This document shows positions 1-64,000 of a stretch of 64,000 nt of DNA, piece by piece (position 1 is the stretch's first letter; each line of letters starts with the position of its first letter). Location of the stretch: assembly GCA_020137815.1 (NCBI GenBank), contig CM035359.1, positions 496,001-560,000 of the forward strand, read 5' to 3'. Under the pieces are notes generated by a model that had not been told where the DNA came from, made no database searches, and saw nothing but the letters and a program-made list of their open reading frames with translations. The position numbers were made by a program, and so were the translations under genes. This DNA is from Hormiphora californensis. Taxonomy: Eukaryota; Animalia; Ctenophora.

Positions 1-176
1 ATTGACATCTAAGCTTTCGAGAACAATGCTTTTCAGCTTTGATCTGAGGTTCTGACTGTACAATGTGTACCGACTCTACATTGTACAATACACGTACTAA
101 CTGTACAATATACACTGTACAATGAACAATATACACTGTACAATGTATACACTATACAATGTGTACATTCTGTTAC

Positions 177-278
177 CTGTGCCTTGAGTATTGCATGTGT
201 AGCAACTTTGACCTCTGCATAGTTCCCCTCCCCAATCTTCTCTCCTATCACGTAGTTGCCAACGTTTAGTATCTGCAT
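177..278 (-). CDS. First coding exon of a CAMK-group Ser/Thr kinase (MARK/SIK/AMPK-related); gene continues off the left edge
   Basis: MQILNVGNYVIGEKIGEGNYAEVKVATHAILKAQ has the G-loop (GEGNYA) and the VGxY...VKxAxH pattern of MARK/SIK kinases. GT donor (CAG|gtaac) at 176; acceptor (ttatttgtag) at 311. Confidence 0.75.
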
Positions 279-1481
279 TTGTCCACAGGGAAAACAACCA
301 ACAACACGACCTACAAATAACGTCGCTGTGTAGTGTGTTCATGATACAATAAAAAGTATTCACAATTCAAAATAATGTTATATATTTCGTTCGTATAATT
401 TAAACCAAATGCAATAAAGGTTGGCGTTTACTGTCAGTATCTCACCTCAATCTCCACACTGTCTCATCTCCAACACATCCTTCTCTAAAAACACAATAAT
501 TTTATATAAATGTCGACAAACTCAATAAATAATGATCCTTTTTTTAGAACAGTTCAGCCAAAGCGGGCCTAAGTCATAAAGATTTGGTCGTGGGACAACC
601 AAGACACAAGGTCTGAATCACTAATCCCATACTTGAAACTGTGAACTGCAAGTTTTAGCAGTTACCAGTGAAGCCTAAAAAGACTAACAATTAGGTAGAA
701 TACGAAAATCATCACGCAGGGATTGGGCACGACTATAATCTGGGTGCCTCTAACCATGTTGCAAGCCTGTCAAAAGAGTATACTTTTTCAAAAGGCTGCA
801 GCCACGCAACCACATGACCACAATCCACATTTCAAGGATAATGTTGTAATTATGCACTGAACTGCTGTAGACATCACCCACTCACTTCATACACACACAA
901 CACCCACACACATGACCAAGCCTGTACGACAGGTTATTGATCACCGGCTGTATTACAGCACGAGAGAGCCGTCACTAGTATCGTGCAGAGATCCGAAGAT
1001 CATGATAACAATTAATATGACGTGATCAACTGCTATAGCCCAACTGTTCATCCTGAGAATTCTGATACAAAGATATTATTTGCCGTACTGATATATGAGG
1101 TAACTCCAACCCCCCAGTTTCATCTCCTTGTTTAACATTGGGAGTTACCAAGGGAATCCACTGGGTTCGATTAATCTAGGCACATACCCACAGTACTATT
1201 CGAATTGGCGTATCTTTATATCAGGAATCTCGGATAGCAACAATCCGAGATTCCTGATATAAAGATACGCCAATTCGAATAGTACTGTGGGTATGTGCCT
1301 AGATTAATCGAACCCAGTGGATTCCCTTGGTAACTCCAAATGTTCATAAACATTCATAAACATTCATAAAATAGATTAAGTTAGGTACACAAAGTTTCAG
1401 CTCAGCAAAAGCTAACACTCAGAAGACAATACGTCAGCGATTTATATGTGCAGTCAAGTCACGATTAAAAGCAAAATAACT

Positions 1482-4454
1482 TCATGAATCGCTCATCTCT
1501 CTAAAAACACTTGGGTCATTCCTCCAATCGAAAAGGGAGTTACTATGCTCCACACGATAACCGCGAACAGGTGGCTGATCAGGGATAGTGGATAAGTAGG
1601 ATCCAAGGGACTGCTTCAGCTCGAGAAGTGAGATAGATCCTCTCACTGCACGGGGCAAGGAGTTCCAAATCTGGGCTCCTCTTACACCGAAAGATGCATC
1701 ATATGGGCCAGAGATGGTTTTGGCTGCGAGGTAATTATAACGGGGAATCACTGCCCTAATACCAAGACGGGGGTGCTCATTGAACAATAGCCCAGTACTG
1801 TTAGGTGCAACCTTATGGAGAACCTTCCAGACGTGGATAATCATGTAACGCTCACGTCTTCGTTGAAGAGACAGCAAATTCAGATGCTTTAATCTGTCCC
1901 AGTAGCCCATACCAGAACAGCTTTTAATCCTACGGGTAAAGTATCTCTGGGTTTCCTCAACTAATCCAATGTCTGACTTTTTAGTAGGACTCCAAAGTGG
2001 ACAGCAGTACTCCACCTGCGGTCTAATGATTGATTTCAGTAACGTTAGCATGGTCTCGTCTGACCTATCTCTAAATACACTGAGCGCCCATCCACTCATG
2101 CGACGGGCCTTGGCAGTGATATTACCGATGTGTTCAGTCCATGTACAGTCTGAAGAAAGGAGGACTCCTAAATCCCTGACCGTATTGCTAGGTGATATTG
2201 ACTCACCACCGGGGCCATTGTAGATGTAGTTCTCATAGGAAAAGGGAAGTTCTCTTAGGAGTAGTGTGGAACGAAGAGTGTAATGTAATAACTCAAACTT
2301 GTCCTGGTGAAGGGACATATTATTTTCTGCAGCCCAGTGTGCAAATTTATCTAGACTCTGCTGTAAGTTATCCCTGTCAACGAGGGTCTTAATAGCTTTC
2401 CACAGCTTGGAGTCATCCGCAAAGGTTAAGGCGGTGCCATTAAGGAGTGATTCAATATCAATCATATACACCAAAAATAGCAGCGGCCCAATCACGGTTC
2501 CTTGAGGAACTCCACTGATAACCGGTTCTGGGCGTGACTGAATCCCGTCTACAACAACTGTCTGAACTCTGTTAGTCAGGAAGTCACTTATCCAACGGTG
2601 TAGCCGTCCGCGGATGCCATACTTTTCTAGCTTGGTCATCAACACCTTGATATCAACCTTGTCAAAGGCCTTTTCCATATCCAGATACACAACATCTACC
2701 TCTGAGCCGTTGTTTAGTTCACGTAGTATGTTGTCATAATGGTTAAGTAACTGGGTGAGACAACTTCGATTTCTTCGAAAACCGTGTTGGCCATCGTTGA
2801 AAATCTCGTTTCTCTCGAGGTGGTCAACAACTTTATTTCTTACAACCCGTTCGAATGTTTTAATCAAATGAGATGTGAGAGCAACCGGTCGATAGTTTTT
2901 AGCTTCCATTTTAGAGCCCTTTTTGAATACCGGTGTTATTTGCTGACTCTTTAGAATAGCCGGGACAACTCCTTCATTAAAAGAGCGGTTCCAAAGTAAC
3001 CATATCGGATATGCCAACTGTTTCCGGCACTTTGATAGGATCGCCGCAGGTATATCACCAGGGGGTGCACCAGCGTAGGGGTCCAACTCAGTCAGAGCTC
3101 CTTCAATGCATTTAGGAGTGAATTCAAGATTGTCCAAGGTGAAGGTCGTAGAAGGAATATCCTTGGTAGCCTCCTCAGCTATACACCTGGTTGGGTCACT
3201 GAAGACTCCCACATATTGGGACTGAAGAATGTTGGATTTCTCAAGGGGGTCATCAGTTACAGTACCATCCGCTCTCAAGAGAGGTGCCACATTGGACTTA
3301 GTTTTCCGGTGCTTGTTTACAAAGGACCAGAAGAACCGGGGATTAGACTTGATAGTTCTGATTGCTTTCCTCTCCTTGCCTTCCAGGAGTCCAGTAAGAT
3401 GTGATTTGATCTTAGCAGCTGTGTTTTCCACCTTCCGCTCGAGTTTCTCAATGTAGGATTGGCGTGAGAGATTTTGCTTTGCTAGTTTTATCCTCTGGTT
3501 AAGCTTTTTCTGTCTCCTTTTCAGCCTTCGTAAGTAAGGATCTTTCTTTTTAGAGCTACCGAAAACCTTCCGTTTGCTATGTTTTTCGAAAACCTTCAAG
3601 ACAGTTTCTATGAGACAATTTACGTAGGCATACCCGTCGTCATCTGGATCGCAGGATGAGAGAAGAATATCCCAGTCAATGTGGCTTAGCTCCTCATTGG
3701 CAGCATCAAAGTCCGCATTGTGATAGTCCAAGGCCTTGAAACTCCTTCCAGGCCGTACCCGGTCGTAAGCATAAGACTGATTGAGTCCTATTCCGAGAAT
3801 ACACGACACCAACGCATGATCAGACATCTGAGTTGCTGAGACATCCGTGTCAAGCACATAATCGATCCTATTAGTGAGAACGATGTCCAGCAGATTTCGG
3901 CCTCTAGTAGGTTCCGTCACCACTTGGGAAAGAAAGTTTCTCTCAGCAAAGTCAACCAAGGCATTGCCTTGATCCGCTGAAAGAGTAGACCAGTTTACTT
4001 GGGGCATATTGAAATCGCCAAGTATGAACACATCTGGTGGGCTATCTCCACAGGAGTGACGTTTTATAAACTCCTCCAAAGTCTCCAGAACTTGGTGAGC
4101 AGGCGCTGTGGGGGCTCTGTACACTGATGCTATGATGGAGTTTGATTTAGGAACATGAACTGCTACTAGACTGTTACAGTCGTCTGAGTAGGTTATTTGG
4201 TCGGACGGGGAAATTGAGCAGTGAAGGTATAAAGCACATCCACCCCCAACCCTACCTTCCCGATCGCTGCGGATGATAGAATATCCAGGAATGTTAACCT
4301 GGGCATCTGTGAATTCCGCCCGCCACCACGTTTCCGTGATGGCTGCAGCCATGACAGGGACACCTGAGTTACATATGGTGTCTCTCAAGTTCTCCAGTTT
4401 GTACCTTGCCTCACTGTTTGCCGACGGATTAAGACTGCGGGCATTGAGTAGCAA
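1482..4454 (-). CDS. LINE ORF2: AP endonuclease + reverse transcriptase (990 codons; the ORF track starts it at TTG, not ATG)
   Basis: APE motifs LLNARSL, ITETW, GGGCALY, LGDFN, SDH. RT motifs NYRPVALTS, QHGFR, YLDMEKAFDKV, GVPQGTVIGP, FADD. CR1-type C-terminus VRDLGV, EYCCPLWSP, LSLQRRR. Confidence 0.95.
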   Translation of the reverse strand: MLLNARSLNPSANSEARYKLENLRDTICNSGVPVMAAAITETWWRAEFTDAQVNIPGYSIIRSDREGRVGGGCALYLHCSISPSDQITYSDDCNSLVAVHVPKSNSIIASVYRAPTAPAHQVLETLEEFIKRHSCGDSPPDVFILGDFNMPQVNWSTLSADQGNALVDFAERNFLSQVVTEPTRGRNLLDIVLTNRIDYVLDTDVSATQMSDHALVSCILGIGLNQSYAYDRVRPGRSFKALDYHNADFDAANEELSHIDWDILLSSCDPDDDGYAYVNCLIETVLKVFEKHSKRKVFGSSKKKDPYLRRLKRRQKKLNQRIKLAKQNLSRQSYIEKLERKVENTAAKIKSHLTGLLEGKERKAIRTIKSNPRFFWSFVNKHRKTKSNVAPLLRADGTVTDDPLEKSNILQSQYVGVFSDPTRCIAEEATKDIPSTTFTLDNLEFTPKCIEGALTELDPYAGAPPGDIPAAILSKCRKQLAYPIWLLWNRSFNEGVVPAILKSQQITPVFKKGSKMEAKNYRPVALTSHLIKTFERVVRNKVVDHLERNEIFNDGQHGFRRNRSCLTQLLNHYDNILRELNNGSEVDVVYLDMEKAFDKVDIKVLMTKLEKYGIRGRLHRWISDFLTNRVQTVVVDGIQSRPEPVISGVPQGTVIGPLLFLVYMIDIESLLNGTALTFADDSKLWKAIKTLVDRDNLQQSLDKFAHWAAENNMSLHQDKFELLHYTLRSTLLLRELPFSYENYIYNGPGGESISPSNTVRDLGVLLSSDCTWTEHIGNITAKARRMSGWALSVFRDRSDETMLTLLKSIIRPQVEYCCPLWSPTKKSDIGLVEETQRYFTRRIKSCSGMGYWDRLKHLNLLSLQRRRERYMIIHVWKVLHKVAPNSTGLLFNEHPRLGIRAVIPRYNYLAAKTISGPYDASFGVRGAQIWNSLPRAVRGSISLLELKQSLGSYLSTIPDQPPVRGYRVEHSNSLFDWRNDPSVFREMSDS

Positions 4455-4495
4455 CAGTTTAGACAGTCTACTGGGAACTATGGACCTAACTGGAG

Positions 4496-5733
4496 TTAGT
4501 ACCTCCCCCTCTGCTGATGAGGGCTGAAGGTGTAACCTGTTCCTGCCGGCAGTTGAGCCGGTTGGGAATGTTGGGAGTAGAACTGGTCTGGTTCTGGCTC
4601 TGGACGGTTCCTCATCTCCGTTCTCACTATCCCGGCTATTGTGTCCCTCAGCCGGTCGAGGACTGCCTCTAAAAAAGCAGGATCTGGTCCAGGCCTACGA
4701 TTCTGAGACTGAGGCTGGGACCATTGTACTCCACTCGACACCCTCGCCCTATTGGATTCATTAGACCAAGCTCCTGATTCCGGTGCTTGGCTTTGACCTT
4801 GAGCTGATGGGATTCTGTCACGGCGGTTCCTCTCGTTGCCAGTCCCTTCTTCAGGTGCTGTTTGGTACAGCTCTGTTTGTAACACGCATGCCGTAACTCG
4901 GAATTCTTGCATAGTGGAGGGTGGAAAAGGATACATTCAGTGTTCTGGCATCCAACGCTCCTCATAGATCCATAGTTACAAAACTTTTTGCACAGTGTAG
5001 GGTGAGATTTGGGACAAGATCTGCCACTAACTAGCTTCGTCCCATCTCTCCCGTGTCTGCACCTCCTTTGCAAATAAAACCTACACACTTCGTTTCCTGG
5101 AACACCCCTCTCTCCCTGTTCCGCTGGGTCCGGTAGGTCCTCTCGTTCCTCTGCAGTTCTACTGATGTGCCTTCCCAGGATCTGCTCTCGGTTTGAACTA
5201 CGTCTGGTCGAGTTATGACTAGGATCTGGACCACCGTCAGGTAGATGGCTAGTAAACCTTTCCAGAGTTTGTTTACCGAGGCAAGGGGAGCACACCCAAA
5301 TTCGGCTTTTGATAGCAGTGCTGCTGGCCTCTTCTCGTATCTTTGCACAGTTGTGCAGACCGCCACCACAGATGAAGCACCGAGCAGGGGGATTTTCATT
5401 TCTCTTCACGGAATACTTTTCGGTACACTCGCTGCATGTTTGGGGACCAAATCCCTCTATCCGCATGATGATCCAGTCAGCCAGGGTTGTTACTGAATGG
5501 TATTTCTGCACTCCAGACGCCACACATCTAACCTCTTGGCCAAGGAAGATAGCAGTTGCCTCCAGATTACTAGCTGGGATAGCCTCCAGTTTGCTGAGGT
5601 TTTCCTCATAGTCCAGAGAAGGGTCATACACTTCAATAACCTCCTTAACCGGTGTTCTGGCATCCTCTTTCAGCTCAGAGAGTACAGCAGCAAAGACGGC
5701 TGGATCTGTGTCATTAGCATGGTCCATTGCCAT
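4496..5733 (-). CDS. LINE ORF1 with PHD-like finger and CCCH zinc fingers; one frameshift near 4850
   Basis: ATG at 5733 (MAMDHAN). CSEC...CFICGGGLHNC...WVCSPC (PHD-like); CRFYLQRRCRHG..CPKSH and CKKFC..C..CILFH (CCCH). At CAC CTG AAG AA GGG ACT the expected HLKGT continues in the frame of the 4496..4936 ORF. Confidence 0.8.
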
Positions 5734-5777
5734 ACTAGACACTACAGAGGGATATTTGAAAACGCACGGGCGCGCGC

Positions 5778-5819
5778 CTCAAATTAATTTGTTTAAAGTA
5801 GTGTTGAAAAGTTTGAAAC
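5778..5819 (-). other. Ctenophore-type spliced-leader exon sequence at the 5' end of the LINE
   Basis: Minus strand reads GTTTCAAACTTTTCAACACTACTTTAAACAAATTAATTTGAG, matching the Pleurobrachia/Mnemiopsis-type SL from recall. It is followed by GCGCGC rather than a GT donor and lies 44 nt upstream of the ORF1 ATG. Confidence 0.85.
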
Positions 5820-6205
5820 AAGGAGATGAAACTGGGGGGTTGGAGTTACCTCATATATCAGTACGGCAAATAATATCTTTGTATCAGAATTCTCAGGATG
5901 AACAGTTGGGCTATAGCAGTTGATCACGTCATATTAATTGTTAACAATCCACATTGTAAACTTGTAATCGATAGCACTAACAGGCAATATATAGCAATAA
6001 GGGCCTCCCTAACGCGTATCGACCGCCAAATTGATAGCAACCTGCAAAACCAGGGCCAGATTTCAAGTCAAACAGACTTCAGGAGCCGCAGAAGCACCAC
6101 CGATTTACGTTCGTAAAGTTATTTTCGACCTCTAGCCAAATCGGCTCGAGCGGCACTCTCTCAAGTTCCCTTGTTGCAGTGGTGCACCATGAACGCGGCC
6201 CGATA

Positions 6206-6426
6206 GGGATCCCTAATAAAGTTGTGACTTGTCACCAAACATGTGGTTCCCGTGGCGGCGCGGCTTCAAAATGCGCGATTGTAACTTGTCACCGCATGGT
6301 TTGCGCCGCGCCACAGCTACGCGCAGTGGGAACCACGTGCGTTTTGGTACGCGCACACGCGGTGACAAGTCACAACCGCGCCTCCGCAAGACTACAGTGA
6401 CAAGTCACAACTTTATTAGGGATCCC
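6206..6426. mobile_element. MITE with 30-bp TIRs and TA TSD (Tc1/mariner-type)
   Basis: GGGATCCCTAATAAAGTTGTGACTTGTCAC ... GTGACAAGTCACAACTTTATTAGGGATCCC, flanked by TA on both sides. Confidence 0.8.
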
Positions 6427-6725
6427 TATGGTTTAGCGAAGAGAAGTGAAAAATCTGGGTCTGAAAGCGCAACCCGGCGATCGACCAGAATAAATGCATC
6501 CTTCGCGCGCAGCTGTTCTTCATTGCCGCGTAGTAGAATAATCAGGTATCTCGCGCGTTACAGCTACGATGTATCGCCAGAGAACGTTTCGCGGCCAGAG
6601 ATTTCCTATCACAGACAACGAAGTTTCCTAATTGGACCCCAAGTTCCTGACAAGAGCCTTTCAGCCAATTAAAACTAGGTATCTTCCAATAAATAAAAAG
6701 TCAAAGAAATAAAAAACACGACAAG

Positions 6726-9700
6726 TTATTCCATTGCTTCTCGATCCTTCTTGAGGAGACCCATAAAGGCCTTCTTCTCGGCGTCTGTCTGGAATCGTCC
6801 GTGTCCCCATTTGGAGGCGGTATCGATGAATTTCAGGTTGATCTTCTCCAGGGCGACCCTCTTGGTGTGTACAAGGAGAGATTTCCTCAGTGTGATAACT
6901 CGCTTTCTGGGTCCCATGACACATCCCTTCAACATCAGGAAGTCCTCGTTGATCTGTCCGTAGTGATGGAAACCGCCCTGGAGAGAGGATGTGGGTTAGT
7001 TTGGTAATTAATTATCAGCCATGAAAAGTGATTCGATGAGGGGAGAAACTGTCATTTGGATCTAAGAAGAGTACGGCACAAGTTTAGCCACACCCTCCCA
7101 CTGTCCATACGTGTGTTTTACTCTAGCATTCCAGAAATCTCAGAACCTTATATTAGAAGGGTCGGACAACCAAGAAATGCCACCTTGGTTCATGGTCATG
7201 GAGACGAATGTGAACATTTTAACACGCCGCGCGTATACTTCAACACGGAGAGTGCTAACAATATGGGTGCTTTTTACTGAGTGGGGTCACCGCGCGCGGG
7301 CTTCAAATCCAGCAATGAACATTTGCAATGTTCGAGATGTGAGGTTTTGGCCCTAATTTGGGATCCCTTAATGGCCCTAATTTAGAATACCTAAATCTTG
7401 CTGTTACTTACCATGGGGGTGATAGGCTTGTCAGTAAGATCGAAGGCAGTAGAGGCAGATTTCTGGTCTCCCTTGGTTCCAACCCTGTAGACCTTCTTGT
7501 TAACCTCAGTCCTGAATTGAAGAAAATGTGTTAGTGATTTGAAATGGGAGAGTTGAGCAAGCGAGGGCTTCAAAGTTAGAAATTGTCATTTGGATCTAAG
7601 AAGAGTGTGGCACAAGAAAGCTGCACCCTCCCACTGTCCATACGTGTTTTACTATAGCATTCCAGAAATCTCAGAACCTTATATTGGAAGGGTCGGACAA
7701 CCAAGAAATGCTACAAGTGATATTCAATATTGTATGAAGGTGTTATCGTACCTGTGATGATAACCGAACTGTCCAGCACGGGGAACAGACCAGCAGACCT
7801 TGGACGGATGCCAGGCTCCAATACAAGCAACCTTCCTCAGACCCTTGTGAGTCTTCCTCGGCAACTTCTTGGTACCCCACCTGTAGGTGACACCTGGCAG
7901 AGAGAAAGAGGGGGTTAGATATTGAGATGTTACAGATGGTGGAGTTAGAGGTAGGTGTTCAAATTAGGGCACTTGATATTTCGTGGTTTTCCTAAGAAAC
8001 CTACCCTTGAATCCGTGTCCACGGGTAACTCCAATGATGTCAATCATCTCGTTCTCACTGAACAGGTCCTTAACACTGATGGGCTTCTCCAGCAGAGATC
8101 GGGCAAAGGTAACCTGGGGAGGGGACGGGTTAGGAACATAGGAGAGGAGAGTATAGATAGATAGAAGGAGAGATAGAAAGGAGATTGAGAGATGTGGTTA
8201 CTAAACACCAAAATGACGATCAAAAGAGATGCGTCATTTAACGATATGCTGTAACAGTTACTATGGCAACCTTTCGACCACTCCTGCCACTAGAAATCAG
8301 TGAGTGGAGATACCAGCTGCCAAGAAGTTTAATAGAAGAGGTGATAGGGGAAGGAAGGGAGATATAGAAACGGGATAGAGGAGGGATAGGAAGAGAGAAG
8401 GGTGACAAGGGGGGAGGTGGGGTAGAACAAGAAAGAATATATTATAGATGAGAACAGAGTTAACCGCTATTATTATCGTACCTTATCTGCGATTTCTCCT
8501 CCATTAATCTGGATCTCCATGATGTTAGCCTTCTTCTCCTGCAGCTTGAACAGCTTGGGCTGGGTGTGACACAGGACTCGAATAACGGTACAGTACTTGG
8601 CCATCTGGGGAGGGAAAGGATGGATTAGATCTACACAAATTTAAAGGAGGGTTAGAACTCAACAACTAGATGATATGTTCAACTTGAAGAGAAACTAAGA
8701 GAGATTTGTCCAAGAAAAAGATTGTCAGTGTAAGTTGAGAGGTAGCGAAAAAAGAAAAGGGTTGTCCCAGAACCTTGCAACACGCTAGATCACATAGAGA
8801 ACAGAATGTGAACAGGCAATGGGTTGTTAGTGTACCAGTACTGCGGCCTCGAATTCAATAAGTAGACAAGAATTTGGTACTGGAATTTGATTTGTAATTA
8901 GTATAATTTAATTAGAGCCTAGATGGTGTTAAAGTTATAACTGAGAGAATGGAGAAGGATGATCAGAAGATTGTCTGATAGCAGGAAAATGGGTCTGATA
9001 TTGTTTGATAGTAGAGAAAAGAAGGGACTGTCTGATAGACCTACCTTGGCAAAGTCAGACTCGATGCTCTTCTTTCCGTCCTCATCGGCCCACTTCTGAG
9101 CAGTTCGGGTATGGGCCTTCTTCTTGGATCGATACCTGATATACACATTGATCTCATACTGCCTACCTTCTCTCGTCCTCAGACGCTACAAACACTGTAG
9201 CGGCCCCCGATACCCTAACAACCAGAACTCAACATGTCTCTCACTCTTTAGTATTTAGATATCAGTCAGGGAGAGATGTAGTGTTTGATGTAGCAGGTTA
9301 TAGCGATCCCTTGTCTCTCTCTAAGAGAGAGGGGAGTGTAACGCTTTAGTACTGAAACAGCTAGCACAACAAATCCCGATTGAGATATCTTCAATACTAT
9401 TGAGTGAGACAGGGAGAACTGCTGTGTAGGGATACAGGGTCGGACAAGAGAGGTATTAGAAGTTTCACACAGTGAGAGAGAGGAGATCAAACACTGTGTT
9501 AGAGAATAGTGGGTGAGCATTGTTATATTGGACTACAGGATATCTGCAAATCTTAACAAGCTCATACTTATGAATCCTTTAAGAGTCTTCATTCTAAAAT
9601 CGAATTTCTCGCTTTTCAATCATTTGCTACGGTCTCACTAATTCTAATTCTAATCTCTCTCAACGTACCAGTTCTTGTAGAATCGTCGCTTGCATTCATC

Positions 9701-10338
9701 ACTGATATGCTGAGAGAAGACAGTCTTGAAGGACCTCATGCCTCGTGGTGTCTCGATATAACCTACAACACCAACAGCAACCATGGGAGGGGTCTCAATA
9801 ATGGTGACGGCCTCGACAACCTCTTTCTTGTGGGACCCTGGTGGGTGGAAGTGGGTTAGTTAGGAACTGTTAGATAACCAAGATGCAAGGATGATTATCA
9901 GTTTAGTTCTCTTTACAATGGTCAATTATAATTTGAAGCTAGAGTGGTTCTATCATTTAAAATTAGATTATTTTAGAGTTAACTTACTTGATCCGACCCT
10001 GTCGACCTCTCGGAGAATGTGAGACATGCCAGCCTTGTGTCCCATGAAGGCAGTCAGATGACAAGGTTTGCTCTTGTCGTCCTTGGGGAAGCTCTTGACC
10101 TTACCCCTGTGTCGGGCACACCTCTTGCGGGGGAGGAATCCGAGGGAACCGTGCCTGGGGGCCTTAAACTTTCGGTGACTCTGAGAGAAGGAGAGGGAAG
10201 GGGTGTTAGAGGGGTGTTAGAGAGAGTGGTTGAGGGAGTGTTGGAAAAAGTTAATAGTGGAGCACAAGGTAGGCAGGACACAATAGAGTAACACGTTGAC
10301 AAGCAGATTGATCAATGTCAATTACTGTAACTTACCAT
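6726..10338 (-). CDS. RPL3: 60S ribosomal protein L3 (uL3), 9 coding exons, 393 aa
   Basis: join(10338-10336,10180-9988,9837-9669,9135-9045,8604-8482,8113-8005,7893-7752,7511-7412,6977-6726) = 1182 nt, all GT-AG introns. [21 protein letters not shown] ... [16 protein letters not shown]. Confidence 0.97.
7047..7182 (-). ncRNA. Intronic box H/ACA snoRNA, copy A (RPL3 last intron)
   Basis: Hairpin-AGAGTA (H box)-hairpin-ACAgtt, sense to the host gene. Near-identical paralog at 7581-7713. The 3' pocket CAGTGGGA/TCTT is complementary to conserved LSU rRNA GAGA-UU-CCCACUG. Confidence 0.8.
7581..7713 (-). ncRNA. Intronic box H/ACA snoRNA, copy B
   Basis: Same sequence as 7047-7182 with H box ATAGTA and terminal ACAatt. 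Similarity stops at the snoRNA ends; differences fall mainly in the upper stems and loops. Confidence 0.8.
8190..8323 (-). ncRNA. Intronic box H/ACA snoRNA, ACA8/SNORA8 (snR31)-like
   Basis: H box ATAGTA, terminal ACAtct. 5' pocket GGTATCT/TCG pairs 18S CGA-UC-AGAUACC; 3' pocket ATCGTT/TGGT pairs 18S ACCA-UA-AACGAU. These are the two sites (human U1056 and U1081) guided by ACA8. Confidence 0.85.
8760..8885 (-). ncRNA. Candidate intronic box H/ACA RNA
   Basis: CCAGTAC..GTACTGG hairpin, H box ACACTA, second hairpin CCCA..TCACAT/ATGTGA..TGGG, then ACAacc; 126 nt. Target unclear. Confidence 0.55.
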
Positions 10339-12338
10339 GGTGAAGATGAAACTAAGTCAAACTAAAAAACTTGGAAACTGTGGGTGAGTGTAAGATGTGG
10401 GACAGATCTTGGCTTACTCCGCAAGCAACCCAGTTTTTAGCTTACAGACGCGCGGAGAGTGGCGCGCAAATAAAATAACATGCCGCGCTCAATTAATCGA
10501 TTTCACGCCGCGCACCCACTTTCTGTCTGTCTGTCTGTCTGTCTCTCTCTTCTTTTTAGGTTCTTCACGGCAAATGATTATGAAGGACGGGGTGATCCTA
10601 TCACTGATCCGGTGATATCTTTCTGAACGTTTGACACACCAGTTACACCAGCGTCCCCCTGATATCAGGGGGACGCTCCCTGATATCAGGGCACGGCGCG
10701 TTCCTGCATGCCCGGCCATCATGTGCAGATGGTTCTGTGGGAACCATGTGACACTGCTGCGCGTGACGTAAATTGTATGGAAAGTGGAGCTAACGCGCAC
10801 GTCAGCACTCACTTGCTTGCCGACCTTGGCAACTGCCGAGCGTGGGAACTGATGCCTGGGAATCTCTAACTGGTCAGTGGTTGTTGAGTAATTGGCAACC
10901 ACCCCTCGGCCCTCACTCTCTCACCCCTTACATCACATTTACTCAACAAGTCAGTTGCATTTGCCATGCTGTGACTCAAACTCATAGCTCGAGCCAGCCA
11001 CTATTGGTGAATGGTGACACTGTCAGTCAGCCTGGCGGTTCAATTCCGACCCGATCTGAGCATCTGACATGTTCCTCGTCTGTCAGACTGGACAGACTGC
11101 GTAGCAAGGCGAATCATCTGAGTGTGAGCGCACTGTCGTGTCGCTGAGAATCAAAACGGACCCCGTAGGGGGTTTCGGTGATAAAGCCGAAGGGATGTTG
11201 ACTCAACAACCAAGGTATTGCACTACCAGCTTTTTAGTTTTTACTTGTAGAATATAGGGTTCGTGTTTACATAATTGGAGAGAGTGGGAATTATAGAGGC
11301 AGTAACACGAACCCTATTCATCATTGAATTCTTCTAAACACGTTAATTTGAATGTCTTTGAGGGAGCTGTTAATTTTTATAAATTCATGTACAATTGCAA
11401 TGTCTCTCACTCTCTCTCTAGGTCCCAGTATATCGGCCGTGTGCAAGTATCTAACGTCTTCTTCCACATAGATTCATATTACTGGAAACCTACCAACACA
11501 AAATAGGGAGCATCTTTATTGTGAGATCCTATATAGCACAACTGAGTGCAACACATGACTAAATTACTAAAGTTGAGAGTTAAACAGTCTTGGAACGGGC
11601 AATTGACAAGGGGAGAAAATGATTAACCAATTAACTAATTAAGTTAATTAGCTAATTGAGGGTTTAACACGCACAGAGGAGGACAAACAGTGTTTTGACC
11701 CTCTCATACTCCCCCTAATAATATCAACTGTGAACCTTCAATCAAAATCTCTGCAGAAAAGGAAAGAAAAGATCACTCAGCAATATATATCAATAACTCG
11801 TTTTCAAGACTAGATAACTCTTCTTTTAAACAAATCCCACACACACACACATGTACATATGATCACACATGATCACACAATATGATCACACTTATATATA
11901 TCTTGATATATGAAATATTCACTGTCCCTTATCCAAAATCTCAGTCCATCCACCATGACATAAACAGCGCACAAAAAGTCAAATAATCCAGGTGTTATTA
12001 ATTAATTAACCAATTAATTAATTAAATCCAAGGGTGATATTTCCGATTTTATCTCTCCCTCTCCAACTCTCTACAAACCCCCAACTAGGGGGCATTTAAG
12101 AAAGAAGGAGAGGGAGAGAGAAGTCAGGTTGTGTGGTTGTTAGTACCCGCTCTAACCGGTAGCCACTCAACAGAGAGATACCGCGACTGAGCGTTGCCCC
12201 GGTAACAACCACACCCACAAATTCCGAGACCAAGGAGCGGAGAACATCTCTTGAGGAGGTTGGGGGTTGGATGATGGATAGGGAGGAGAATTTAGGGGTG
12301 GCGTGGTGTGGTCGCTGTTGTTGTTCTTGTTGGCCGGA

Positions 12339-15300
12339 TCAGTTGCACAGTACTGAAAAACAAGGAGGAGGGTGTTAGAATGGGGTTAGTAGGGTGTTGG
12401 GGGTGTGTTAGGGGGGGGTGTTAGGGGGTATCTAGGATGAGCTGATAGAAATAATGCAGTAATACAGTGGAAAGAGAAGGAAAGGAAAAAGAAGGGAAGG
12501 AAAATTAGTTATCTGCAGTTTTTTTGGCAAAAAACAGCTAACAGGCTCAATTGAATGCTAGAAAATGCGACATTAATTATGCCTCATGCACATTGTGTTT
12601 CCCCAAAATTGTATTGTCTCATATCCATGTTAATTATAGCAGGTGAGAACAGGTCGGTACACGCCATACTCTCTCCACTAGTTAATGTAACGATCTCTCC
12701 CCCTCTCTCTCTACTAACTAAAGTAACAATCTCACCGGTTACTTTGTGTGTACTGACCAATATTCTCACCAACTAGAAACAAGGCCTTGCAGACTCACCG
12801 GTGGGTCAAGCTTTTCTGGCCTCAAGTGCCGCTACGACAGCTTCTTAAAACAAGGAGAGGTAGAGAGAACAAGAGGGAGAATTGAAAATAAGATACACAT
12901 TGAACCGCGATTAATATAATTATTTGCTATTTAGTTAGCTGTACAATTAGTTACTTAATTGGTTCTTACCGAGTGCTTCACCCGAAAAGTATTTCACATC
13001 GTGATCGTCATCAGTGTAGAGTCTGGTCAGACAAGGTTTCACCTGGTTCTCAATCGTACTGGAGAAATAACACAGATTAATTAATTAGTTAATTAAGGGG
13101 ATATTAATATTACATATTAGTGTGAAATATATTTGATAAACTGTATGTTTTTAACTCACTATGAATCCAGAGCGGGTGTAATCTTCGCCATAGTTTTAGC
13201 GACATTGAACCTAACGTTGGGTACTGCATCATTAGCTAGGTTGCTAATTACAGGCACCATGAACTTGGTGATCACATCAGGGGGGCACACCTGGGGAGAA
13301 TAATTAGAAAATGATTTGAATTATCGATCTTGTAAATTAAATTGATCTAACCCACCCTAGTAATCGTCTGAAGGTCTGAACTTGATGCAGAAACAGCTCT
13401 GAGTAAAACAGAGCTGTTTCTGCAACTAACAGACGCTAGACTAATACTAATATCCCTACTGCTACTACTATATTAAGACACATACCTCAGCCAGGACGTT
13501 GATGGCAAATAGGGTGGTCATCCTGTGGAGGTAGTTGGGATCCCTAGCCATGGACAGCACTTTGGTGATGATAGTGTTCTGTGGGGAAGGATGGGAGGTG
13601 TTAGATGGTGTTCTGTGGAGAAGGATGGGAGGTGTTAGATAGTGTTCTGTGGAGGTATTATATTGAGGAATAGCAACATGTCACAATGGTAACCAAACAG
13701 TTAGCAGGTAACCATGGTATCCAAGGCAACCTATTAGTATGTAACCATAACAACCGGATCTTACCTGTGCCCATTCCATTCCGAAGATAGCCACGAGGCG
13801 CTTTAGGTTGGAGGTAGCTGCAGATCGGATAGCAAACACGCCATCAACCAACCAGCTCATGCACAGAGAGTTCAACTTCTCATCAAAGAATTCAACGCCT
13901 GGGAGGGTTATAGGATGCTGTTAGAGTCTAACAGTTAGACTGGAAATGATGAATTGTACTAAACTGATTGGATTATCAATTAACTAATTAATTGTTATAA
14001 GATGCTGTTATCTTCTAACAGTTAGACTGGAAATGATGAATTGTACTAAACTGATTGGATGATCAATCAATTAACGAATTAATTAATTACCTAAATGCTT
14101 GGGGACATTCTAACTTACCCAGTTGCTCGGCTAGGAGGGGCATGTGCTCGATGATAGCCAGCCTGACTCGCCACTTGGGGTCCTCGGCTAGCTCAACAAT
14201 GGCGGGCAATAGGGATTGGGATAGCTGGTGGATACCAATAACCTGGGAGAATTGGGTTGTTAGGGCAACAGGGATTGGGATAGCTGGTGGATACCAATAA
14301 CCTGGGAGAATTGGGTTGTTAGGGCAACAGGGATTGGGATAGCTGGTGGATACCAATAACCTGGGAGAATTGGGTTGTCAGGGCAACAGAGATTGGGATA
14401 GCTGGTGGATACCAATAACCTGGGAGAATTGGGTTGTTAGGGCAACAGGGATTGGGATAGCTGGTGGATACCAATAACCTGGGAGAATTGGGTTGTTAGG
14501 GCAACAGAGATTGGGATAGCTGGTGGATACCAATAACCTGGGAGAATTGGGTTGTTAGGGCAACAGGGATTGGGATAGCTGGTGGATACCAATAACCTGG
14601 GAGAATTGGGTTGTTAGGGCAACAGGGATTGGGATAGCTGATGGATACCAATAACCTGGGAGAGTTGGGTTGTTAGGGCAACAGGGATTGGGATAGCTGG
14701 TGGATACCAATAACCTGGGAGAGTTGGGTTGTTAGGGCAACAGGGATTGGGATAGCTGGTGGATACCAATAACCTGGGAGAGTTGGGTTGTTAGGGCAAC
14801 AGGGATTGGGATAGCTGGTGGATACCAATAACCTGGGAGAGTTGGGTTGTTAGGGCAACAGGGATTGGGATAGCTGGTGGATACCAATAACCTGGGAGAA
14901 TTGGGTTGTTAGGGCAACAGGGATTGGGATAGCTGGTGGATACCAATAACCTGGGAGAATTGGGTTGTTAGGGCAACAGGGATTGGGATAGCTGGTGGAT
15001 ACCAATAACCTGGGAGAATTGGGTTGTTAGGGCAACAGGGATTGGGATAGCTGGTGGATACCAATAACCTGGGAGAATTGGGTTGTTAGGGCAACAGGGA
15101 TTGGGCATTTTAGCTTGATTTAGTAGCATTCAATGAATAAATTTCGTGATATAAACTCTTGAGCTAGTTGATGATAGGTCTGCGTGTGTCTGTGTGAAAG
15201 AGATTGACTACAACTGTTCTGAACTGAACGGGGTAACAAGGTGTCTCGGGTGTCTGTGCCTAAATAAAAAGAGTGACTACAGTGCCCTGGACCCTGATGA

Positions 15301-18300
15301 GAACAGGGCTATTAGTCTATTCCAACAAAAGACACTCTAACGAGATCTCGGGTTTCGAAAGAGTGATTGTTGTTAGAAAGGAGATGTTTTCTAACAAAGT
15401 GCACTATGGAACAATTGGAACCCCTCAACTCTCCCAACTATTTAAACCCCACACAACCACCTACTCATCATTCCTTTGCACCATGAAGACAGCACTACTT
15501 CTCTTCCCCCTGCTCGCCCTGACCCTCTCTGCCTCCCTTGTCGAGGAGTACTTCGATGCTTTGGAGCGGTTTTCTACAGACACTAATGGAGATGCAGTGT
15601 TGCTCAGTTCTGCTACCCCTGCCTCCCAGAAAGAACACTTCCTGGCGTTCAAGAACTACAAAGAAGAGGTCGATGCCATCAATTCGGACCCTGACTGTCC
15701 CTACCATGCTGAGATCAACAAGTTTTCCATCATGACTGAACAGGAGAGAATGCAGTTTACTGGACTCAACATAACCGACGCCCCTGTCCCAGAGGAAGAA
15801 GAAGAGGAGATGACGGTTTCCATGGTTTCTACCCCGTCTTATATCAACTGGGTGTCACGGGGTGCCCAACCCGCCATTAGGAACCAGGGTGGATGTGGGT
15901 CTTGTTGGGCCTTTGCAGCAGTCTCAGCCATTGAGGGTAGCTACTTCACCACAACCGGGGATCTGGTGGCGTTCTCCGATCAAGAGATACTGGATTGCTC
16001 CTATGATGCAAGCCGGAATGGCTGCAACGGTGGATGGTTGAATGCTCCTATCGACTATGTCAGGAAGGCTGGCCGACTTGCATCTGTCACCCAGGCCCCG
16101 TACAAAGGACGAGATGGAGTTTGCAGTTACAGTACCAAGGGAAACTCTCTGACCAAGGCCAGGATCACTGGATACACAACTGCACGAGGTGACGCTAGTC
16201 TTCAGAATGCGGTGACCAAGGGAGTTGTATCTGTTGCAATCTACGTTGGAAGCTCCTTCTTCAAGTACCAGAGAGGTCTGTACAAGGATACCAACACCTG
16301 CAGGAGCACCACCAGTCCTAACCATGCGGTGACGGTTGTGGGCTATGGAACCCAGGGTGGTGTGGGTTACTGGAGGGTCAGGAACTCATGGGGTGCCAAC
16401 TGGGGTGCCGAGGGGTACGTCCTGATGAGCCGAGCTGTCCAAGACAACTGCAGGATTGCCAGTTATGGATATCTCACAAAGGCAGCTTGCACTGGGTAAG
16501 AGTAGTTTCAAACTAGATGTAGTTTTTCAATCAACCAGTAGTTCTAACTCAGAAAATGTAAACTAACTCTGAAACTCCCAATTTGCATACCCCTGTTTTT
16601 TCAACACTAATCTCTCCACTCCCAGTAATCGATGCAACAAACCGGACTTTAACGAAGAGAAAGAGGAGGAAAAGGAAGAGAAAGAGGAGGAGAACAAGGA
16701 AGAGGAGAAGGAAGAAGAGGAGGAAAAGGAAAACTGTAAGGATAGGAACATGAGGTGTAACCGTTACAAGATGTACTGCACAAAGAATGGCGGGTTAGTG
16801 ACACTTGTACATAACGCTTTTCACTCCTAAATACAATTGGCGATTAGTTCCTCTCGAGCTCTCCAGTCTCCTAATGATATCAACAGCACACTTTTCAAAG
16901 CCCATGCACCCTATTCTAAGCCACTCAGTACCTTATAAAATCACCCCAATCCCAATCTCCCAATTCTAACCAGATTCTAACCAGTAACCACTAACCACAT
17001 CATTCTAACCCTCTTCGAGCTAACCACACACCATTTCTCCTCCAGATACTACTCCTGGATGCTAAAGAACTGTGCTGCAACCTGCAACTGGTGTGAGGAT
17101 GCTAGCCCTGAGGAGGGAGAGTGTCCATCTGGAACTGTTATGTGTGGAGATGGTGTCTGCAGACATGAGCATATGTGCCATTAGAGACACTCTGTACTAT
17201 TTCAGGAGACTATTTGTAAAACAGTGTGTTCGGTGTAACGTGTAAATTATTTGATATCTATTTGATTGATCTAAACATGGATATATTTCGTGCTCTACTC
17301 GAAGCCAAATCTTTCCTTGCCCTTTCAACATAAGAGCAGATGTATTCGGCCCAGTTCGGAGAGGGCAGCCTTTTGTCAGACGACCTTTACCGGGGTCGGA
17401 AGAAGATTTGGGGTGACAGATGTAAGATGAAGACAACAGATTGTGTTAACGTCTTACCTTGTTAACGCTATCAAGATTGGAGATGATGTTTAGTCGGACA
17501 TCTGAGTGTTCGTCCTTGAGGAGAATCAGGAACAGGGGCAGGAGGTGCTGCACAGTATTATCCTTGCCTGGGGAGAGAGAGGGAGAGGTGTTAGGGGAAA
17601 GAGAGAGGGACAGTTAGGGAGGGAGGGGTCAGTGTTAGGAATAGGATCAAACAAGAATAGTGCTGCACAGTGCAAACCTACCCATGATAGGAGATAGTCC
17701 CATAATGACAGAGGCAAGGGCAGCCTTTACGTGCTGGTTAGCATCACAAACCAATTCCTGAAATGAGTTCAATGTAACCATGGTGATAATATTGGGCATC
17801 CCAGACACCTATCACCATGGTGATCATATATTGAGTATCTCAGACAACTATCACCATGGTGATATTGAGCATCCCAGACACCTATCACCATGGTGATCAT
17901 ATATTGAGTATCTCAGACAACTATCACCATGGTGATATTGAGCATCCCAGACACCTATCACCATGGTGATATTGAGCATCCCAGACACCTGTCACCATAG
18001 TGATATTGATCATCCCAGACACCTGTCACCATAGTGATATTGAGCATCCCAGACACCTGTCACCATAGTGATATTGATCATCCCAGACACCTGTCACCAT
18101 AGTGATATTGAGCATCCCAGACACCTATCACCATGGTGATCATATATTGAGTATCTCAGACACCTATCACTATGGTGATCATATATTGAGTATCTCAGAC
18201 AACTATCACCATGGTGATATTGAGCATCCCAGACACCTATCACCCTGGTGATATGGGGGGGGGGGGCAAGGCCAAAAAAAGCCAGATCAATCCCGGATTT

Positions 18301-21300
18301 TAGGGCGGGTTTGGCTTTTTTTGGCCCTACTTTTTTGGTTATTTTGGCATGTAATTCTGACATTATATGGTCTGTATGACACTAAAAACACTTTAAAATG
18401 GCTTCTTTGATCTAGTTTTATCATTTTATATCGATAGGGAAATAATTTTTTTACCGAAAAAAGTTTGATTTAAAAAAAGCCAGATCAAAAAAAGCCAAAA
18501 AAAGCCAGATCAAAAAAAGCCAAAAAAAGCCAGATCAAAAAAAGCCAGATCAAAAAAGCCAGATCAAAAAAAGCCAAAAAAAAACAGATCAAAACTGCCA
18601 AATCAAAAAAAGCCAGACCAAAAAAAGCCAAAAAAGGCCAAAAAAAGCCAGATCCAAAAAAAGCCAGATCAAAAAAAGCCAAAAAAGGCCAAAAAAAGCC
18701 AGATCAAAAAAAGCCAGATCAAAAAAAGCCAAAAAAAGCCAGATCAAAAAAAGCCAGATCAGACCCGGATTTCAGGGCGGGTTTGGCTTTTTTTGGCCTT
18801 GGCCCCCCCCCCCCCGATATTGAGCATCCCAGACACCTGTCACCATAGTGATATTGATCATCCCAGACACCTGTCACCATAGTGATATTGATCATCCCAG
18901 ACACCTGTCACCATAGTGATATTGAGCATCCCAGACACCTATCACCATGGTGATATTGAGTATCACCTGTTACCATGGTTACCACATGTAACCTGTTACC
19001 ATGGTTACCTTGACTGCAGGAAGTACATTAGGCATCATCACCTCCTCCTGGATATCAGCTGGCAGATTCAAACAGAAATCTGTGTGGGGGGGGGGGGTTG
19101 AATAGTTCATACAGTGAGAGTAGGCTGGTGTCACAATATCCACAACGAGGTTCACCACATATTATATTAGAAATGGTGTAACCATCTAATTCTAATTGGT
19201 GAACCATTATTTGGGGTTAAATTGGATTGATTAGTGCTACCTTTAATCTTGGCAGCAGTAGAGGCCCGCACCTCAGCCTCAACATCCTTCAACAGACCAC
19301 AGAAATGGAACACCAAGTGATTCTTGGTGATAGTCCGCCCAACTGCCTTCTGCAGCTCGATAAACTTGTCAGCTATCATGAACCTCACTCGCCAGCTCTT
19401 ATCTGCAGCAGCACTCCTGATGGGGTGATTGGGTGTGGGTAAAAACACAGCTTCAAAGTGCAGCAGCACTCCTGATGGGGTGTGTGGGTAAAATACAGTC
19501 ATCACACACATAACTCCTGGTGGGGTGATGGGGTGTAAAATACAGCTCTTATCAGCAGCAGCACTCCTGATGGGGTGATTGGAGATGGGTAAAAACATAG
19601 TCTGCATCACACACATAACAGCTTCAAAGTGCAACTGTGAACCCAGTTCCAAAAACAGGGAACATCTAAATCACCAACTTTTCACCAATTCTCTTTACCT
19701 GAATGTAGGTAGAAGGAGCTGTTCGATGTCAGCCTCACTGAGAAGTCCAGCAATAGTGATGCCTGCCTCCACAGCCAATAACCGGACCGAGTCCTGCGAG
19801 AACTGCACTTGTGTTAATAGCAGGGTAACAAGCCACTCTCTTCTCTGCTATTAGACACACCCCTGACACATTTTATGGGCCGCCTCTTCTCTGCTTTTAG
19901 AGTTAAACAGAAGGGCGCTATCTGGGCATATAATGGGTCACTCTAATGGTGCTTCTTCTAGCACAGTGCAGCACACATTGCTTCAGAGAGAGGGGGCTGC
20001 AACACATTCACACTCAGAAAATGTTAAATGCAATGTCGATTACAAAAGTTTGAATTTAGACAATTTGGTAGATTTAGCAAAAAACATGTTTTAGTGTAAG
20101 CTAAGTGTTAAAATCTAGCATTAGCCGGTATAAATCAAGCTGCTTTAGTCGTAGTAGCCTGATGTAATCTCTCATTCTCAACCCCAAATGTTCCAATAAC
20201 ACCACCACCCCTACTTCAAAACTGGGGGCTCAAAACTAGCCCCCCCCCTCCCCCTCTGCGATTAAATCGGCGGCTACGACTGCAGCAGCACTAAAAACAC
20301 ATGGCGTGATGCATGTACAGGAGGGGTCGGGAATGTCACAAGGCTAGTTCACATACACGATTTGTTGTATTCTATAGACGTGGTGAATCAGGAAAGGAAA
20401 ATCAGTAAAGCAAAACTTTAGTTTTTGTCAGGAGCCATGCCCCAAATAAATTAGAGAAAATCATCAAATGAATCACTCTAATATATTTGGGGTGAAAACT
20501 GGCCCATTTTAGAAGATTGATGGAGGGTTGCCATGGTGTAGCAGTGACAACCTTTGAATGAGGAGGTATAAAATGGGCCATGTTGACCCCTGACAAAAAC
20601 CTTATTTTAGAGAATTTCCGATTTTTATGTTGTCGTTAATCTAATATGAAAACTGCATGTTATCTTCATGTTACCATGACAACATTATGTTACCATGACA
20701 ACATTATGTTAACTTCATATTAACGTCTGTGTGTTACCTGCTCATCATTGGCGAGGTTAATAAAGAGTGGGATAAGTTCACTCTTTAGATGCTCCACTTC
20801 AACCACCTTGGCAAACTCCTGTAATTGGACGGTAATTGGATGTTAATTGGACGGTATTTGGAAATTAATTAATAAACTCTTAATTGGATGTTAATTAAAA
20901 AACAATGAAGTGTATACGTGTTTAATGTACAATTTTGTATTGAGTAGCGTGATGCCTAAAATTTACACATCCTTCCCTACTATTATCATATTCCTATCTT
21001 TATTGCTACTCATACTGTCATGTCACATGTAACTCATATGTGCAGCAATACAGACATGATATCATACACACACCACATAATACTGACTTGTTATACTGAA
21101 GATATCATCCCCCACCCAAAATAACTCTAATGACACCCCCCACCCCGCCGCCCTAACAATGCAGTTCATGTTATGTGTGTTGCTACCTACCCCCATTTTA
21201 CTGGCGGCTGCTCGTCGAACCATGGGTGTGTCGTCAGTTGAGAGCCGTGTGAACCCGCTGGAAATGAGGAGGTTGTGTTAGAGCGAGAAAGAGGGAGAAA

Positions 21301-22823
21301 TAAGAAAGATAGAGGGAGGGATTCAACTGAGGGACTTGGTGACACTCAACCGCGCTCTTTCATTTCTCGCTGACAGTCAACCGAGTATTCGGTCATTTGT
21401 GAGGCTGGACAGCCAAACGAATAACTCTACTTACAGTCTGAGTTCCTGTTTTAGAGAGATGCTAACGTGAGGGTAACACACAGCGTACAGGCCACAAGCA
21501 GATGTACGGGAGGTGAACCATTCGCCTGAGATAGGAGAGATTCGTTAAAATTCAAAACTCACATTATTTGATATCTAGAATGAGAGGAATGTATCCCTTA
21601 CCCTGTGATAGTCTCTTCACAAGTGGTGCAAAGTGCTTCTCTACATCAGCGGGGGAGTGCTCAACAGCTATCATTTTCAGTGACTCGGTAGCCTGAAAAT
21701 AGCACCACTGGGTGAGCTGCCGGGGACTTGGAGGATGGTGGTGCGTTACTCAGTGCTAACAGTGCCCATTTCTTGTCTCCCTGCGCGCGCGTGTCATGCT
21801 AGTGTCAATAGCGCGCTCCCTCCCTATTTCAGTGGGATTCCGGAGAAGAGGCGGGAGAGCTGAGGGAACTTTATAAAATATTGCTGGCACTGACACTATA
21901 ACGTTCTGAGGAGGGTGGGCGGGATTTTAGGTGATCTGATTAGAACATACCTTTTCTCGTACCACTGTCTCTTCTACTGTTGCCAAGTTTTCCAAGGGCG
22001 GCTGAAACGGTTAGAAGTTAGAGGGTGAGGCAAGAAAGCACTAATTGTTTCACCCCCTAATTATAAAGTTGATACATATGTTTAGTGATAGTTTCCCTCC
22101 TAAAATGAACTTACCAGAAGGCAGCTGGCATATTCAGATCCACCAACAAGAGGAATGAAATGTCCGAGTTGTTCAGCGAGGGCCCACAATACTTCATCTT
22201 CATCTTCAATAGTGTCTGGAAGAGAGAGTGTGTGTGAGAGAGAGTGTGGGGGAGTGTGTGAGGGACAGTGTGTGAGGGAGAGAAAGAGAGTGTGTGTGAG
22301 AGAGACAGAGCGAGTGTGTGTGAGGGGCAGAGAAAACAGAAAATAGAATATGATATGGAAGGCTGACATAATTAACGCACGTCCGACGAAACAAGAACTA
22401 CTACTGCACAGCTACACACACATGACACACACATAACACAAAGCCATTATATATTAGTGGTGGTGGTGGTGTGTGGAATGTGACAGTAGTAGCTGTCTGA
22501 TTTCAGTGTAGTTGGTATAATCACTCCCTTCAGTATTATAACGCACTATAATCCACCCTCTCTGTCTATTAATTTTAACCATCAACCAACCCTTTTAATT
22601 TTATCGCCCATTGCACGACAAATGCAACAATTCCATGACAATCAAATAACAACTTACCAGTCAAAAATGGGATGAGTTCAGTTCTTGTTCTCTCGACTCC
22701 CAAAGCCAGAGCAATGGTGGATAACTTTTTGATGGAGTTCAGACGAAGCTGGACATCTTCATTCCTTAGTTCGTCGATAAGAACTGCGATAGGGTACAGG
22801 GAGTCCTCCTCTGCGTTTGCCAT
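12339..22823 (-). CDS. PPP2R1A: Protein phosphatase 2A scaffold (A/PR65) subunit, 18 coding exons, ~586 aa
   Basis: [34 protein letters not shown]...; exons 22823-22658, 22215-22115, 22001-21951, 21692-21602, 21525-21435, 21257-21191, 20818-20738, 19793-19699, 19416-19241, 19079-19009, 17757-17682, 17567-17458, 14242-14119, 13898-13765, 13578-13486, 13290-13160, 13058-12970, 12352-12339 sum to 1761 nt in frame. HEAT motifs [23 protein letters not shown]. Confidence 0.96.
14212..15105. repeat. 59-bp minisatellite, ~15 copies, spanning a PP2A-A intron/exon junction
   Basis: Unit gggattgggatagctggtggataccaataacctgggagaattgggttgttagggcaaca; copies are nearly identical. Confidence 0.95.
15483..17184 (+). 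CDS. Secreted papain-family (C1A, cathepsin L-like) cysteine protease with C-terminal acidic linker, ShKT domain and small 4-Cys tail; nested antisense in a PP2A-A intron
   Basis: join(15483-16495,16626-16793,17046-17184). Signal peptide [17 protein letters not shown]; I29-like prodomain; [19 protein letters not shown] catalytic motifs; [36 protein letters not shown] (ShKT). TATA-like TATTTAAA at ~15439. Confidence 0.92.
17778..18967. repeat. 33/38-bp intronic minisatellite interrupted by a MITE
   Basis: Unit caccatggtgatattgagcatcccagacacctat and variants, on both sides of 18255-18815. Confidence 0.85.
18255..18815. mobile_element. Non-autonomous TIR element with poly-G/poly-C termini and internal (AAAAAAAGCCAGATC)n repeats
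   Basis: G12-CAAGGCCAAAAAAAGCCA ... TGGCTTTTTTTGGCCTTGG-C13. GATAT is duplicated at 18250-18254 and 18816-18820 within a minisatellite unit. Confidence 0.7.
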
Positions 22824-23386
22824 TTTAGCTAGAGAGCGAGGGATGTGTGAGAGGTAGAGAGAGAGAGAGAGAAAAAGAGAGAGAGAGATAGAGTGAGAGA
22901 TAGAGAGAGAGTGAGAAATAGAGAGAGAGGGAGAGTGAGAGATAAAGAGAGGGAGAGAGATATAGGGCTGGAAAAGGCAGGGGATGAAGCAGGAGGGCAG
23001 GAGGAAGAATTTGAAACAATGACTGACTGTTCAGAGATTGGGAGAATGAGAAAATAGGGGACAAACAGCGATTATCTTAACACGAAACATACATGTACAT
23101 AATGACCAGAAAATAGAAAAAGTTCACACTAAAAACATAAACTTAACATCATTAACAGATTAAAAAGACTTTATTCTTCTCTTAAAAACAGTACACGTGT
23201 ACACTGATGATTATAAAAACATTTATAAAACCTAAAAAGTGGCTAAAAAATAGAATGTCTTTCTGGAATAAAAAGATAACACATAATAGAAAATACCTGA
23301 TGTGATGTCAGACAGACAGATAAACAGTTTATAATACAAAACTAAAAAGACAAAAGTCGTCGACATATAAGAAGTGAGATCAGTAC

Positions 23387-26300
23387 TTAGGTGGGTGGAG
23401 GATTGTCGATGAACCACAATACGTAAACAGGTTTAAAAAGTGCAGCGTCGTTGAGAATAAGTTGCTGACAAAAACCTGAACCATCAGGCTGTACTTTTTT
23501 GTACTTCCCTTCAATCAGGGCCAGTTTGAAGATGATCATGCATTCCTTTCCGTAATTTGCACTAAACTCAGGGTACTCAGAAAAGTAGCAGCCATCACCA
23601 AAACGTCGACCATGAACTGCTTCCCGATTTGGATCCAGATTAGTCTTTATGATACTTGAAATGTTTTCTTTAGCAGTGGCGTGGAAAGCATACACTTCGT
23701 ACGAGTTTTGGGTCCTGTTTGAGATCTTTATATACTTTTTTTCACATGATGTGTTTCTTACAACTCCAACAAATTTGGCTAGCGGTTTCCCTCCCATAGC
23801 TTGATGATATGCCGATCTTTTTGAGCAGGCTCCGTCATAAATTCCAATGACTTTCTGAAGAAGCTCCACTATCGGGTCACTAACATTCCTCATATCGAAG
23901 TCAGATAACTTGTATCTAGTTTCATCTTCAGAAAAGTTGGACATCAAATCAGCCTCAGGAATGTTCACAACTTTGGGCTTCAAAGTCAGTTGGACAAGGT
24001 ATTGGAAATGAAACTGGGAGCGATCATAAACTCGATACTTTGCTGGTTGATCCATCTTGGAGACTAGTATCGAATCCTTTTTATTCTTTTTGAGGAAATC
24101 CTGTTTTGGACCTTTCACCTCATGTGTCGCTACAGAATTGCCAACAAGTAGATTTCCAATGAAAAGAGAAACAACTCCACCCTTAGATTGTGGAAGATCA
24201 CTATCGTGAGCACCTTTTGAAAAATAAAACGACATAATATCAGAAACTAGAAGCTTTGATAAGCCAGCTATATCTCTAACATCAGCAGGAAGAATTGGAC
24301 TACGAAGAATTTTAAAGAGCTCCTGCCGCAGAGAACCATGAGTTTTAAACGCCGCCGCGTTCCAAAATTCCTCAGAATTCTTCGGACATTTTACTTCGTA
24401 ATACTCAGAGATAGTGTCAATGACATATTTTCTGCTGTGCCTGAAGAACTGTTGACATTTGTACTTAAGATCATCTCGAAGTTGAGGACTATCAATGAAT
24501 TCCAATGATGCACTATCCCCAACATTTCTAGCTTCTTCTTTAGCTCTGTCATAGGCTTGTTTAGCCAATCTCTTTTCCGCTTGGACTGACTTCTCGTACT
24601 CAATCTTGCAAATTCCACAATCCTTGGATAGACAGTTCTCGATACAGTCCAGCTTACAAGGATGCCCACAGTCCACTCTCTTCCGATCACAAGGGTGTTT
24701 GCACAGCTCTTTTTCGCTGCATTTTCTTTTCTGAAGATGCCCACAGCTCTGACTGGTGTACGACAATAGAAATTGACAGTCTTTCACTTGAGGTTTTGAC
24801 TTACCACAAACTTTTTTGAAGTGAGCAACATGTCCACAGCCATCAATCGTGAACTCAACCTGAACTGGACATTGGTGGGCTTGGTGTGAGTGCTCATCTC
24901 CACAAACTTTTTCACACTTGTGATTTTTTGGACAGCTATAAAACTCTTTGCATACTTCAAAACACTTAACTCCCCTTGGATTGGTTTTCCACGGATGACA
25001 TTGAACCTCTTTCTGGTGACCACATTTTGGGAGTCGTTTTTGCAGCTTCACAGCACATTCCAAAGTAGCCGTATCCTTATAACATTGGCGAGAGGTTTGA
25101 TGGGAACAGTCCGGAAAAATGAAACCAACCAATGTCATACATTTTGTGTGGTCGTGTCGAGGTGTGCACAGTTTAGTGCACCTATGCTGTGGAATTTTAC
25201 AGTCGTACAACTGTCTGCAAGGCTCAGTACACCACGATTTCGAACCTTTGATGTAGTGTGATATTTTTGAAGGATCAAGACACTGTCCCCGAAGCTCCTT
25301 TTCCAGGTCTTTCACGTGACCAGCACGAACAGCAGTATGGGGGTGTAGATGACACCGTAGGATAAGGTTCTCTTCAATCAAGCCTTGAGCTAAGAAAGGT
25401 TTAATAATAGGCATCCAAGTTTCATGTTCTATAAAAGTTTGTGCATCCCCGACAAAATACATTCCCCTTTTAGCTCGAGACTGAGCAACACACCTTCTTT
25501 CCATTTCTTTCATGAACCCAATGTTACCTACCGGGTTTGAGCGAGTGAGGGAGATGATAACATAGTTATTTTCGTCACCTTGATACTCATCAATTGACCT
25601 AATATCGACACTTGACTCTCCAGGCTTCAGCGATCGGAATAATGTCCTTACTGCGTGAACTTGGCCGAGATACCCACAGATAATTGTGATTTCTTCGCTG
25701 GGTACATCACTTGCGATCAGGTAGAGAGCGAGAGAAACAGCCATTCCTGCTTCTGGATAGTTTTTTACAGTCCTTTGTTTGTCTTCTCGGTAACTATGAT
25801 TCCACCAGAACATGGAGTGTTTTAGGCAGTTGAGAGGAGGATTCTTTTGATCCAGATTCGGGAAATCTTGGTAGTTTGGATAGATATCAAGAAGAAGTTT
25901 GGAAAACTCAGGTCTCATTCTTCCCTGCTTCAAAAGAGTTTTGTAGGGCAAACCAGACTCAATAAGTCTTTCCATCATAGATATATCAAGATTATAATTT
26001 GTCTTTAGATGATAGTTATCAATCTTAGGTTTTAGTTGCTTGTGATCACCAATCATTATCAGTCGTTCCACACTTTTTGTCAAAATTCCAACCAAACAGG
26101 GCTCCATAATCTCAGCACATTCTTCGATGATGACAATTTTCGGATTCAGTTTCTGCAGTAGACCAAGCTGGATCGAAGCCCCAACGATTGTAGCACCAAC
26201 GATTTTTTGACGATTCAAAACTTGAAGCTTGTTTCTTTCTTCGATATCTTTTTCTTGAGAGCGAAATGTATTCAAGTTATCGAGGGCGTCCTTCATCTTT

Positions 26301-29300
26301 TCAATAATCCCATCAAGGGCTGTAGTGAGTAATGCATAGATGAAGCAGAACCGATCAACTTCGTCCAGCTTATGTAGATATTTTTCACTTAAAAGTTCAC
26401 TCTTCAGGCTAAAATCAGAGCAAAAATCTGAGAGGTTGAATTCATGTTCGGAGGATGAACTCATCTGCATCGATGAAATCAAGTCCTCAATCCTAAGTGC
26501 TCCAGATCCAAGGTTATCATCAAAAGCAGACTCCCTCTGTGCAGCAAGCTTATTCAAATAGTCCTCTTCGATGTCATCATCTTTCTCCTTTTCATTTTGA
26601 ACGTCGTCTTCGCCGTCTTCATCTTCCCATACCTCTTCCCTTTCTTTGACCGTTCTTTGAAACAAATCTGTTAGTTCAAACAACTTTTCTTTTTTGGGTA
26701 GCCAGTCATGGAACGCTTTTTGGAACACTTTAACAAAATTCTGGGTGCCTGGTGTAGGTTGCCGGATCATTGCAGAGAACTGGATTTTAAAATCTTCCTT
26801 TGCCCGCATTCTCGCATACTGCGTCCGTGACATTTTGTTCTTAACATTATCATAAAAGAACCTGTCCAGTTGTTCTGGTGAAACCAGTTCACAGAAACTT
26901 ACTATATTGAACTTGGATTTTACTCTAAACTCGTTAAGAAGTGCCTCAAAGTTTTCAAACTCCTTGTCAATAGCTTCCATTATCTCACGATTTGAAATCC
27001 GTTTAATTGCCGTGTTTGCCATCTTGTATTTCATCAGACAACCCTCTAGCTCCTCCTCTTTTGACTGACCACCAATCCTGAGAAGCTCATCTTTCGGACA
27101 AAACTCGAGGCAGTGTTTCAGAAATTCGTCCAAAGCATGGTTTTTGTAGGTAAGGACAAGAATGGGAGGTTCATCTGGAACCTTTGGGACGCCTTTTTGC
27201 TGAATACGAGGTGTTTTTGACTTGTTGACAAGGTATAAAAGATGTGCCAGTTTCGCTCCAACGAATGTTTTCCCAGTTCCTGGAGGTCCTTGAATTATTG
27301 CAAGAGGATATTTCAGAACATGGTCAAAAGCAGCCTTTTGGGATTCTTCAAGATCGCCATAGCCTACCGTTTGCATTAGCGATGAATCAATATTTAATGG
27401 GCTATCAGAAGATGCCACCCCCAGAATAACATCACACAGAGTAAAGCTTTCCAACTTGCTGTTTCGAAGACTTTCAAGAATATACCGAAAAGACTGAAAG
27501 TAAGTCGGACTCTCAGCCATGATCAATCTGCCTGAGTGTTTCAAAAGTGTCAAAGCGGCATCCATAACATTGCTATTCGAAGAGAAAGAAACTAACTCCA
27601 CTCCAATGATTGGTCCTTTTTCCAACTTTTTAGGATCTCTGTCAATGACGGTGAGCCATATCGCATCACTGAAGTCCCCCTTCGCAGATGCACACAGCAG
27701 ATTCCCAAACATTAGTTTCCGGGACTTCTTCCAATCAGGCACTTTACAATCCGGTTTGAAGCTAAGGTAGAAAACAATTCTGGACCTGTCCTTGTCAACT
27801 TTAACCACTCCCACTCGAGAGTACATGCTCATGTCACGTTGATCGAGGCGACCGTTGTTGAAGTCGTTGATGCCCTTTTGAATACTCGAGAAGCACTCTG
27901 CACGAAGAAGTCGGTAATAGATATCTAGGTATTGGTCGACACTGTCGTAGGGCTTTTTAGTATGGACAGGCTTCAAGTAGGGAACTTTTTCAAGGGGGTC
28001 GCCAAACATTTCCTGAATAGAAGGAATGGTTTCCAATTCTTGCCATTTTTCAAGGTCTACCAGGCGGGCAGTTTTGAGGAGTAGACGGTGTAAAAATCTA
28101 GCCTCTTTACTTTTAGAATTCCGTACCAGGGCACCTAATGGTGGAAGACAATCCTTCAATTTGGATGGGTCATGTTCTACCTGTTGCTGAATTTGCCACA
28201 AATCATACTTACTCCTCGTCCTATCGCTTGTGATTCGGCTCGATAACTTTGAGGTGGAAAGCATTTCCAATATTTTAGATCTCTGGCTCGGAAATCCAGT
28301 CATGTGAGGTAAGGAAGTCATCAGAAAGGAGTATAGGCATCGAATATAGCTTTCAAATTCAGCAATTGGATCAGTTTTTGCTTTCAGTAGGAATTCCCAC
28401 AGCGCTGGACATGTCATAATAGTGTTCAATGCTCCAGTCCTAGTTCCGCCATCTTGGAGAGAACTGATAAGGGAATCAAAATAATCTTTTATCTCCCTCA
28501 GCGTTCGTTGCCCGATGAAGGTTTCGACCTTTACTTGATAGGCCTTTGGCTTAACTTTCCCATCCGGCATTTTTTCGTGCGGCCTAGCCCTAGCTGCTCG
28601 GGCTAGCTCAAACTTTACGATGTCCCCCCTTTTAAGTGCAGGTAGAAAATTGTATCCATCGAGTGCCGTTTCATACATAAAAACGTCCTTGTTCTTCACA
28701 AATTGCTCAGGCAAAGTGTGGAACGCTTTTATAAACTTTGGTTGAGCTTGGACAGTCCCAAAAAACCATTTATCTTCCTTGGCCCGCTTTGCTGAATTTA
28801 CTTTGAGCGTCGAGATTACCCGCTGAAAAAAATTGTGCGTTCTTTTGTGAATACGATCATATATCCCCTTACAAGTTAAAAATTTTAAGAGGAATTTTTG
28901 AATCAAAAAGAGCTATCGCGAGGTCATGGATAAACATGTATGATAAACCTTAAATCACACAGTAGAATATAGTTAGTTTATTAGCCAACCATTTTCTTAC
29001 CACTGAGTCCAGTAGTTCCTCTGAGATTCCATTATCCAACTCACTGTCAGAATCGCTTTCCAAAGCAGCTTGAGCCGCTTCGAGCTCTTCGCTTGCTTGC
29101 TGATACAATAACGTATATTGTTCAACCTAGTGTGAATAAAATTATATAGGTTTTGAAAAAATAACTCGATATATTAAAATTCCACACCTAATCAATTCTA
29201 TCACTTCTTCCTACATTTCTAAAATCGGACACCGATTTACCGGGATCCTGGGGGAAAGGGTTTCGCCCGGTAAATAGGGGTTCCGGTATATCGAGGCCCG

Positions 29301-32300
29301 GTAAATCGCGGTCCGACTGTACTTAAATGTCATTCTAAAAACTTACATTTTGCTTCTCAGCTTCATTTTTGGAAATCAGGTTGTCATTTTGAGCCGCTAG
29401 ATCTGCTATTTTACGTTGATAGATCTTTTTATGATCCACTAACGTTGCACACTGCGAAGATGTAATGAAATGTTTATAAGCAAAAGCAAATCTTTATATA
29501 CCTTACTCTCGTTAATTAAGCTCGCATATTTCAAGAAACTTTTAAATAAGAAACTTTTTTTCTGGGAAACTACAGGTGTAAACAATCCAAAAACAAAAAG
29601 AATTTCTCCTTTATCAAGAAACTAAACAAGTTAGGGGTGTTCTATTTTGTTGTGGTGTCTCTGAATTATGTGATTCACATTTGAAAAGTTTCTTATAAAA
29701 AAGTTTCTTACTAAAGCGTTTCTTAAAAAATGAGAGTAAGGTATATATTTTGTTTAATCCAATGACTGACTAAAAATTGATGCGTTTAAAAAGGTGACTA
29801 CCTTTAGTTTTTCCGCCGTATTTTGGGAAACTAGATTTGCTTTTTCAACGGCTAGATTTGTTGCTTTGTTACGCTGTGCGACATACGCATCTCTGTATTC
29901 TTTTTCCCTTGCAGCAATTTCGACACACTGAAAAACGCAGTTTTAGGCATGACCATCAAAAACTATGATTTTATAATAAAAAACAAAACGAGCGTATAAT
30001 ACATATTATTCTGAATGAGATCTGAGCAAGAATTTAATATGGACACACTACAGGAATACTTGGTAAAAACACAATAAACAGTTAGGCGGTGGTGGGTAGT
30101 ATGTGAGATCTGATCCTGGGTGGGATGTGATGTGATCTACGGTTATTTTTTGTCTTAACAAAATGCATAATGTGGATCAAGTTTCACCAAATTTTGCCCC
30201 TTCTATTGTTTTGGTTCAAAGTCGCGGGAATGCTGCAAATTCAGTGTGAGAGAAATCAAGGGAAGTTGAGACTATTCGAACATTGCTTTTTTACCTGTAT
30301 TTTAACTGCTTCATTTTGGGCAATAAGCTTGCTATTTTTAAGCTCAATATCTTTTATTTTATTTTCACTTGCAGTAATCTTGTAGCGGTTTGTCTGACAC
30401 TCAGCTTTCCACGTTCTCTCACTTTCAACCACGTTTTCAGTCTGAAAAGCGATGAAAGAAAATATTGGGAAATGTGTGTGACCAAATTGCAAATTTTTTA
30501 GTGTGAATTAGCGATTTGGGCACTTTTTCTGATATAATGAAAATGACCATATTTATATATTACATGTACATATATGTACTACATATATGCAACCAGCATT
30601 TTTCGCATTCAAATATTCGATATTTTCTTTCAGTATTACCTTCTGCTTGTAGGTCCCGACCTGGTTTGCTAGTTGTGCGTTTTGAATTAACAAATTCTGA
30701 ACCTGTAAAGCAGATAAAGTCTGATAAAATCAAGGATTAGCACTTATAGCTTTTGAGACTCAAAAAAATAATTTTGAGTATCAGTTTCACATTTCACTTA
30801 TCAGTTTCGTTTAAAAAGCTCGCTCCTGATAGTTGCTTGTTCTTGCACCGTTGTACACGCCGACGAACATGGCCTTGTCTGACCCCAAGTTGGATCGTGC
30901 CTTCACTACCTGGCGGCATGGCTGTCCAGGTACCCGTGCTGTTGCTTCTGATTACAGTCGGCTGGAGACGTCCATCATGTCCACATTGAGACGAGTCGCG
31001 GGGTACCCTGACCCTAACAAGGAAGGCGGCACATTTGACCCGAACAAGTTGACCAGCACCTATCTCTCTAAACTAGATACCAACAAGAAGGTCAGCTTTA
31101 TCTCTGATCTGGCGGGTTTGCTTTGGTATCGTGCACTCCCTCTCGGTCGGTTAGCTAGGAAGAACTTGCTATCAGATAACACGCGACCGGATCTTAATAA
31201 TTCTGTGTGTAGCACACGGAGCAATGAATCGAAAGAGAAGGTAGAGAAGCTCATGGAGCATCTGGACCACACCCGAGACCGTCTTGACAGTGCTACAGAT
31301 CTGCTATTGAAACGTGATTCTGAGATAATTGTACTGCAATCGGAGATTAGCGCCCTGAAAGATTCGATCATATCAATGAAAGATACCATGCTAGATAAGA
31401 GTGTGTCTGCTGTGCAGACTGTTGTTAAGGACGAGATTCAAAACTACTCAGCTGTTCTCCAGGCAGCTGCTACTGCTGTGAACCAGACATGTGTATCTGC
31501 CCTTGCTCCCAGCAAACTCCGAACAGCAATTGCCAGTGCTTCAGTAGACCGTAGTAGCAACCTGATGGTGTATGGTCTCGCAGAGAGTGATCAACAAAGT
31601 GACAGTACTTTAGTCAAGCAACTATTTGAACATTTGTCTGAAGCGCCAGTGTTATCAGAGGTGGCACGACTTGGAAAGAGAGGTGGTGAGAGGGTACGGC
31701 CAGTGCGGGTGGTGCTGAGGAACAGAGAGATTGCCAGGACTATTTTGGGAAAATCGGTATCTCTAAAGAACTCAGACCAATATCAGTCAGTGTTCGTTGC
31801 ACCAGACAGATCAGTAGAGGAGAGAACTGAGAGACGAGAATTAGTTACTAAACTGAGAGAGAAAAGAGATAATGAACCTGATAAAGTGTGGAGAATTAGA
31901 AGAGGCTCTATTGTAGAGAGTGAGACGTGAGAAGTGTTGCGAGAGATTAGTGAGAGTGATGAATAAGCTAATTGTTCGAGATATGGATCTATTTTATGTT
32001 TTATATTTTTGTTATGATTTTAAGTTTTGTAAAGACACAGTGGGGACCAGGATGGGGTAGCAGGTTCAAAGCACACACAAGACCTCACCGTCTTCGTGCT
32101 AGCGACCCTGTTACGCCACCCTGAATCCTCACTCAGTTTGGTCTGTGTGGCTGGTTTGCTTACTATTATATAATATTTATTTCGGCGCAATGCCACTGCC
32201 AGCGGCAGTTTTGATTGATTGATTGATTGATTGAATTTCGTCAAGCAGGTCAGTATAACGGAGGGGGGGGGGGGCTGAAAGAGTGAAATTTGTCACCGTA

Positions 32301-32402
32301 TCACCCCGGTAACATTTTAGAAAATGGGAGTCTAACCTCAGTTTTGAGTTGCACAACTTCATTGTTTTGATCCGAAGACTCTCTGGAAGGCAGACAGCCC
32401 AT
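23387..32402 (-). CDS. ZNFX1-like SF1 helicase - NF-X1 zinc fingers - tandem PARP-like domains, copy 1 (intact, ~2022 aa)
   Basis: join(32402-32337,30702-30640,30441-30295,29927-29802,29451-29347,29126-29001,28822-23387), all phase 0. Motifs LMFGNLLC, MAESPTYF, IIQGPPGTGKT, LTYKNHALDEFL, IEECAE, IGDHKQL, QGRMRPE, IDEYQGDE, VAQSRAK; Cys/His-rich CGH..C repeats; AFHAT..GRRFGDGCYFS..SANYG. Confidence 0.9.
29501..29741. mobile_element. Intronic MITE with TA-flanked TIRs
   Basis: tata-CCTTACTCTC ... GAGAGTAAGG-tata, with further imperfect internal inverted symmetry (aagaaacttt/aaagtttctt). Confidence 0.6.
30761..32234 (+). mobile_element. Non-autonomous LINE derivative carrying ORF1 only, with (GATT)n tail, in intron 1 of helicase copy 1
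   Basis: Intact ORF1-like frame, ~280-bp 3' region, terminal hairpin (actgcc..ggcagt) and (TTGA)x6 tail at 32211-32234. No RT. Absent from the homologous introns of copies 2 and 3. The 5' boundary is approximate. Confidence 0.75.
30869..31930 (+). CDS. LINE ORF1-like protein (coiled coil + RRM/CTD), 353 aa
   Basis: Heptad segment, then DRSSNLMVYGLAE, RLGK..RPVRVVL, VFVAPDRSVEERTERR: typical L1/CR1/L2 ORF1p motifs. Confidence 0.8.
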   Translation: MALSDPKLDRAFTTWRHGCPGTRAVASDYSRLETSIMSTLRRVAGYPDPNKEGGTFDPNKLTSTYLSKLDTNKKVSFISDLAGLLWYRALPLGRLARKNLLSDNTRPDLNNSVCSTRSNESKEKVEKLMEHLDHTRDRLDSATDLLLKRDSEIIVLQSEISALKDSIISMKDTMLDKSVSAVQTVVKDEIQNYSAVLQAAATAVNQTCVSALAPSKLRTAIASASVDRSSNLMVYGLAESDQQSDSTLVKQLFEHLSEAPVLSEVARLGKRGGERVRPVRVVLRNREIARTILGKSVSLKNSDQYQSVFVAPDRSVEERTERRELVTKLREKRDNEPDKVWRIRRGSIVESET

Positions 32403-32489
32403 GTCGAGAAGTTGGCCAATACACCAAGAACCACATCAAACAACAATTACGGTATCGCTCATCTCTTTTACCATGTTAGCTATAGAGAC

Positions 32490-32572
32490 AAAGGGGGGAA
32501 AGAGAGGAGAGGGGGAAAGAGAGGAGAGGGGGAGAGAGAGGAGAGGGGGAGAGAGAGGAGAGGGGGAGAGAG

Positions 32573-32642
<70 letters not shown>

Positions 32643-32665
32643 ATGGGGAGAGAGGGGGAGAGAGG

Positions 32666-32721
<56 letters not shown>

Positions 32722-32728
32722 GAGAGAG
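32490..32728. repeat. GA-rich microsatellite (polypyrimidine tract on the minus strand upstream of copy 1)
   Basis: (GA)n/(GGAGA)n run, ending near a tatag|ct acceptor-like site at ~32480. Confidence 0.9.
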
Positions 32729-33212
32729 ATCAGCATGTGCCAATGTCCCAGGGCCATGGGTTCATGCGAAAGATTGGGAGATGGAAGAAAGGGTTATAGC
32801 AAAGAGAAAGAGGGTGCATGTGCAAAATGCAAAAGGTTGACGCTTTCACGGTAGAGAGCGGAGTGCGATATTCCCATACACACCGGTGTTATAGCACATA
32901 TAATTGGGGTTTTCAGGGGGCAGGGATGGGGGTGTATACAAATAAAACCTCGGATAATAGGTTTAAAAAGACATAGGTTTAACAAGACATAATCAAGTTC
33001 ATACATCATGAACAGACAGTAACATTAGCAACATTTCTAAGAAAAAAGATTTAAAAAGCTGGCAACATATTATATTTTACAGTGATATAAAAACCCATTC
33101 GAACATTTTACATAGCACAGTGACGTTTAAAAAAGTATATCATGGTCCCAATTTATGATTAGAAGCAAAAAAGAATATTATTTGCACTATTATATGTATC
33201 AATAGTATCGTA

Positions 33213-33710
33213 TTTCCCTGCCTTCACCTTCATGGTTGGATGACATAGTAGGAGGGCCCCATGCCGTTTTTATTGATCAAGAGACAAGAGAGAAGTTCCC
33301 GAAATTGCTGTTAATTGTTATAAATGGCTACATCATATTTCGTGAAACCTGTTAATAGGTTTGATGAAGAAGCAGCTGCTCCGTCACAGGATTTTAGTGA
33401 AAACACTAGCAAAATTTGTTAGTGTCGGCCATTCCTAACAGTGCCGATTTTAGTTACACAATTTTGTGCACTCAAGGAATTCAAGATTTCTAAACCCTGT
33501 ATGATCTTTTTAGCACATGTGTGCTAAAACGACGCGATCATTCGGGTGAATGCCGTTAAACAAGATTATTTGCATTATGATATAACATAACGCCGAATTT
33601 CCCTGCTATGCCGTGTGAAGCGCCTGGATACCGTAGGTAGCGGTGAAAATTTTGCAAAGCAAAAAGGCATCCGAGGTGAATGCCTTCGGCATTCACCCGG
33701 GCAGGGAAAT
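33213..33710. mobile_element. Dispersed short-TIR repeat family (TTTCCCTGCC...GGCAGGGAAA); relatives at ~42518-42810, ~50125-50551 and ~61166-62101
   Basis: Shared 10-bp inverted termini and a subterminal hairpin GGGTGAATGCC-n-GGCATTCACCCGG followed by GTGCTAAAAAGATCAT. Confidence 0.6.
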
Positions 33711-33815
33711 TTATGTTAAAATCTGTGTAACTTGGCCAAAACAGCTTGTATTATAATAATAATAATAATAACATTCTAAAACCCTATTAAGATTTACAGC
33801 AGTCAAAGTGAAGCT

Positions 33816-36800
33816 TTAAGTGGATTTGGGTGGAGGATTGTCGATGAACCACAATACGTAAACAGGTTTAAACAACGCAGCGTCGTTGAGAATAAGTTGC
33901 TCACAAAAACCTGAACCATCAGGCTGTACTTTTTTATACTTCCCTTCAATCAGGGCCAGTTTGAAGATGATCATGCATTCCTTTCCATAGCGAGCACTAA
34001 ACTCAGGGTACTCAGAAAAGTAGCAGCCATCACCAAAACGTCGACCATGAACTGCTTTCCGATTTGGATCCAAATTAGTCTTTATGATACTACCAATGTT
34101 TTCTTTCGCAGTGGCATGGAAGGCGAACACTTCGTACGTTTTTTGGGACCTATCTGCGATCTTTATATTATAGCTCTTTTCACATGATTTGTTTCTTACA
34201 ACTCCAACAAATTTGGCTAGCGGTTTCCCTCCCATAGCTTGATGATATGCCGATCTTTTTGAGCAGGCTCCGTCGTAAATTCCGATGACTTTCTGGAGCA
34301 GCTCTACTATCGGGTCACTAACATTCCTCATATCGTAGTCAGTTAACTTGTATCTAGTTTCACCCTCAGAAAAGTTGGACATCAAGTCTGCCTCAGGAAT
34401 GTTCACAACTTTAGGCTTCAAAGTCAGTTGGACAAGGTATTGGAAATGAAACTGAGAGGGATCATAGACTCTATACTTTGCTGGTTGATTCATCTTGGAG
34501 ATGAGAATCGAATCCTTCTTATTTTTCTTGAGATATTTTTCTGGCCCTCCTTTTATCTCATGTTCCGCTACAGAGTTTCCCACAATCAAGTTTCCGATGA
34601 AAATTGAGAAAACTCCGTGTTCGGAATTTGGTAGGTCTCCATCAATAGCGCCTTTTAGTAAATCTATCGTAACGTTTGATTTAATAAGCCTTTTAAGGTG
34701 AGATATTTCAGTTATATCGACAGGAAGAATCGGATTTCGAAGAACTTTAAAGAGTTCCTGCTGCAGAGAACCGTGAGTAGTATTTGCTGCAGCGTTCCAA
34801 AATTCCTCGGAGTTCTTCGGACATTTCACTTTGTAGCACTGAGATATACAATCAATCTCATATGCGTCGCTGTGCCTGAAAAACTGTTGACATTTGCTCT
34901 CCAGACAGAGTTCACTGTCGTCAACAATTGGTACCAGAGTTGCACTATCTCCACCATTTTTAGCTTCTTCCTTAGCTCTATCATAGGCTTGTTTAGCCAC
35001 TCTCTTTTCCGCGTGGACTGCCATCTCGTACTCAACCTTACAAATTCCACAATCCTTGGATAGACAGTTCTCGATACAGCCCAGCTTACAAGGATGCCCA
35101 CAGTCCACTCTGTTTTTACCACACGGATGTTTGCACAGCTCTTTTTCGCTGCATTTTCTTCTCTGAGGATGTCCACAGCTCTGACTGGTGTACGACAATA
35201 GAAACTTGCATTCTTTAACTTCAGGTTTTGAACTTCCACAAACTTTTTTAAAGTGAGCAACATGTCCACAGCCATCAATCGTGAACTCAACCTGAACTGG
35301 ACATTCGTGCGCTTGGTGTGAGTGCTCATCTCCACAAACTTTTTCACACTTGTGCTTCTCTGGACAGCTATAGAACTCTTTGCATTCTTCAAAACACATA
35401 ACTCCACTTGGATTAGTTTTCCACGGATGACACTGAACTTCTTTCTGGTGACCACATTTAGGGAGTTGTTTTTGCAGCTTCACAGCACATTCCAAAGTAG
35501 CCGGATCCTTATAACATTGGTAAGAGGTTTGATGGGAACAGTCCGGAAAAATGAAACCAACTAATGTCATACATTTTGTGTGATCGTGCCGAGGTGTGCA
35601 CAGTTTAGTGCACCTATGCTGTGGAATTTTACAGTCGTACAACTGTCTGCAAGGCTCAGTACACCACGATTTTGAATTTAGGACATAATGTGATATTTTT
35701 GAAGGATCAAGACACTGTCCCCGAAGCTCCTTTTCCAGGTCTTTCACGTGGCCAGCACGGACAGAAGTATGGGGATGTAGATGGCACTGCAGGATAAGGT
35801 TCTCTTCAATCAATCCTTGAGCCAAGAAAGGTTTAATAATAGGCATCCAAGGAGCATGTTTTATAAAAGTTTGTGCATCTCCAACGAAATACATTCCCCG
35901 TTTTGCTCGAGACTGAGCAACACACCTTCTTTCCATTTCTTTCATGAACCCAATGTTACCTTCCGGGTTTGAGCGAGTGAGGGAGATGATAACATAGTTG
36001 TTTTCGTCCCCCTGATACTCATCAATTGACCTAATATCGACACCTAATTCTCCAGGCTTCAGTGAACGGAATAATGTCCTTACCGCATGGACTTGGCCGA
36101 GATACCCACAGATAATTGTGATTTCTTCGCTTGGTACATCACTTGCGATCAAGTAGAGAGCGAGGGAGACTGCCATCCCTGCTTCTGGATGGTTTTTTAC
36201 AGTCCTTTGTTTGTCTTCTCGGTAGCTATGATTCCACCAGAACATGGAGTGCTTTAGGCAGTTGAGAGGAGGATTCTTTTGATCCAGATTTGGGAAATCT
36301 TGGTAATCAGGGTAGATATCAAGAAGCAATTTTGAAAACTCAGGCCTCATTCGTCCCTGCTTCAGAAGAGTTTTGTAGGGCAAACCAGACAGGATCAGTC
36401 TTTCCATCATGGATATGTCGAGCCGGTAATTTTTCTTCAGATGATACGTATCGATCTGTGGCCTGAGCTGCTGGTGATCTCCAATCATTATCAGTCTTTC
36501 CACACTTTTTGTCAGAATTCCAACCAAACAGGGCTCCATAATCTCTGCACATTCTTCGATGATAACAATTTTCGGGTTCAGTTTCTGTATGAGACCAAGC
36601 TGGATCGAAGCTCCTACGATTGTGGCGCCAACAATCTTTTGTCGACTCAAAATCTGCAGCTTATTTCTGACATCAATGTCCTTTTCTTTAGAGCGGTAGA
36701 TATTCAGATTTTCCAAAGATTCCTTCATTTTTTCAATGACTTCATCCAAAGAAGTGGTGAGTGACGCAAAAATAAAGCAGAACCGATCAACTTCGTCTAG

Positions 36801-39800
36801 TTTATGTAGGTCTTTTTCACTTAAAAGTTCGCTTTTCATACAAAAATTAGCAGAAAAATCAGACAGCTGGAACTCTTTTTTGGATGACGAACTCTTCTTC
36901 ATAGATTTTATCAGTTCCTCAATCCTAAGTGCTCCAGATCCAATATTATCATCGAAGGCAGACTCCCTCTGTGCCGCGAGCTCGTTCAAATAGTCCTCAT
37001 CAATATCGTCATCATCATCTTGATCACCTTGAACGTCTTCATCACCGTCTTCATCTTGCCAAGTCGTTGTACTCCGTTCTTTGACAGTTCTGTGAAACAG
37101 ATCCGTGAGTTCGGACAACTTTCCTTTGTTCGGTAGCCAGCCATAGAAAGCATTTCTGAAAATGTTGACAAACCACTGGGCCGCTAATGGAGGTCGCTGA
37201 ATCATTTCAGAGAACTGGATTTTAAAAGCTTCCTTTGCCCGCATCATTCCATACTCTTTACGGGCTTTTTTGTTCTTAACAGCATCATAAAAGAACCTGT
37301 CCAGCTGTTCTGGAGAAACCAGTTCACAGAAACTTACTATATTGAACTTGGATTTTACTCTAAACTCGGTCAGCAACTTCTGGAAAGTGTGAAACTCGTT
37401 GTTGATAGCCTCCATTATCTCACGATTTGGAATCCGTTTAATTTTTGTGTTCGCCATTTTGTTTTTCATCAGGCAACCCTCTAGCTCCTCCTCTTTTGAC
37501 TGACCACCAATCCTAAGAAGCTCATCTTTGGGACAAAACTCGAGGCAGTGTTTCAGAAACTCGTCCAAAGCATGGTTTTTGTAGGTGAGGACAAGAATGG
37601 GAGGTTCATCCGGTACCTTTGGGGCACCTTTTGCCTGAATACGAGGTGTTTTTGACTTGTTGACAAGATACAAAAGATGAGCCAGTTTTGCTCCAACAAA
37701 TGTCTTTCCAGTTCCTGGAGGTCCTTGAATTATTGCAAGAGGATATTTTAAGACATGTTCAAAAGCAGCCTTTTGGGATTCTTCAAGATCGCCATATCCG
37801 ACCTTTTGCATCAGGGATGAATTGATGTTCAGTGGGATTTGTGAAGAATTAGCCTTTAGAATAACGTCACACAGGTTGAAGCTTTCCAATTCGCTCATTC
37901 GAAGGCTTTCCAGAATGTGCCGGAAGGACTGAAAGTAAGTCGGACTCTCAGCCATGATCAATCTACCTGATTGTTTCAAAAGTGTCAAAGCAGCATCCAC
38001 GAGGCTGTAATTGGCACAGAAAGACACTAACTCTACTCCAATAATTGGGCCTTTTTCCAACTTTTTAGGATCTCTGTCAATGACGGTGAGCCATATGGCA
38101 TCACTGAAGTCCCCCTTCGCAGAGGCGCAAAGGAGGTTTCCAAACATTAGTTGCCGGGACTTTTTCCAATTTCTTACAGGACGATCCGGTTTGAAACTCA
38201 GGTAGAAAACAATGTTAGACCTATCTTTATCAACTTTTACCACTCCCACTCGAGAGTACATGCTCATGTCTCGTTGATCGAGGCGACCATTGTTGAAGTC
38301 GTTGATGCCTTTTTGAATACTCGAGAAACACTCTGCACGAAGAAGTCGGTAATAGATATCTAGGTATTGGTCGACACTGTCGTAGGGCTTTTTAGTATGG
38401 ACAGGCTTCAAGTAGGGAACTTTTTCAAGGGGGTCGCCAAACATTTCCTGAATAGAAGGAATGGTTTCCAATTCCTGCCATTTTTCAAGGTCTACCAGGC
38501 GGGCAGTTTTGAGAAGAACACGATGCAGAAATTTGGCTTCTTTTGTATTAGAATTCCTCACCAACTCGCCCAGGGATGGAAGGCAATCTTTTAACTTGGA
38601 TGGATCACTTTCAATTTGCTGTTCGATTTGCCACAAATTGATTTTACCCCTCGCTCTGTCGCTTGTAATTCGGCTCGATAACTTTGAGGTGGAAAGCATT
38701 TCCATAATTTTAGATCTCTGGCCCGGAAATCCAGTCATGTGAGGTAAGGAAGTCATCAGAAAGGAGTATAGGCATCGAATGTAACTCTCAAATTCAGCGA
38801 TTGGATCAGTTTTTGCTTTCAGTAGGAATTCCCACAGCGCTGGACATGTCATGATAGTGTTCAGTGCTCCAGTCCTAGTCCCGCCATCTTGGAGAGAACT
38901 GATAATGGAATCGAAGTAATCTTTTATCTCCCTCAGCGTTCGTTGCCCGATGAAGGTTTCGACCTTTACTTGATAGGCCCTAGGCTTTACTTTTCCATCC
39001 GGCATTTTTTCGTGCGGCCTAGCACTTGCTACTCGAGCCAGCTCAAACTTTACGATGTCCCCCCTTTTAAGCGGAGGTAGAAAACTGTTCCCTTCCAGTG
39101 CTGCATCGTACATGAAAACGTCCTTCTTCTTCGCAAACTCCTCAGGCAAAACTTGGAACGGTTTTATAAACTGTGCTTGTCCTGGTTGAGCTTGGACAGT
39201 TCCATAGAACCATTTCCCCTCCTTGTCCACCTTTGCTGAATTAACTTTGAGAGTTGATACTACCCGCTGAAAAGAATAATCGTGTTCTTTAGTGAATTAA
39301 ACTCTTCTCCTCTTAAAATTTCTGGGAAGGGATGTTTCAGTAATTTTGATTATTTCTTACCACTGAGTCCAATATTTCCTCTGAGATACCATCATCTAAT
39401 TCACTATCAGAATCACACTCTCTCACTACCTGAGACATTTTGAGCTTTAATTTCTCGTACAACAACTTATAGTGATCAAACTTGAGAAATTATTGATGTC
39501 ACTGGTAGAAACTTTTATTAGCCCTCGTTTCTATTGGCCTCCTATATAATGACCTTCCAATACAGCAGAATCAGTTTTTCATCATAGGGGAGGGGGAGGG
39601 ACCTATCAACCGAAATCAGTGTAGCAATAATAGTTTTTTTTAGATTCAATTTGGTCTGTATTTGATTTTCTTACCCTTTGTTCTTCAGCAGCACGCTGCG
39701 AAATCATATTGGCTTTTTCTACGGCTAGCTGTGCCGCTTTATCCCTGTATGCCACAAATGCATCCTTGTACTTCTTCTCGCTATCTGCAATCTCAACACA

Positions 39801-40796
39801 CTGCCAAAATGATTGTGTTTACATGACCATCATAAGAATAAATTTGTAAGATACTGGAAGAATTTGAAATTTACTTTTTGATTTGCAGTATCCAATTCAT
39901 CCACCAAGTCGTTGTTCTGAAGGAATTAAAATTCTTTATCATTAGTGTTTAGGAGAATCCTCCGTAAAATAACATATCAGTGTTGTGGGTGTTCATGAAA
40001 TGAAAAGAAATACCTTTGCAAGGTATGCCTCAAATTTATCTTTATATTTTCTTTTGCTTTGAGCCAACTCTGTGATCTGAGGAAATGAAATCTCGATCAG
40101 TCTGTAGTAAGTATTTTTATGTAAACATTGTCAACAAGTAACCATTACTTATGCTATTGTAGACACGAATAAGGATTCTCAAAAAAATTATCATTTACGT
40201 GCCAAAAATATATATACCTTTTTGTTTGCAGTATCCAATTCATCAATACACCTCCTTTCACTTTCGGCTGAGTTTTCTGCCTGAATAAAAGAAAAGACGT
40301 GTCAAAAATAGTCAATCCAAGATCAAACATTTTCCATAACAGACAAACAAACAAACAAACAAACAGACAAAGAACAACAAGAACGAACATTGAACAATAA
40401 AAACGTTGTCTATTAGAATAATAAAGTCGATTGTTACCTTCGATTTATAATTCCTGACATGACCCGTGAGTTGAGCATTTCGGTTTATCAAATTTTGAAC
40501 CTGTTAATGTATCTGCCGTAATTATTTTTACGGTATAAACGTGCATATAAAAAGTCAGAAATGAATGTTGTTGAAAAAGTTTTTCTAACCTGGTCTTTGA
40601 GCAGTGCAACTTCATTTCTTTGGTCTGTGAACGCACGGGACGGCCGAAAATCCTGAAAATAGAAGGGTGACTTGTTGGGGGATTTTGTGCGTCACCAAAT
40701 ACTTAGGGATACACTGAATAACGTCGACAAACGCACATCTTTCTATCAGTGAAATCAGAAAATTCAAGGCATCATGAAAGAAACACTTACATTCAT
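33816..40796 (-). CDS. ZNFX1-like helicase - NF-X1 - tandem PARP-like protein, copy 2 (main exon intact)
   Basis: Uninterrupted main exon 39266-33816 with all helicase and ART motifs. Small upstream coiled-coil exons from ATGAAT|gtaag (40796-40791) and 40652-40590 down to ~39481-39361. Confidence 0.88.
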
Positions 40797-40984
40797 TTAG
40801 AAGCTGTTGCACCATGGACCTCAGGAGCCATTTCAGCTAGAAAAATAGAAGCATTGTTTAACAGGGATTGTGTCGGGTAATTGTAAGAATAGGAATCGAG
40901 ATGGAAATTCGGGTTTGGTCTAATTTGGGAATATAGCATGCCTGGGCCTTGATAGTCCAAAAGTAGTATGAATATAGAGAGAAT

Positions 40985-41105
<121 letters not shown>

Positions 41106-41664
41106 AAGAAGGTGCATGTGAGTTAGAGAGATGCAAAAGAGTGACGTCTTCACGGTAGAAATCTGACATTTGAGGAAAAGGGCAGATGCGTTCGAACTTG
41201 TAACTGTCTAAGGAGCGAAACGAAGGAATCCGAAGAATTGTATTAATATCAAAGCCCAAGATAGAAATTGGGCTATACGATCAGATTAGACGAGGGCGCA
41301 ACCAATATAATACGTTTCGTGTGGGTTGGAGGGGGGGGGGGGTATACGGCTGGTGTATACAAATAAAAGTCTTCAGATAAAAGAGTTTTAACAAGACATA
41401 AAAGATCAAGTTCATACATCATGAACAGACAGTAAAATTAGACAGTAAAATTAGCTTGCCAGGTTAGACTGTTTTTCGCGCGCCCCGCAATTAGCAACAT
41501 TTCTAAGAAAAAATAATTAAAAAGCTGGCAACATACCATACATATTTTACAGTGATCATATAAAAACTCATTCGAATATTTTACATAGCAGTGACGTTTA
41601 AAAAAGTATATTATCATGGTCCCAATTCATGATAAGAAGCAAAAAAGAATATCATTTGCACTAT

Positions 41665-42485
41665 TAGTCAGGACCACTATTGGTGCGCGGTCGTGCCCAC
41701 GGAAGGAGTGCTTGGATCATCTTGAAACCGGTTTTAAGTTCACTAATGCATGCCCAAAAGTGTCTGTAGCCATTTGGGTGATGTTCTGACAATCCAATCA
41801 CGAGTTATGACCGAAAAACAGTCAAAAAAGACGTTTTAAAGTGACAAAAAGGAGGATCTGAACACAGCCCTTATATGAAGGGCTGGGGCTTTGAAACTTC
41901 TTGTGTGGACAGAGAATCGTCCAAATTTGCAGTGTCAAATTTCAGATAGTTTCTATCTTTTGTAGTTATCTAATTAGAGTCGTTTAAACATGTGAGACAA
42001 CCTATATGACCCTACAAAACAGGGTGATTAGGTACTGCTTCCGTCTCATATTGCTTGCTCTCACCGCTTGTATGCTTTAATCCCTTCTCTAATTGGGCAA
42101 ATCTCGTCAAGTGATCACTTCACAAGCAGTATTATAGGGCCCTTTAGCAACTTCTCACATGTTTAAACGACTCTAATTAGATAACTACAAAAGATAGAAA
42201 CTATCTGAAAGTTGACACTGCAAATTTGGACGATTCTCTGTCCACACAAGAAGTTTCAAAGCCCCAGCCCTTCATATAAGGGCTGTGTTCAGATCCTCCT
42301 TTTTGTCACTTTAAAACGTCTTTTTTGACTGTTTTTCGGTCATAACTCGTGATTGGATTGTCAGAACATCACCCAAATGGCTACAGACACTTTTGGGCAT
42401 GCATTAGTGAACTTAAAACCGGTTTCAAGATGATCCAAGCACTCCTTCCGTGGGCACGACAACGCACCAATAGCGGTCCTGACTA
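41665..42485. mobile_element. Foldback non-autonomous DNA transposon with 333-bp TIRs, TAG...CTA ends and 3-bp TSD (Academ-like)
   Basis: 41665-41997 is the reverse complement of 42153-42485. TAT is duplicated. The empty site gcacTATtatatg is preserved in the paralogous spacer at 33184-33196. Confidence 0.85.
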
Positions 42486-43039
42486 TATTATATGTATCCA
42501 TAGTACATTATATCGTATTTCCCTGCCGCAGCAGAAGGGCGCCATGCTTTTTATTGATCAAGAGACAAGAGAGAAGTTCCCGAAAGATTATTTGCATTTT
42601 GGTATAACATTCCAGGCGCAGCTCAGGAAAGTTACACCACAATGCATGCCCCATATTTCATGAAAACCTGTCATTGAAGTGGTTTATGAAGAAGCAGTTG
42701 CGTAGTAGGTAGCAGACAGCGGTGGAAATTTAATTATCCGTCTACCGATTTAGTCGAATTCTAACCCTGCTATGCCATTTTGCAAAGCAAAAAGGCATCC
42801 GGGCAGGGAAAAATAGGTTAAAATCTATGTAACTTGGCCAAAACAGCTTGTATTATAATAATAATAATAACACAGGAATAGATCACGTTCCACTAACAGT
42901 GCTCTATCGGGAATCCGAGAGCCGGAAAACAAAGAGAAACAAGGTTACTTCAGATTGCTTTGAAGTAACCTTGTTTCTCTTTGTAATAATAATAACATTC
43001 TAATACCATATCAAGATTTACAGCAGTCAAAGTGAAGCT

Positions 43040-46000
43040 TTAAGTGGATTTGGGTGGAGGGTCGTCAATGAACCACATCACATAAACAGGCTTAAACAAC
43101 GCATCGTCTTTTAGAACAAGTTGCTTACAAAACCCTGCACTGTCTGGTTTATACTTCGTGTACTTCCCTTCAATTAAGGCCAGCTTAAAGATAATCATGC
43201 ATTCCTGTCCGTATTTTGCACTAAACTCAGGATACTCAGAAAAGTAACAACCATCGCCAAAACGTCGACCGTTAACTGCTTTCCGATTTGGATCCAGATT
43301 AGTCGTTATGATACTTGAAATGTTTTCTTTTGCAGTGGCGTGGAAGGCATAAACTTCACATAGCTTCTTTTCAGTCAACTCTCCAGGTTCAGTTTCTAGC
43401 TCAGCTTTCCTCCGACTTTCATACTTCTCTTCGGCTCCTTTGTTGCCCACAAAACCAACGTATTTCACTTCAACTTTTCTTAATGTATTCGATTGATAAG
43501 CCGTCCTTTTTGAGCACGCTCCATCATAGATCGATATCGCTTTCTGGAGGAGCTCAACAGTGGGATCACTGACATTTCTCATATCGTAGTCAGCTAAGTT
43601 GTATCGAGTTTCACCTTCAGGAAAGTTGGACATGAGCTCAGCTTCTTGAATCTGCACAACTTTAGGCTTCAAACTCAATTGGACAAGGTATTGAAAATGA
43701 AACTGGGAGGGATAAAAGACTCTATACTTCGCTGGTTGATCCATCTTAGAGACTAGTATCGAATCCTTTTTATTTTTCTTGAGAAAGTCCTGTTTTGGAC
43801 CTTTCACCTCATGTTCCGCTACAGAGTTGCCAACAAGTAGATTTCCAATGAAAAGAGAAACAACTCCATCCTTAGATTGTGGAAGATCACCATCGATAGC
43901 ACCAATTGATAAATCGATCGAAACACCATTAACAATTAGCTTTGTTAGGCTAGCTATATCAGTTATATCACCGGGACCAACAGGATTTCGAATTTTAAAG
44001 AGCTCCTGCTGCAGAGAACCGTGAGTTTTATTCGCAGTAGCATTCCAAAATTCCTCAGAATTCTTCGGGCATTTTACTTTGTAGTACTCAGAGAAACTTT
44101 CAATCTCGTATGTGTCACTGTGCCGGAAAAACTGTCGACATTTGTACTCTAGATCCTCTTGAAGCTGCTGGTTATCGATAATTGGAACCAAAGTTGCCTT
44201 CCCTCCATCATTTTCTGCATCCTTCTTTGCCTTAACAAAAGCCTCCTTAGCTGCTGCCTTTTTCGCCAAAACTACCTTTCGATATTCTACTTTACATATC
44301 TCACAATCTTTGGATAGACAGTTCTCGATACAGTTCAGCTTGCAAAGATGATCACAGTCAACTCTCGTTCGATCACAAGGATGTGGGCACTGCTCTTTTT
44401 TGCTGCATTCTCTTCTCTGAGGATGTCCACAAGTTTCACTGGTGTACTTCAACTGAATCTTGCACTTTGCTGTTATAGTAGATTTAGGTTTTCCACACAC
44501 TTTTTTGAAATGAGCAACATGTCCACAGGGGTCGAATTTGAACTCAACCTGAACTGGACAATCTTGGGCATAGTGTGAGTGTTTAATTCCACAAACGGTC
44601 TTACATTTGTGCTTCTCAGGACAGTTATAGAACTCTTTGCATTCTTCAAAACACATAACTCCCCTTGGATTAGTTTTCCACGGATGACACTGCACTTCTT
44701 TCTGGTGGCCACATTTAGGGAGTTGTTTTGTAAGCTTGCAACCATCTTCCAAAGTACCGGATCCTTTATAACATCTTGTGCTTAAGTGCTAGGCGACAGT
44801 CCGAAAAATTCAAACAACAGACTTCAATCATTTGTATGCTCATGCCTTTGGCACAGAGTTTTGATCACTTAGTTCTCAAAGTTTACAGCCCGTCTAACCG
44901 TCCGCAAGGCTGGCACCGTTTCGGATTTTGAACGGTATGTGCAGATTTCTGTTAGATCAAGAACTGCCTTTGTCCTTTTAGATGTAGTTTTCCCCACTTT
45001 TTTATGGACTGTCCCAGGGCGAATTTGACCAACACAAACGGCAATTTGCATAGGTGGATTACAACAAGTCTGTTTTCAGAAAAAGATCTTCCCCATTAAA
45101 ACACTTGTTTTCAACCTTGATTTTCCAGTAGGCGACAATTTTTTTCCGTGCATTTTGGAAGTTTTTGAGGTAAGCATTCCGTACCGATCTTATAATACTG
45201 ATTCGCCTTTGCTCAGCGAAAACAAATCAAATGACTTAACATTTTATGTCAGCTGGACAAGTTTTGGACTTAGGTTTTCATGAACGGTGAAGCCAGGTGA
45301 TAACACTAGTTGTTTTTGTGCAACTCGTGATATCTTCGAGATAATGACCTAGTCATTAGTCGCACATTCGACATTCTACACAGGCTTCGTGGAACGGATA
45401 AAATGGACACTTACAGATTTCATAAACCGGTTTCACTTAGATTATAGGAGTTTTTGTTTTTCTGAAAATCACCCAAATCATCGTTTGAGCAGGGAAACAC
45501 CTCTTCCATCTTTCACCAGATGTTACCTCGGTTCTATCTACTCGTGGGTAACTATGGTTTTCCACCAGAATCTGATCGTTAGCAGTTAAGATTTTTTCGT
45601 CCAGATTCGGGATAATTCTTGGCTGAAATGGCAATATCACAAAATGTTTTTGCTAGTAACTCAGGCCTCATTGCTAACCTGCATCCCTCACGAGAGTTTT
45701 TCCGTTAGTGCAAACCGTAGAATGGTCTCAACATGATCTTAGCATTAAGAGGCGGATCTTTTGTCAGATTGGGTTCTTGTGATAACGATGATTCGAAGAC
45801 CTTGACTCAGGTGGCTCCAATCATTATCGTCTTCCAATTTTTGTCAGAATCCAATCAAACAGTGCTCCATAATCCTACTTCTTCAATGATCGATGATTGG
45901 CCAATTTTAGGTGGTTCAATTTTTGCTAAGCACCATCTGGATCGAATGCAACCAAACGATTGTAGCACCAACAATTTTTTGACGACTCAAAATTTGAAGC

Positions 46001-49000
46001 TTGTTTCGTATTCCAACTTCCTTTTCTTTAGAGCGGTAGACATTCAGATTTTCCAAAGATTCCTTCATCTCTTCAATGATGTCATTTAGGGCAGTGGTGA
46101 GTGACGCATAAATGAAGCAAAACCGATCAATTTCATCGAGCTTATGTAAATCTTTTTCACTTAAAAGTTCACTTTTCAGACTAAAATCAGCAGAAAAATC
46201 TGAAAGTTGGAATTCGTATATGGAAGAAGACATTCTTTTCATCGACGAAAGCAAATCCTCAATTTTTAAGGCGGCTCTAGATTTAAAATTATCGTCATAA
46301 GCAGATTCTCTCTGTGACGCAAGCTCACTCAAATAGTCCTCATCAATATCATTAGTTTCATCATCGTCATCTTGGAAGTTATCTTCATGTACTACATCTC
46401 CCCATGTTGTCGTATTCTGTTCTTTAACCGTTCTGTTAAATAGTTTAGTAAGTTCTGTTAACTTCCGCTTGTTGGGTAGCCACCCGTAGAACGCACTTCG
46501 AAAAGCATTGAAAAACCATTCAGTCTTCGGTGTAGGATTCCGAAGCATTCCGGAGAGCCGAACTTTGAAATCATGCATTGATCTCAGTATAGAATACTGG
46601 TTCTGTGCACCTTTGTTCTTAACACCATTTCGAAAGAATGTGTCCAGTTGTTCTGGAGAAACCAGTTCACAGAAACTAAACATATTGAACTTGGATTTCA
46701 TCTTAAATTTCTTGAGCAAAGTCTCGAAGGTGTGAAATTCATGGTCAATATCTTCCATTATCCCTCGTTTTGAAATCCGTGAATAGTTCATGCTCGCCAT
46801 TTTGCTTTTCATCAGACAGTCTTTAAGCTCCTCCTCTTTTGACTGTCCACCAATCCTAAGAAGCTCATCTTTGGGACAAAACTCGAGGCAGTGTTTCAGA
46901 AATTCGTCCAAAGCATGGTTTTTGTAGGTAAGGACAAGAATGGGAGGCTCGTACTGCAGCTGTTCAGGTTCATCGCTGCTACAAGTGGATGCAGCATCAC
47001 TTTCAGGCTCGATATCGATATCCGGAACCTTTGGGGCACCTTTTGTCTGAGACTGAGGACAAAGGTATAAAAGATGTGCCAGTTTTGCTCCAACGAAGGT
47101 TTTCCCAGTTCCTGGAGGTCCTTGAATTATTGCAAGAGGATATTTTAGGACATGGTCAAAAGCAGCCTTTTGAGAATCTTCAAGATCATCATAACCAACC
47201 TCTTTCAGCAGGGATGAATCGACTGTCAGTTGGAACTGAGGAGATTTCGCCTTTAGAATGACGTCACATAGGTTAAAGCTTTCCAATTCGCTCATTCGAA
47301 GGCTTTCCAGAATGTGCCGAAAAGACTGAAAATAAGTCGGACTCTCGGCCATGATCAATCTGCCTGAATGTTTCAAAAGTGTCAAAGCAGAATCTACAAG
47401 AGTGTTATCGGAAGAGAAAGACAATAACTCTACTCCAATAATTGGTCCTTTTTCCAACTTTTTAGGATCTCTGTCAATGACGGTGAGCCAAATTGCATCA
47501 CTGAAGTCCCCTTTCGCAGTTGCACACAGCAGATTCCCAAACATTAGTTTTCGAGAGGCTTTCCAGTTGTTTACAGGACGATCCGGTTTGAAGCTCAGGT
47601 AGAAAACAGTGTTAGAACTATCCTTTACAACTTTTACCACTCCCACTCGAGAGTACATGCTCATGTCACGGGGATCGAGGCGACCATTGTTGAAGTCGTT
47701 GATGCCCTTTTGAATACTCGAGAAGCACTCTGCACGAAGAAGTCGGTAGTAGATATTAAGGTATTGGTCGACACTGTCGTAGGGTGTGTTACGTTGGACA
47801 GGCTTCAAGTAGGGAACTTTTTCAAGGGGGTCGCCAAACATTTCCTGAATAGAAGGAATGGTTTCCAATTCTTGCCATTTTTCAAGGTCTACCAGGCGGG
47901 CAGTTTTGAGAAGAACACGGTGCAGAAATTTGGCTTCTTTTGTGTTAGAATTTCGCACTAGATCACCCAAGGTTGGAAGGCAATCTTTCAGTTTAGCCGG
48001 GTTACTTTCTATCAGTTGTTCAGTTTGCCATAAATTGATTTTACCTCTAGTTTTGTCGCTTGTGATTCGGCTAGATAACTTAAAAGTTGACAGCATTTCC
48101 ATGACTTTCGCCTTTTGGACCGGAAATCTACCCATGTGAGGTACGCAAGTCATCAGAAAGGAGTAAAGGCATCGTATGTAACTTTCAAATTCAGCAATTG
48201 GATGAGTTTTTGCTTTCAGTAGGAATTCCCACAGCGCTGGACATGTCATGATAGTGTTCAGTGCTCCAGTCCTAGTCCCGCCGTCTTGGAGAGAACTGAT
48301 AATGGAATCGAAGTAATCTTTTATCTCCCTCAGCGTTCGTTGCCCGATGAAAGTCTCGATCTTTACTTGATAGGCCCTAGGCTTTACTTTTCCACCTGGA
48401 GCTTCCTCTTTTACCTTAGCTGGTCGAAATAACTGAAATTTTACGGTATCCCTCCTTTTGAGCGTAGGTAGATAACCTTTCCCGTCGAGTGTGTCATCCT
48501 TCATAAAAACGTCCTTATTCTGAGAGAATACCTTAGGCAAAGTCTGGAACGCATTTATAAACTGTGGTTGAGCTGAGACTGTGCCATACAACCATTTACC
48601 CTCCTTATCCTCTTTCGCTGGATTAATATTGAGCGTTGATAAAACCCGCTGAAAAGAGATTGTAGTATGACATTTATTCATGACATTGTATTTGTAGAAA
48701 TTATGCTACCCTGTCAGTTACTTACCACTGAGTCCAATGTGTCCTCTGATACGTCCAGATCTAAATCACTGTCAGAATCACACTCTAAGGCCTCTTCTGA
48801 AAGCTCTTCGACCTTTCTGTTAGCTTTGTCGCACAACAACTTATATTGTTCCACCTTGAGGAAAAAAAAATGCTAAGTATATATTTTCCTTATTTTTCAT
48901 TATTTATCTGAACACAAATGCCATTCTGAAAACTTACCTCTTGCTCCTTAGCATCATTTTTGGAAATCAGGTTGTCATTTTGAGCCGCTAGATCTGCTAT

Positions 49001-52000
49001 TTTACGTTGATACATCTTTTTATGATCCACTAACGTGGCACACTGCGAAGAGGTGAAAAAGTGAGGGACAAGAATACCATATTATAACAAGAATAATTGC
49101 GGTATAATTTCATACCGCCTGATTTCCCCGCCAACCATGTGATCTGGCATGTGCCATTTGCCACACCTGCTTCTAATTGGGCACTGATACGTGAGCCGGT
49201 ATAGCTGATGGGTTGTCTGAGCTATGTGAGCTACCTAGTAATAATAGTAGTCGCAGTTTCGATCACAAATGCAGAACACTTTTCACTGCACAATGACGTA
49301 TGGCACAAGAACAGTTGTACCGTGTGGGGCAATAAAAAGTCCCCCCTCCCCAAGTCTACCATAGTTCCAGATATTGTGGAGTGCTAAAATTTGGTACAGC
49401 TACTCTATGAGACAAACAAATAACTTGACCAAAATGTTAGACCTCTAGCTCAAAGTTCATTTTTTTGATCGGAATGAACATGGTCATTCATTCCAGAAGA
49501 AAATATTTTCCGGTCCAAAATTTAACCAATTATGTTTGGCTATCGATTAGCTTTAAGCTTTTCAATGTGACCGAGATCAGTTAAATTGGACTACCACAAG
49601 AGCCACACAGTTTTGTAAATACTTTTTCACTCACAATTTGTGAGAAGCGATGTATTATGTAGTACGTTTCATTGAAACAGGAAATGTTTTCTTACCACCG
49701 ATTCGAGTGTGTCGTCCGAGATTTCATCGTCTACTTCACTATCAGAATCACACTCTCTCACTACCTGAGCCTTCTCGAGCTCTTTTTGACTTCCCTCGTA
49801 CAACAACTTATAGTGATCGACCTTGGGAAAATATTGATGTCACTGGAAGACATTTATTGACACAATAATAATAATTACATTATGCATGTGTGTTTCCCCG
49901 AATATTATATACAGTCGGACCCCGATTTACCGGGCCCCGATTTACCGGATCCTCGATTTACCGGGAGAATAAACTTCCCCCGATATAGGAAAAAGTCAGT
50001 ATTTCACCCCGATATACCGGGCACCCCGATTTACCGGGCAAACCCTTTCCCCCAAGCATCCCGGTAAATCGGGGTCCAACTGTACATATCATATACATAA
50101 TATAAGAGTAAGTTTTTGATTTTTTTCTCTACCCGGGTGAATGCCCGTCGTCCGAAGGGCATTCATCCGGATGATAGTTTTAGCACGTGTGCTAAAAAGA
50201 TCATAAAGAGTTTAGAAATCTCGGCTTTGAAATAGTAACTAGAGCGTGGTCAAAATCGTGTAACGTCAGCCTGTTCCCTCCATCGCAAAGTTGTTAGTGC
50301 ATTCCTTGCTTAAATTCATAATATTCATCATAATTCGTCATGTCTTTGTTATTGCAAAAGCGCTCATCAGTTGTTACCATTGCTTACGGTAGGTATGAGA
50401 TGAGTTAATTTGATATCACATAGACTAGAAACGGTGCCTAAGTAGGCAGCCCATCACATGTCATGTCTCACCGCTCACGTTTCAGAATCTTATTATGTCA
50501 CATATATGTATGGATGTTAACATGCCCGACCCATGCCCGATGGCAGGGAAACACAGCGCTATGGATACATGGTACAAATATTCTTGTTCTTTGGGGGGGG
50601 GGGGGTCTGTCAGCCAAAATTTGATTTTTTTTTCTTACCTTTCCTTCTTCAGCTGCACATTGAGAAATCAGGTTGGCCTTTTCTACGGCTAGCTTTGAGG
50701 CTCTATCCTGGTATGCCACAAATGCATCCTTGTACTTCTTTTCACTATCTGCAATCTCAACACACTGTCAAAATGATTGTGTTTTATATGACCATCATCT
50801 CTATTATAATTTGGAGATGAACGTCGAAGTCGAAGTCGTTCGTTCAGTGCGTTGTTAGGAGACGGTGCTCCTTCATAAAACACTTCATATGACCAAAGCT
50901 GTAAAGCTGCTGTTCACACTTTTGGAACTTCCAATGGAAGTTTCTTAATATTTCGAATGACTTTTAACAGGCCAGTCCCCATAGTTACCAATTCAGTTGC
51001 CATGGCAACCGTGTTATTGACGTTGAAAGGGCGAAAAGAACCACCCGGCGAAGCCGGGTGGGTTATCAAAAAGCCCTTACTTGAGGCGCACCCAATGGGT
51101 GCGCTAGTTAGAATAAATTTGTAAGATATCAAGCTGGAAGAATTTGAAATTTACTTTTTGATTTGCAGTATCCAATTCATCCACCAAGTCGTTGTTCTGA
51201 AAGAATTAAAATTCTTTATCATTAATGTCTAGGAGAATCCTCCGTAAAATAACAAATCAGTGTTGTGGGTGTTCAATGTTCATGAAATGAAAAAAAATAC
51301 CTTTGCAAGGTATGCCTCAAATTTTTCTTTATATTTTCTTTTGCTTTGAACCAACTCTTTGTTCTGAGGAAATAAAATCTCAATCAGTTTGATTTGAAAT
51401 TTGAAAACTCTAAAAAACAACAGTTATTTAAAATCAGTCTTTTTTCTAATATAAACAGGGTGAGAGATGTCACCACATCACAATGTAGCGAGGGTACGGT
51501 TAGCTGCCTAAATAATACAATACTATTGCAGACACGACTGTCACAAATATTTCAAGTGACGAAAATATACCTTTTTGTTTGCAGTATCTAGCTCATCTTG
51601 GCGCATTCTTTCACATTCAGCTAGGTTTTCAGCTAGGTTTTCAGCCTGAATAAAAGAAGAATGACAAAAAAAGTCAATCTAAAAGCAAACGTAACCATAA
51701 CAAACAAACAAACAAAGAACAACAAGAACGAACATTGAACAATAAAAACGTTGTTTGTTAGAATAATAAAGTCGATTTATAATTCCTGACATGACCCGTG
51801 AGTTGAGCATTTCGGTTTATCAAATTTTGAACCTTTAGAACATAGTAAACTATTAGTCAAGTGGGCTACATCGAAGTTATAAATGAATGCCTTTAAATAA
51901 GAAATGAAGGTTTTACTAACCTGGTCTTTGAGCAATTCAACTTCATTCCTTTGGTCTGTGAACGCAGGGGACGGCCGAAAATCCTGAAAATAGAAGGGTG

Positions 52001-52131
52001 ACGGTTGTGTTGGGGAATAATGTGGGTCACCAAATACCTTTGGATACACTGAATAACGTCGACAGACGCACATCTTTCTATCAGTGAAGTGAGAAAATTC
52101 AAGGCACTATGGGAGACACACTTACATTCAT
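43040..52131 (-). pseudogene. ZNFX1-like helicase-PARP-like copy 3; open at both ends but scrambled at ~44753-45960 (pseudogene or assembly error)
   Basis: ORFs 45916..48681 and 43040..44752 are clean paralogs. The intervening 1.2 kb is recognisably homologous but indel-rich. Upstream small exons reach ATGAAT|gtaag at 52131. Confidence 0.75.
49912..50082. mobile_element. Tc1/pogo-type MITE (TA TSD); partial relative at ~29224-29319
   Basis: ta-CAGTCGGACCCCGATTTACCGGG ... CCCGGTAAATCGGGGTCCAACTG-ta. Confidence 0.85.
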
Positions 52132-52302
52132 TTGGAAGCACCATGGACCTCAGGAGCCATTTCAGCTATAAAAATAGAAGCATTGTTTAACAGGGATTGT
52201 GTCGGGTAATTAAGGGCTAGGGGTGTCGAAGGGCTCATTGCAAAGACTAGGAATATATCATGCTTGGGTCTTGTATTGGTAGTCCGACAGTAGTATGAAT
52301 AC

Positions 52303-53651
52303 CAGGAAACGACCGAACCGGGTTTTTTTTCACCGAACCGAACCGAACCGAATTTGAAAAATTTTTTTACCGAACCGAACCGAACCGAACCGAACCGAAC
52401 CGAATTTCGGTAACCGAACCGAACCATACAAAACTTTTTCTGTATAAATGATTCTCTAAAAATTTATGGAGAGCACCAATCAAGGTATTGAGAATCATTC
52501 TCTGAAATTTTGTTAAAAAATGTTTGAAAAAATTTCAAAGTCAATTTTGTGAAAAAATTTTCAAAGTCAATTTTATCGTAAATTTTCTATGTCAATTTTT
52601 GCGTACGAATCGTGTTTCGAATCGGCAATGCTATACGGGAATGGTATTGCTAATTAGCAGGATTAAACGAACCATGAATCGTGTCTCTCTAAATTTCCTA
52701 ATTAGATTTGATGGGGGATCACGTATCAGCACAATCCATCTCGGACCCACTAATTACCAACATCACTCCCGTTTAGCATTGTCGATTAGAAACACGATTC
52801 GTATACCATAATTTACTTAAAATATTTTTCACAAAAAAATTTCACAAAATTTTAGGTAATGATTCTCAATACCTTGATCGATGCTCTCCATGAATTTTTA
52901 GAGAAACATTTAATTTTGTGAAAAAACTTTGTAAAATATTTCAAAGTCAATTTCGGAAAAAAAATTCTATGTCAATTTTGCCGTACGAATCGTGTTGCGA
53001 ATCGGTGATGCTATGCGGCAGTGCTCTCGCTAATTAGCAGGATTTATTGAAACATGAATCGTTTCCCCTAAGCTTCCTAATTAGATTTGATGGGGGATCA
53101 CGTATCAGCATAATCCCTCTCGGACCCACTAATTAGCAACATCACTCCCGCTTAGCAATACCGATTCGAAACACGATTCGTACGCAAAAATTGACATAGA
53201 AAATTTTCCATAAAATTGACTTTGAAATATTTTCCAAACTTTTTTACAAAATTTCAGAGAATGATTCTTAACACCTTGATCGGTGCTCTCCATGAATTTT
53301 TTGAAAAAAAAGTTTCTGAATTTGTTGACCCTCTTATGAGGACACGATTCGACGGGAAGTCAGGTATCAAATCAATCCATATCGAACCCGCTAACTAGCG
53401 AAATCATTTCCACATAGCACCACCGATTCGAAATAGGGTTAATACGGCGAAATTAACATTGAAATTCATACAATTTTCGTGAAATAATTGAAAAATTTTG
53501 CATGAAAAAGCCCGATTTCTGGGCATTTTTTGACCAAAAAATTCGGTGGTTCGGCCAAAATTTCCTACCGAACCGAACCGAACCGAACCGCCCAAAAAAC
53601 ACCGAATTTCCGAACCGAACCGAACCGAACCGAATATTCGGTCGCTTCCTG
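52303..53651. mobile_element. Non-autonomous hAT-like element with 8-bp TSD and (CCGAA)n subterminal repeats
   Basis: ATGAATAC-CAGGAAACGACCGAA ... TTCGGTCGCTTCCTG-ATGAATAC, with internal nested inverted and direct repeats. Confidence 0.88.
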
Positions 53652-56600
53652 ATGAATACATACAAGGTAGTGAGCACCATGGCATAGGAATAGCAAGGGC
53701 AACATAGTGGGGTGTGAATTAGCAAGGGCAAAGAGGAAGAAATAAACTAATTGTCAAAAAATCATTCTTATTTCTTAATTTGCATACAATAGTAAAAAAC
53801 CACGATAAAAATTAAAATCTTCGTAAAAAACAAAAATCGGTTTCTTAAAAGAATTTCATACATTTCTCTCATCTACAGTTCGTCAGTCTGTTATAGTGTC
53901 TAACATTACATACATCTCAGAATACATACATGAAGAATCTTACAAGGCGCTTGATTTTATCTCAAAAACTAAGGAGAAGGAGGTTTGTCAATGAACCACA
54001 ACACATAAACAGGTTTAAACAACGCATCGTCTTTTAGAACGAGCTGCTCACAAAATCCTCCACTATCTGGTTGAACCTTTGTGTACTGTTCATCGATAAG
54101 CAATAGTTTGAAGATAATCATGCATTCCTTTCCATATTTAGCACTAAACTCAGGATACTCAGAAAAGTAACAACCATCACCAAAACGTCGACCATGAACT
54201 TCTTTCCGATTTGGATCCAAATTAGTCTGTATGATACTTGAAATGTTTTCTTTAGCAGTGGCGTGGAAGGCATAAACTTCACATAGCTTCTTTTCAGTCA
54301 ACTCTCCAGGCTCAGGTTCAGTTTCTTTCCTCCGATTTTCATACTTCTCTTCGGCCCCTTTGTTGCCCACAAAACCAACGTGTTTCACTCCAACTTTTCT
54401 TACAGTATTCGATTGATAAGCCGTTCTTTTTGAGCACGCTCCATCATAGATCGATATCGCTTTCTGGAGGAGCTCAACAGTGGGATCACTAACATTTCTC
54501 ATATCGTAGTCAGATAACTTGTATCGAGTTTCGCCCTCTGCAAAGCCAGTCGTAACAAAAGTCTTGGGTACCAAAGTTAGTTGGACTATGTTTCGGAAGT
54601 GAAACTTTGATCTATCGTACACCCTGTATTTAGGTGGCTGACCAATTTTCGAAATGAGGGCTGAATCTTTTTTGTTTTTCCTGAGGTATTCCTTTCTGTT
54701 TCCTTTAATCGCATCATCCGGTACAGAATCACCAATAAGTAAGTCCCCAATAATGACAGAAAAAGTTATGCTAGTATCATCAGGAAAATCGTTATCTATT
54801 GCTCCCTTACTGAAGTCAAACGAGGTCCCAGAAGGGTTACAGATCAGCTCAGTTAACGAATCTATATTATTGTTATTAACAGGATCGATTGGAGAGCTGA
54901 TTATCCGAAAAAGCTCTTGTTGGTGTATTTCATTGGTTTTAAAGGCTGCAGCACACCAAAATTCCTCCGAGTTCATCGGACAATGGACAACGTGAAACGC
55001 TAAAAACTGATCAACTTGATACCGTTCACTATGCTGGAAAAACTGGTTGCATTTGCTTTTAAGATCTTCTTTCTGTCGAAGGCTATCAACTGCTACCATT
55101 CTTACGACAGGTCCGACGTCTGCTGCCCTTTCTCTAGCTCTTCTGTAATATACCTTGGCTGCTCTCAACTGCAACTTAACAGCTCTTTCATGCTCATCCC
55201 GGCAAATCGGACAAATTTCACTCAAACAATTAGCAGCACAACCGAGTTTACATGGATGGCCACAGTCCTGCCTTTTCCGGTTACAAGGAAAACGACATTT
55301 TTCGTCCTCCCAGCATTCTCTAGACTGAAGATGACCACACGCTTCACTGACATACTTTAGAGTAAACTTACATTCAGTCACGGTAGGTTTTGGACTTCCG
55401 CATTTCTTTTTGAAGGGGGCCTGATGACCGCAACTATCGATCACAAAATCCACTTCAACAGGACAGAGGAATGCTTCATGAAGATGATATTTGCCACAAA
55501 CATCCCTAGCATTTATGATTTTCTTTACAATCAAAGTTCTTCATACATGGCTTTTGACACTTTATACGGGATCTATTTGTTTTCCATTCCTCACAAATGA
55601 CTTCAAGTTGGTGACCACACTCGGGAAGAGTTCTGTTCAGCATGACATTACACTTTAAAGTGTCAGGGTGTATGTAACATCGGTAGCTGGTTAGGTGGCC
55701 ACAATCTTCAAATCTTAGGTTAACTAAAACTTGGCACTTGTCATGTCCATGTCTTGGGGTACACAACTTTTTACACCGATGCTCTTCGATTTTACAAGGG
55801 AAATCTTCATTGCAAGGTATTTCACACCACTTTCTTGAGGGGTGAATATAATGAGTGATCTTAGACGTATCATTGCACGGGCCCTGAAGCTCTTTTTCAA
55901 GATTCGCTACGTGATCAGCCATATACGTGACTTGACCCGAGTGATAGCGACAAGAAAGAGGCAATGTATCTCCTATCAGTTGTTGGTATCTCATTTCACT
56001 AATTATTCCCTGCCAAGTTCCACTCATCTCGAACACTTCAGCGTTTCCAACAAAATACATTCCCCGTTTAGCTCGAGACTGAGCAACACACCTTCTTTCC
56101 ATTTCTTTCATGAACCCAATGTTACCTTCCGGGTTAGAACGGGTGAGAGAGATGATAACATAGTTGTTTTCGTCCCCCTGATACTCATCAATAGTCTTGA
56201 TAATAACCATTCCAAGACTGGAAGATCCATCCTTCGGTAAACTGCCACTAATTGTTCCAGCTTTTGGTCTCTCTTTTATCTTATTTGCAGGTGCGGTTGG
56301 TATGGTCGAAGTGGTACTACCACTGGCTCTCGGTGCGTCAGAGATTACTGGCATGAGAGAGCGAAAAAGTTTCTTAACAGCTTGGACTTGACCAAGGTAA
56401 CCGCAGATTATCGTGATTTCTTCACAGGGCACCTTACTTGCAATCAAGTAAAGGGCAAGAGAAACAGCCATGCCTGCCTCTGAAGTGTTCTTGACGGTCC
56501 TATCCTTTTCTTCTCGGTAACTATGATTCCACCAGAACATGGAGTGCTTTAGGCAGTTGAGAGGAGGATTCTTTTGATCCAGATTCGGGAAATCTTGGTA

Positions 56601-57969
56601 GTTTGGATAGATATCAAGAAGAAGTTTTGAAAACTCAGGCCTCATTCGTCCCTGCTTCAGAAGAGTTTTGTAGGGCAAACCAGACAGAATCAGTCTTTCC
56701 ATCATTGAAATGTCAAAGTGGTAGTTCTTTTTCAAGTGGTATGTATCAATTTGGGGCCTTAGTTGTCTATGATCTCCTATCATAATCAACCGTTCGACAC
56801 TCTTAGTCAGAATTCCCACTAGACAAGACTCGAGAATTTCAGCACACTCTTCGATGATTACAATTTTAGGGTTCAGTTTCTGCAGAAGACCAAGCTGGAT
56901 CGAAGCCCCAACGATTGTAGCACCAACGATTCTCTGTGTCTTTAGCAACTCCAGCTTATTTCTTTCGGAAGTTTCCTTGTCTTTAGACTGGTATACGTCC
57001 AAAGTTTCAAGTGTAACTTTCATTTGATCCACGACGCTGTCTACCGAAGTGGTGAGAAGAGCATGGATAAAACTAAACTTCTCGATTCCATCAAGTTCGT
57101 GAAGATCTTTTACATTCAGTATTTCGCGTCTAAGGTAAAAGTCCCCCGGAAAATCTGATAGACGGAATTCATTCTCTCCAGATGGACTCTTTTTCATTTC
57201 TGAAATTAGATCTTCCAATTTTTCTTTTCTCTTGCGAGTTTCCTCATCATCATCATCATACCCAGACCGTCTATTTGCAGTGAGTTGGTTCAAGTAGTCT
57301 TCATCGACTTCGTCATTCTCTTCTTTGGCAGCTTCCTCCTCCTCTTCCTCCCTTATTCTTGCCTTCACTGTACCATGAAACATACTTACGAGCTCAGATA
57401 GTTTGCTTTTGCGTGGTAGCCATCGATTGAAAGCCCGTCGGAAGATATCTCCAAACCAGTTGGCCGGATCGGGACCACTTACTGCATTGGCTAACATGTG
57501 ACGAAAATTACCACCACCAGATCTCAGGCCGTTGTAAAACACCCGGGCTTCGTCTGATTTGATCGAACGGTTGAAAAAACGATTTAACTGCTCCAAAGTA
57601 ACGAGCTTACAAAATGTTGATACATTAAACTGGCTACAGACATCAAAATTGACGAGTTGATCTTGAAATGTATCAAAATAATTAGATAATTGTTTTCTTG
57701 CCCGGTTTTTAAAACGGGGATACTTTATCCTCATCATTTTGTTTCTTATCAGACAGTCTTTAAGCTCCTCCTCTTTTGACTGTCCACCAATCCTAAGAAG
57801 CTCATCTTTGGGACAAAACTCGAGACAGTGTTTCAGGAATTCGTCCAAAGCATGGTTTTTGTAGGTGAGGACAAGAATGGGAGGCTCGTACTGCAGCTGT
57901 TCAGGTTCATCGCTACAAGTGGATGCTGCATCACTTTCAGACTCGATATCCATCGGGGCGACGGGATTC

Positions 57970-58290
57970 AGAGGAGGGGTAGATGATATTCCAAGAGAGG
58001 GAGGATCTGTTCCATGAGGGGTAGATGATATTCCAGGAGAGGAAGGCTCTGTTCCATGAGGGGGAGGCTCTGTTTCAGGAGAGGGAGGCTCTGTTTCAGG
58101 AGGGGGAGGCTCTGTTTCAGAAGAGGAAGGCTCTGTTTCAGGAGGGGGAGGCTCTGTTTCAGGAGGGGGAGGCTCTGTTTCAGGAGGGGGAGTACCTGTT
58201 CCATGAGGGGGAGGATCTGTTCCATGAGGGGGAGGCTCTGTTCCATGAGGGGGAGGATCTGTTCCATGAGGGGTAGGATCTGTTTCAGGA
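57970..58290. repeat. 21-bp coding-type tandem repeat inside the helicase of copy 4
   Basis: Unit ggctctgtttcaggaggggga. In the frame of the downstream ORF it encodes (PPETEPP/PHGTDPP)n. Confidence 0.85.
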
Positions 58291-61200
58291 GGTTGGGGAA
58301 GAGGAAGAAGCAGAGACCGCCAAGGAGGTCGATGCTGATGTGGACTGGGCAGAAAACCGTGAGAAAAGGTTTCCCGTGGTAGCTACCACAGGAAAGTTGC
58401 CTGCCCATTTACTAGTACCCGGTACATCATCCCGTTTATCATCAACACTGTCAGGACTTGCTTCAACATCCATTGATTGTTCATTTTGCTCTGATGCGGT
58501 TCCAGTTGGAGCCTCAGGAAGAGTAGTTCTTTCCTCTGTGGTAGATTCTGACCGTACAGATGTTCTTCTTCTTCGTCTTCTTCTAAGCAGCTGGTGCCAC
58601 ACAGGTGTTGTGTCCTCACTACTTTCGCTGGTAACCATTGACACTTGTTCCATATCTTTATTTTCAGGCTTAAAGTTCAGCAAATAGAAAAAATGGATTA
58701 GTTTTGCTCCAACAAAGGTTTTTCCAGTTCCTGGAGGTCCTTGAATAATTGCAAGAGGATATTTTAGGACATGGTCAAAAGCAGCCTTTTGGGATTCTTC
58801 AAGATCGCCATAACCAACTTTATGAACTACTCTATTTATTATCGATTCATCAACTTCAACCGATAACTCGGAAGATTTGGCAGTTAAAATTTCATCTCTC
58901 AGAGAAATATTCTCCAACTCACTACTGCGAAGACTGTCCAATATGTGACGAAATGACTGGAAGTAAGTGGGACTTTCTGCCATAATAATTCTCCCAGAAC
59001 CTTTAAGCAGAAGAAGAGCTGCAGTGTCTATCGATCTGTCTGATGAGAATGAGACTAACTCGACACCAATGAAAGGACCTTTCTCCAGCATCATTGGATC
59101 TCTATCTATGACAATCAGCCAAATCGCATCACTAAAGTCTCCCTTAGCCGATGCACACAGCAAATTTCCAAACATAAGTCGTCTCGAAGCTTTCCAGTTC
59201 TTTACCGGGCGATCTGGTCGAAACTTTAGATAAAACACAACCTTAGACCGATACAGAGATACCTTAGCAACCGCAACACTAAAATACAAACTCATATCCC
59301 GGGTATCAAGCTGCCCTTTTTTGAAGTCGGTGATTCCCTTCTGTATACTGGAGAAACACTCAGCCCGGAGGAGACGATAGTACACATTTAGGTACTGACT
59401 CGCACTCTCATATGGGGTGTCGATCTGTACAGGCTTCAAGTAGGGACCTTTTTCCAGAGGGTCTCCCATTAGCTCCAACGTGGACGGAATAGTTTCCAGC
59501 TCCTGCCATTTTTCAAGGTCTACCAAACGAGCTGTTTTTAGGAGTAGACGGTGTAGGAATCTGGTTTCTTTTGTATTAGAATTCCTAACCAACTCGCCCA
59601 AGGATGGAAGACAATCTTTTAACTTGGATGGATCACTTTCTACCTTGCTGCTCGATCTGCCAGTGAAGTACTTTACAACGATCATCATCATTCATGATGT
59701 GCTCCGTTAGCTTTAACGAACTCAGTGTGGCCATTATTTTGGCTTTTTGTACCGGATAGGCTTTCATGAGAGGAATCACAACCTTGAGAAACGTGTACAA
59801 ACATCGTATGTATAGTTCCATGCTACACGCTCTGAAAGTTCTAACTTTCAGTAGATAATCCCAGAGGGGTGGACACGACATTATCGTGTTTAACACCGCA
59901 ACTCTCGTTTCCGTTGCCGTTAGGACTTTAGATAACGAGTCGAAGTAGGCTTTGATATCTTTTAGAGGTCGGTGGGCAATGAATGATTCAACTTCAACTC
60001 GAAACGCTCTTGGTTTAACCTTTTCTTCAACCTTTTGTTTACCTCGGGCAAGTTCGAACCGTAAAATGTCTCCTTCTTTCAAAGTAGGAAGATAGCATTG
60101 GCCATCAAAAGCAACAGTGTCATCAAAAACAACATCTTTGTTTTCGAGAAATCTATCTGGAAGTTTTTGAAATGGACGGATGTACTGCGTTTGGCGCTGA
60201 AGGGCACCCAAATGCCATTTCCCTACTTTTCCTCTCAAAATCTGCTTCCGGCTATGTTGAGTGATTAGCATCTGAAACAAACAGATATTATCTGAAAATC
60301 GTAAAATTTATTTAACCATAGCTGTAAATTGTAATCAGTAATACTGTTTCTCTTTTTTGACCATTTGGCATTTCATCAAAATCAATGAATACTATTTTGC
60401 TTACCACGGAGCAAATATCAGTCTCTGAGATTCCAGCATCTAAATCAAAACTTTCCTCATCAAATGACTGACTTTGTTGCATGAGAACCTCCTCATACAA
60501 TGTCTTATAGTGATTCACCTGAGTGCCAGTTAGGAGATAAGAGAGAGTCCCAAATTTCCAATAGATTGTCCTATGGATAGAGAAATAGCCACGTGGAGGC
60601 GGAAAAAAGTCCTACATTTTTGGATGACGATTAAAGAGAGTTCTGACCTGGTTCTCTGCAGACTTTAGATTCTTTTCAATATCGGGTATCTCTTCTACCT
60701 ATGAAACATGAAAACTGTTTAATCCACCCGGCACCCAACCTTATAAATTTTAATATAGAATTTTCATTTTACACACGTGTTGTTAAAGTAATCATTACAA
60801 CTAACCTTTCTCCTTTTTACGTTTACGTTTACGTTTTCATTTTCAAGCTCAGATACTCGTTTTCTCGATTTGCCCAGCTCATTATCCAATGCTGCACTCT
60901 CAGCGACACTTTTGGCCAATTCTTCACTCTAAATTATTTGTTTAAACTGGGATTAAGAGTTTTACGATTCAAACAATGCAATTTATCACGCATGGTTACC
61001 TTGATTTTATATTTTCTAATCTGATCCTTGAGCAGTGCATTTCGTTCTACCAAATTCTTAACCTGTTGTAGGAAACCAATCAAGTAACTTCTAACATTTC
61101 AATACCGTACAGGTGTTCACAAGTAGGTACATTACTAGCATTTCATGTTCACACATTATCTATTTTTTCCCTGCCCGGGTGAATGCCCGAAGGGCATTCA

Positions 61201-61513
61201 CCCGGGATGATGTTTTTAGCATGCACGTGCTAAAAAGATCATTCAGGGTTTAGAAATCAGCAGATCGTGGAGTTAACTAAATGTCCGTCCGTCCGTCCAC
61301 CGTTACGCATAGTAACAAAGTCTGTTCCTTCATAAAACTTTCAGCTCACACTTTGTTGATACAACAAAGGAAATGACTAAAACGCATTGTGGCGTGCAAT
61401 TACTCACTCATAACACTTCCTACGTTCACCTGAAATCACTTTGGGTACCCTACAGCCGTACCATGACGTGGTAGCAAGTCTTCTAAGCATGAAACTATTA
61501 TCACACAATAATA

Positions 61514-61831
61514 CCCAGTGGCACAGAAATACAAATCTCCCAATCCGGTTTAGACCGGCAGAATTGTAAAACCGGCAGTGAACCAAAACGCTTTCCCCCA
61601 AAATTTTCCAATTGAATGATTCCGGAATGCCTCTTACAACTTTATGTAAGCGGTGACACCTTATAAATTGAGTTTTTAGGGCTAAAAACGCACAATCAAA
61701 AAAACCGGCAGAAACCGGCAGAATATCTGGTAAATATTGGCAATATTTTCGATTTTTCCGGCAGAAACCGGCAGAATTAGGAAATCGGTATTTTGGCATT
61801 TCCGGCAGAATTGAAAGCTTGTGCCACTGGG
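61514..61831. mobile_element. MITE with 12-bp TIRs and 8-bp TSD, nested in the TTTCCCTGCC-type element
   Basis: CAATAATA-CCCAGTGGCACA ... TGTGCCACTGGG-CAATAATA; internal ACCGGCAGAA repeats. Confidence 0.8.
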
Positions 61832-62571
61832 CAATAATAAGTGACTGGATGAGCTAAGATGAGGGTAATATAAAGTTGAAGCACTTGGTAACCAACTAGG
61901 GTCTCCTAAGTAACTGTCTTGGTTATCATAGCAATTGCCTTGGTTACCATAGCAACTGCTTTGAATACCATAGCAACCACCCTGGATACCATAGCAAATA
62001 ACATCGTATCAGCCAAAAATTGCTCTTTGAGTGCAAAATTCATCGGGAAATCCAGTTTTGAAGCTTAGTCATCAATTTTACACCCATCTGGGGCAGGGAA
62101 ACACCGCATTATGAATACATAATGCAATAATTCTTCTAATACAAATTATCTAGTTTAATACCTGGATATTAAGTACTGTAACTTCATCGATTTTGTCTTT
62201 GAAAGCACGTGAGGGCCGAGAATCCTGGTAAATAGAAGGGTGTTGGAAGTAGTTACAGAAAGATTATATATTTTCTGACAGTGGTTACTAAGCAATGTTT
62301 TCAATTCAAATACAACCACTGACAAAGGTTATTAGAAAGTGCGGATTTTTAACTTACATTCATTTTGCAGTTCCATATCCATTTTTCCAGTTAAGGCAGG
62401 TTGTATTAAAATATGTACATTGATGCTTAAAATTTAAAGGTTTATTGGATATAGAAGAAAACTTCGGTCAAATGAAAACAACGGACGCATTTAGTTAAAT
62501 CAATCAATATTTTAAAACATGAAAAAATAATATACAGAACAAGAGTAAATAATTTAAGTAAAAATTCATGC

Positions 62572-64000
62572 TTAAAAAATTGTGGGCGCTGTGGGTGGAT
62601 TATCAATGAACCACAGCACAAATACAGGTTTAAAAAGATTCACATCTTCCAGAACGAGCTGTTCACAAAACCCGGCCTCATCAGGTTTCACTCGTTTGTA
62701 CTTCCCTCAATCAACAACAGCTTAAAAATTAACATGCATTCCTGGCCCATACTTCAAACTGAATTCAGGGTATTCTGAGAAGTAACAACCGTCCCCATAC
62801 GCCCTGCCATGGACAATCTTCTTCGCTGGATCCAGATTTTCCCGAATGATATTAGGAATGTTGTTGGGAGCGGTGGCGTGATAAGCGAAAATCTCATACG
62901 GTTCATCGCGTTGCTTCCTGTCTGTGCCTGATACATTGCCTCCAGCCTCCTGTTGTGAATAATGCCTACAGTGCTTTATTTCACATGAGTTTCTTTGAGT
63001 GGCAGGTCTCTTGGAGCAATCACCAGTATAGGACGCGATGGCCTTTCCGATTAGTTCTACTTTTGGATCCCTGACATTTCTCAAATCCAAACCAGCTAAA
63101 CGGAATCGTGACTCTCCCTCCTGGAAATCCTCCAGAAGAGCAGTATCCATGTGAGGTGTGGACTTGCGAGGGCTCAAAACCACCTTTACCAGGTACTTGA
63201 TGTGGATTAGAGACCGATCGAAAACTCGATACCGTGCTGGTTCTCCCAATTTTGATGTCAAAATGGAATCCTTTTCGTTGGACTTCATGAAGTTCAGGAC
63301 CTTTCTGGTAGCCCCGTCAGCCCCACCAGGGACGGTTATTTCGCTGGCAGGGATCATGTCTCCGATTAGGAAAGTCACCAATTAACTAAGGTTTGCTCTC
63401 CATCACCTGGGACATCACTGTCAAGAGCGTTCTTGGAGAAATCGATGAAGATACCACTTCCAAAGTCTGCAAGAGGGTTCATCAAGCTAGTCAGATCATC
63501 AAAATCTTGTGGACCAAGAGGAAACTTGAAGGATTTTGAACAACTCCTCTTGCAGGAAACCGTTTGATTTGTTTGCTGCAGCGTCCCAAAACTCCTCCGA
63601 ATTCTTGGGACACTTCACGCTGTAAATCTCCTTGATGGAAGAAACTACAAATTTGCAACCATGATGAAAATATCCATGGACCTTATTCTCCAAATCACGA
63701 CGATACGGATCAGGAACTGGTACAAACGAAACAGGAATTCCCCTCGCTCTCCTGCCTGAATCCTAGCCTTCTCATACTCCCGTTGGGCCACCGCTTTCTG
63801 CTTCTGGACAACCTTCTTGTACTCCAAAATACACAACTCACACTCCTTCAATAAACAAGACTCATAACAAACACCCCTGCAAGGGTGTCCACAGTCAGGG
63901 TCGTTTTGCAGTACACGGGTGAGTACATTTCTCTGGATGAGAGCAGACTCTGCTCTGGGGATGACCGCAGTGTGTGCTCACATACTTCATCTGGAATTTA
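62572..64000 (-). pseudogene. 3' end of ZNFX1-like helicase-PARP-like copy 5 (most divergent, several frameshifts; runs off the window)
   Basis: CPKNSEEFWDAAA, YRVFDRSLIHIKYLV, AYHATAPNNI..HGRAYGDGCYFSEYPEFSLKYG and FCEQLVLEDVNLFKPVFVLWFIDNPP in shifting frames. Confidence 0.75.

What the first reader, a model, noticed from the sequence alone, without database searches (positions are those of the whole stretch)
5778..5819. A LINE whose 5' end is the host spliced leader: an apparently retroposed trans-spliced transposon mRNA
Seen: the insertion starts with a 42-nt AT-rich tract ending TTAATTTGAG, 44 nt before the ORF1 ATG. The other arm of the host palindrome keeps the empty site (ccttgttt|aacatt at 1126-1139), so this tract belongs to the insertion, joined through GTTT microhomology with no clear TSD. 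Known (from recall): the tract matches the ctenophore SL exon. Inference: the element's RNA was SL trans-spliced and then reverse-transcribed to full length. Such a copy has lost its promoter/outron, so either it is a dead end or the family uses host trans-splicing (or an encoded SL mimic) for capping and translation.
Basis: partly seen in the sequence, partly recalled or inferred. Interest (0 to 1): 0.82.

Follow-up and report, generated by a model that had tools for sequence, protein, structure and literature searches.

The report
Comb-jelly LINEs headed by spliced leader
A jumping gene (LINE) in a comb-jelly genome begins with the short leader that these animals splice onto their messenger RNAs, as do sister copies and distant LINEs in other comb-jelly DNA, so these elements likely copy themselves from leader-spliced RNA, which would explain many of the hundreds of stray leader copies reported in comb-jelly genomes.

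Summary
Confirmed and broader than one copy. A 4,471-bp APE+RT LINE (1345-5815, minus strand) splits one arm of a foldback repeat with no target duplication. Its head matches the published Hormiphora spliced leader (SL) at 42 of 42 bases, 4 shared with the target. This copy has an ORF1 frameshift, so it is probably dead.

Contigs of four samples carry the same SL|LINE junction, and two samples hold sister copies with the SL joined 36 nt downstream at a canonical TAG acceptor, the footprint expected of trans-splicing. In unrelated assemblies, five more LINEs of two distant groups (ORF2 23-27% identical) start with 40-43 perfect SL bases behind different flanks. Best reading (0.75): SL trans-splicing of LINE RNA, then retroposition, as a family habit. 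How source copies are transcribed is not shown; the SL's own GAG end is a weak acceptor.

The idea is in print as a passing suggestion for flatworms, and this scan noted SL-headed LINEs before in dinoflagellates, Perkinsus and Euglena; I found no ctenophore report. No RNA read of the junction and no read across the host flank was seen.

The parts
5778..5819 (-). Spliced-leader exon copy at the LINE 5' end; 5778-5815 inserted, 5816-5819 (GTTT) shared with the target (microhomology)
   Evidence: 42/42 to the published leader; 42 of 43 exon bases of SL RNA gene locus L087
5734..5777 (-). 44-nt 5' UTR; starts with a GC-rich motif (5760-5777) shared by other SL-headed elements in the same organism
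   Evidence: loose ends at 5759, 5760, 5766
5742..5757 (-). Alternative trans-splice acceptor (pyrimidine tract + TAG ending at 5742), 8 nt before the ORF1 ATG; sister genomic copies have the SL joined here
   Evidence: joint 5741->5778 in X2, X5 and X2, X6; 10 of 15 pyrimidines before the AG
4496..5733 (-). ORF1 (PHD-like finger near residues 96-148, CCCH-like fingers); frameshifted near 4830-4850 in this copy; homologous reading ends near 4499
   Evidence: (weak PHD match, E 0.06); table 5c shows 39 letters in a sister contig where this copy has 2
1482..4694 (-). ORF2 open frame, 1,070 codons: APE endonuclease and reverse transcriptase, catalytic motifs present; first in-frame ATG (4352) lies inside the APE domain
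   Evidence: Pfam RVT_1 E 5e-28, Exo_endo_phos_2 E 6e-11; motifs
1345..1370 (-). 3' tail of 2.6 tandem copies of a 10-nt unit; no poly(A), no target-site duplication
1003..1235 (.). Left arm of the host foldback repeat; keeps the empty site at 1133|1134
   Evidence: very high contig depth shows it is a dispersed repeat
1243..1344 (.). Inner part of the right arm of the foldback, up to the LINE 3' junction
   Evidence: I4, 102 nt, 99%
5816..5946 (.). Outer part of the right arm of the foldback, from the LINE 5' junction
   Evidence: I2, 131 nt, 99%

Best explanation
This is a full-length CR1-group-like LINE copy whose first bases are the host spliced-leader exon, likely because the element's RNA was SL trans-spliced and then reverse-transcribed into the genome, and SL heads recur on sister copies and on distant LINEs in other ctenophore-type DNA. 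Shown: the SL arrived with the insertion; the junction is at the last exon base; a second junction exists at a canonical acceptor 36 nt downstream; LINEs of two distant groups carry perfect SL heads behind unrelated flanks. Inferred: the SL is renewed from SL RNA in most retrotransposition rounds rather than inherited; ORF2 then primes at the target with the tandem tail, copies to the cap end, and the last 0-8 bases are lost or paired with the target by microhomology. Least certain step, how source copies are transcribed: most likely (about 0.45 given trans-splicing) by read-through from host transcription, with re-splicing at the AG that ends the genomic SL or its relic or at a downstream AG; nearly as likely (about 0.4) from rarer masters with their own upstream promoter. 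This copy lies in sense between RPL3 and a kinase first exon, but its ORF1 frameshift makes it a probable dead end.
For: (1) Empty site in the other arm: SL is part of the insertion. (2) 42/42 identity to the published leader; the same sequence sits at the very end of 107 of 121 loci from a metagenome scan, in front of varied mRNA-like sequence, and before a GT donor in a tandem SL RNA gene (L087/L088). (3) Contigs covering both sides of the SL|UTR junction in 4 of 4 runs laid (four samples, two studies). (4) Joint 5741->5778 in X2, X5, X6 (two samples, two studies): the skipped 36 nt end in a pyrimidine tract + TAG; in X2 a 616-nt contig has 21 SL bases then 595 LINE bases with one difference. 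Alternative trans-splice acceptors are ordinary for SL targets (PMC5832876 passages). (5) Of 14 loci with more than 3 nt beyond the SL, 5 are LINEs (L028, L039, L042, L064 with APE/RT; L081 with this element's ORF1 family, E 1e-18), 1 is an ORF1-like repeat (L071), 1 unresolved (L085), 2 the SL gene, 5 host mRNA contigs. (6) ORF1 of the four L2-like elements is only 43-59% identical and their ORF2 23-27% identical to the window's, yet their SL heads are perfect over 40-43 nt. (7) A sister subfamily in which the SL lies inside a longer inherited 5' end has an SL with an internal deletion (loose end at 5788 in 4 of 4 runs): SL inherited as DNA decays. (8) About 30% of Hydra TE Iso-Seq reads carry an SL (PMC12220107 passage).
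Against: No RNA read or RNA contig of this LINE's SL junction was seen; X19, the only run of this organism label guessed to be RNA, does not cover the element. All runs were contigs; no listed record meets the tool's 31-letters-each-side rule at the SL|LINE junction (short sides 21-27 nt) and none was listed across the host|SL junction; X1/X3 may be the assembly's own source. The joint at 5741 was absent from X1, X3, X4 lists, and a 36-nt deletion between two AG dinucleotides, or a GC-AG cis intron, would give the same joint. The SL ends in GAG with 6 of 15 pyrimidines, whereas 8 of 8 RPL3 acceptors read here end in CAG, so re-splicing at the genomic SL end is doubtful, and strong downstream AGs persist in several elements. 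The scan pattern demanded 24 perfect SL bases, so elements with decayed heads or no SL could not be counted; I have no denominator of full-length LINEs without SL. No whole genome was available.
Confidence: 0.75

Rival explanations
1. Same trans-splicing step, but every SL-headed copy is a dead end: rare master copies with their own promoter and outron feed the family, and the SL head is only a tag of mRNA processing. This is a branch within the best explanation; the figure is its share of the total.
For: The GAG end of the SL is a poor acceptor. A sister subfamily has a shared upstream extension, in two variants, ahead of a decayed SL, which could be such a master. This copy is frameshifted. 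C. elegans Cer1 keeps SL1 off its genomic RNA (PMC3315495 passages), showing that elements can depend on the unspliced form.
Against: No SL-free loose end at 5777 or 5741 among the 22 of 25 rows shown; in X2 the only ORF1 5' contig of this subfamily is the SL-at-5741 form (unbranched 616 nt). The candidate master itself carries an SL relic, so it descends from an SL-headed copy. Contigs drop rare variants, so absence is weak.
Confidence: 0.3
2. Encoded SL mimic: the families captured the SL once, inherit it as DNA, and transcribe it from an internal promoter (for example the GC-rich motif just behind it), without trans-splicing in each round.
For: The GC-rich 18-mer after the SL is shared by several element families, and CGCG-rich stretches mark likely promoters in this window. 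It avoids the weak-GAG problem. DinoSL relics were proposed to act as promoters (PMC5585692 passages).
Against: Perfect SL heads on families whose ORF1s are 43-59% identical and on two distant LINE groups; most copies are clipped at the 5' end by 1-8 nt yet none has lost more in lineage fashion; the 5741 form lacks the GC motif; an inherited SL was seen decaying.
Confidence: 0.13
3. Template switching or RNA ligation: the reverse transcriptase jumps from LINE RNA to SL RNA, as proposed for U6/L1 chimeras.
For: U6/L1 and other small-RNA/L1 chimeras are known (PMC11838501 passages).
Against: All 8 element heads (window and 7 loci) end at the last exon base and none carries SL intron sequence; the LINE partners are full length, not 5'-truncated; the second junction sits at a splice acceptor.
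Confidence: 0.05
4. NeSL/SLACS-like: a source copy sits in an SL RNA gene at the exon end, is transcribed from the SL promoter, and spreads the exon as a 5' transduction.
For: SL-exon-targeting non-LTR elements exist (PMC4640811 passages).
Against: Those use a restriction-like endonuclease in the cited cases; these are APE elements. No SL-gene intron or upstream sequence (L087) matches the flanks of the window element or the seven loci. It does not explain the second acceptor or several unrelated families.
Confidence: 0.04
5. Assembly or cDNA chimera.
For: The host|SL junction of this copy was not shown in independent contigs; the S. mansoni authors raised the same caveat.
Against: The foldback arm resumes to the base on both sides of the insertion; SL|LINE contigs occur in four samples; L028, L039, L071, L081 hold 38-282 nt of flank, the SL and the element in one contig.
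Confidence: 0.03

Closest known systems
SL-bearing retrotransposon loci of parasitic flatworms (Boroni et al. 2018, PMC5832876; PMC12582326, 2025)
   Same: SL exon sequence next to transposable elements in an animal genome, read by the authors as possible integration of trans-spliced retrotransposon RNA: 6 of 32 extra SL loci in S. mansoni (passages and supplement rows); 597 loci within 500 bp of mobile elements, mainly LTR and LINE, in 24 species (section 6 read).
   Different: There the loci were filtered out as by-products, partial leaders, with no junction, empty-site or family analysis in the text I saw (supplement of PMC12582326 unreadable). Here: another phylum, exact exon-end junctions on full-length LINEs, an empty site, an alternative acceptor fixed in DNA, two LINE groups.
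Dinoflagellate SL-relict retrogenes (Song et al. 2017, PMC5585692; Slamovits and Keeling 2008 as cited there)
   Same: DNA-encoded SL at the 5' end marks reverse transcription of trans-spliced mRNA (passages).
   Different: Those are host genes, often with stacked relics. Here the retroposed RNA is the autonomous element's own; no stacked SLs were seen, and no clear SL-headed host retrogene among the genomic-type loci.
SL trans-splicing of TE transcripts in Hydra (PMC12220107) and of Cer1 in C. elegans (PMC3315495)
   Same: TE RNAs use the host SL machinery (passages).
   Different: RNA-level only; the passages report no SL-headed genomic copies, and Cer1's genomic RNA is not SL1-spliced.
SL-gene-specific non-LTR elements (NeSL of nematodes; SLACS/CRE of trypanosomatids, the latter recalled)
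   Same: A non-LTR element directly behind an SL exon.
   Different: They insert into SL genes; here the SL travels with the element to unrelated sites and the endonuclease is APE.
CR1-group LINEs (CR1, L2)
   Same: Two ORFs, APE + RT, PHD-like finger in ORF1 (common in CR1/L2, PMC4120745 passages), tandem-repeat tail, short or no TSD, 5' microhomology (PMC4245944 passages).
   Different: 5' end is the host SL exon with a 44-nt UTR; clade not placed on a tree with named elements.

Membership tests
APE-type LINE | ORF2 with APE endonuclease followed by RT | tested here: met
   Pfam; motifs; best PDB sequence matches are L1 ORF2p
APE-type LINE | 3' tail of A or short tandem repeats at the insertion end | tested here: met
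   2.6 copies of a 10-nt unit at 1345-1370
APE-type LINE | Intact coding capacity (autonomous copy) | tested here: not met
   ORF1 frameshift near 4830-4850 against 397-442 aa homologs; ORF2 frame is open
CR1 clade / CR1 group | RT phylogeny groups with named CR1 elements | not tested
CR1 clade / CR1 group | PHD finger in ORF1 (frequent, not diagnostic) | tested here: inconclusive
   Cys/His pattern conserved in alignment A1; weak match to the MTF2 PHD entry, E 0.06
Retrocopy of SL trans-spliced RNA | 5' end identical to the SL exon | tested here: met
   42/42 to the published leader; 42 of 43 to SL gene L087
Retrocopy of SL trans-spliced RNA | Junction at the exon donor site, no SL intron | tested here: met
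Retrocopy of SL trans-spliced RNA | SL absent from the pre-insertion site | tested here: met
   empty site in the left foldback arm
Retrocopy of SL trans-spliced RNA | An acceptor AG at the junction in an unspliced parent form | tested here: inconclusive
   Met for the 5741 junction (TAG at 5742 in this window). Not found for the 5778 junction: no SL-free upstream form listed
Retrocopy of SL trans-spliced RNA | SL-LINE junction in capped RNA | not testable with these tools
   Only contigs were served and no RNA run of the organism covers the element
SL-gene-targeting elements (NeSL/SLACS type) | Insertion inside an SL RNA gene, SL intron on the 3' flank | tested here: not met
   3' flank is the foldback arm; no match of L087 flanks to element flanks
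SL-gene-targeting elements (NeSL/SLACS type) | Restriction-like endonuclease | tested here: not met
   APE domain

The most novel reading that the evidence does not exclude
Ctenophore LINEs of at least two distant clades have given up their own promoter and run an SL-dependent cycle: an SL-headed copy lying in sense within host transcription is read through, re-spliced to a fresh SL at its own leader relic, and so regains an exact, capped 5' end in every round. Most of the 718 and 491 stray SL copies reported in Hormiphora and Mnemiopsis are then heads of full-length retroelements.
Probability: 0.35. Interest if true: 0.8.

Novelty: new member of a known kind. Interest (0 to 1): 0.56.

Why it matters
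PMC8527503 counted 718 leader copies in the H. californensis genome and 491 in M. leidyi, noted that they cause false shared first exons, and gave no origin in the passages I read. SL-headed retroelements are a concrete, countable explanation. The SL also marks the true 5' end of full-length LINE copies, which is usually hard to define for CR1/L2-type elements. If SL-headed copies are themselves sources, trans-splicing would solve the LINE 5'-end and promoter problem the way internal promoters (L1) or self-cleaving ribozymes (R2; recalled) do, in an early-branching animal lineage.

Tried and rejected
No whole genome is held, so no census of copies. Viral contigs: 0 matches to the SL pattern. 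Full records of L081, L085, L087 could not be fetched, so L085 stays unresolved (486 of 1,907 nt held; weak alignment only to the 30.8-kb element). Rfam found nothing on five loci including the SL gene. Pairwise BLAST missed L081 against ORF1; a profile of the ORF1 family found it. The protein atlas gave no answer twice. PDB and Pfam gave no name for the 30.8-kb ORF family, so its LINE-ORF1 label is recalled. X19 shows no cover over the LINE body; as contigs this is no proof of silence. Contig depths of the 5741 form (258 in X2) exceed those of single flank-bearing contigs in the same run (37, 59), which hints at several copies, but the tool states depth is no copy number. I looked for a TSD and found none at this site; flanks of L042 and L064 are too short (5-6 nt) to judge. 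Derelle et al. 2010 is not held; nothing of it was seen. Passages of PMC7986045, PMC5240408, PMC12460157, PMC4558846 and bioRxiv 10.64898/2026.05.21.726589 did not describe SL-headed LINE copies. An early hunch that the mixed loose-end consensus behind the SL is a hammerhead motif was not testable.

Full report
Observation. The window's first 6 kb hold a foldback repeat whose right arm is split by a 4,471-bp insertion. The arms are 1003-1133 with 5816-5946 and 1134-1235 with 1243-1344, both 99% complementary; the left arm runs on across 1133|1134, so it preserves the empty site, and the insertion is 1345-5815 with no duplication or loss of target. On the minus strand the insertion reads: 38 AT-rich bases, a 44-nt UTR, ORF1 from 5733, an ORF2 frame of 1,070 codons with APE and RT domains, a short 3' UTR and 2.6 copies of a 10-nt tail unit. 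The 42 bases 5778-5819 are identical to bases 3-44 of the H. californensis leader in PMC8527503 (passages); four of them are also target bases, a 5' microhomology of the kind described for LINE 5' joining (PMC4245944 passages). Chance expectation of the 38-mer is 2.5e-17. One correction: ten ORF1 homologs exist, most 397-442 aa, and they continue in another frame after about 4830-4850 to about 4499; a sister contig has 39 letters where this copy has 2 (table 5c). The copy is full length but not intact.

The sequence is a working SL. In 107 of 121 the SL lies within 3 nt of the contig end in front of varied mRNA-like sequence. L087/L088 hold it before a GT donor in a 778-bp tandem, an SL RNA gene; the window matches 42 of its 43 exon bases.

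Sister copies in the same organism. No genome was held, so I laid contigs of public runs: X1, X2, X5, X19 on 900-6300 and X2, X3, X4, X6 on 5600-5800; 7 of the 19 runs listed. All four runs (four samples, two studies) have contigs with letters on both sides of the SL|UTR junction, though fewer than the 31 letters per side that the tool asks for (I cut the stretch 23 nt into the SL, and contigs break inside a high-copy repeat). X2, X5 and X6 show a joint from 5741 to 5778: the SL is fused 36 nt further downstream, right after a pyrimidine tract + TAG, 8 nt before the ORF1 ATG. In X2 this is a 616-nt contig of 21 SL bases and 595 LINE bases with one difference. X1, X3 and X4 did not list it. Loose ends at 5759, 5760 (all four runs) and 5766 show other element families that begin with the SL and the same GC-rich motif. 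A loose end at 5788 in all four runs shows a subfamily in which an internally deleted SL follows a shared upstream sequence in two variants. In one search, 21 and 24 contigs diverge at the SL 3' end in X2 and X5, and 14 at its 5' end in X2: the SL is a dispersed sequence in DNA. No SL-free upstream end at 5777 or 5741 appeared among 22 of 25 rows shown; contigs drop rare variants. No listed record crossed the host|SL junction of this copy, and X1/X3 may be its source sample.

Other assemblies. Fourteen of the 121 loci have more than 3 nt beyond the SL. Five come from one assembly that I take to be DNA because its contigs run past element tails into flanks: L028, L039, L042 and L064 are two-ORF LINEs with APE/RT directly behind 40-43 perfect SL bases and different flanks; L085 is unresolved. 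Their ORF1s are 43-59% identical to each other and their ORF2s 23-27% to the window's; I call them L2-like and the window's CR1-like from recalled motifs, not from a tree. L081 has 282 nt of flank, 42 SL bases and an ORF of the window's ORF1 family (profile E 1e-18, the only hit among 2,893 translated segments); it comes from an assembly that otherwise looks like RNA. L071 has flank, SL and an ORF related to a multi-copy repeat ORF also present in this window at 30869. Two loci are the SL gene; five are host-mRNA contigs with 4-8 extra bases (L017, L059, L089) or a partial SL behind other sequence (L019, L066; chimeras or retrocopies). The pattern required a perfect SL 3' half, so this is no census.

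Mechanism. Shown: the SL came with the insertion; all eight element heads end at the last exon base without SL intron; a second junction uses a canonical acceptor; perfect SL heads sit on deeply diverged LINEs, while an SL inherited inside a longer 5' end has decayed. Inferred (0.75): the SL is added to element RNA by trans-splicing and copied at insertion, with 0-8 bases lost at the cap end. Open: the source of transcription. This copy lies in sense between the RPL3 3' end, a CpG/CGCG-rich stretch at 6001-6600 and a kinase-like first exon near 178-277, so read-through is possible, and the SL itself ends in AG. Against simple re-splicing there: that AG is a GAG with 6 of 15 pyrimidines, whereas 8 of 8 RPL3 acceptors read by eye end in CAG and 6 of 8 show a CTAAY branch motif; and stronger AGs persist just downstream in several elements. 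So promoter-bearing masters with dead-end progeny (0.3 overall) and an encoded SL with internal promoter (0.13) stay alive. Template switching, an SL-gene-resident source (no SL-gene flank at any element) and chimera are unlikely.

What is known. Ten literature searches found no report of SL-headed LINEs in ctenophores; the library lacks most subscription papers, Derelle et al. 2010 was not held, Repbase was not available, and the supplements of PMC8527503 and PMC12582326 could not be read and may bear on this. The idea itself is in print for flatworms: six SL exons merged to TEs in S. mansoni, read as trans-spliced retrocopies or misassembly (PMC5832876, passages and supplement rows), and 597 partial-leader loci near LTR and LINE elements, which 'may be' integrated trans-spliced retrotransposon RNA (PMC12582326, section 6). 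Hydra TE transcripts carry SLs at about 30%; dinoflagellate retrogenes carry SL relics; NeSL targets SL genes; U6/L1 chimeras are the non-splicing parallel. This scan's earlier notes describe SL-headed LINEs in dinoflagellates, Perkinsus and Euglena, none in ctenophores; they are unchecked and add no evidence.

Verdict. A real, young, probably dead LINE copy that records SL trans-splicing of its RNA, and a window on a habit shared by several ctenophore LINE families. New member of a known but barely studied kind; interest 0.56. The bold reading, a promoter-less SL-dependent cycle that accounts for most of the 718 stray leaders, has probability about 0.35 and can be settled with an assembly census and Iso-Seq reads assigned to single copies.

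Noticed in passing
window 30762-32230 (+): A second, short retroelement-like repeat: one 353-aa ORF (30869-31930; 27 homologs at 41-93%), an (ATTG)n tail near 32210-32230, no ORF2, and 90 nt upstream a 14-of-17 match to the SL 3' end. Its homologs L071 and L015 are SL-headed. One other 14/17 match occurs at 60943 (-), so chance is not excluded.
   Followed up: partly
window 23387-63357 (-): Tandem cluster of at least five ZNFX1-like helicase genes, two of them intact and intronless (1,763 and 1,765 aa), with a C-terminal PARP catalytic domain (Pfam E 4e-12, one copy tested); others are broken into pieces. Possibly an expanded innate-immunity family.
   Followed up: partly
L087 and L088 (one contig): Tandem SL RNA genes, 778-bp period, not matched by Rfam. 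The gene has C, not G, before the 43-nt exon, so the first G of the published 44-nt leader may be a cap or template-switch artefact, or a species difference.
   Followed up: partly
window 5778, loose ends in runs X2, X5, X19: The mixed consensus of contigs that diverge at the SL 3' end shows a CGAAAC motif about 20 nt downstream in three runs, hinting at a further abundant SL-headed family; a hammerhead or Penelope link is only a recalled hunch.
   Followed up: no
window 6728-10338 (-): RPL3 gene with introns ending in CTAAY branch + pyrimidine tract + CAG; two introns (about 7050-7140 and 7580-7710) share a near-identical stretch that could be a duplicated snoRNA.
   Followed up: partly
window 178-310 (-) and 6001-6600: First coding exon of a protein kinase just downstream of the LINE, and a CpG/CGCG-rich stretch with a 33-nt perfect inverted repeat (6203-6429) just upstream: the LINE may sit in that gene's outron or first intron.
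   Followed up: partly
window 15297-16499 (+): Intronless papain-family cysteine protease, 400 aa.
   Followed up: no
window 41665-42485: Another young foldback element, 333-nt arms 99% complementary.
   Followed up: no
L042, ORF2 linker: In-frame tandem expansion of a 13-residue Gly-rich unit between APE and RT that leaves the frame open.
   Followed up: no

What the first reader, a model, noticed from the sequence alone, without database searches (positions are those of the whole stretch)
23387..64000. Tandem array of ZNFX1-like RNA helicases fused to PARP-like ADP-ribosyltransferase domains: candidate undescribed sensor-effector immune system
Seen: at least 5 head-to-tail paralogs over >40 kb sharing coiled coil + cold-shock/OB-like motif + ZNFX1-type SF1 helicase + NF-X1-type fingers + C-terminal ART folds (copy 5 is visible only from the fingers onward). 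Known: ZNFX1 is an RNA-sensing antiviral and small-RNA-inheritance helicase whose vertebrate form has no PARP domain; PARP12/13/14 are separate antiviral proteins. Inference: RNA recognition is wired directly to ADP-ribosylation or NAD+ consumption in one polypeptide, and the gene is expanding by birth and death as immune genes do. I do not recall this fusion being described, but cannot check.
Basis: partly seen in the sequence, partly recalled or inferred. Interest (0 to 1): 0.92.

Follow-up and report, generated by a model that had tools for sequence, protein, structure and literature searches.

The report
ZNFX1 helicases with twin PARP tails
Five neighbouring genes encode a relative of the antiviral RNA helicase ZNFX1 whose ubiquitin-ligase end is replaced by two PARP-type domains, a design shared by comb jellies, a sponge, soft corals and arthropods that likely turns RNA sensing into ADP-ribose tagging.

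Summary
The array and the fusion are real. Five head-to-tail minus-strand paralogs lie at 23.4-64 kb. Copies 1 and 2 carry helicase, zinc fingers and two ART domains in one unbroken frame. The helicase is ZNFX1-type (317 bits to human ZNFX1, 108 to UPF1). The tail is predicted to fold as two PARP domains (pLDDT 91; Z 17 and 13) and begins where ZNFX1's Z-RING/RZ ubiquitin ligase normally begins. The fusion is not local: 109 of the 120 closest helicase relatives carry a PARP domain, including named ctenophore, sponge, octocoral, copepod and horseshoe-crab proteins. They form one group apart from RZ-type ZNFX1. Most relatives keep an H-Y-E triad in ART1 (96 of 135). Here ART1 has lost it and ART2 is H-Y-Q, which suggests mono-ADP-ribosylation. 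Ten literature searches showed no description, but two key papers were not held. RNA-triggered activity and an immune role are inferred, not shown. Birth-and-death evolution is unproven: the breaks in copies 3-5 may be assembly errors. Verdict: an old, widespread, apparently undescribed ZNFX1 subfamily with a swapped effector.

The parts
23387..28912 (-). Copy 1, large exon (1841-aa stop-to-stop frame, intact): CSD-like, helical region, ZNFX1-type SF1 helicase, Cys/His fingers, ART1, ART2
33816..39296 (-). Copy 2, large exon (1826-aa stop-to-stop frame, intact); reference copy for residue numbers
38937..39266 (-). Copy 2 cold-shock-like domain (residues about 11-120); indirect support only
   Evidence: no Pfam hit; profile overlaps Pfam CSD in relatives
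35874..38276 (-). Copy 2 helicase (residues 341-1141): Walker A K531, Walker B E914/E915, and F1117/R1123 at the places of human F1210/R1216, which are needed for RNA binding
   Evidence: (alignment read by eye)
35037..35792 (-). Copy 2 Cys/His finger repeats (32 Cys and 21 His in residues 1161-1450); the last finger aligns with the finger that precedes the Z-RING in an RZ-type ZNFX1
34410..34940 (-). Copy 2 ART1: predicted PARP fold, catalytic H-Y-E absent (pseudo-ART), dN/dS about 0.25
33846..34376 (-). Copy 2 ART2: predicted PARP fold, triad H1727-Y1759-Q1800, second Tyr Y1770 kept, Ala in place of the usual Gly after His
23972..24502 (-). Copy 1 ART1 (pseudo-ART)
23411..23938 (-). Copy 1 ART2 (H-Y-Q)
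43040..48705 (-). Copy 3: clean frames of 929 and 582 aa around a garbled stretch
44800..45950 (-). Garbled part of copy 3: colinear with copy 2 throughout, 162 inserted and 80 deleted bases, mostly single; resembles unpolished long-read sequence
53969..60307 (-). Copy 4: four frames joined by three frameshifts; carries a low-complexity insert with a 21-base repeat (57989-58292) inside RecA1
62570..64000 (-). Copy 5, 3' part only (last fingers, ART1, ART2), many frameshifts; runs off the window
39353..40882 (-). Probable small 5' exons of copy 2, matched segment by segment at 49688-52211 upstream of copy 3 (79-92% identity); copy 1 shares segments 28990-29463 with copy 3 (48715-49054). Spliced product not modelled
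   Evidence: read by eye

Best explanation
These genes encode ZNFX1-type RNA helicases ending in two PARP-type domains in place of the ubiquitin ligase, and they likely act as RNA-triggered mono-ADP-ribosyltransferases in antiviral defence. Shown: the architecture, intact helicase motifs, the swap point after the last zinc finger, loss of the triad in ART1, H-Y-Q in ART2, purifying selection. Predicted: both PARP folds. Inferred from human ZNFX1: the helicase binds long single-stranded RNA in an ATP-dependent way, loading of several molecules on one RNA switches on the tail, and the modification clusters or marks the RNA-protein complex. Inferred from PARP enzymology: ART2 adds single ADP-ribose units (no catalytic Glu) to itself, to neighbouring proteins or to the RNA, while the dead ART1 is kept as a scaffold or regulator. 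In most relatives ART1 keeps H-Y-E and would be able to build chains. The array probably grew by unequal crossing-over with gene conversion.
For: Single-frame fusion in copies 1 and 2. Best solved relative is human ZNFX1, 317 bits against 108 for UPF1. Walker A/B and both RNA-binding residues named in bioRxiv 10.1101/2025.09.05.674436 are conserved. Tail model pLDDT 90.7; ART2 matches PARP15 at Z 17.2 (rmsd 2.4, 155 aligned), ART1 the RCD1 PARP domain at Z 13.3 (rmsd 3.5, 161 aligned). The last finger aligns with the finger before the Z-RING in RZ-bearing L011. 97 of 120 closest relatives have two ART domains, 16 one, 7 none. ART2 keeps His and Tyr in 121 of 122 rows. dN/dS 0.08-0.28 in 9 of 10 regions of copy 1 against copy 2. 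The same preprint shows that RNA binding stimulates the C-terminal enzyme of human ZNFX1 and that this restricts a virus. Paralogs share a contig in Mnemiopsis (consecutive locus tags) and, by equal contig lengths, in Xenia and Dendronephthya.
Against: No activity, substrate, induction or phenotype was measured. ART1 is degenerate in the 4 window copies scored, and ART2 has Gln for Glu and Ala for the Gly after His, so both domains could be inactive. No region shows dN/dS above 1, so there is no sign of an arms race at whole-domain level. The helicase is a separate lineage from RZ-type ZNFX1, so human ZNFX1 biochemistry may not carry over. Copies 3-5 are broken in this assembly.
Confidence: 0.55

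Rival explanations
1. The proteins work in small-RNA silencing or germline transposon control, as C. elegans ZNFX-1 and fission-yeast Hrr1 do (recalled), with ADP-ribose marking target RNA or building granules.
For: Same helicase family. Cold-shock-like domains suit single-stranded RNA binding. This role is compatible with purifying selection.
Against: Repeated paralog clusters in several animals and mosaic copies fit immune gene families better than a single-copy silencing factor. No Argonaute or RdRP gene was seen among the window's long frames.
Confidence: 0.2
2. In this lineage both ART domains are non-catalytic binding platforms, as in PARP13/ZAP (recalled), and the protein acts by binding RNA and recruiting partners.
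For: ART1 lacks H-Y-E in all 18 ctenophore-group rows scored; ART2 lacks the Glu and has Ala after His in the window copies. PARP13 and TASOR pseudo-PARP domains are among the top fold matches (Z 16.9, 15.5).
Against: ART2 keeps His and Tyr in 121 of 122 rows, and the second Tyr and pocket Gly/Ser are at least 90% conserved. Glu sits at the third position in 33 of 122 rows, including three ctenophore-group proteins. Fold rank does not separate active from dead domains.
Confidence: 0.14
3. The tail is an NAD+-consuming suicide switch: RNA sensing drains NAD+ and kills the infected cell.
For: Sensor and enzyme sit in one chain; H-Y-E in ART1 of 96 of 135 rows would allow high turnover.
Against: The window copies lack the Glu in both domains. 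The closest folds are protein-modifying PARPs (Z 13-17), and NAD+-degrading toxin folds score only Z 4-5.
Confidence: 0.08
4. The array is an assembly artefact (haplotypes or repeated reads placed in tandem), and the fusion comes from errors.
For: Parts of the window look unpolished.
Against: Copies differ far more than alleles (dS 0.15-0.89 between copies 1 and 2, often saturated against copy 4). The fusion lies in single frames and recurs in 109 of 120 relatives. One 2413-base contig of run X1 carries helicase, finger and ART1 matches at the same spacing.
Confidence: 0.03

Closest known systems
Human ZNFX1 (PDB 9q9z; bioRxiv 10.1101/2025.09.05.674436)
   Same: UPF1-like SF1 helicase with the ZNFX1 domain, conserved ATP- and RNA-binding residues, Cys/His finger array, enzyme at the C-terminus.
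   Different: Z-RING and RZ ubiquitin-ligase module replaced by a helix and two ART domains; cold-shock-like N-terminus; separate branch from RZ-bearing sequences in the helicase tree (human ZNFX1 itself was not in the tree); tandem paralogs with one very large exon.
Database proteins with the same architecture: Mnemiopsis ACHWQZ_G017831, Xenia and Dendronephthya 'NFX1-type zinc finger-containing protein 1-like', Paramuricea, Sycon LOC135817127, Tigriopus TCAL_04452, Limulus LOC106460493, Tachypleus
   Same: Helicase plus tandem ART, same branch of the tree.
   Different: Only automatic names. The Xenia, Tigriopus, Limulus and Tachypleus proteins scored keep H-Y-E in ART1; the ctenophore group, Sycon and the P0010 group have lost it.
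Zinc-finger antiviral PARPs (PARP7, PARP12, PARP13/ZAP) and macro-PARPs (PARP9/14/15)
   Same: RNA- or ADP-ribose-reading modules joined to a PARP domain; antiviral; present in cnidarians (PMC11784840, PMC10221186); PARP15, 13 and 10 are the closest folds to ART2.
   Different: They have CCCH, WWE or macro domains, one PARP domain and no helicase motor.
Chain-forming H-Y-E PARPs (tankyrase, PARP1/2)
   Same: ART1 of most relatives has the H-Y-E triad.
   Different: No ankyrin/SAM, WGR or helical regulatory domain was found; the window copies lack the Glu in both domains.

Membership tests
ZNFX1 helicase family (broad) | UPF1-like SF1 core (AAA_11, AAA_12) with the ZNFX1 domain PF25396 | tested here: met
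   all three above cut-off in copies 1 and 2
ZNFX1 helicase family (broad) | Closer to ZNFX1 than to UPF1, Aquarius, SEN1, IGHMBP2 | tested here: met
   317 bits against 108 or less
ZNFX1 helicase family (broad) | Walker A/B and RNA-binding Phe/Arg | tested here: met
   K531, E914/E915, F1117, R1123 of copy 2, read by eye from the alignment with human numbers
ZNFX1 helicase family (broad) | NF-X1-type finger repeats | tested here: inconclusive
   aligns with ZNFX1 fingers; no Pfam zf-NF-X1 hit
ZNFX1 helicase family (broad) | N-terminal ARM-type helical region (feature recalled) | tested here: inconclusive
   phmmer match to human ZNFX1 starts at residue 163; this region was not folded
Canonical RZ-type ZNFX1 (RNA-activated E3 ligase) | RZ finger PF20173 | tested here: not met
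   no hit in the window; the model does hit 4 of 25 locus proteins; the protein ends with ART2
Canonical RZ-type ZNFX1 (RNA-activated E3 ligase) | Z-RING after the last finger | tested here: not met
   similarity to L011 stops at the last finger; a helix and ART1 follow
Canonical RZ-type ZNFX1 (RNA-activated E3 ligase) | Groups with RZ-bearing helicases | tested here: not met
   (AU p 2.3e-6; grouping named after earlier trees were seen)
ARTD/PARP catalytic domain | PARP fold | tested here: met
   predicted model: Z 17.2 for ART2, 13.3 for ART1; Pfam PF00644 for ART2
ARTD/PARP catalytic domain | His and Tyr of the NAD+ pocket | tested here: met
   ART2 in copies 1-4 and copy 5 (by eye); not met for ART1
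Poly-ADP-ribosylating PARPs | H-Y-E triad | tested here: not met
   window ART1 degenerate, ART2 H-Y-Q by alignment; met in ART1 of 96 of 135 rows of the wider set
ARTD/PARP catalytic domain | NAD+-dependent ADP-ribose transfer | not testable with these tools
   needs an assay
Antiviral innate-immune gene | Induced by viral RNA and restricts virus | not testable with these tools
   needs expression data and knockdown

The most novel reading that the evidence does not exclude
ZNFX1 split early, perhaps before animals, into two lineages with one RNA-sensing motor and different outputs. One writes ubiquitin. The other, undescribed, writes ADP-ribose through a two-domain PARP (chain-capable ART1 plus ART2) and traps or silences viral RNA with ADP-ribose the way human ZNFX1 does with ubiquitin: an RNA-activated PARP, the RNA counterpart of DNA-activated PARP1, which ctenophores retuned to single ADP-ribose marks and amplified in arrays.
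Probability: 0.3. Interest if true: 0.9.

Novelty: new variant of a known kind. Interest (0 to 1): 0.72.

Why it matters
If active, this is a PARP with its own ATP-driven RNA sensor. I know of no such enzyme among the human PARPs (recalled), and two published surveys of PARP evolution do not contain the word helicase in their main text. It makes a clean test possible: does a ZNFX1 motor switch on ADP-ribosylation as it switches on ubiquitination? It also points to an overlooked antiviral candidate in animals without interferon (comb jellies, sponges, corals, crustaceans, horseshoe crabs), now hidden under automatic 'ZNFX1-like' or 'PARP' labels. The family offers natural variants with ART1 alive or dead for working out what two PARP domains in tandem do.

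Tried and rejected
No whole genome is held for the window. Folding the tail without an alignment failed (pLDDT 31); with 53 rows it worked. The first C-terminal homolog search found only 1 protein among 2858 candidates, which would have made the fusion look rare; searches through P0001, the representatives and the helicase overturned that. Sequencing runs: no RNA holder listed; run X1 holds only short diverged matches and could not settle the frameshifts. Prokaryote and viral scans: the 80 kept prokaryote loci and 4 viral loci match the helicase core only; the prokaryote scan covered 21 of 64 parts and was seeded on helicase words, so it is a weak test. The viral fold library gave only generic PARP matches. 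The ESM Atlas gave generic PARP clusters with scores under 0.9. Pfam did not detect CSD, zf-NF-X1 or ART1 in the window pieces. One search included a wrong-frame row for copy 3 and is superseded. Neighbours of L010 and L031 did not tell their kind of organism. Rejected: a local, recent fusion; membership of RZ-type ZNFX1; chain formation by the window copies (no Glu); positive selection at whole-domain level. No complex prediction was run. PMID 35063603 (Blasi et al. 2022, metazoan ZNFX1 survey; title seen only in the reference list) and PMC7685563 (id recalled) were not held, and no supplementary files were read; any of these could mention the fusion. The spliced N-terminus was not modelled, so the coiled coil and the true start codons stay open.
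Full report
Observation. The window holds five paralogs on the minus strand, head to tail, from 23387 to the window's end (tblastn). Copy 1 (23387-28912) and copy 2 (33816-39296) are unbroken frames of 1841 and 1826 residues. Each has Pfam ZNFX1, AAA_11, AAA_12 and PARP hits above the curated cut-offs, so the helicase-PARP fusion needs no splicing. Copy 3 has two clean frames (929 and 582 aa) around a 1.15-kb stretch that is colinear with copy 2 but carries 162 inserted and 80 deleted bases, mostly single. Dense indels with sharp edges look like unpolished long-read sequence, not decay (inference). Copy 4 has three frameshifts and copy 5 many; these could be errors or true breaks. Short conserved segments upstream of each large exon look like small exons by eye.

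The helicase. Human ZNFX1 (PDB 9q9z) is the best solved relative at 317 bits; UPF1 follows at 108 (23 matches). Reading that alignment by eye with the residue numbers of bioRxiv 10.1101/2025.09.05.674436 (abstract, passages and sections 8, 9, 12 read), copy 2 keeps Walker A K531, Walker B E914/E915, and F1117/R1123 at the places of human F1210/R1216, whose double mutation abolishes RNA binding. The N-terminal cold-shock-like domain has only indirect support. Pfam misses it in 4 of 4 copies, but a profile from the window and 14 close relatives overlaps the Pfam CSD in 5 of 8 annotated relatives in round one, and more strongly after one iteration.

The tail. With a 53-row alignment the last 394 residues of copy 2 gave a model with pLDDT 90.7 and pTM 0.63. 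Against 48,161 solved chains, ART2 matches PARP15 (Z 17.2, rmsd 2.4, 155 aligned), PARP13 (16.9) and PARP10 (16.3); ART1 matches the RCD1 PARP domain (Z 13.3, rmsd 3.5, 161 aligned); 19 rows reach Z 10 or more, nearly all PARP domains, and the next row is at Z 6. Foldseek agrees. The last zinc finger aligns with the finger of RZ-bearing L011 that is followed by a Cys-x-His and Cys-x-x-Cys module matching the preprint's Z-RING description. In the window a long helix and ART1 follow instead. So the ART pair stands where the two-part ubiquitin ligase stands in canonical ZNFX1.

Distribution. The first tail search found 1 protein. That protein found 28, and the representatives search added closer ones among 115 hits. 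A helicase-region search gave 407 proteins at E<=1e-30 among 6764 candidates, 120 listed. By my count 109 of the 120 carry a precomputed PARP domain and none lists the RZ finger. Profiles of the two domains found two ARTs in 97 of 120, one in 16 and none in 7 (cut-off 25 bits; 14 of the 120 were in the training alignment). Named members with a PARP hit: Mnemiopsis G017831, four Xenia proteins, two Dendronephthya proteins, Paramuricea, Sycon, Tigriopus, Limulus, Tachypleus. Against this: Mnemiopsis G017830 has only the start of ART1, and the Bolinopsis and one Dendronephthya model have none; they may be truncated models, which I did not test. Most hits are unnamed, and absence from vertebrates was not tested. 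Among 25 proteins from metagenome loci (chosen as long frames from the 80 loci), 4 carry RZ, 3 carry PARP, none both.

Tree. On 603 helicase columns of 99 rows, all ART-bearing rows fall in one 73-row group (support 98). That group also holds six rows without a detected ART (P0241, P0257, P0259, P0287, P0296 and long-branched L035). With 36 rows under a mixture model the 23 rows labelled ART (one, P0227, has only a partial ART1) form one side of a branch (SH-aLRT 100; one change; 0 of 500 shuffles as low). A test forcing the window and Mnemiopsis with five non-ART sequences of the branch that holds RZ-bearing L009 and L011 is rejected (p 2.3e-6; 19 rows, simpler model, grouping named after earlier trees). 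The root is not secure and human ZNFX1 was not in the tree. Window copies 1 and 2 sit in a 13-row group with Mnemiopsis and Bolinopsis (support 99), so the source is probably a ctenophore (inference). Two GC-rich contigs (L010, L031) branch deepest in the ART group; their organism is unknown.

Catalytic residues. ART1 has H-Y-E in 96 of 135 aligned rows, among them Xenia, Tigriopus, Limulus and Tachypleus. It is degenerate in the 4 window copies scored and in the 14 other ctenophore-group rows printed. ART2 keeps His and Tyr in 121 of 122 rows; the third position is Met 41, Glu 33, Gln 30, Ile 8, other or gap 10. The rows include close paralogs, so these are not independent counts. The window's ART2 is H-Y-Q with Ala after His. 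From established PARP enzymology (recalled), loss of the Glu removes chain elongation but can leave mono-ADP-ribosylation. The third position rests on sequence alignment.

Evolution of the array. Copy 1 against copy 2: dN/dS 0.08-0.28 in nine regions and 0.57 in a 25-codon helix; dead ART1 is at 0.26 and ART2 at 0.23. ART1 is thus kept as a fold. dS ranges from 0.15 to 0.89 along the gene, and a part of copy 3's ART2 is 94% identical to copy 4 against 74-77% to copies 1 and 2, which points to gene conversion or unequal crossing-over. No region shows dN/dS above 1; several copy 4 values are saturated. Consecutive Mnemiopsis locus tags and shared contig lengths in Xenia and Dendronephthya suggest that clustering recurs. 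One contig of run X1 (RNA status a guess) carries helicase, finger and ART1 matches at the window's spacing.

Mechanism. Best reading (0.55): ATP-dependent RNA binding by the helicase switches on mono-ADP-ribosylation by ART2, with ART1 as scaffold or regulator, in antiviral defence. The sensor-to-enzyme step is borrowed from human ZNFX1, where RNA stimulates the C-terminal ligase and this restricts a virus. Nothing functional was measured here. Rivals: small-RNA silencing (0.2), a fully non-catalytic tail (0.14), NAD+ depletion (0.08), artefact (0.03).

Literature. Ten full-text searches, seen as listings with abstract starts: ZNFX1+PARP (206 papers, 30 listed), +invertebrate+domain architecture (5), +ctenophore (0), +ADP-ribosyltransferase (14), PARP+helicase domain+Nematostella+Trichoplax+evolution (0), NFX1-type zinc finger+PARP domain (0), ZNFX1+Nematostella (3), PARP+Mnemiopsis+ADP-ribosylation (4), ZNFX1+paralogs+fused+ADP-ribose (1), and four of five broad terms (57, 40 listed). 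No listed title or abstract start describes the fusion. Term look-ups in main texts: PMC2964712 and PMC4245714 have no 'helicase' or 'NFX1'; PMC9334734 treats ZNFX1 and PARPs as separate genes (passages); PMC6208414 lists both among coral-diversified families without linking them (passages); PMC12687431, PMC11784840 and PMC10221186 do not mention it in the passages returned. PMID 35063603 and PMC7685563 were not held, subscription journals are mostly missing, and no supplements were read. 'Undescribed' therefore means not found in these searches.

Verdict. Observation confirmed; interpretation partly supported. It belongs to the broad ZNFX1 family, fails the tests for RZ-type ZNFX1, and by design would work like it with another modifier. 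New variant of a known kind; interest 0.72.

Noticed in passing
window 1003-5946: LINE-type element on the minus strand (ORF2 1482-4694 with endonuclease and reverse transcriptase; a Cys-rich frame 4669-5778). It is flanked by 131-base inverted repeats at 99% identity (1003-1133, 5816-5946), with a 211-base palindrome next to the left one, which is unusual for a LINE.
   Followed up: no
window 30833-31930 (+): 365-aa frame, antisense in the 5' region of copy 1, no Pfam hit; resembles a LINE ORF1 protein by recall.
   Followed up: partly
window about 22823 and downward (-): Start of a PP2A scaffold subunit (PPP2R1A-like) gene about 560 bases past the stop of copy 1; it bounds the array (by recall; HEAT hit at 19170-19670).
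   Followed up: no
window 15264-16499 (+): Papain-family cysteine protease in one frame, just after a 59-base repeat of 15 copies at 14204-15105.
   Followed up: no
window 41665-42485 and 52369-53634: Two foldback or MITE-like insertions between copies: 333-base inverted repeats at 98.8%, and a long palindromic element with 5-base repeat arrays at both ends.
   Followed up: no
copy 3, about 43250-43550, and the Walker A region of copies 1-4: Mosaic identity: part of copy 3's ART2 is 94% identical to copy 4 but 74-77% to copies 1 and 2, the reverse of most of the gene; the Walker A region is 90-95% identical among the pairs compared. Suggests gene conversion.
   Followed up: partly
L010:1459-7212 and L031:11016-16061: GC-rich metagenome contigs with helicase plus ART1 (H-Y-E) and a divergent second ART, branching deepest in the ART group; organism kind unknown, possibly non-animal.
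   Followed up: partly
P0010 group (P0010-12, 14, 15, 17-19, 22, 26) and P0196: Further, separate losses of the ART1 triad, again with Gln or Glu in ART2. Of 39 rows with dead ART1, 34 have Gln or Glu in ART2; of 83 with live ART1, 41 have Met (rows are related, so not independent).
   Followed up: partly
P0240, P0235, L048, L054, L015: Other ZNFX1-like fusions: N-terminal ubiquitin-like domain (P0240), weak TPR (P0235), C-terminal AAA modules (L048, L054), N-terminal Snf7 (L015).
   Followed up: no
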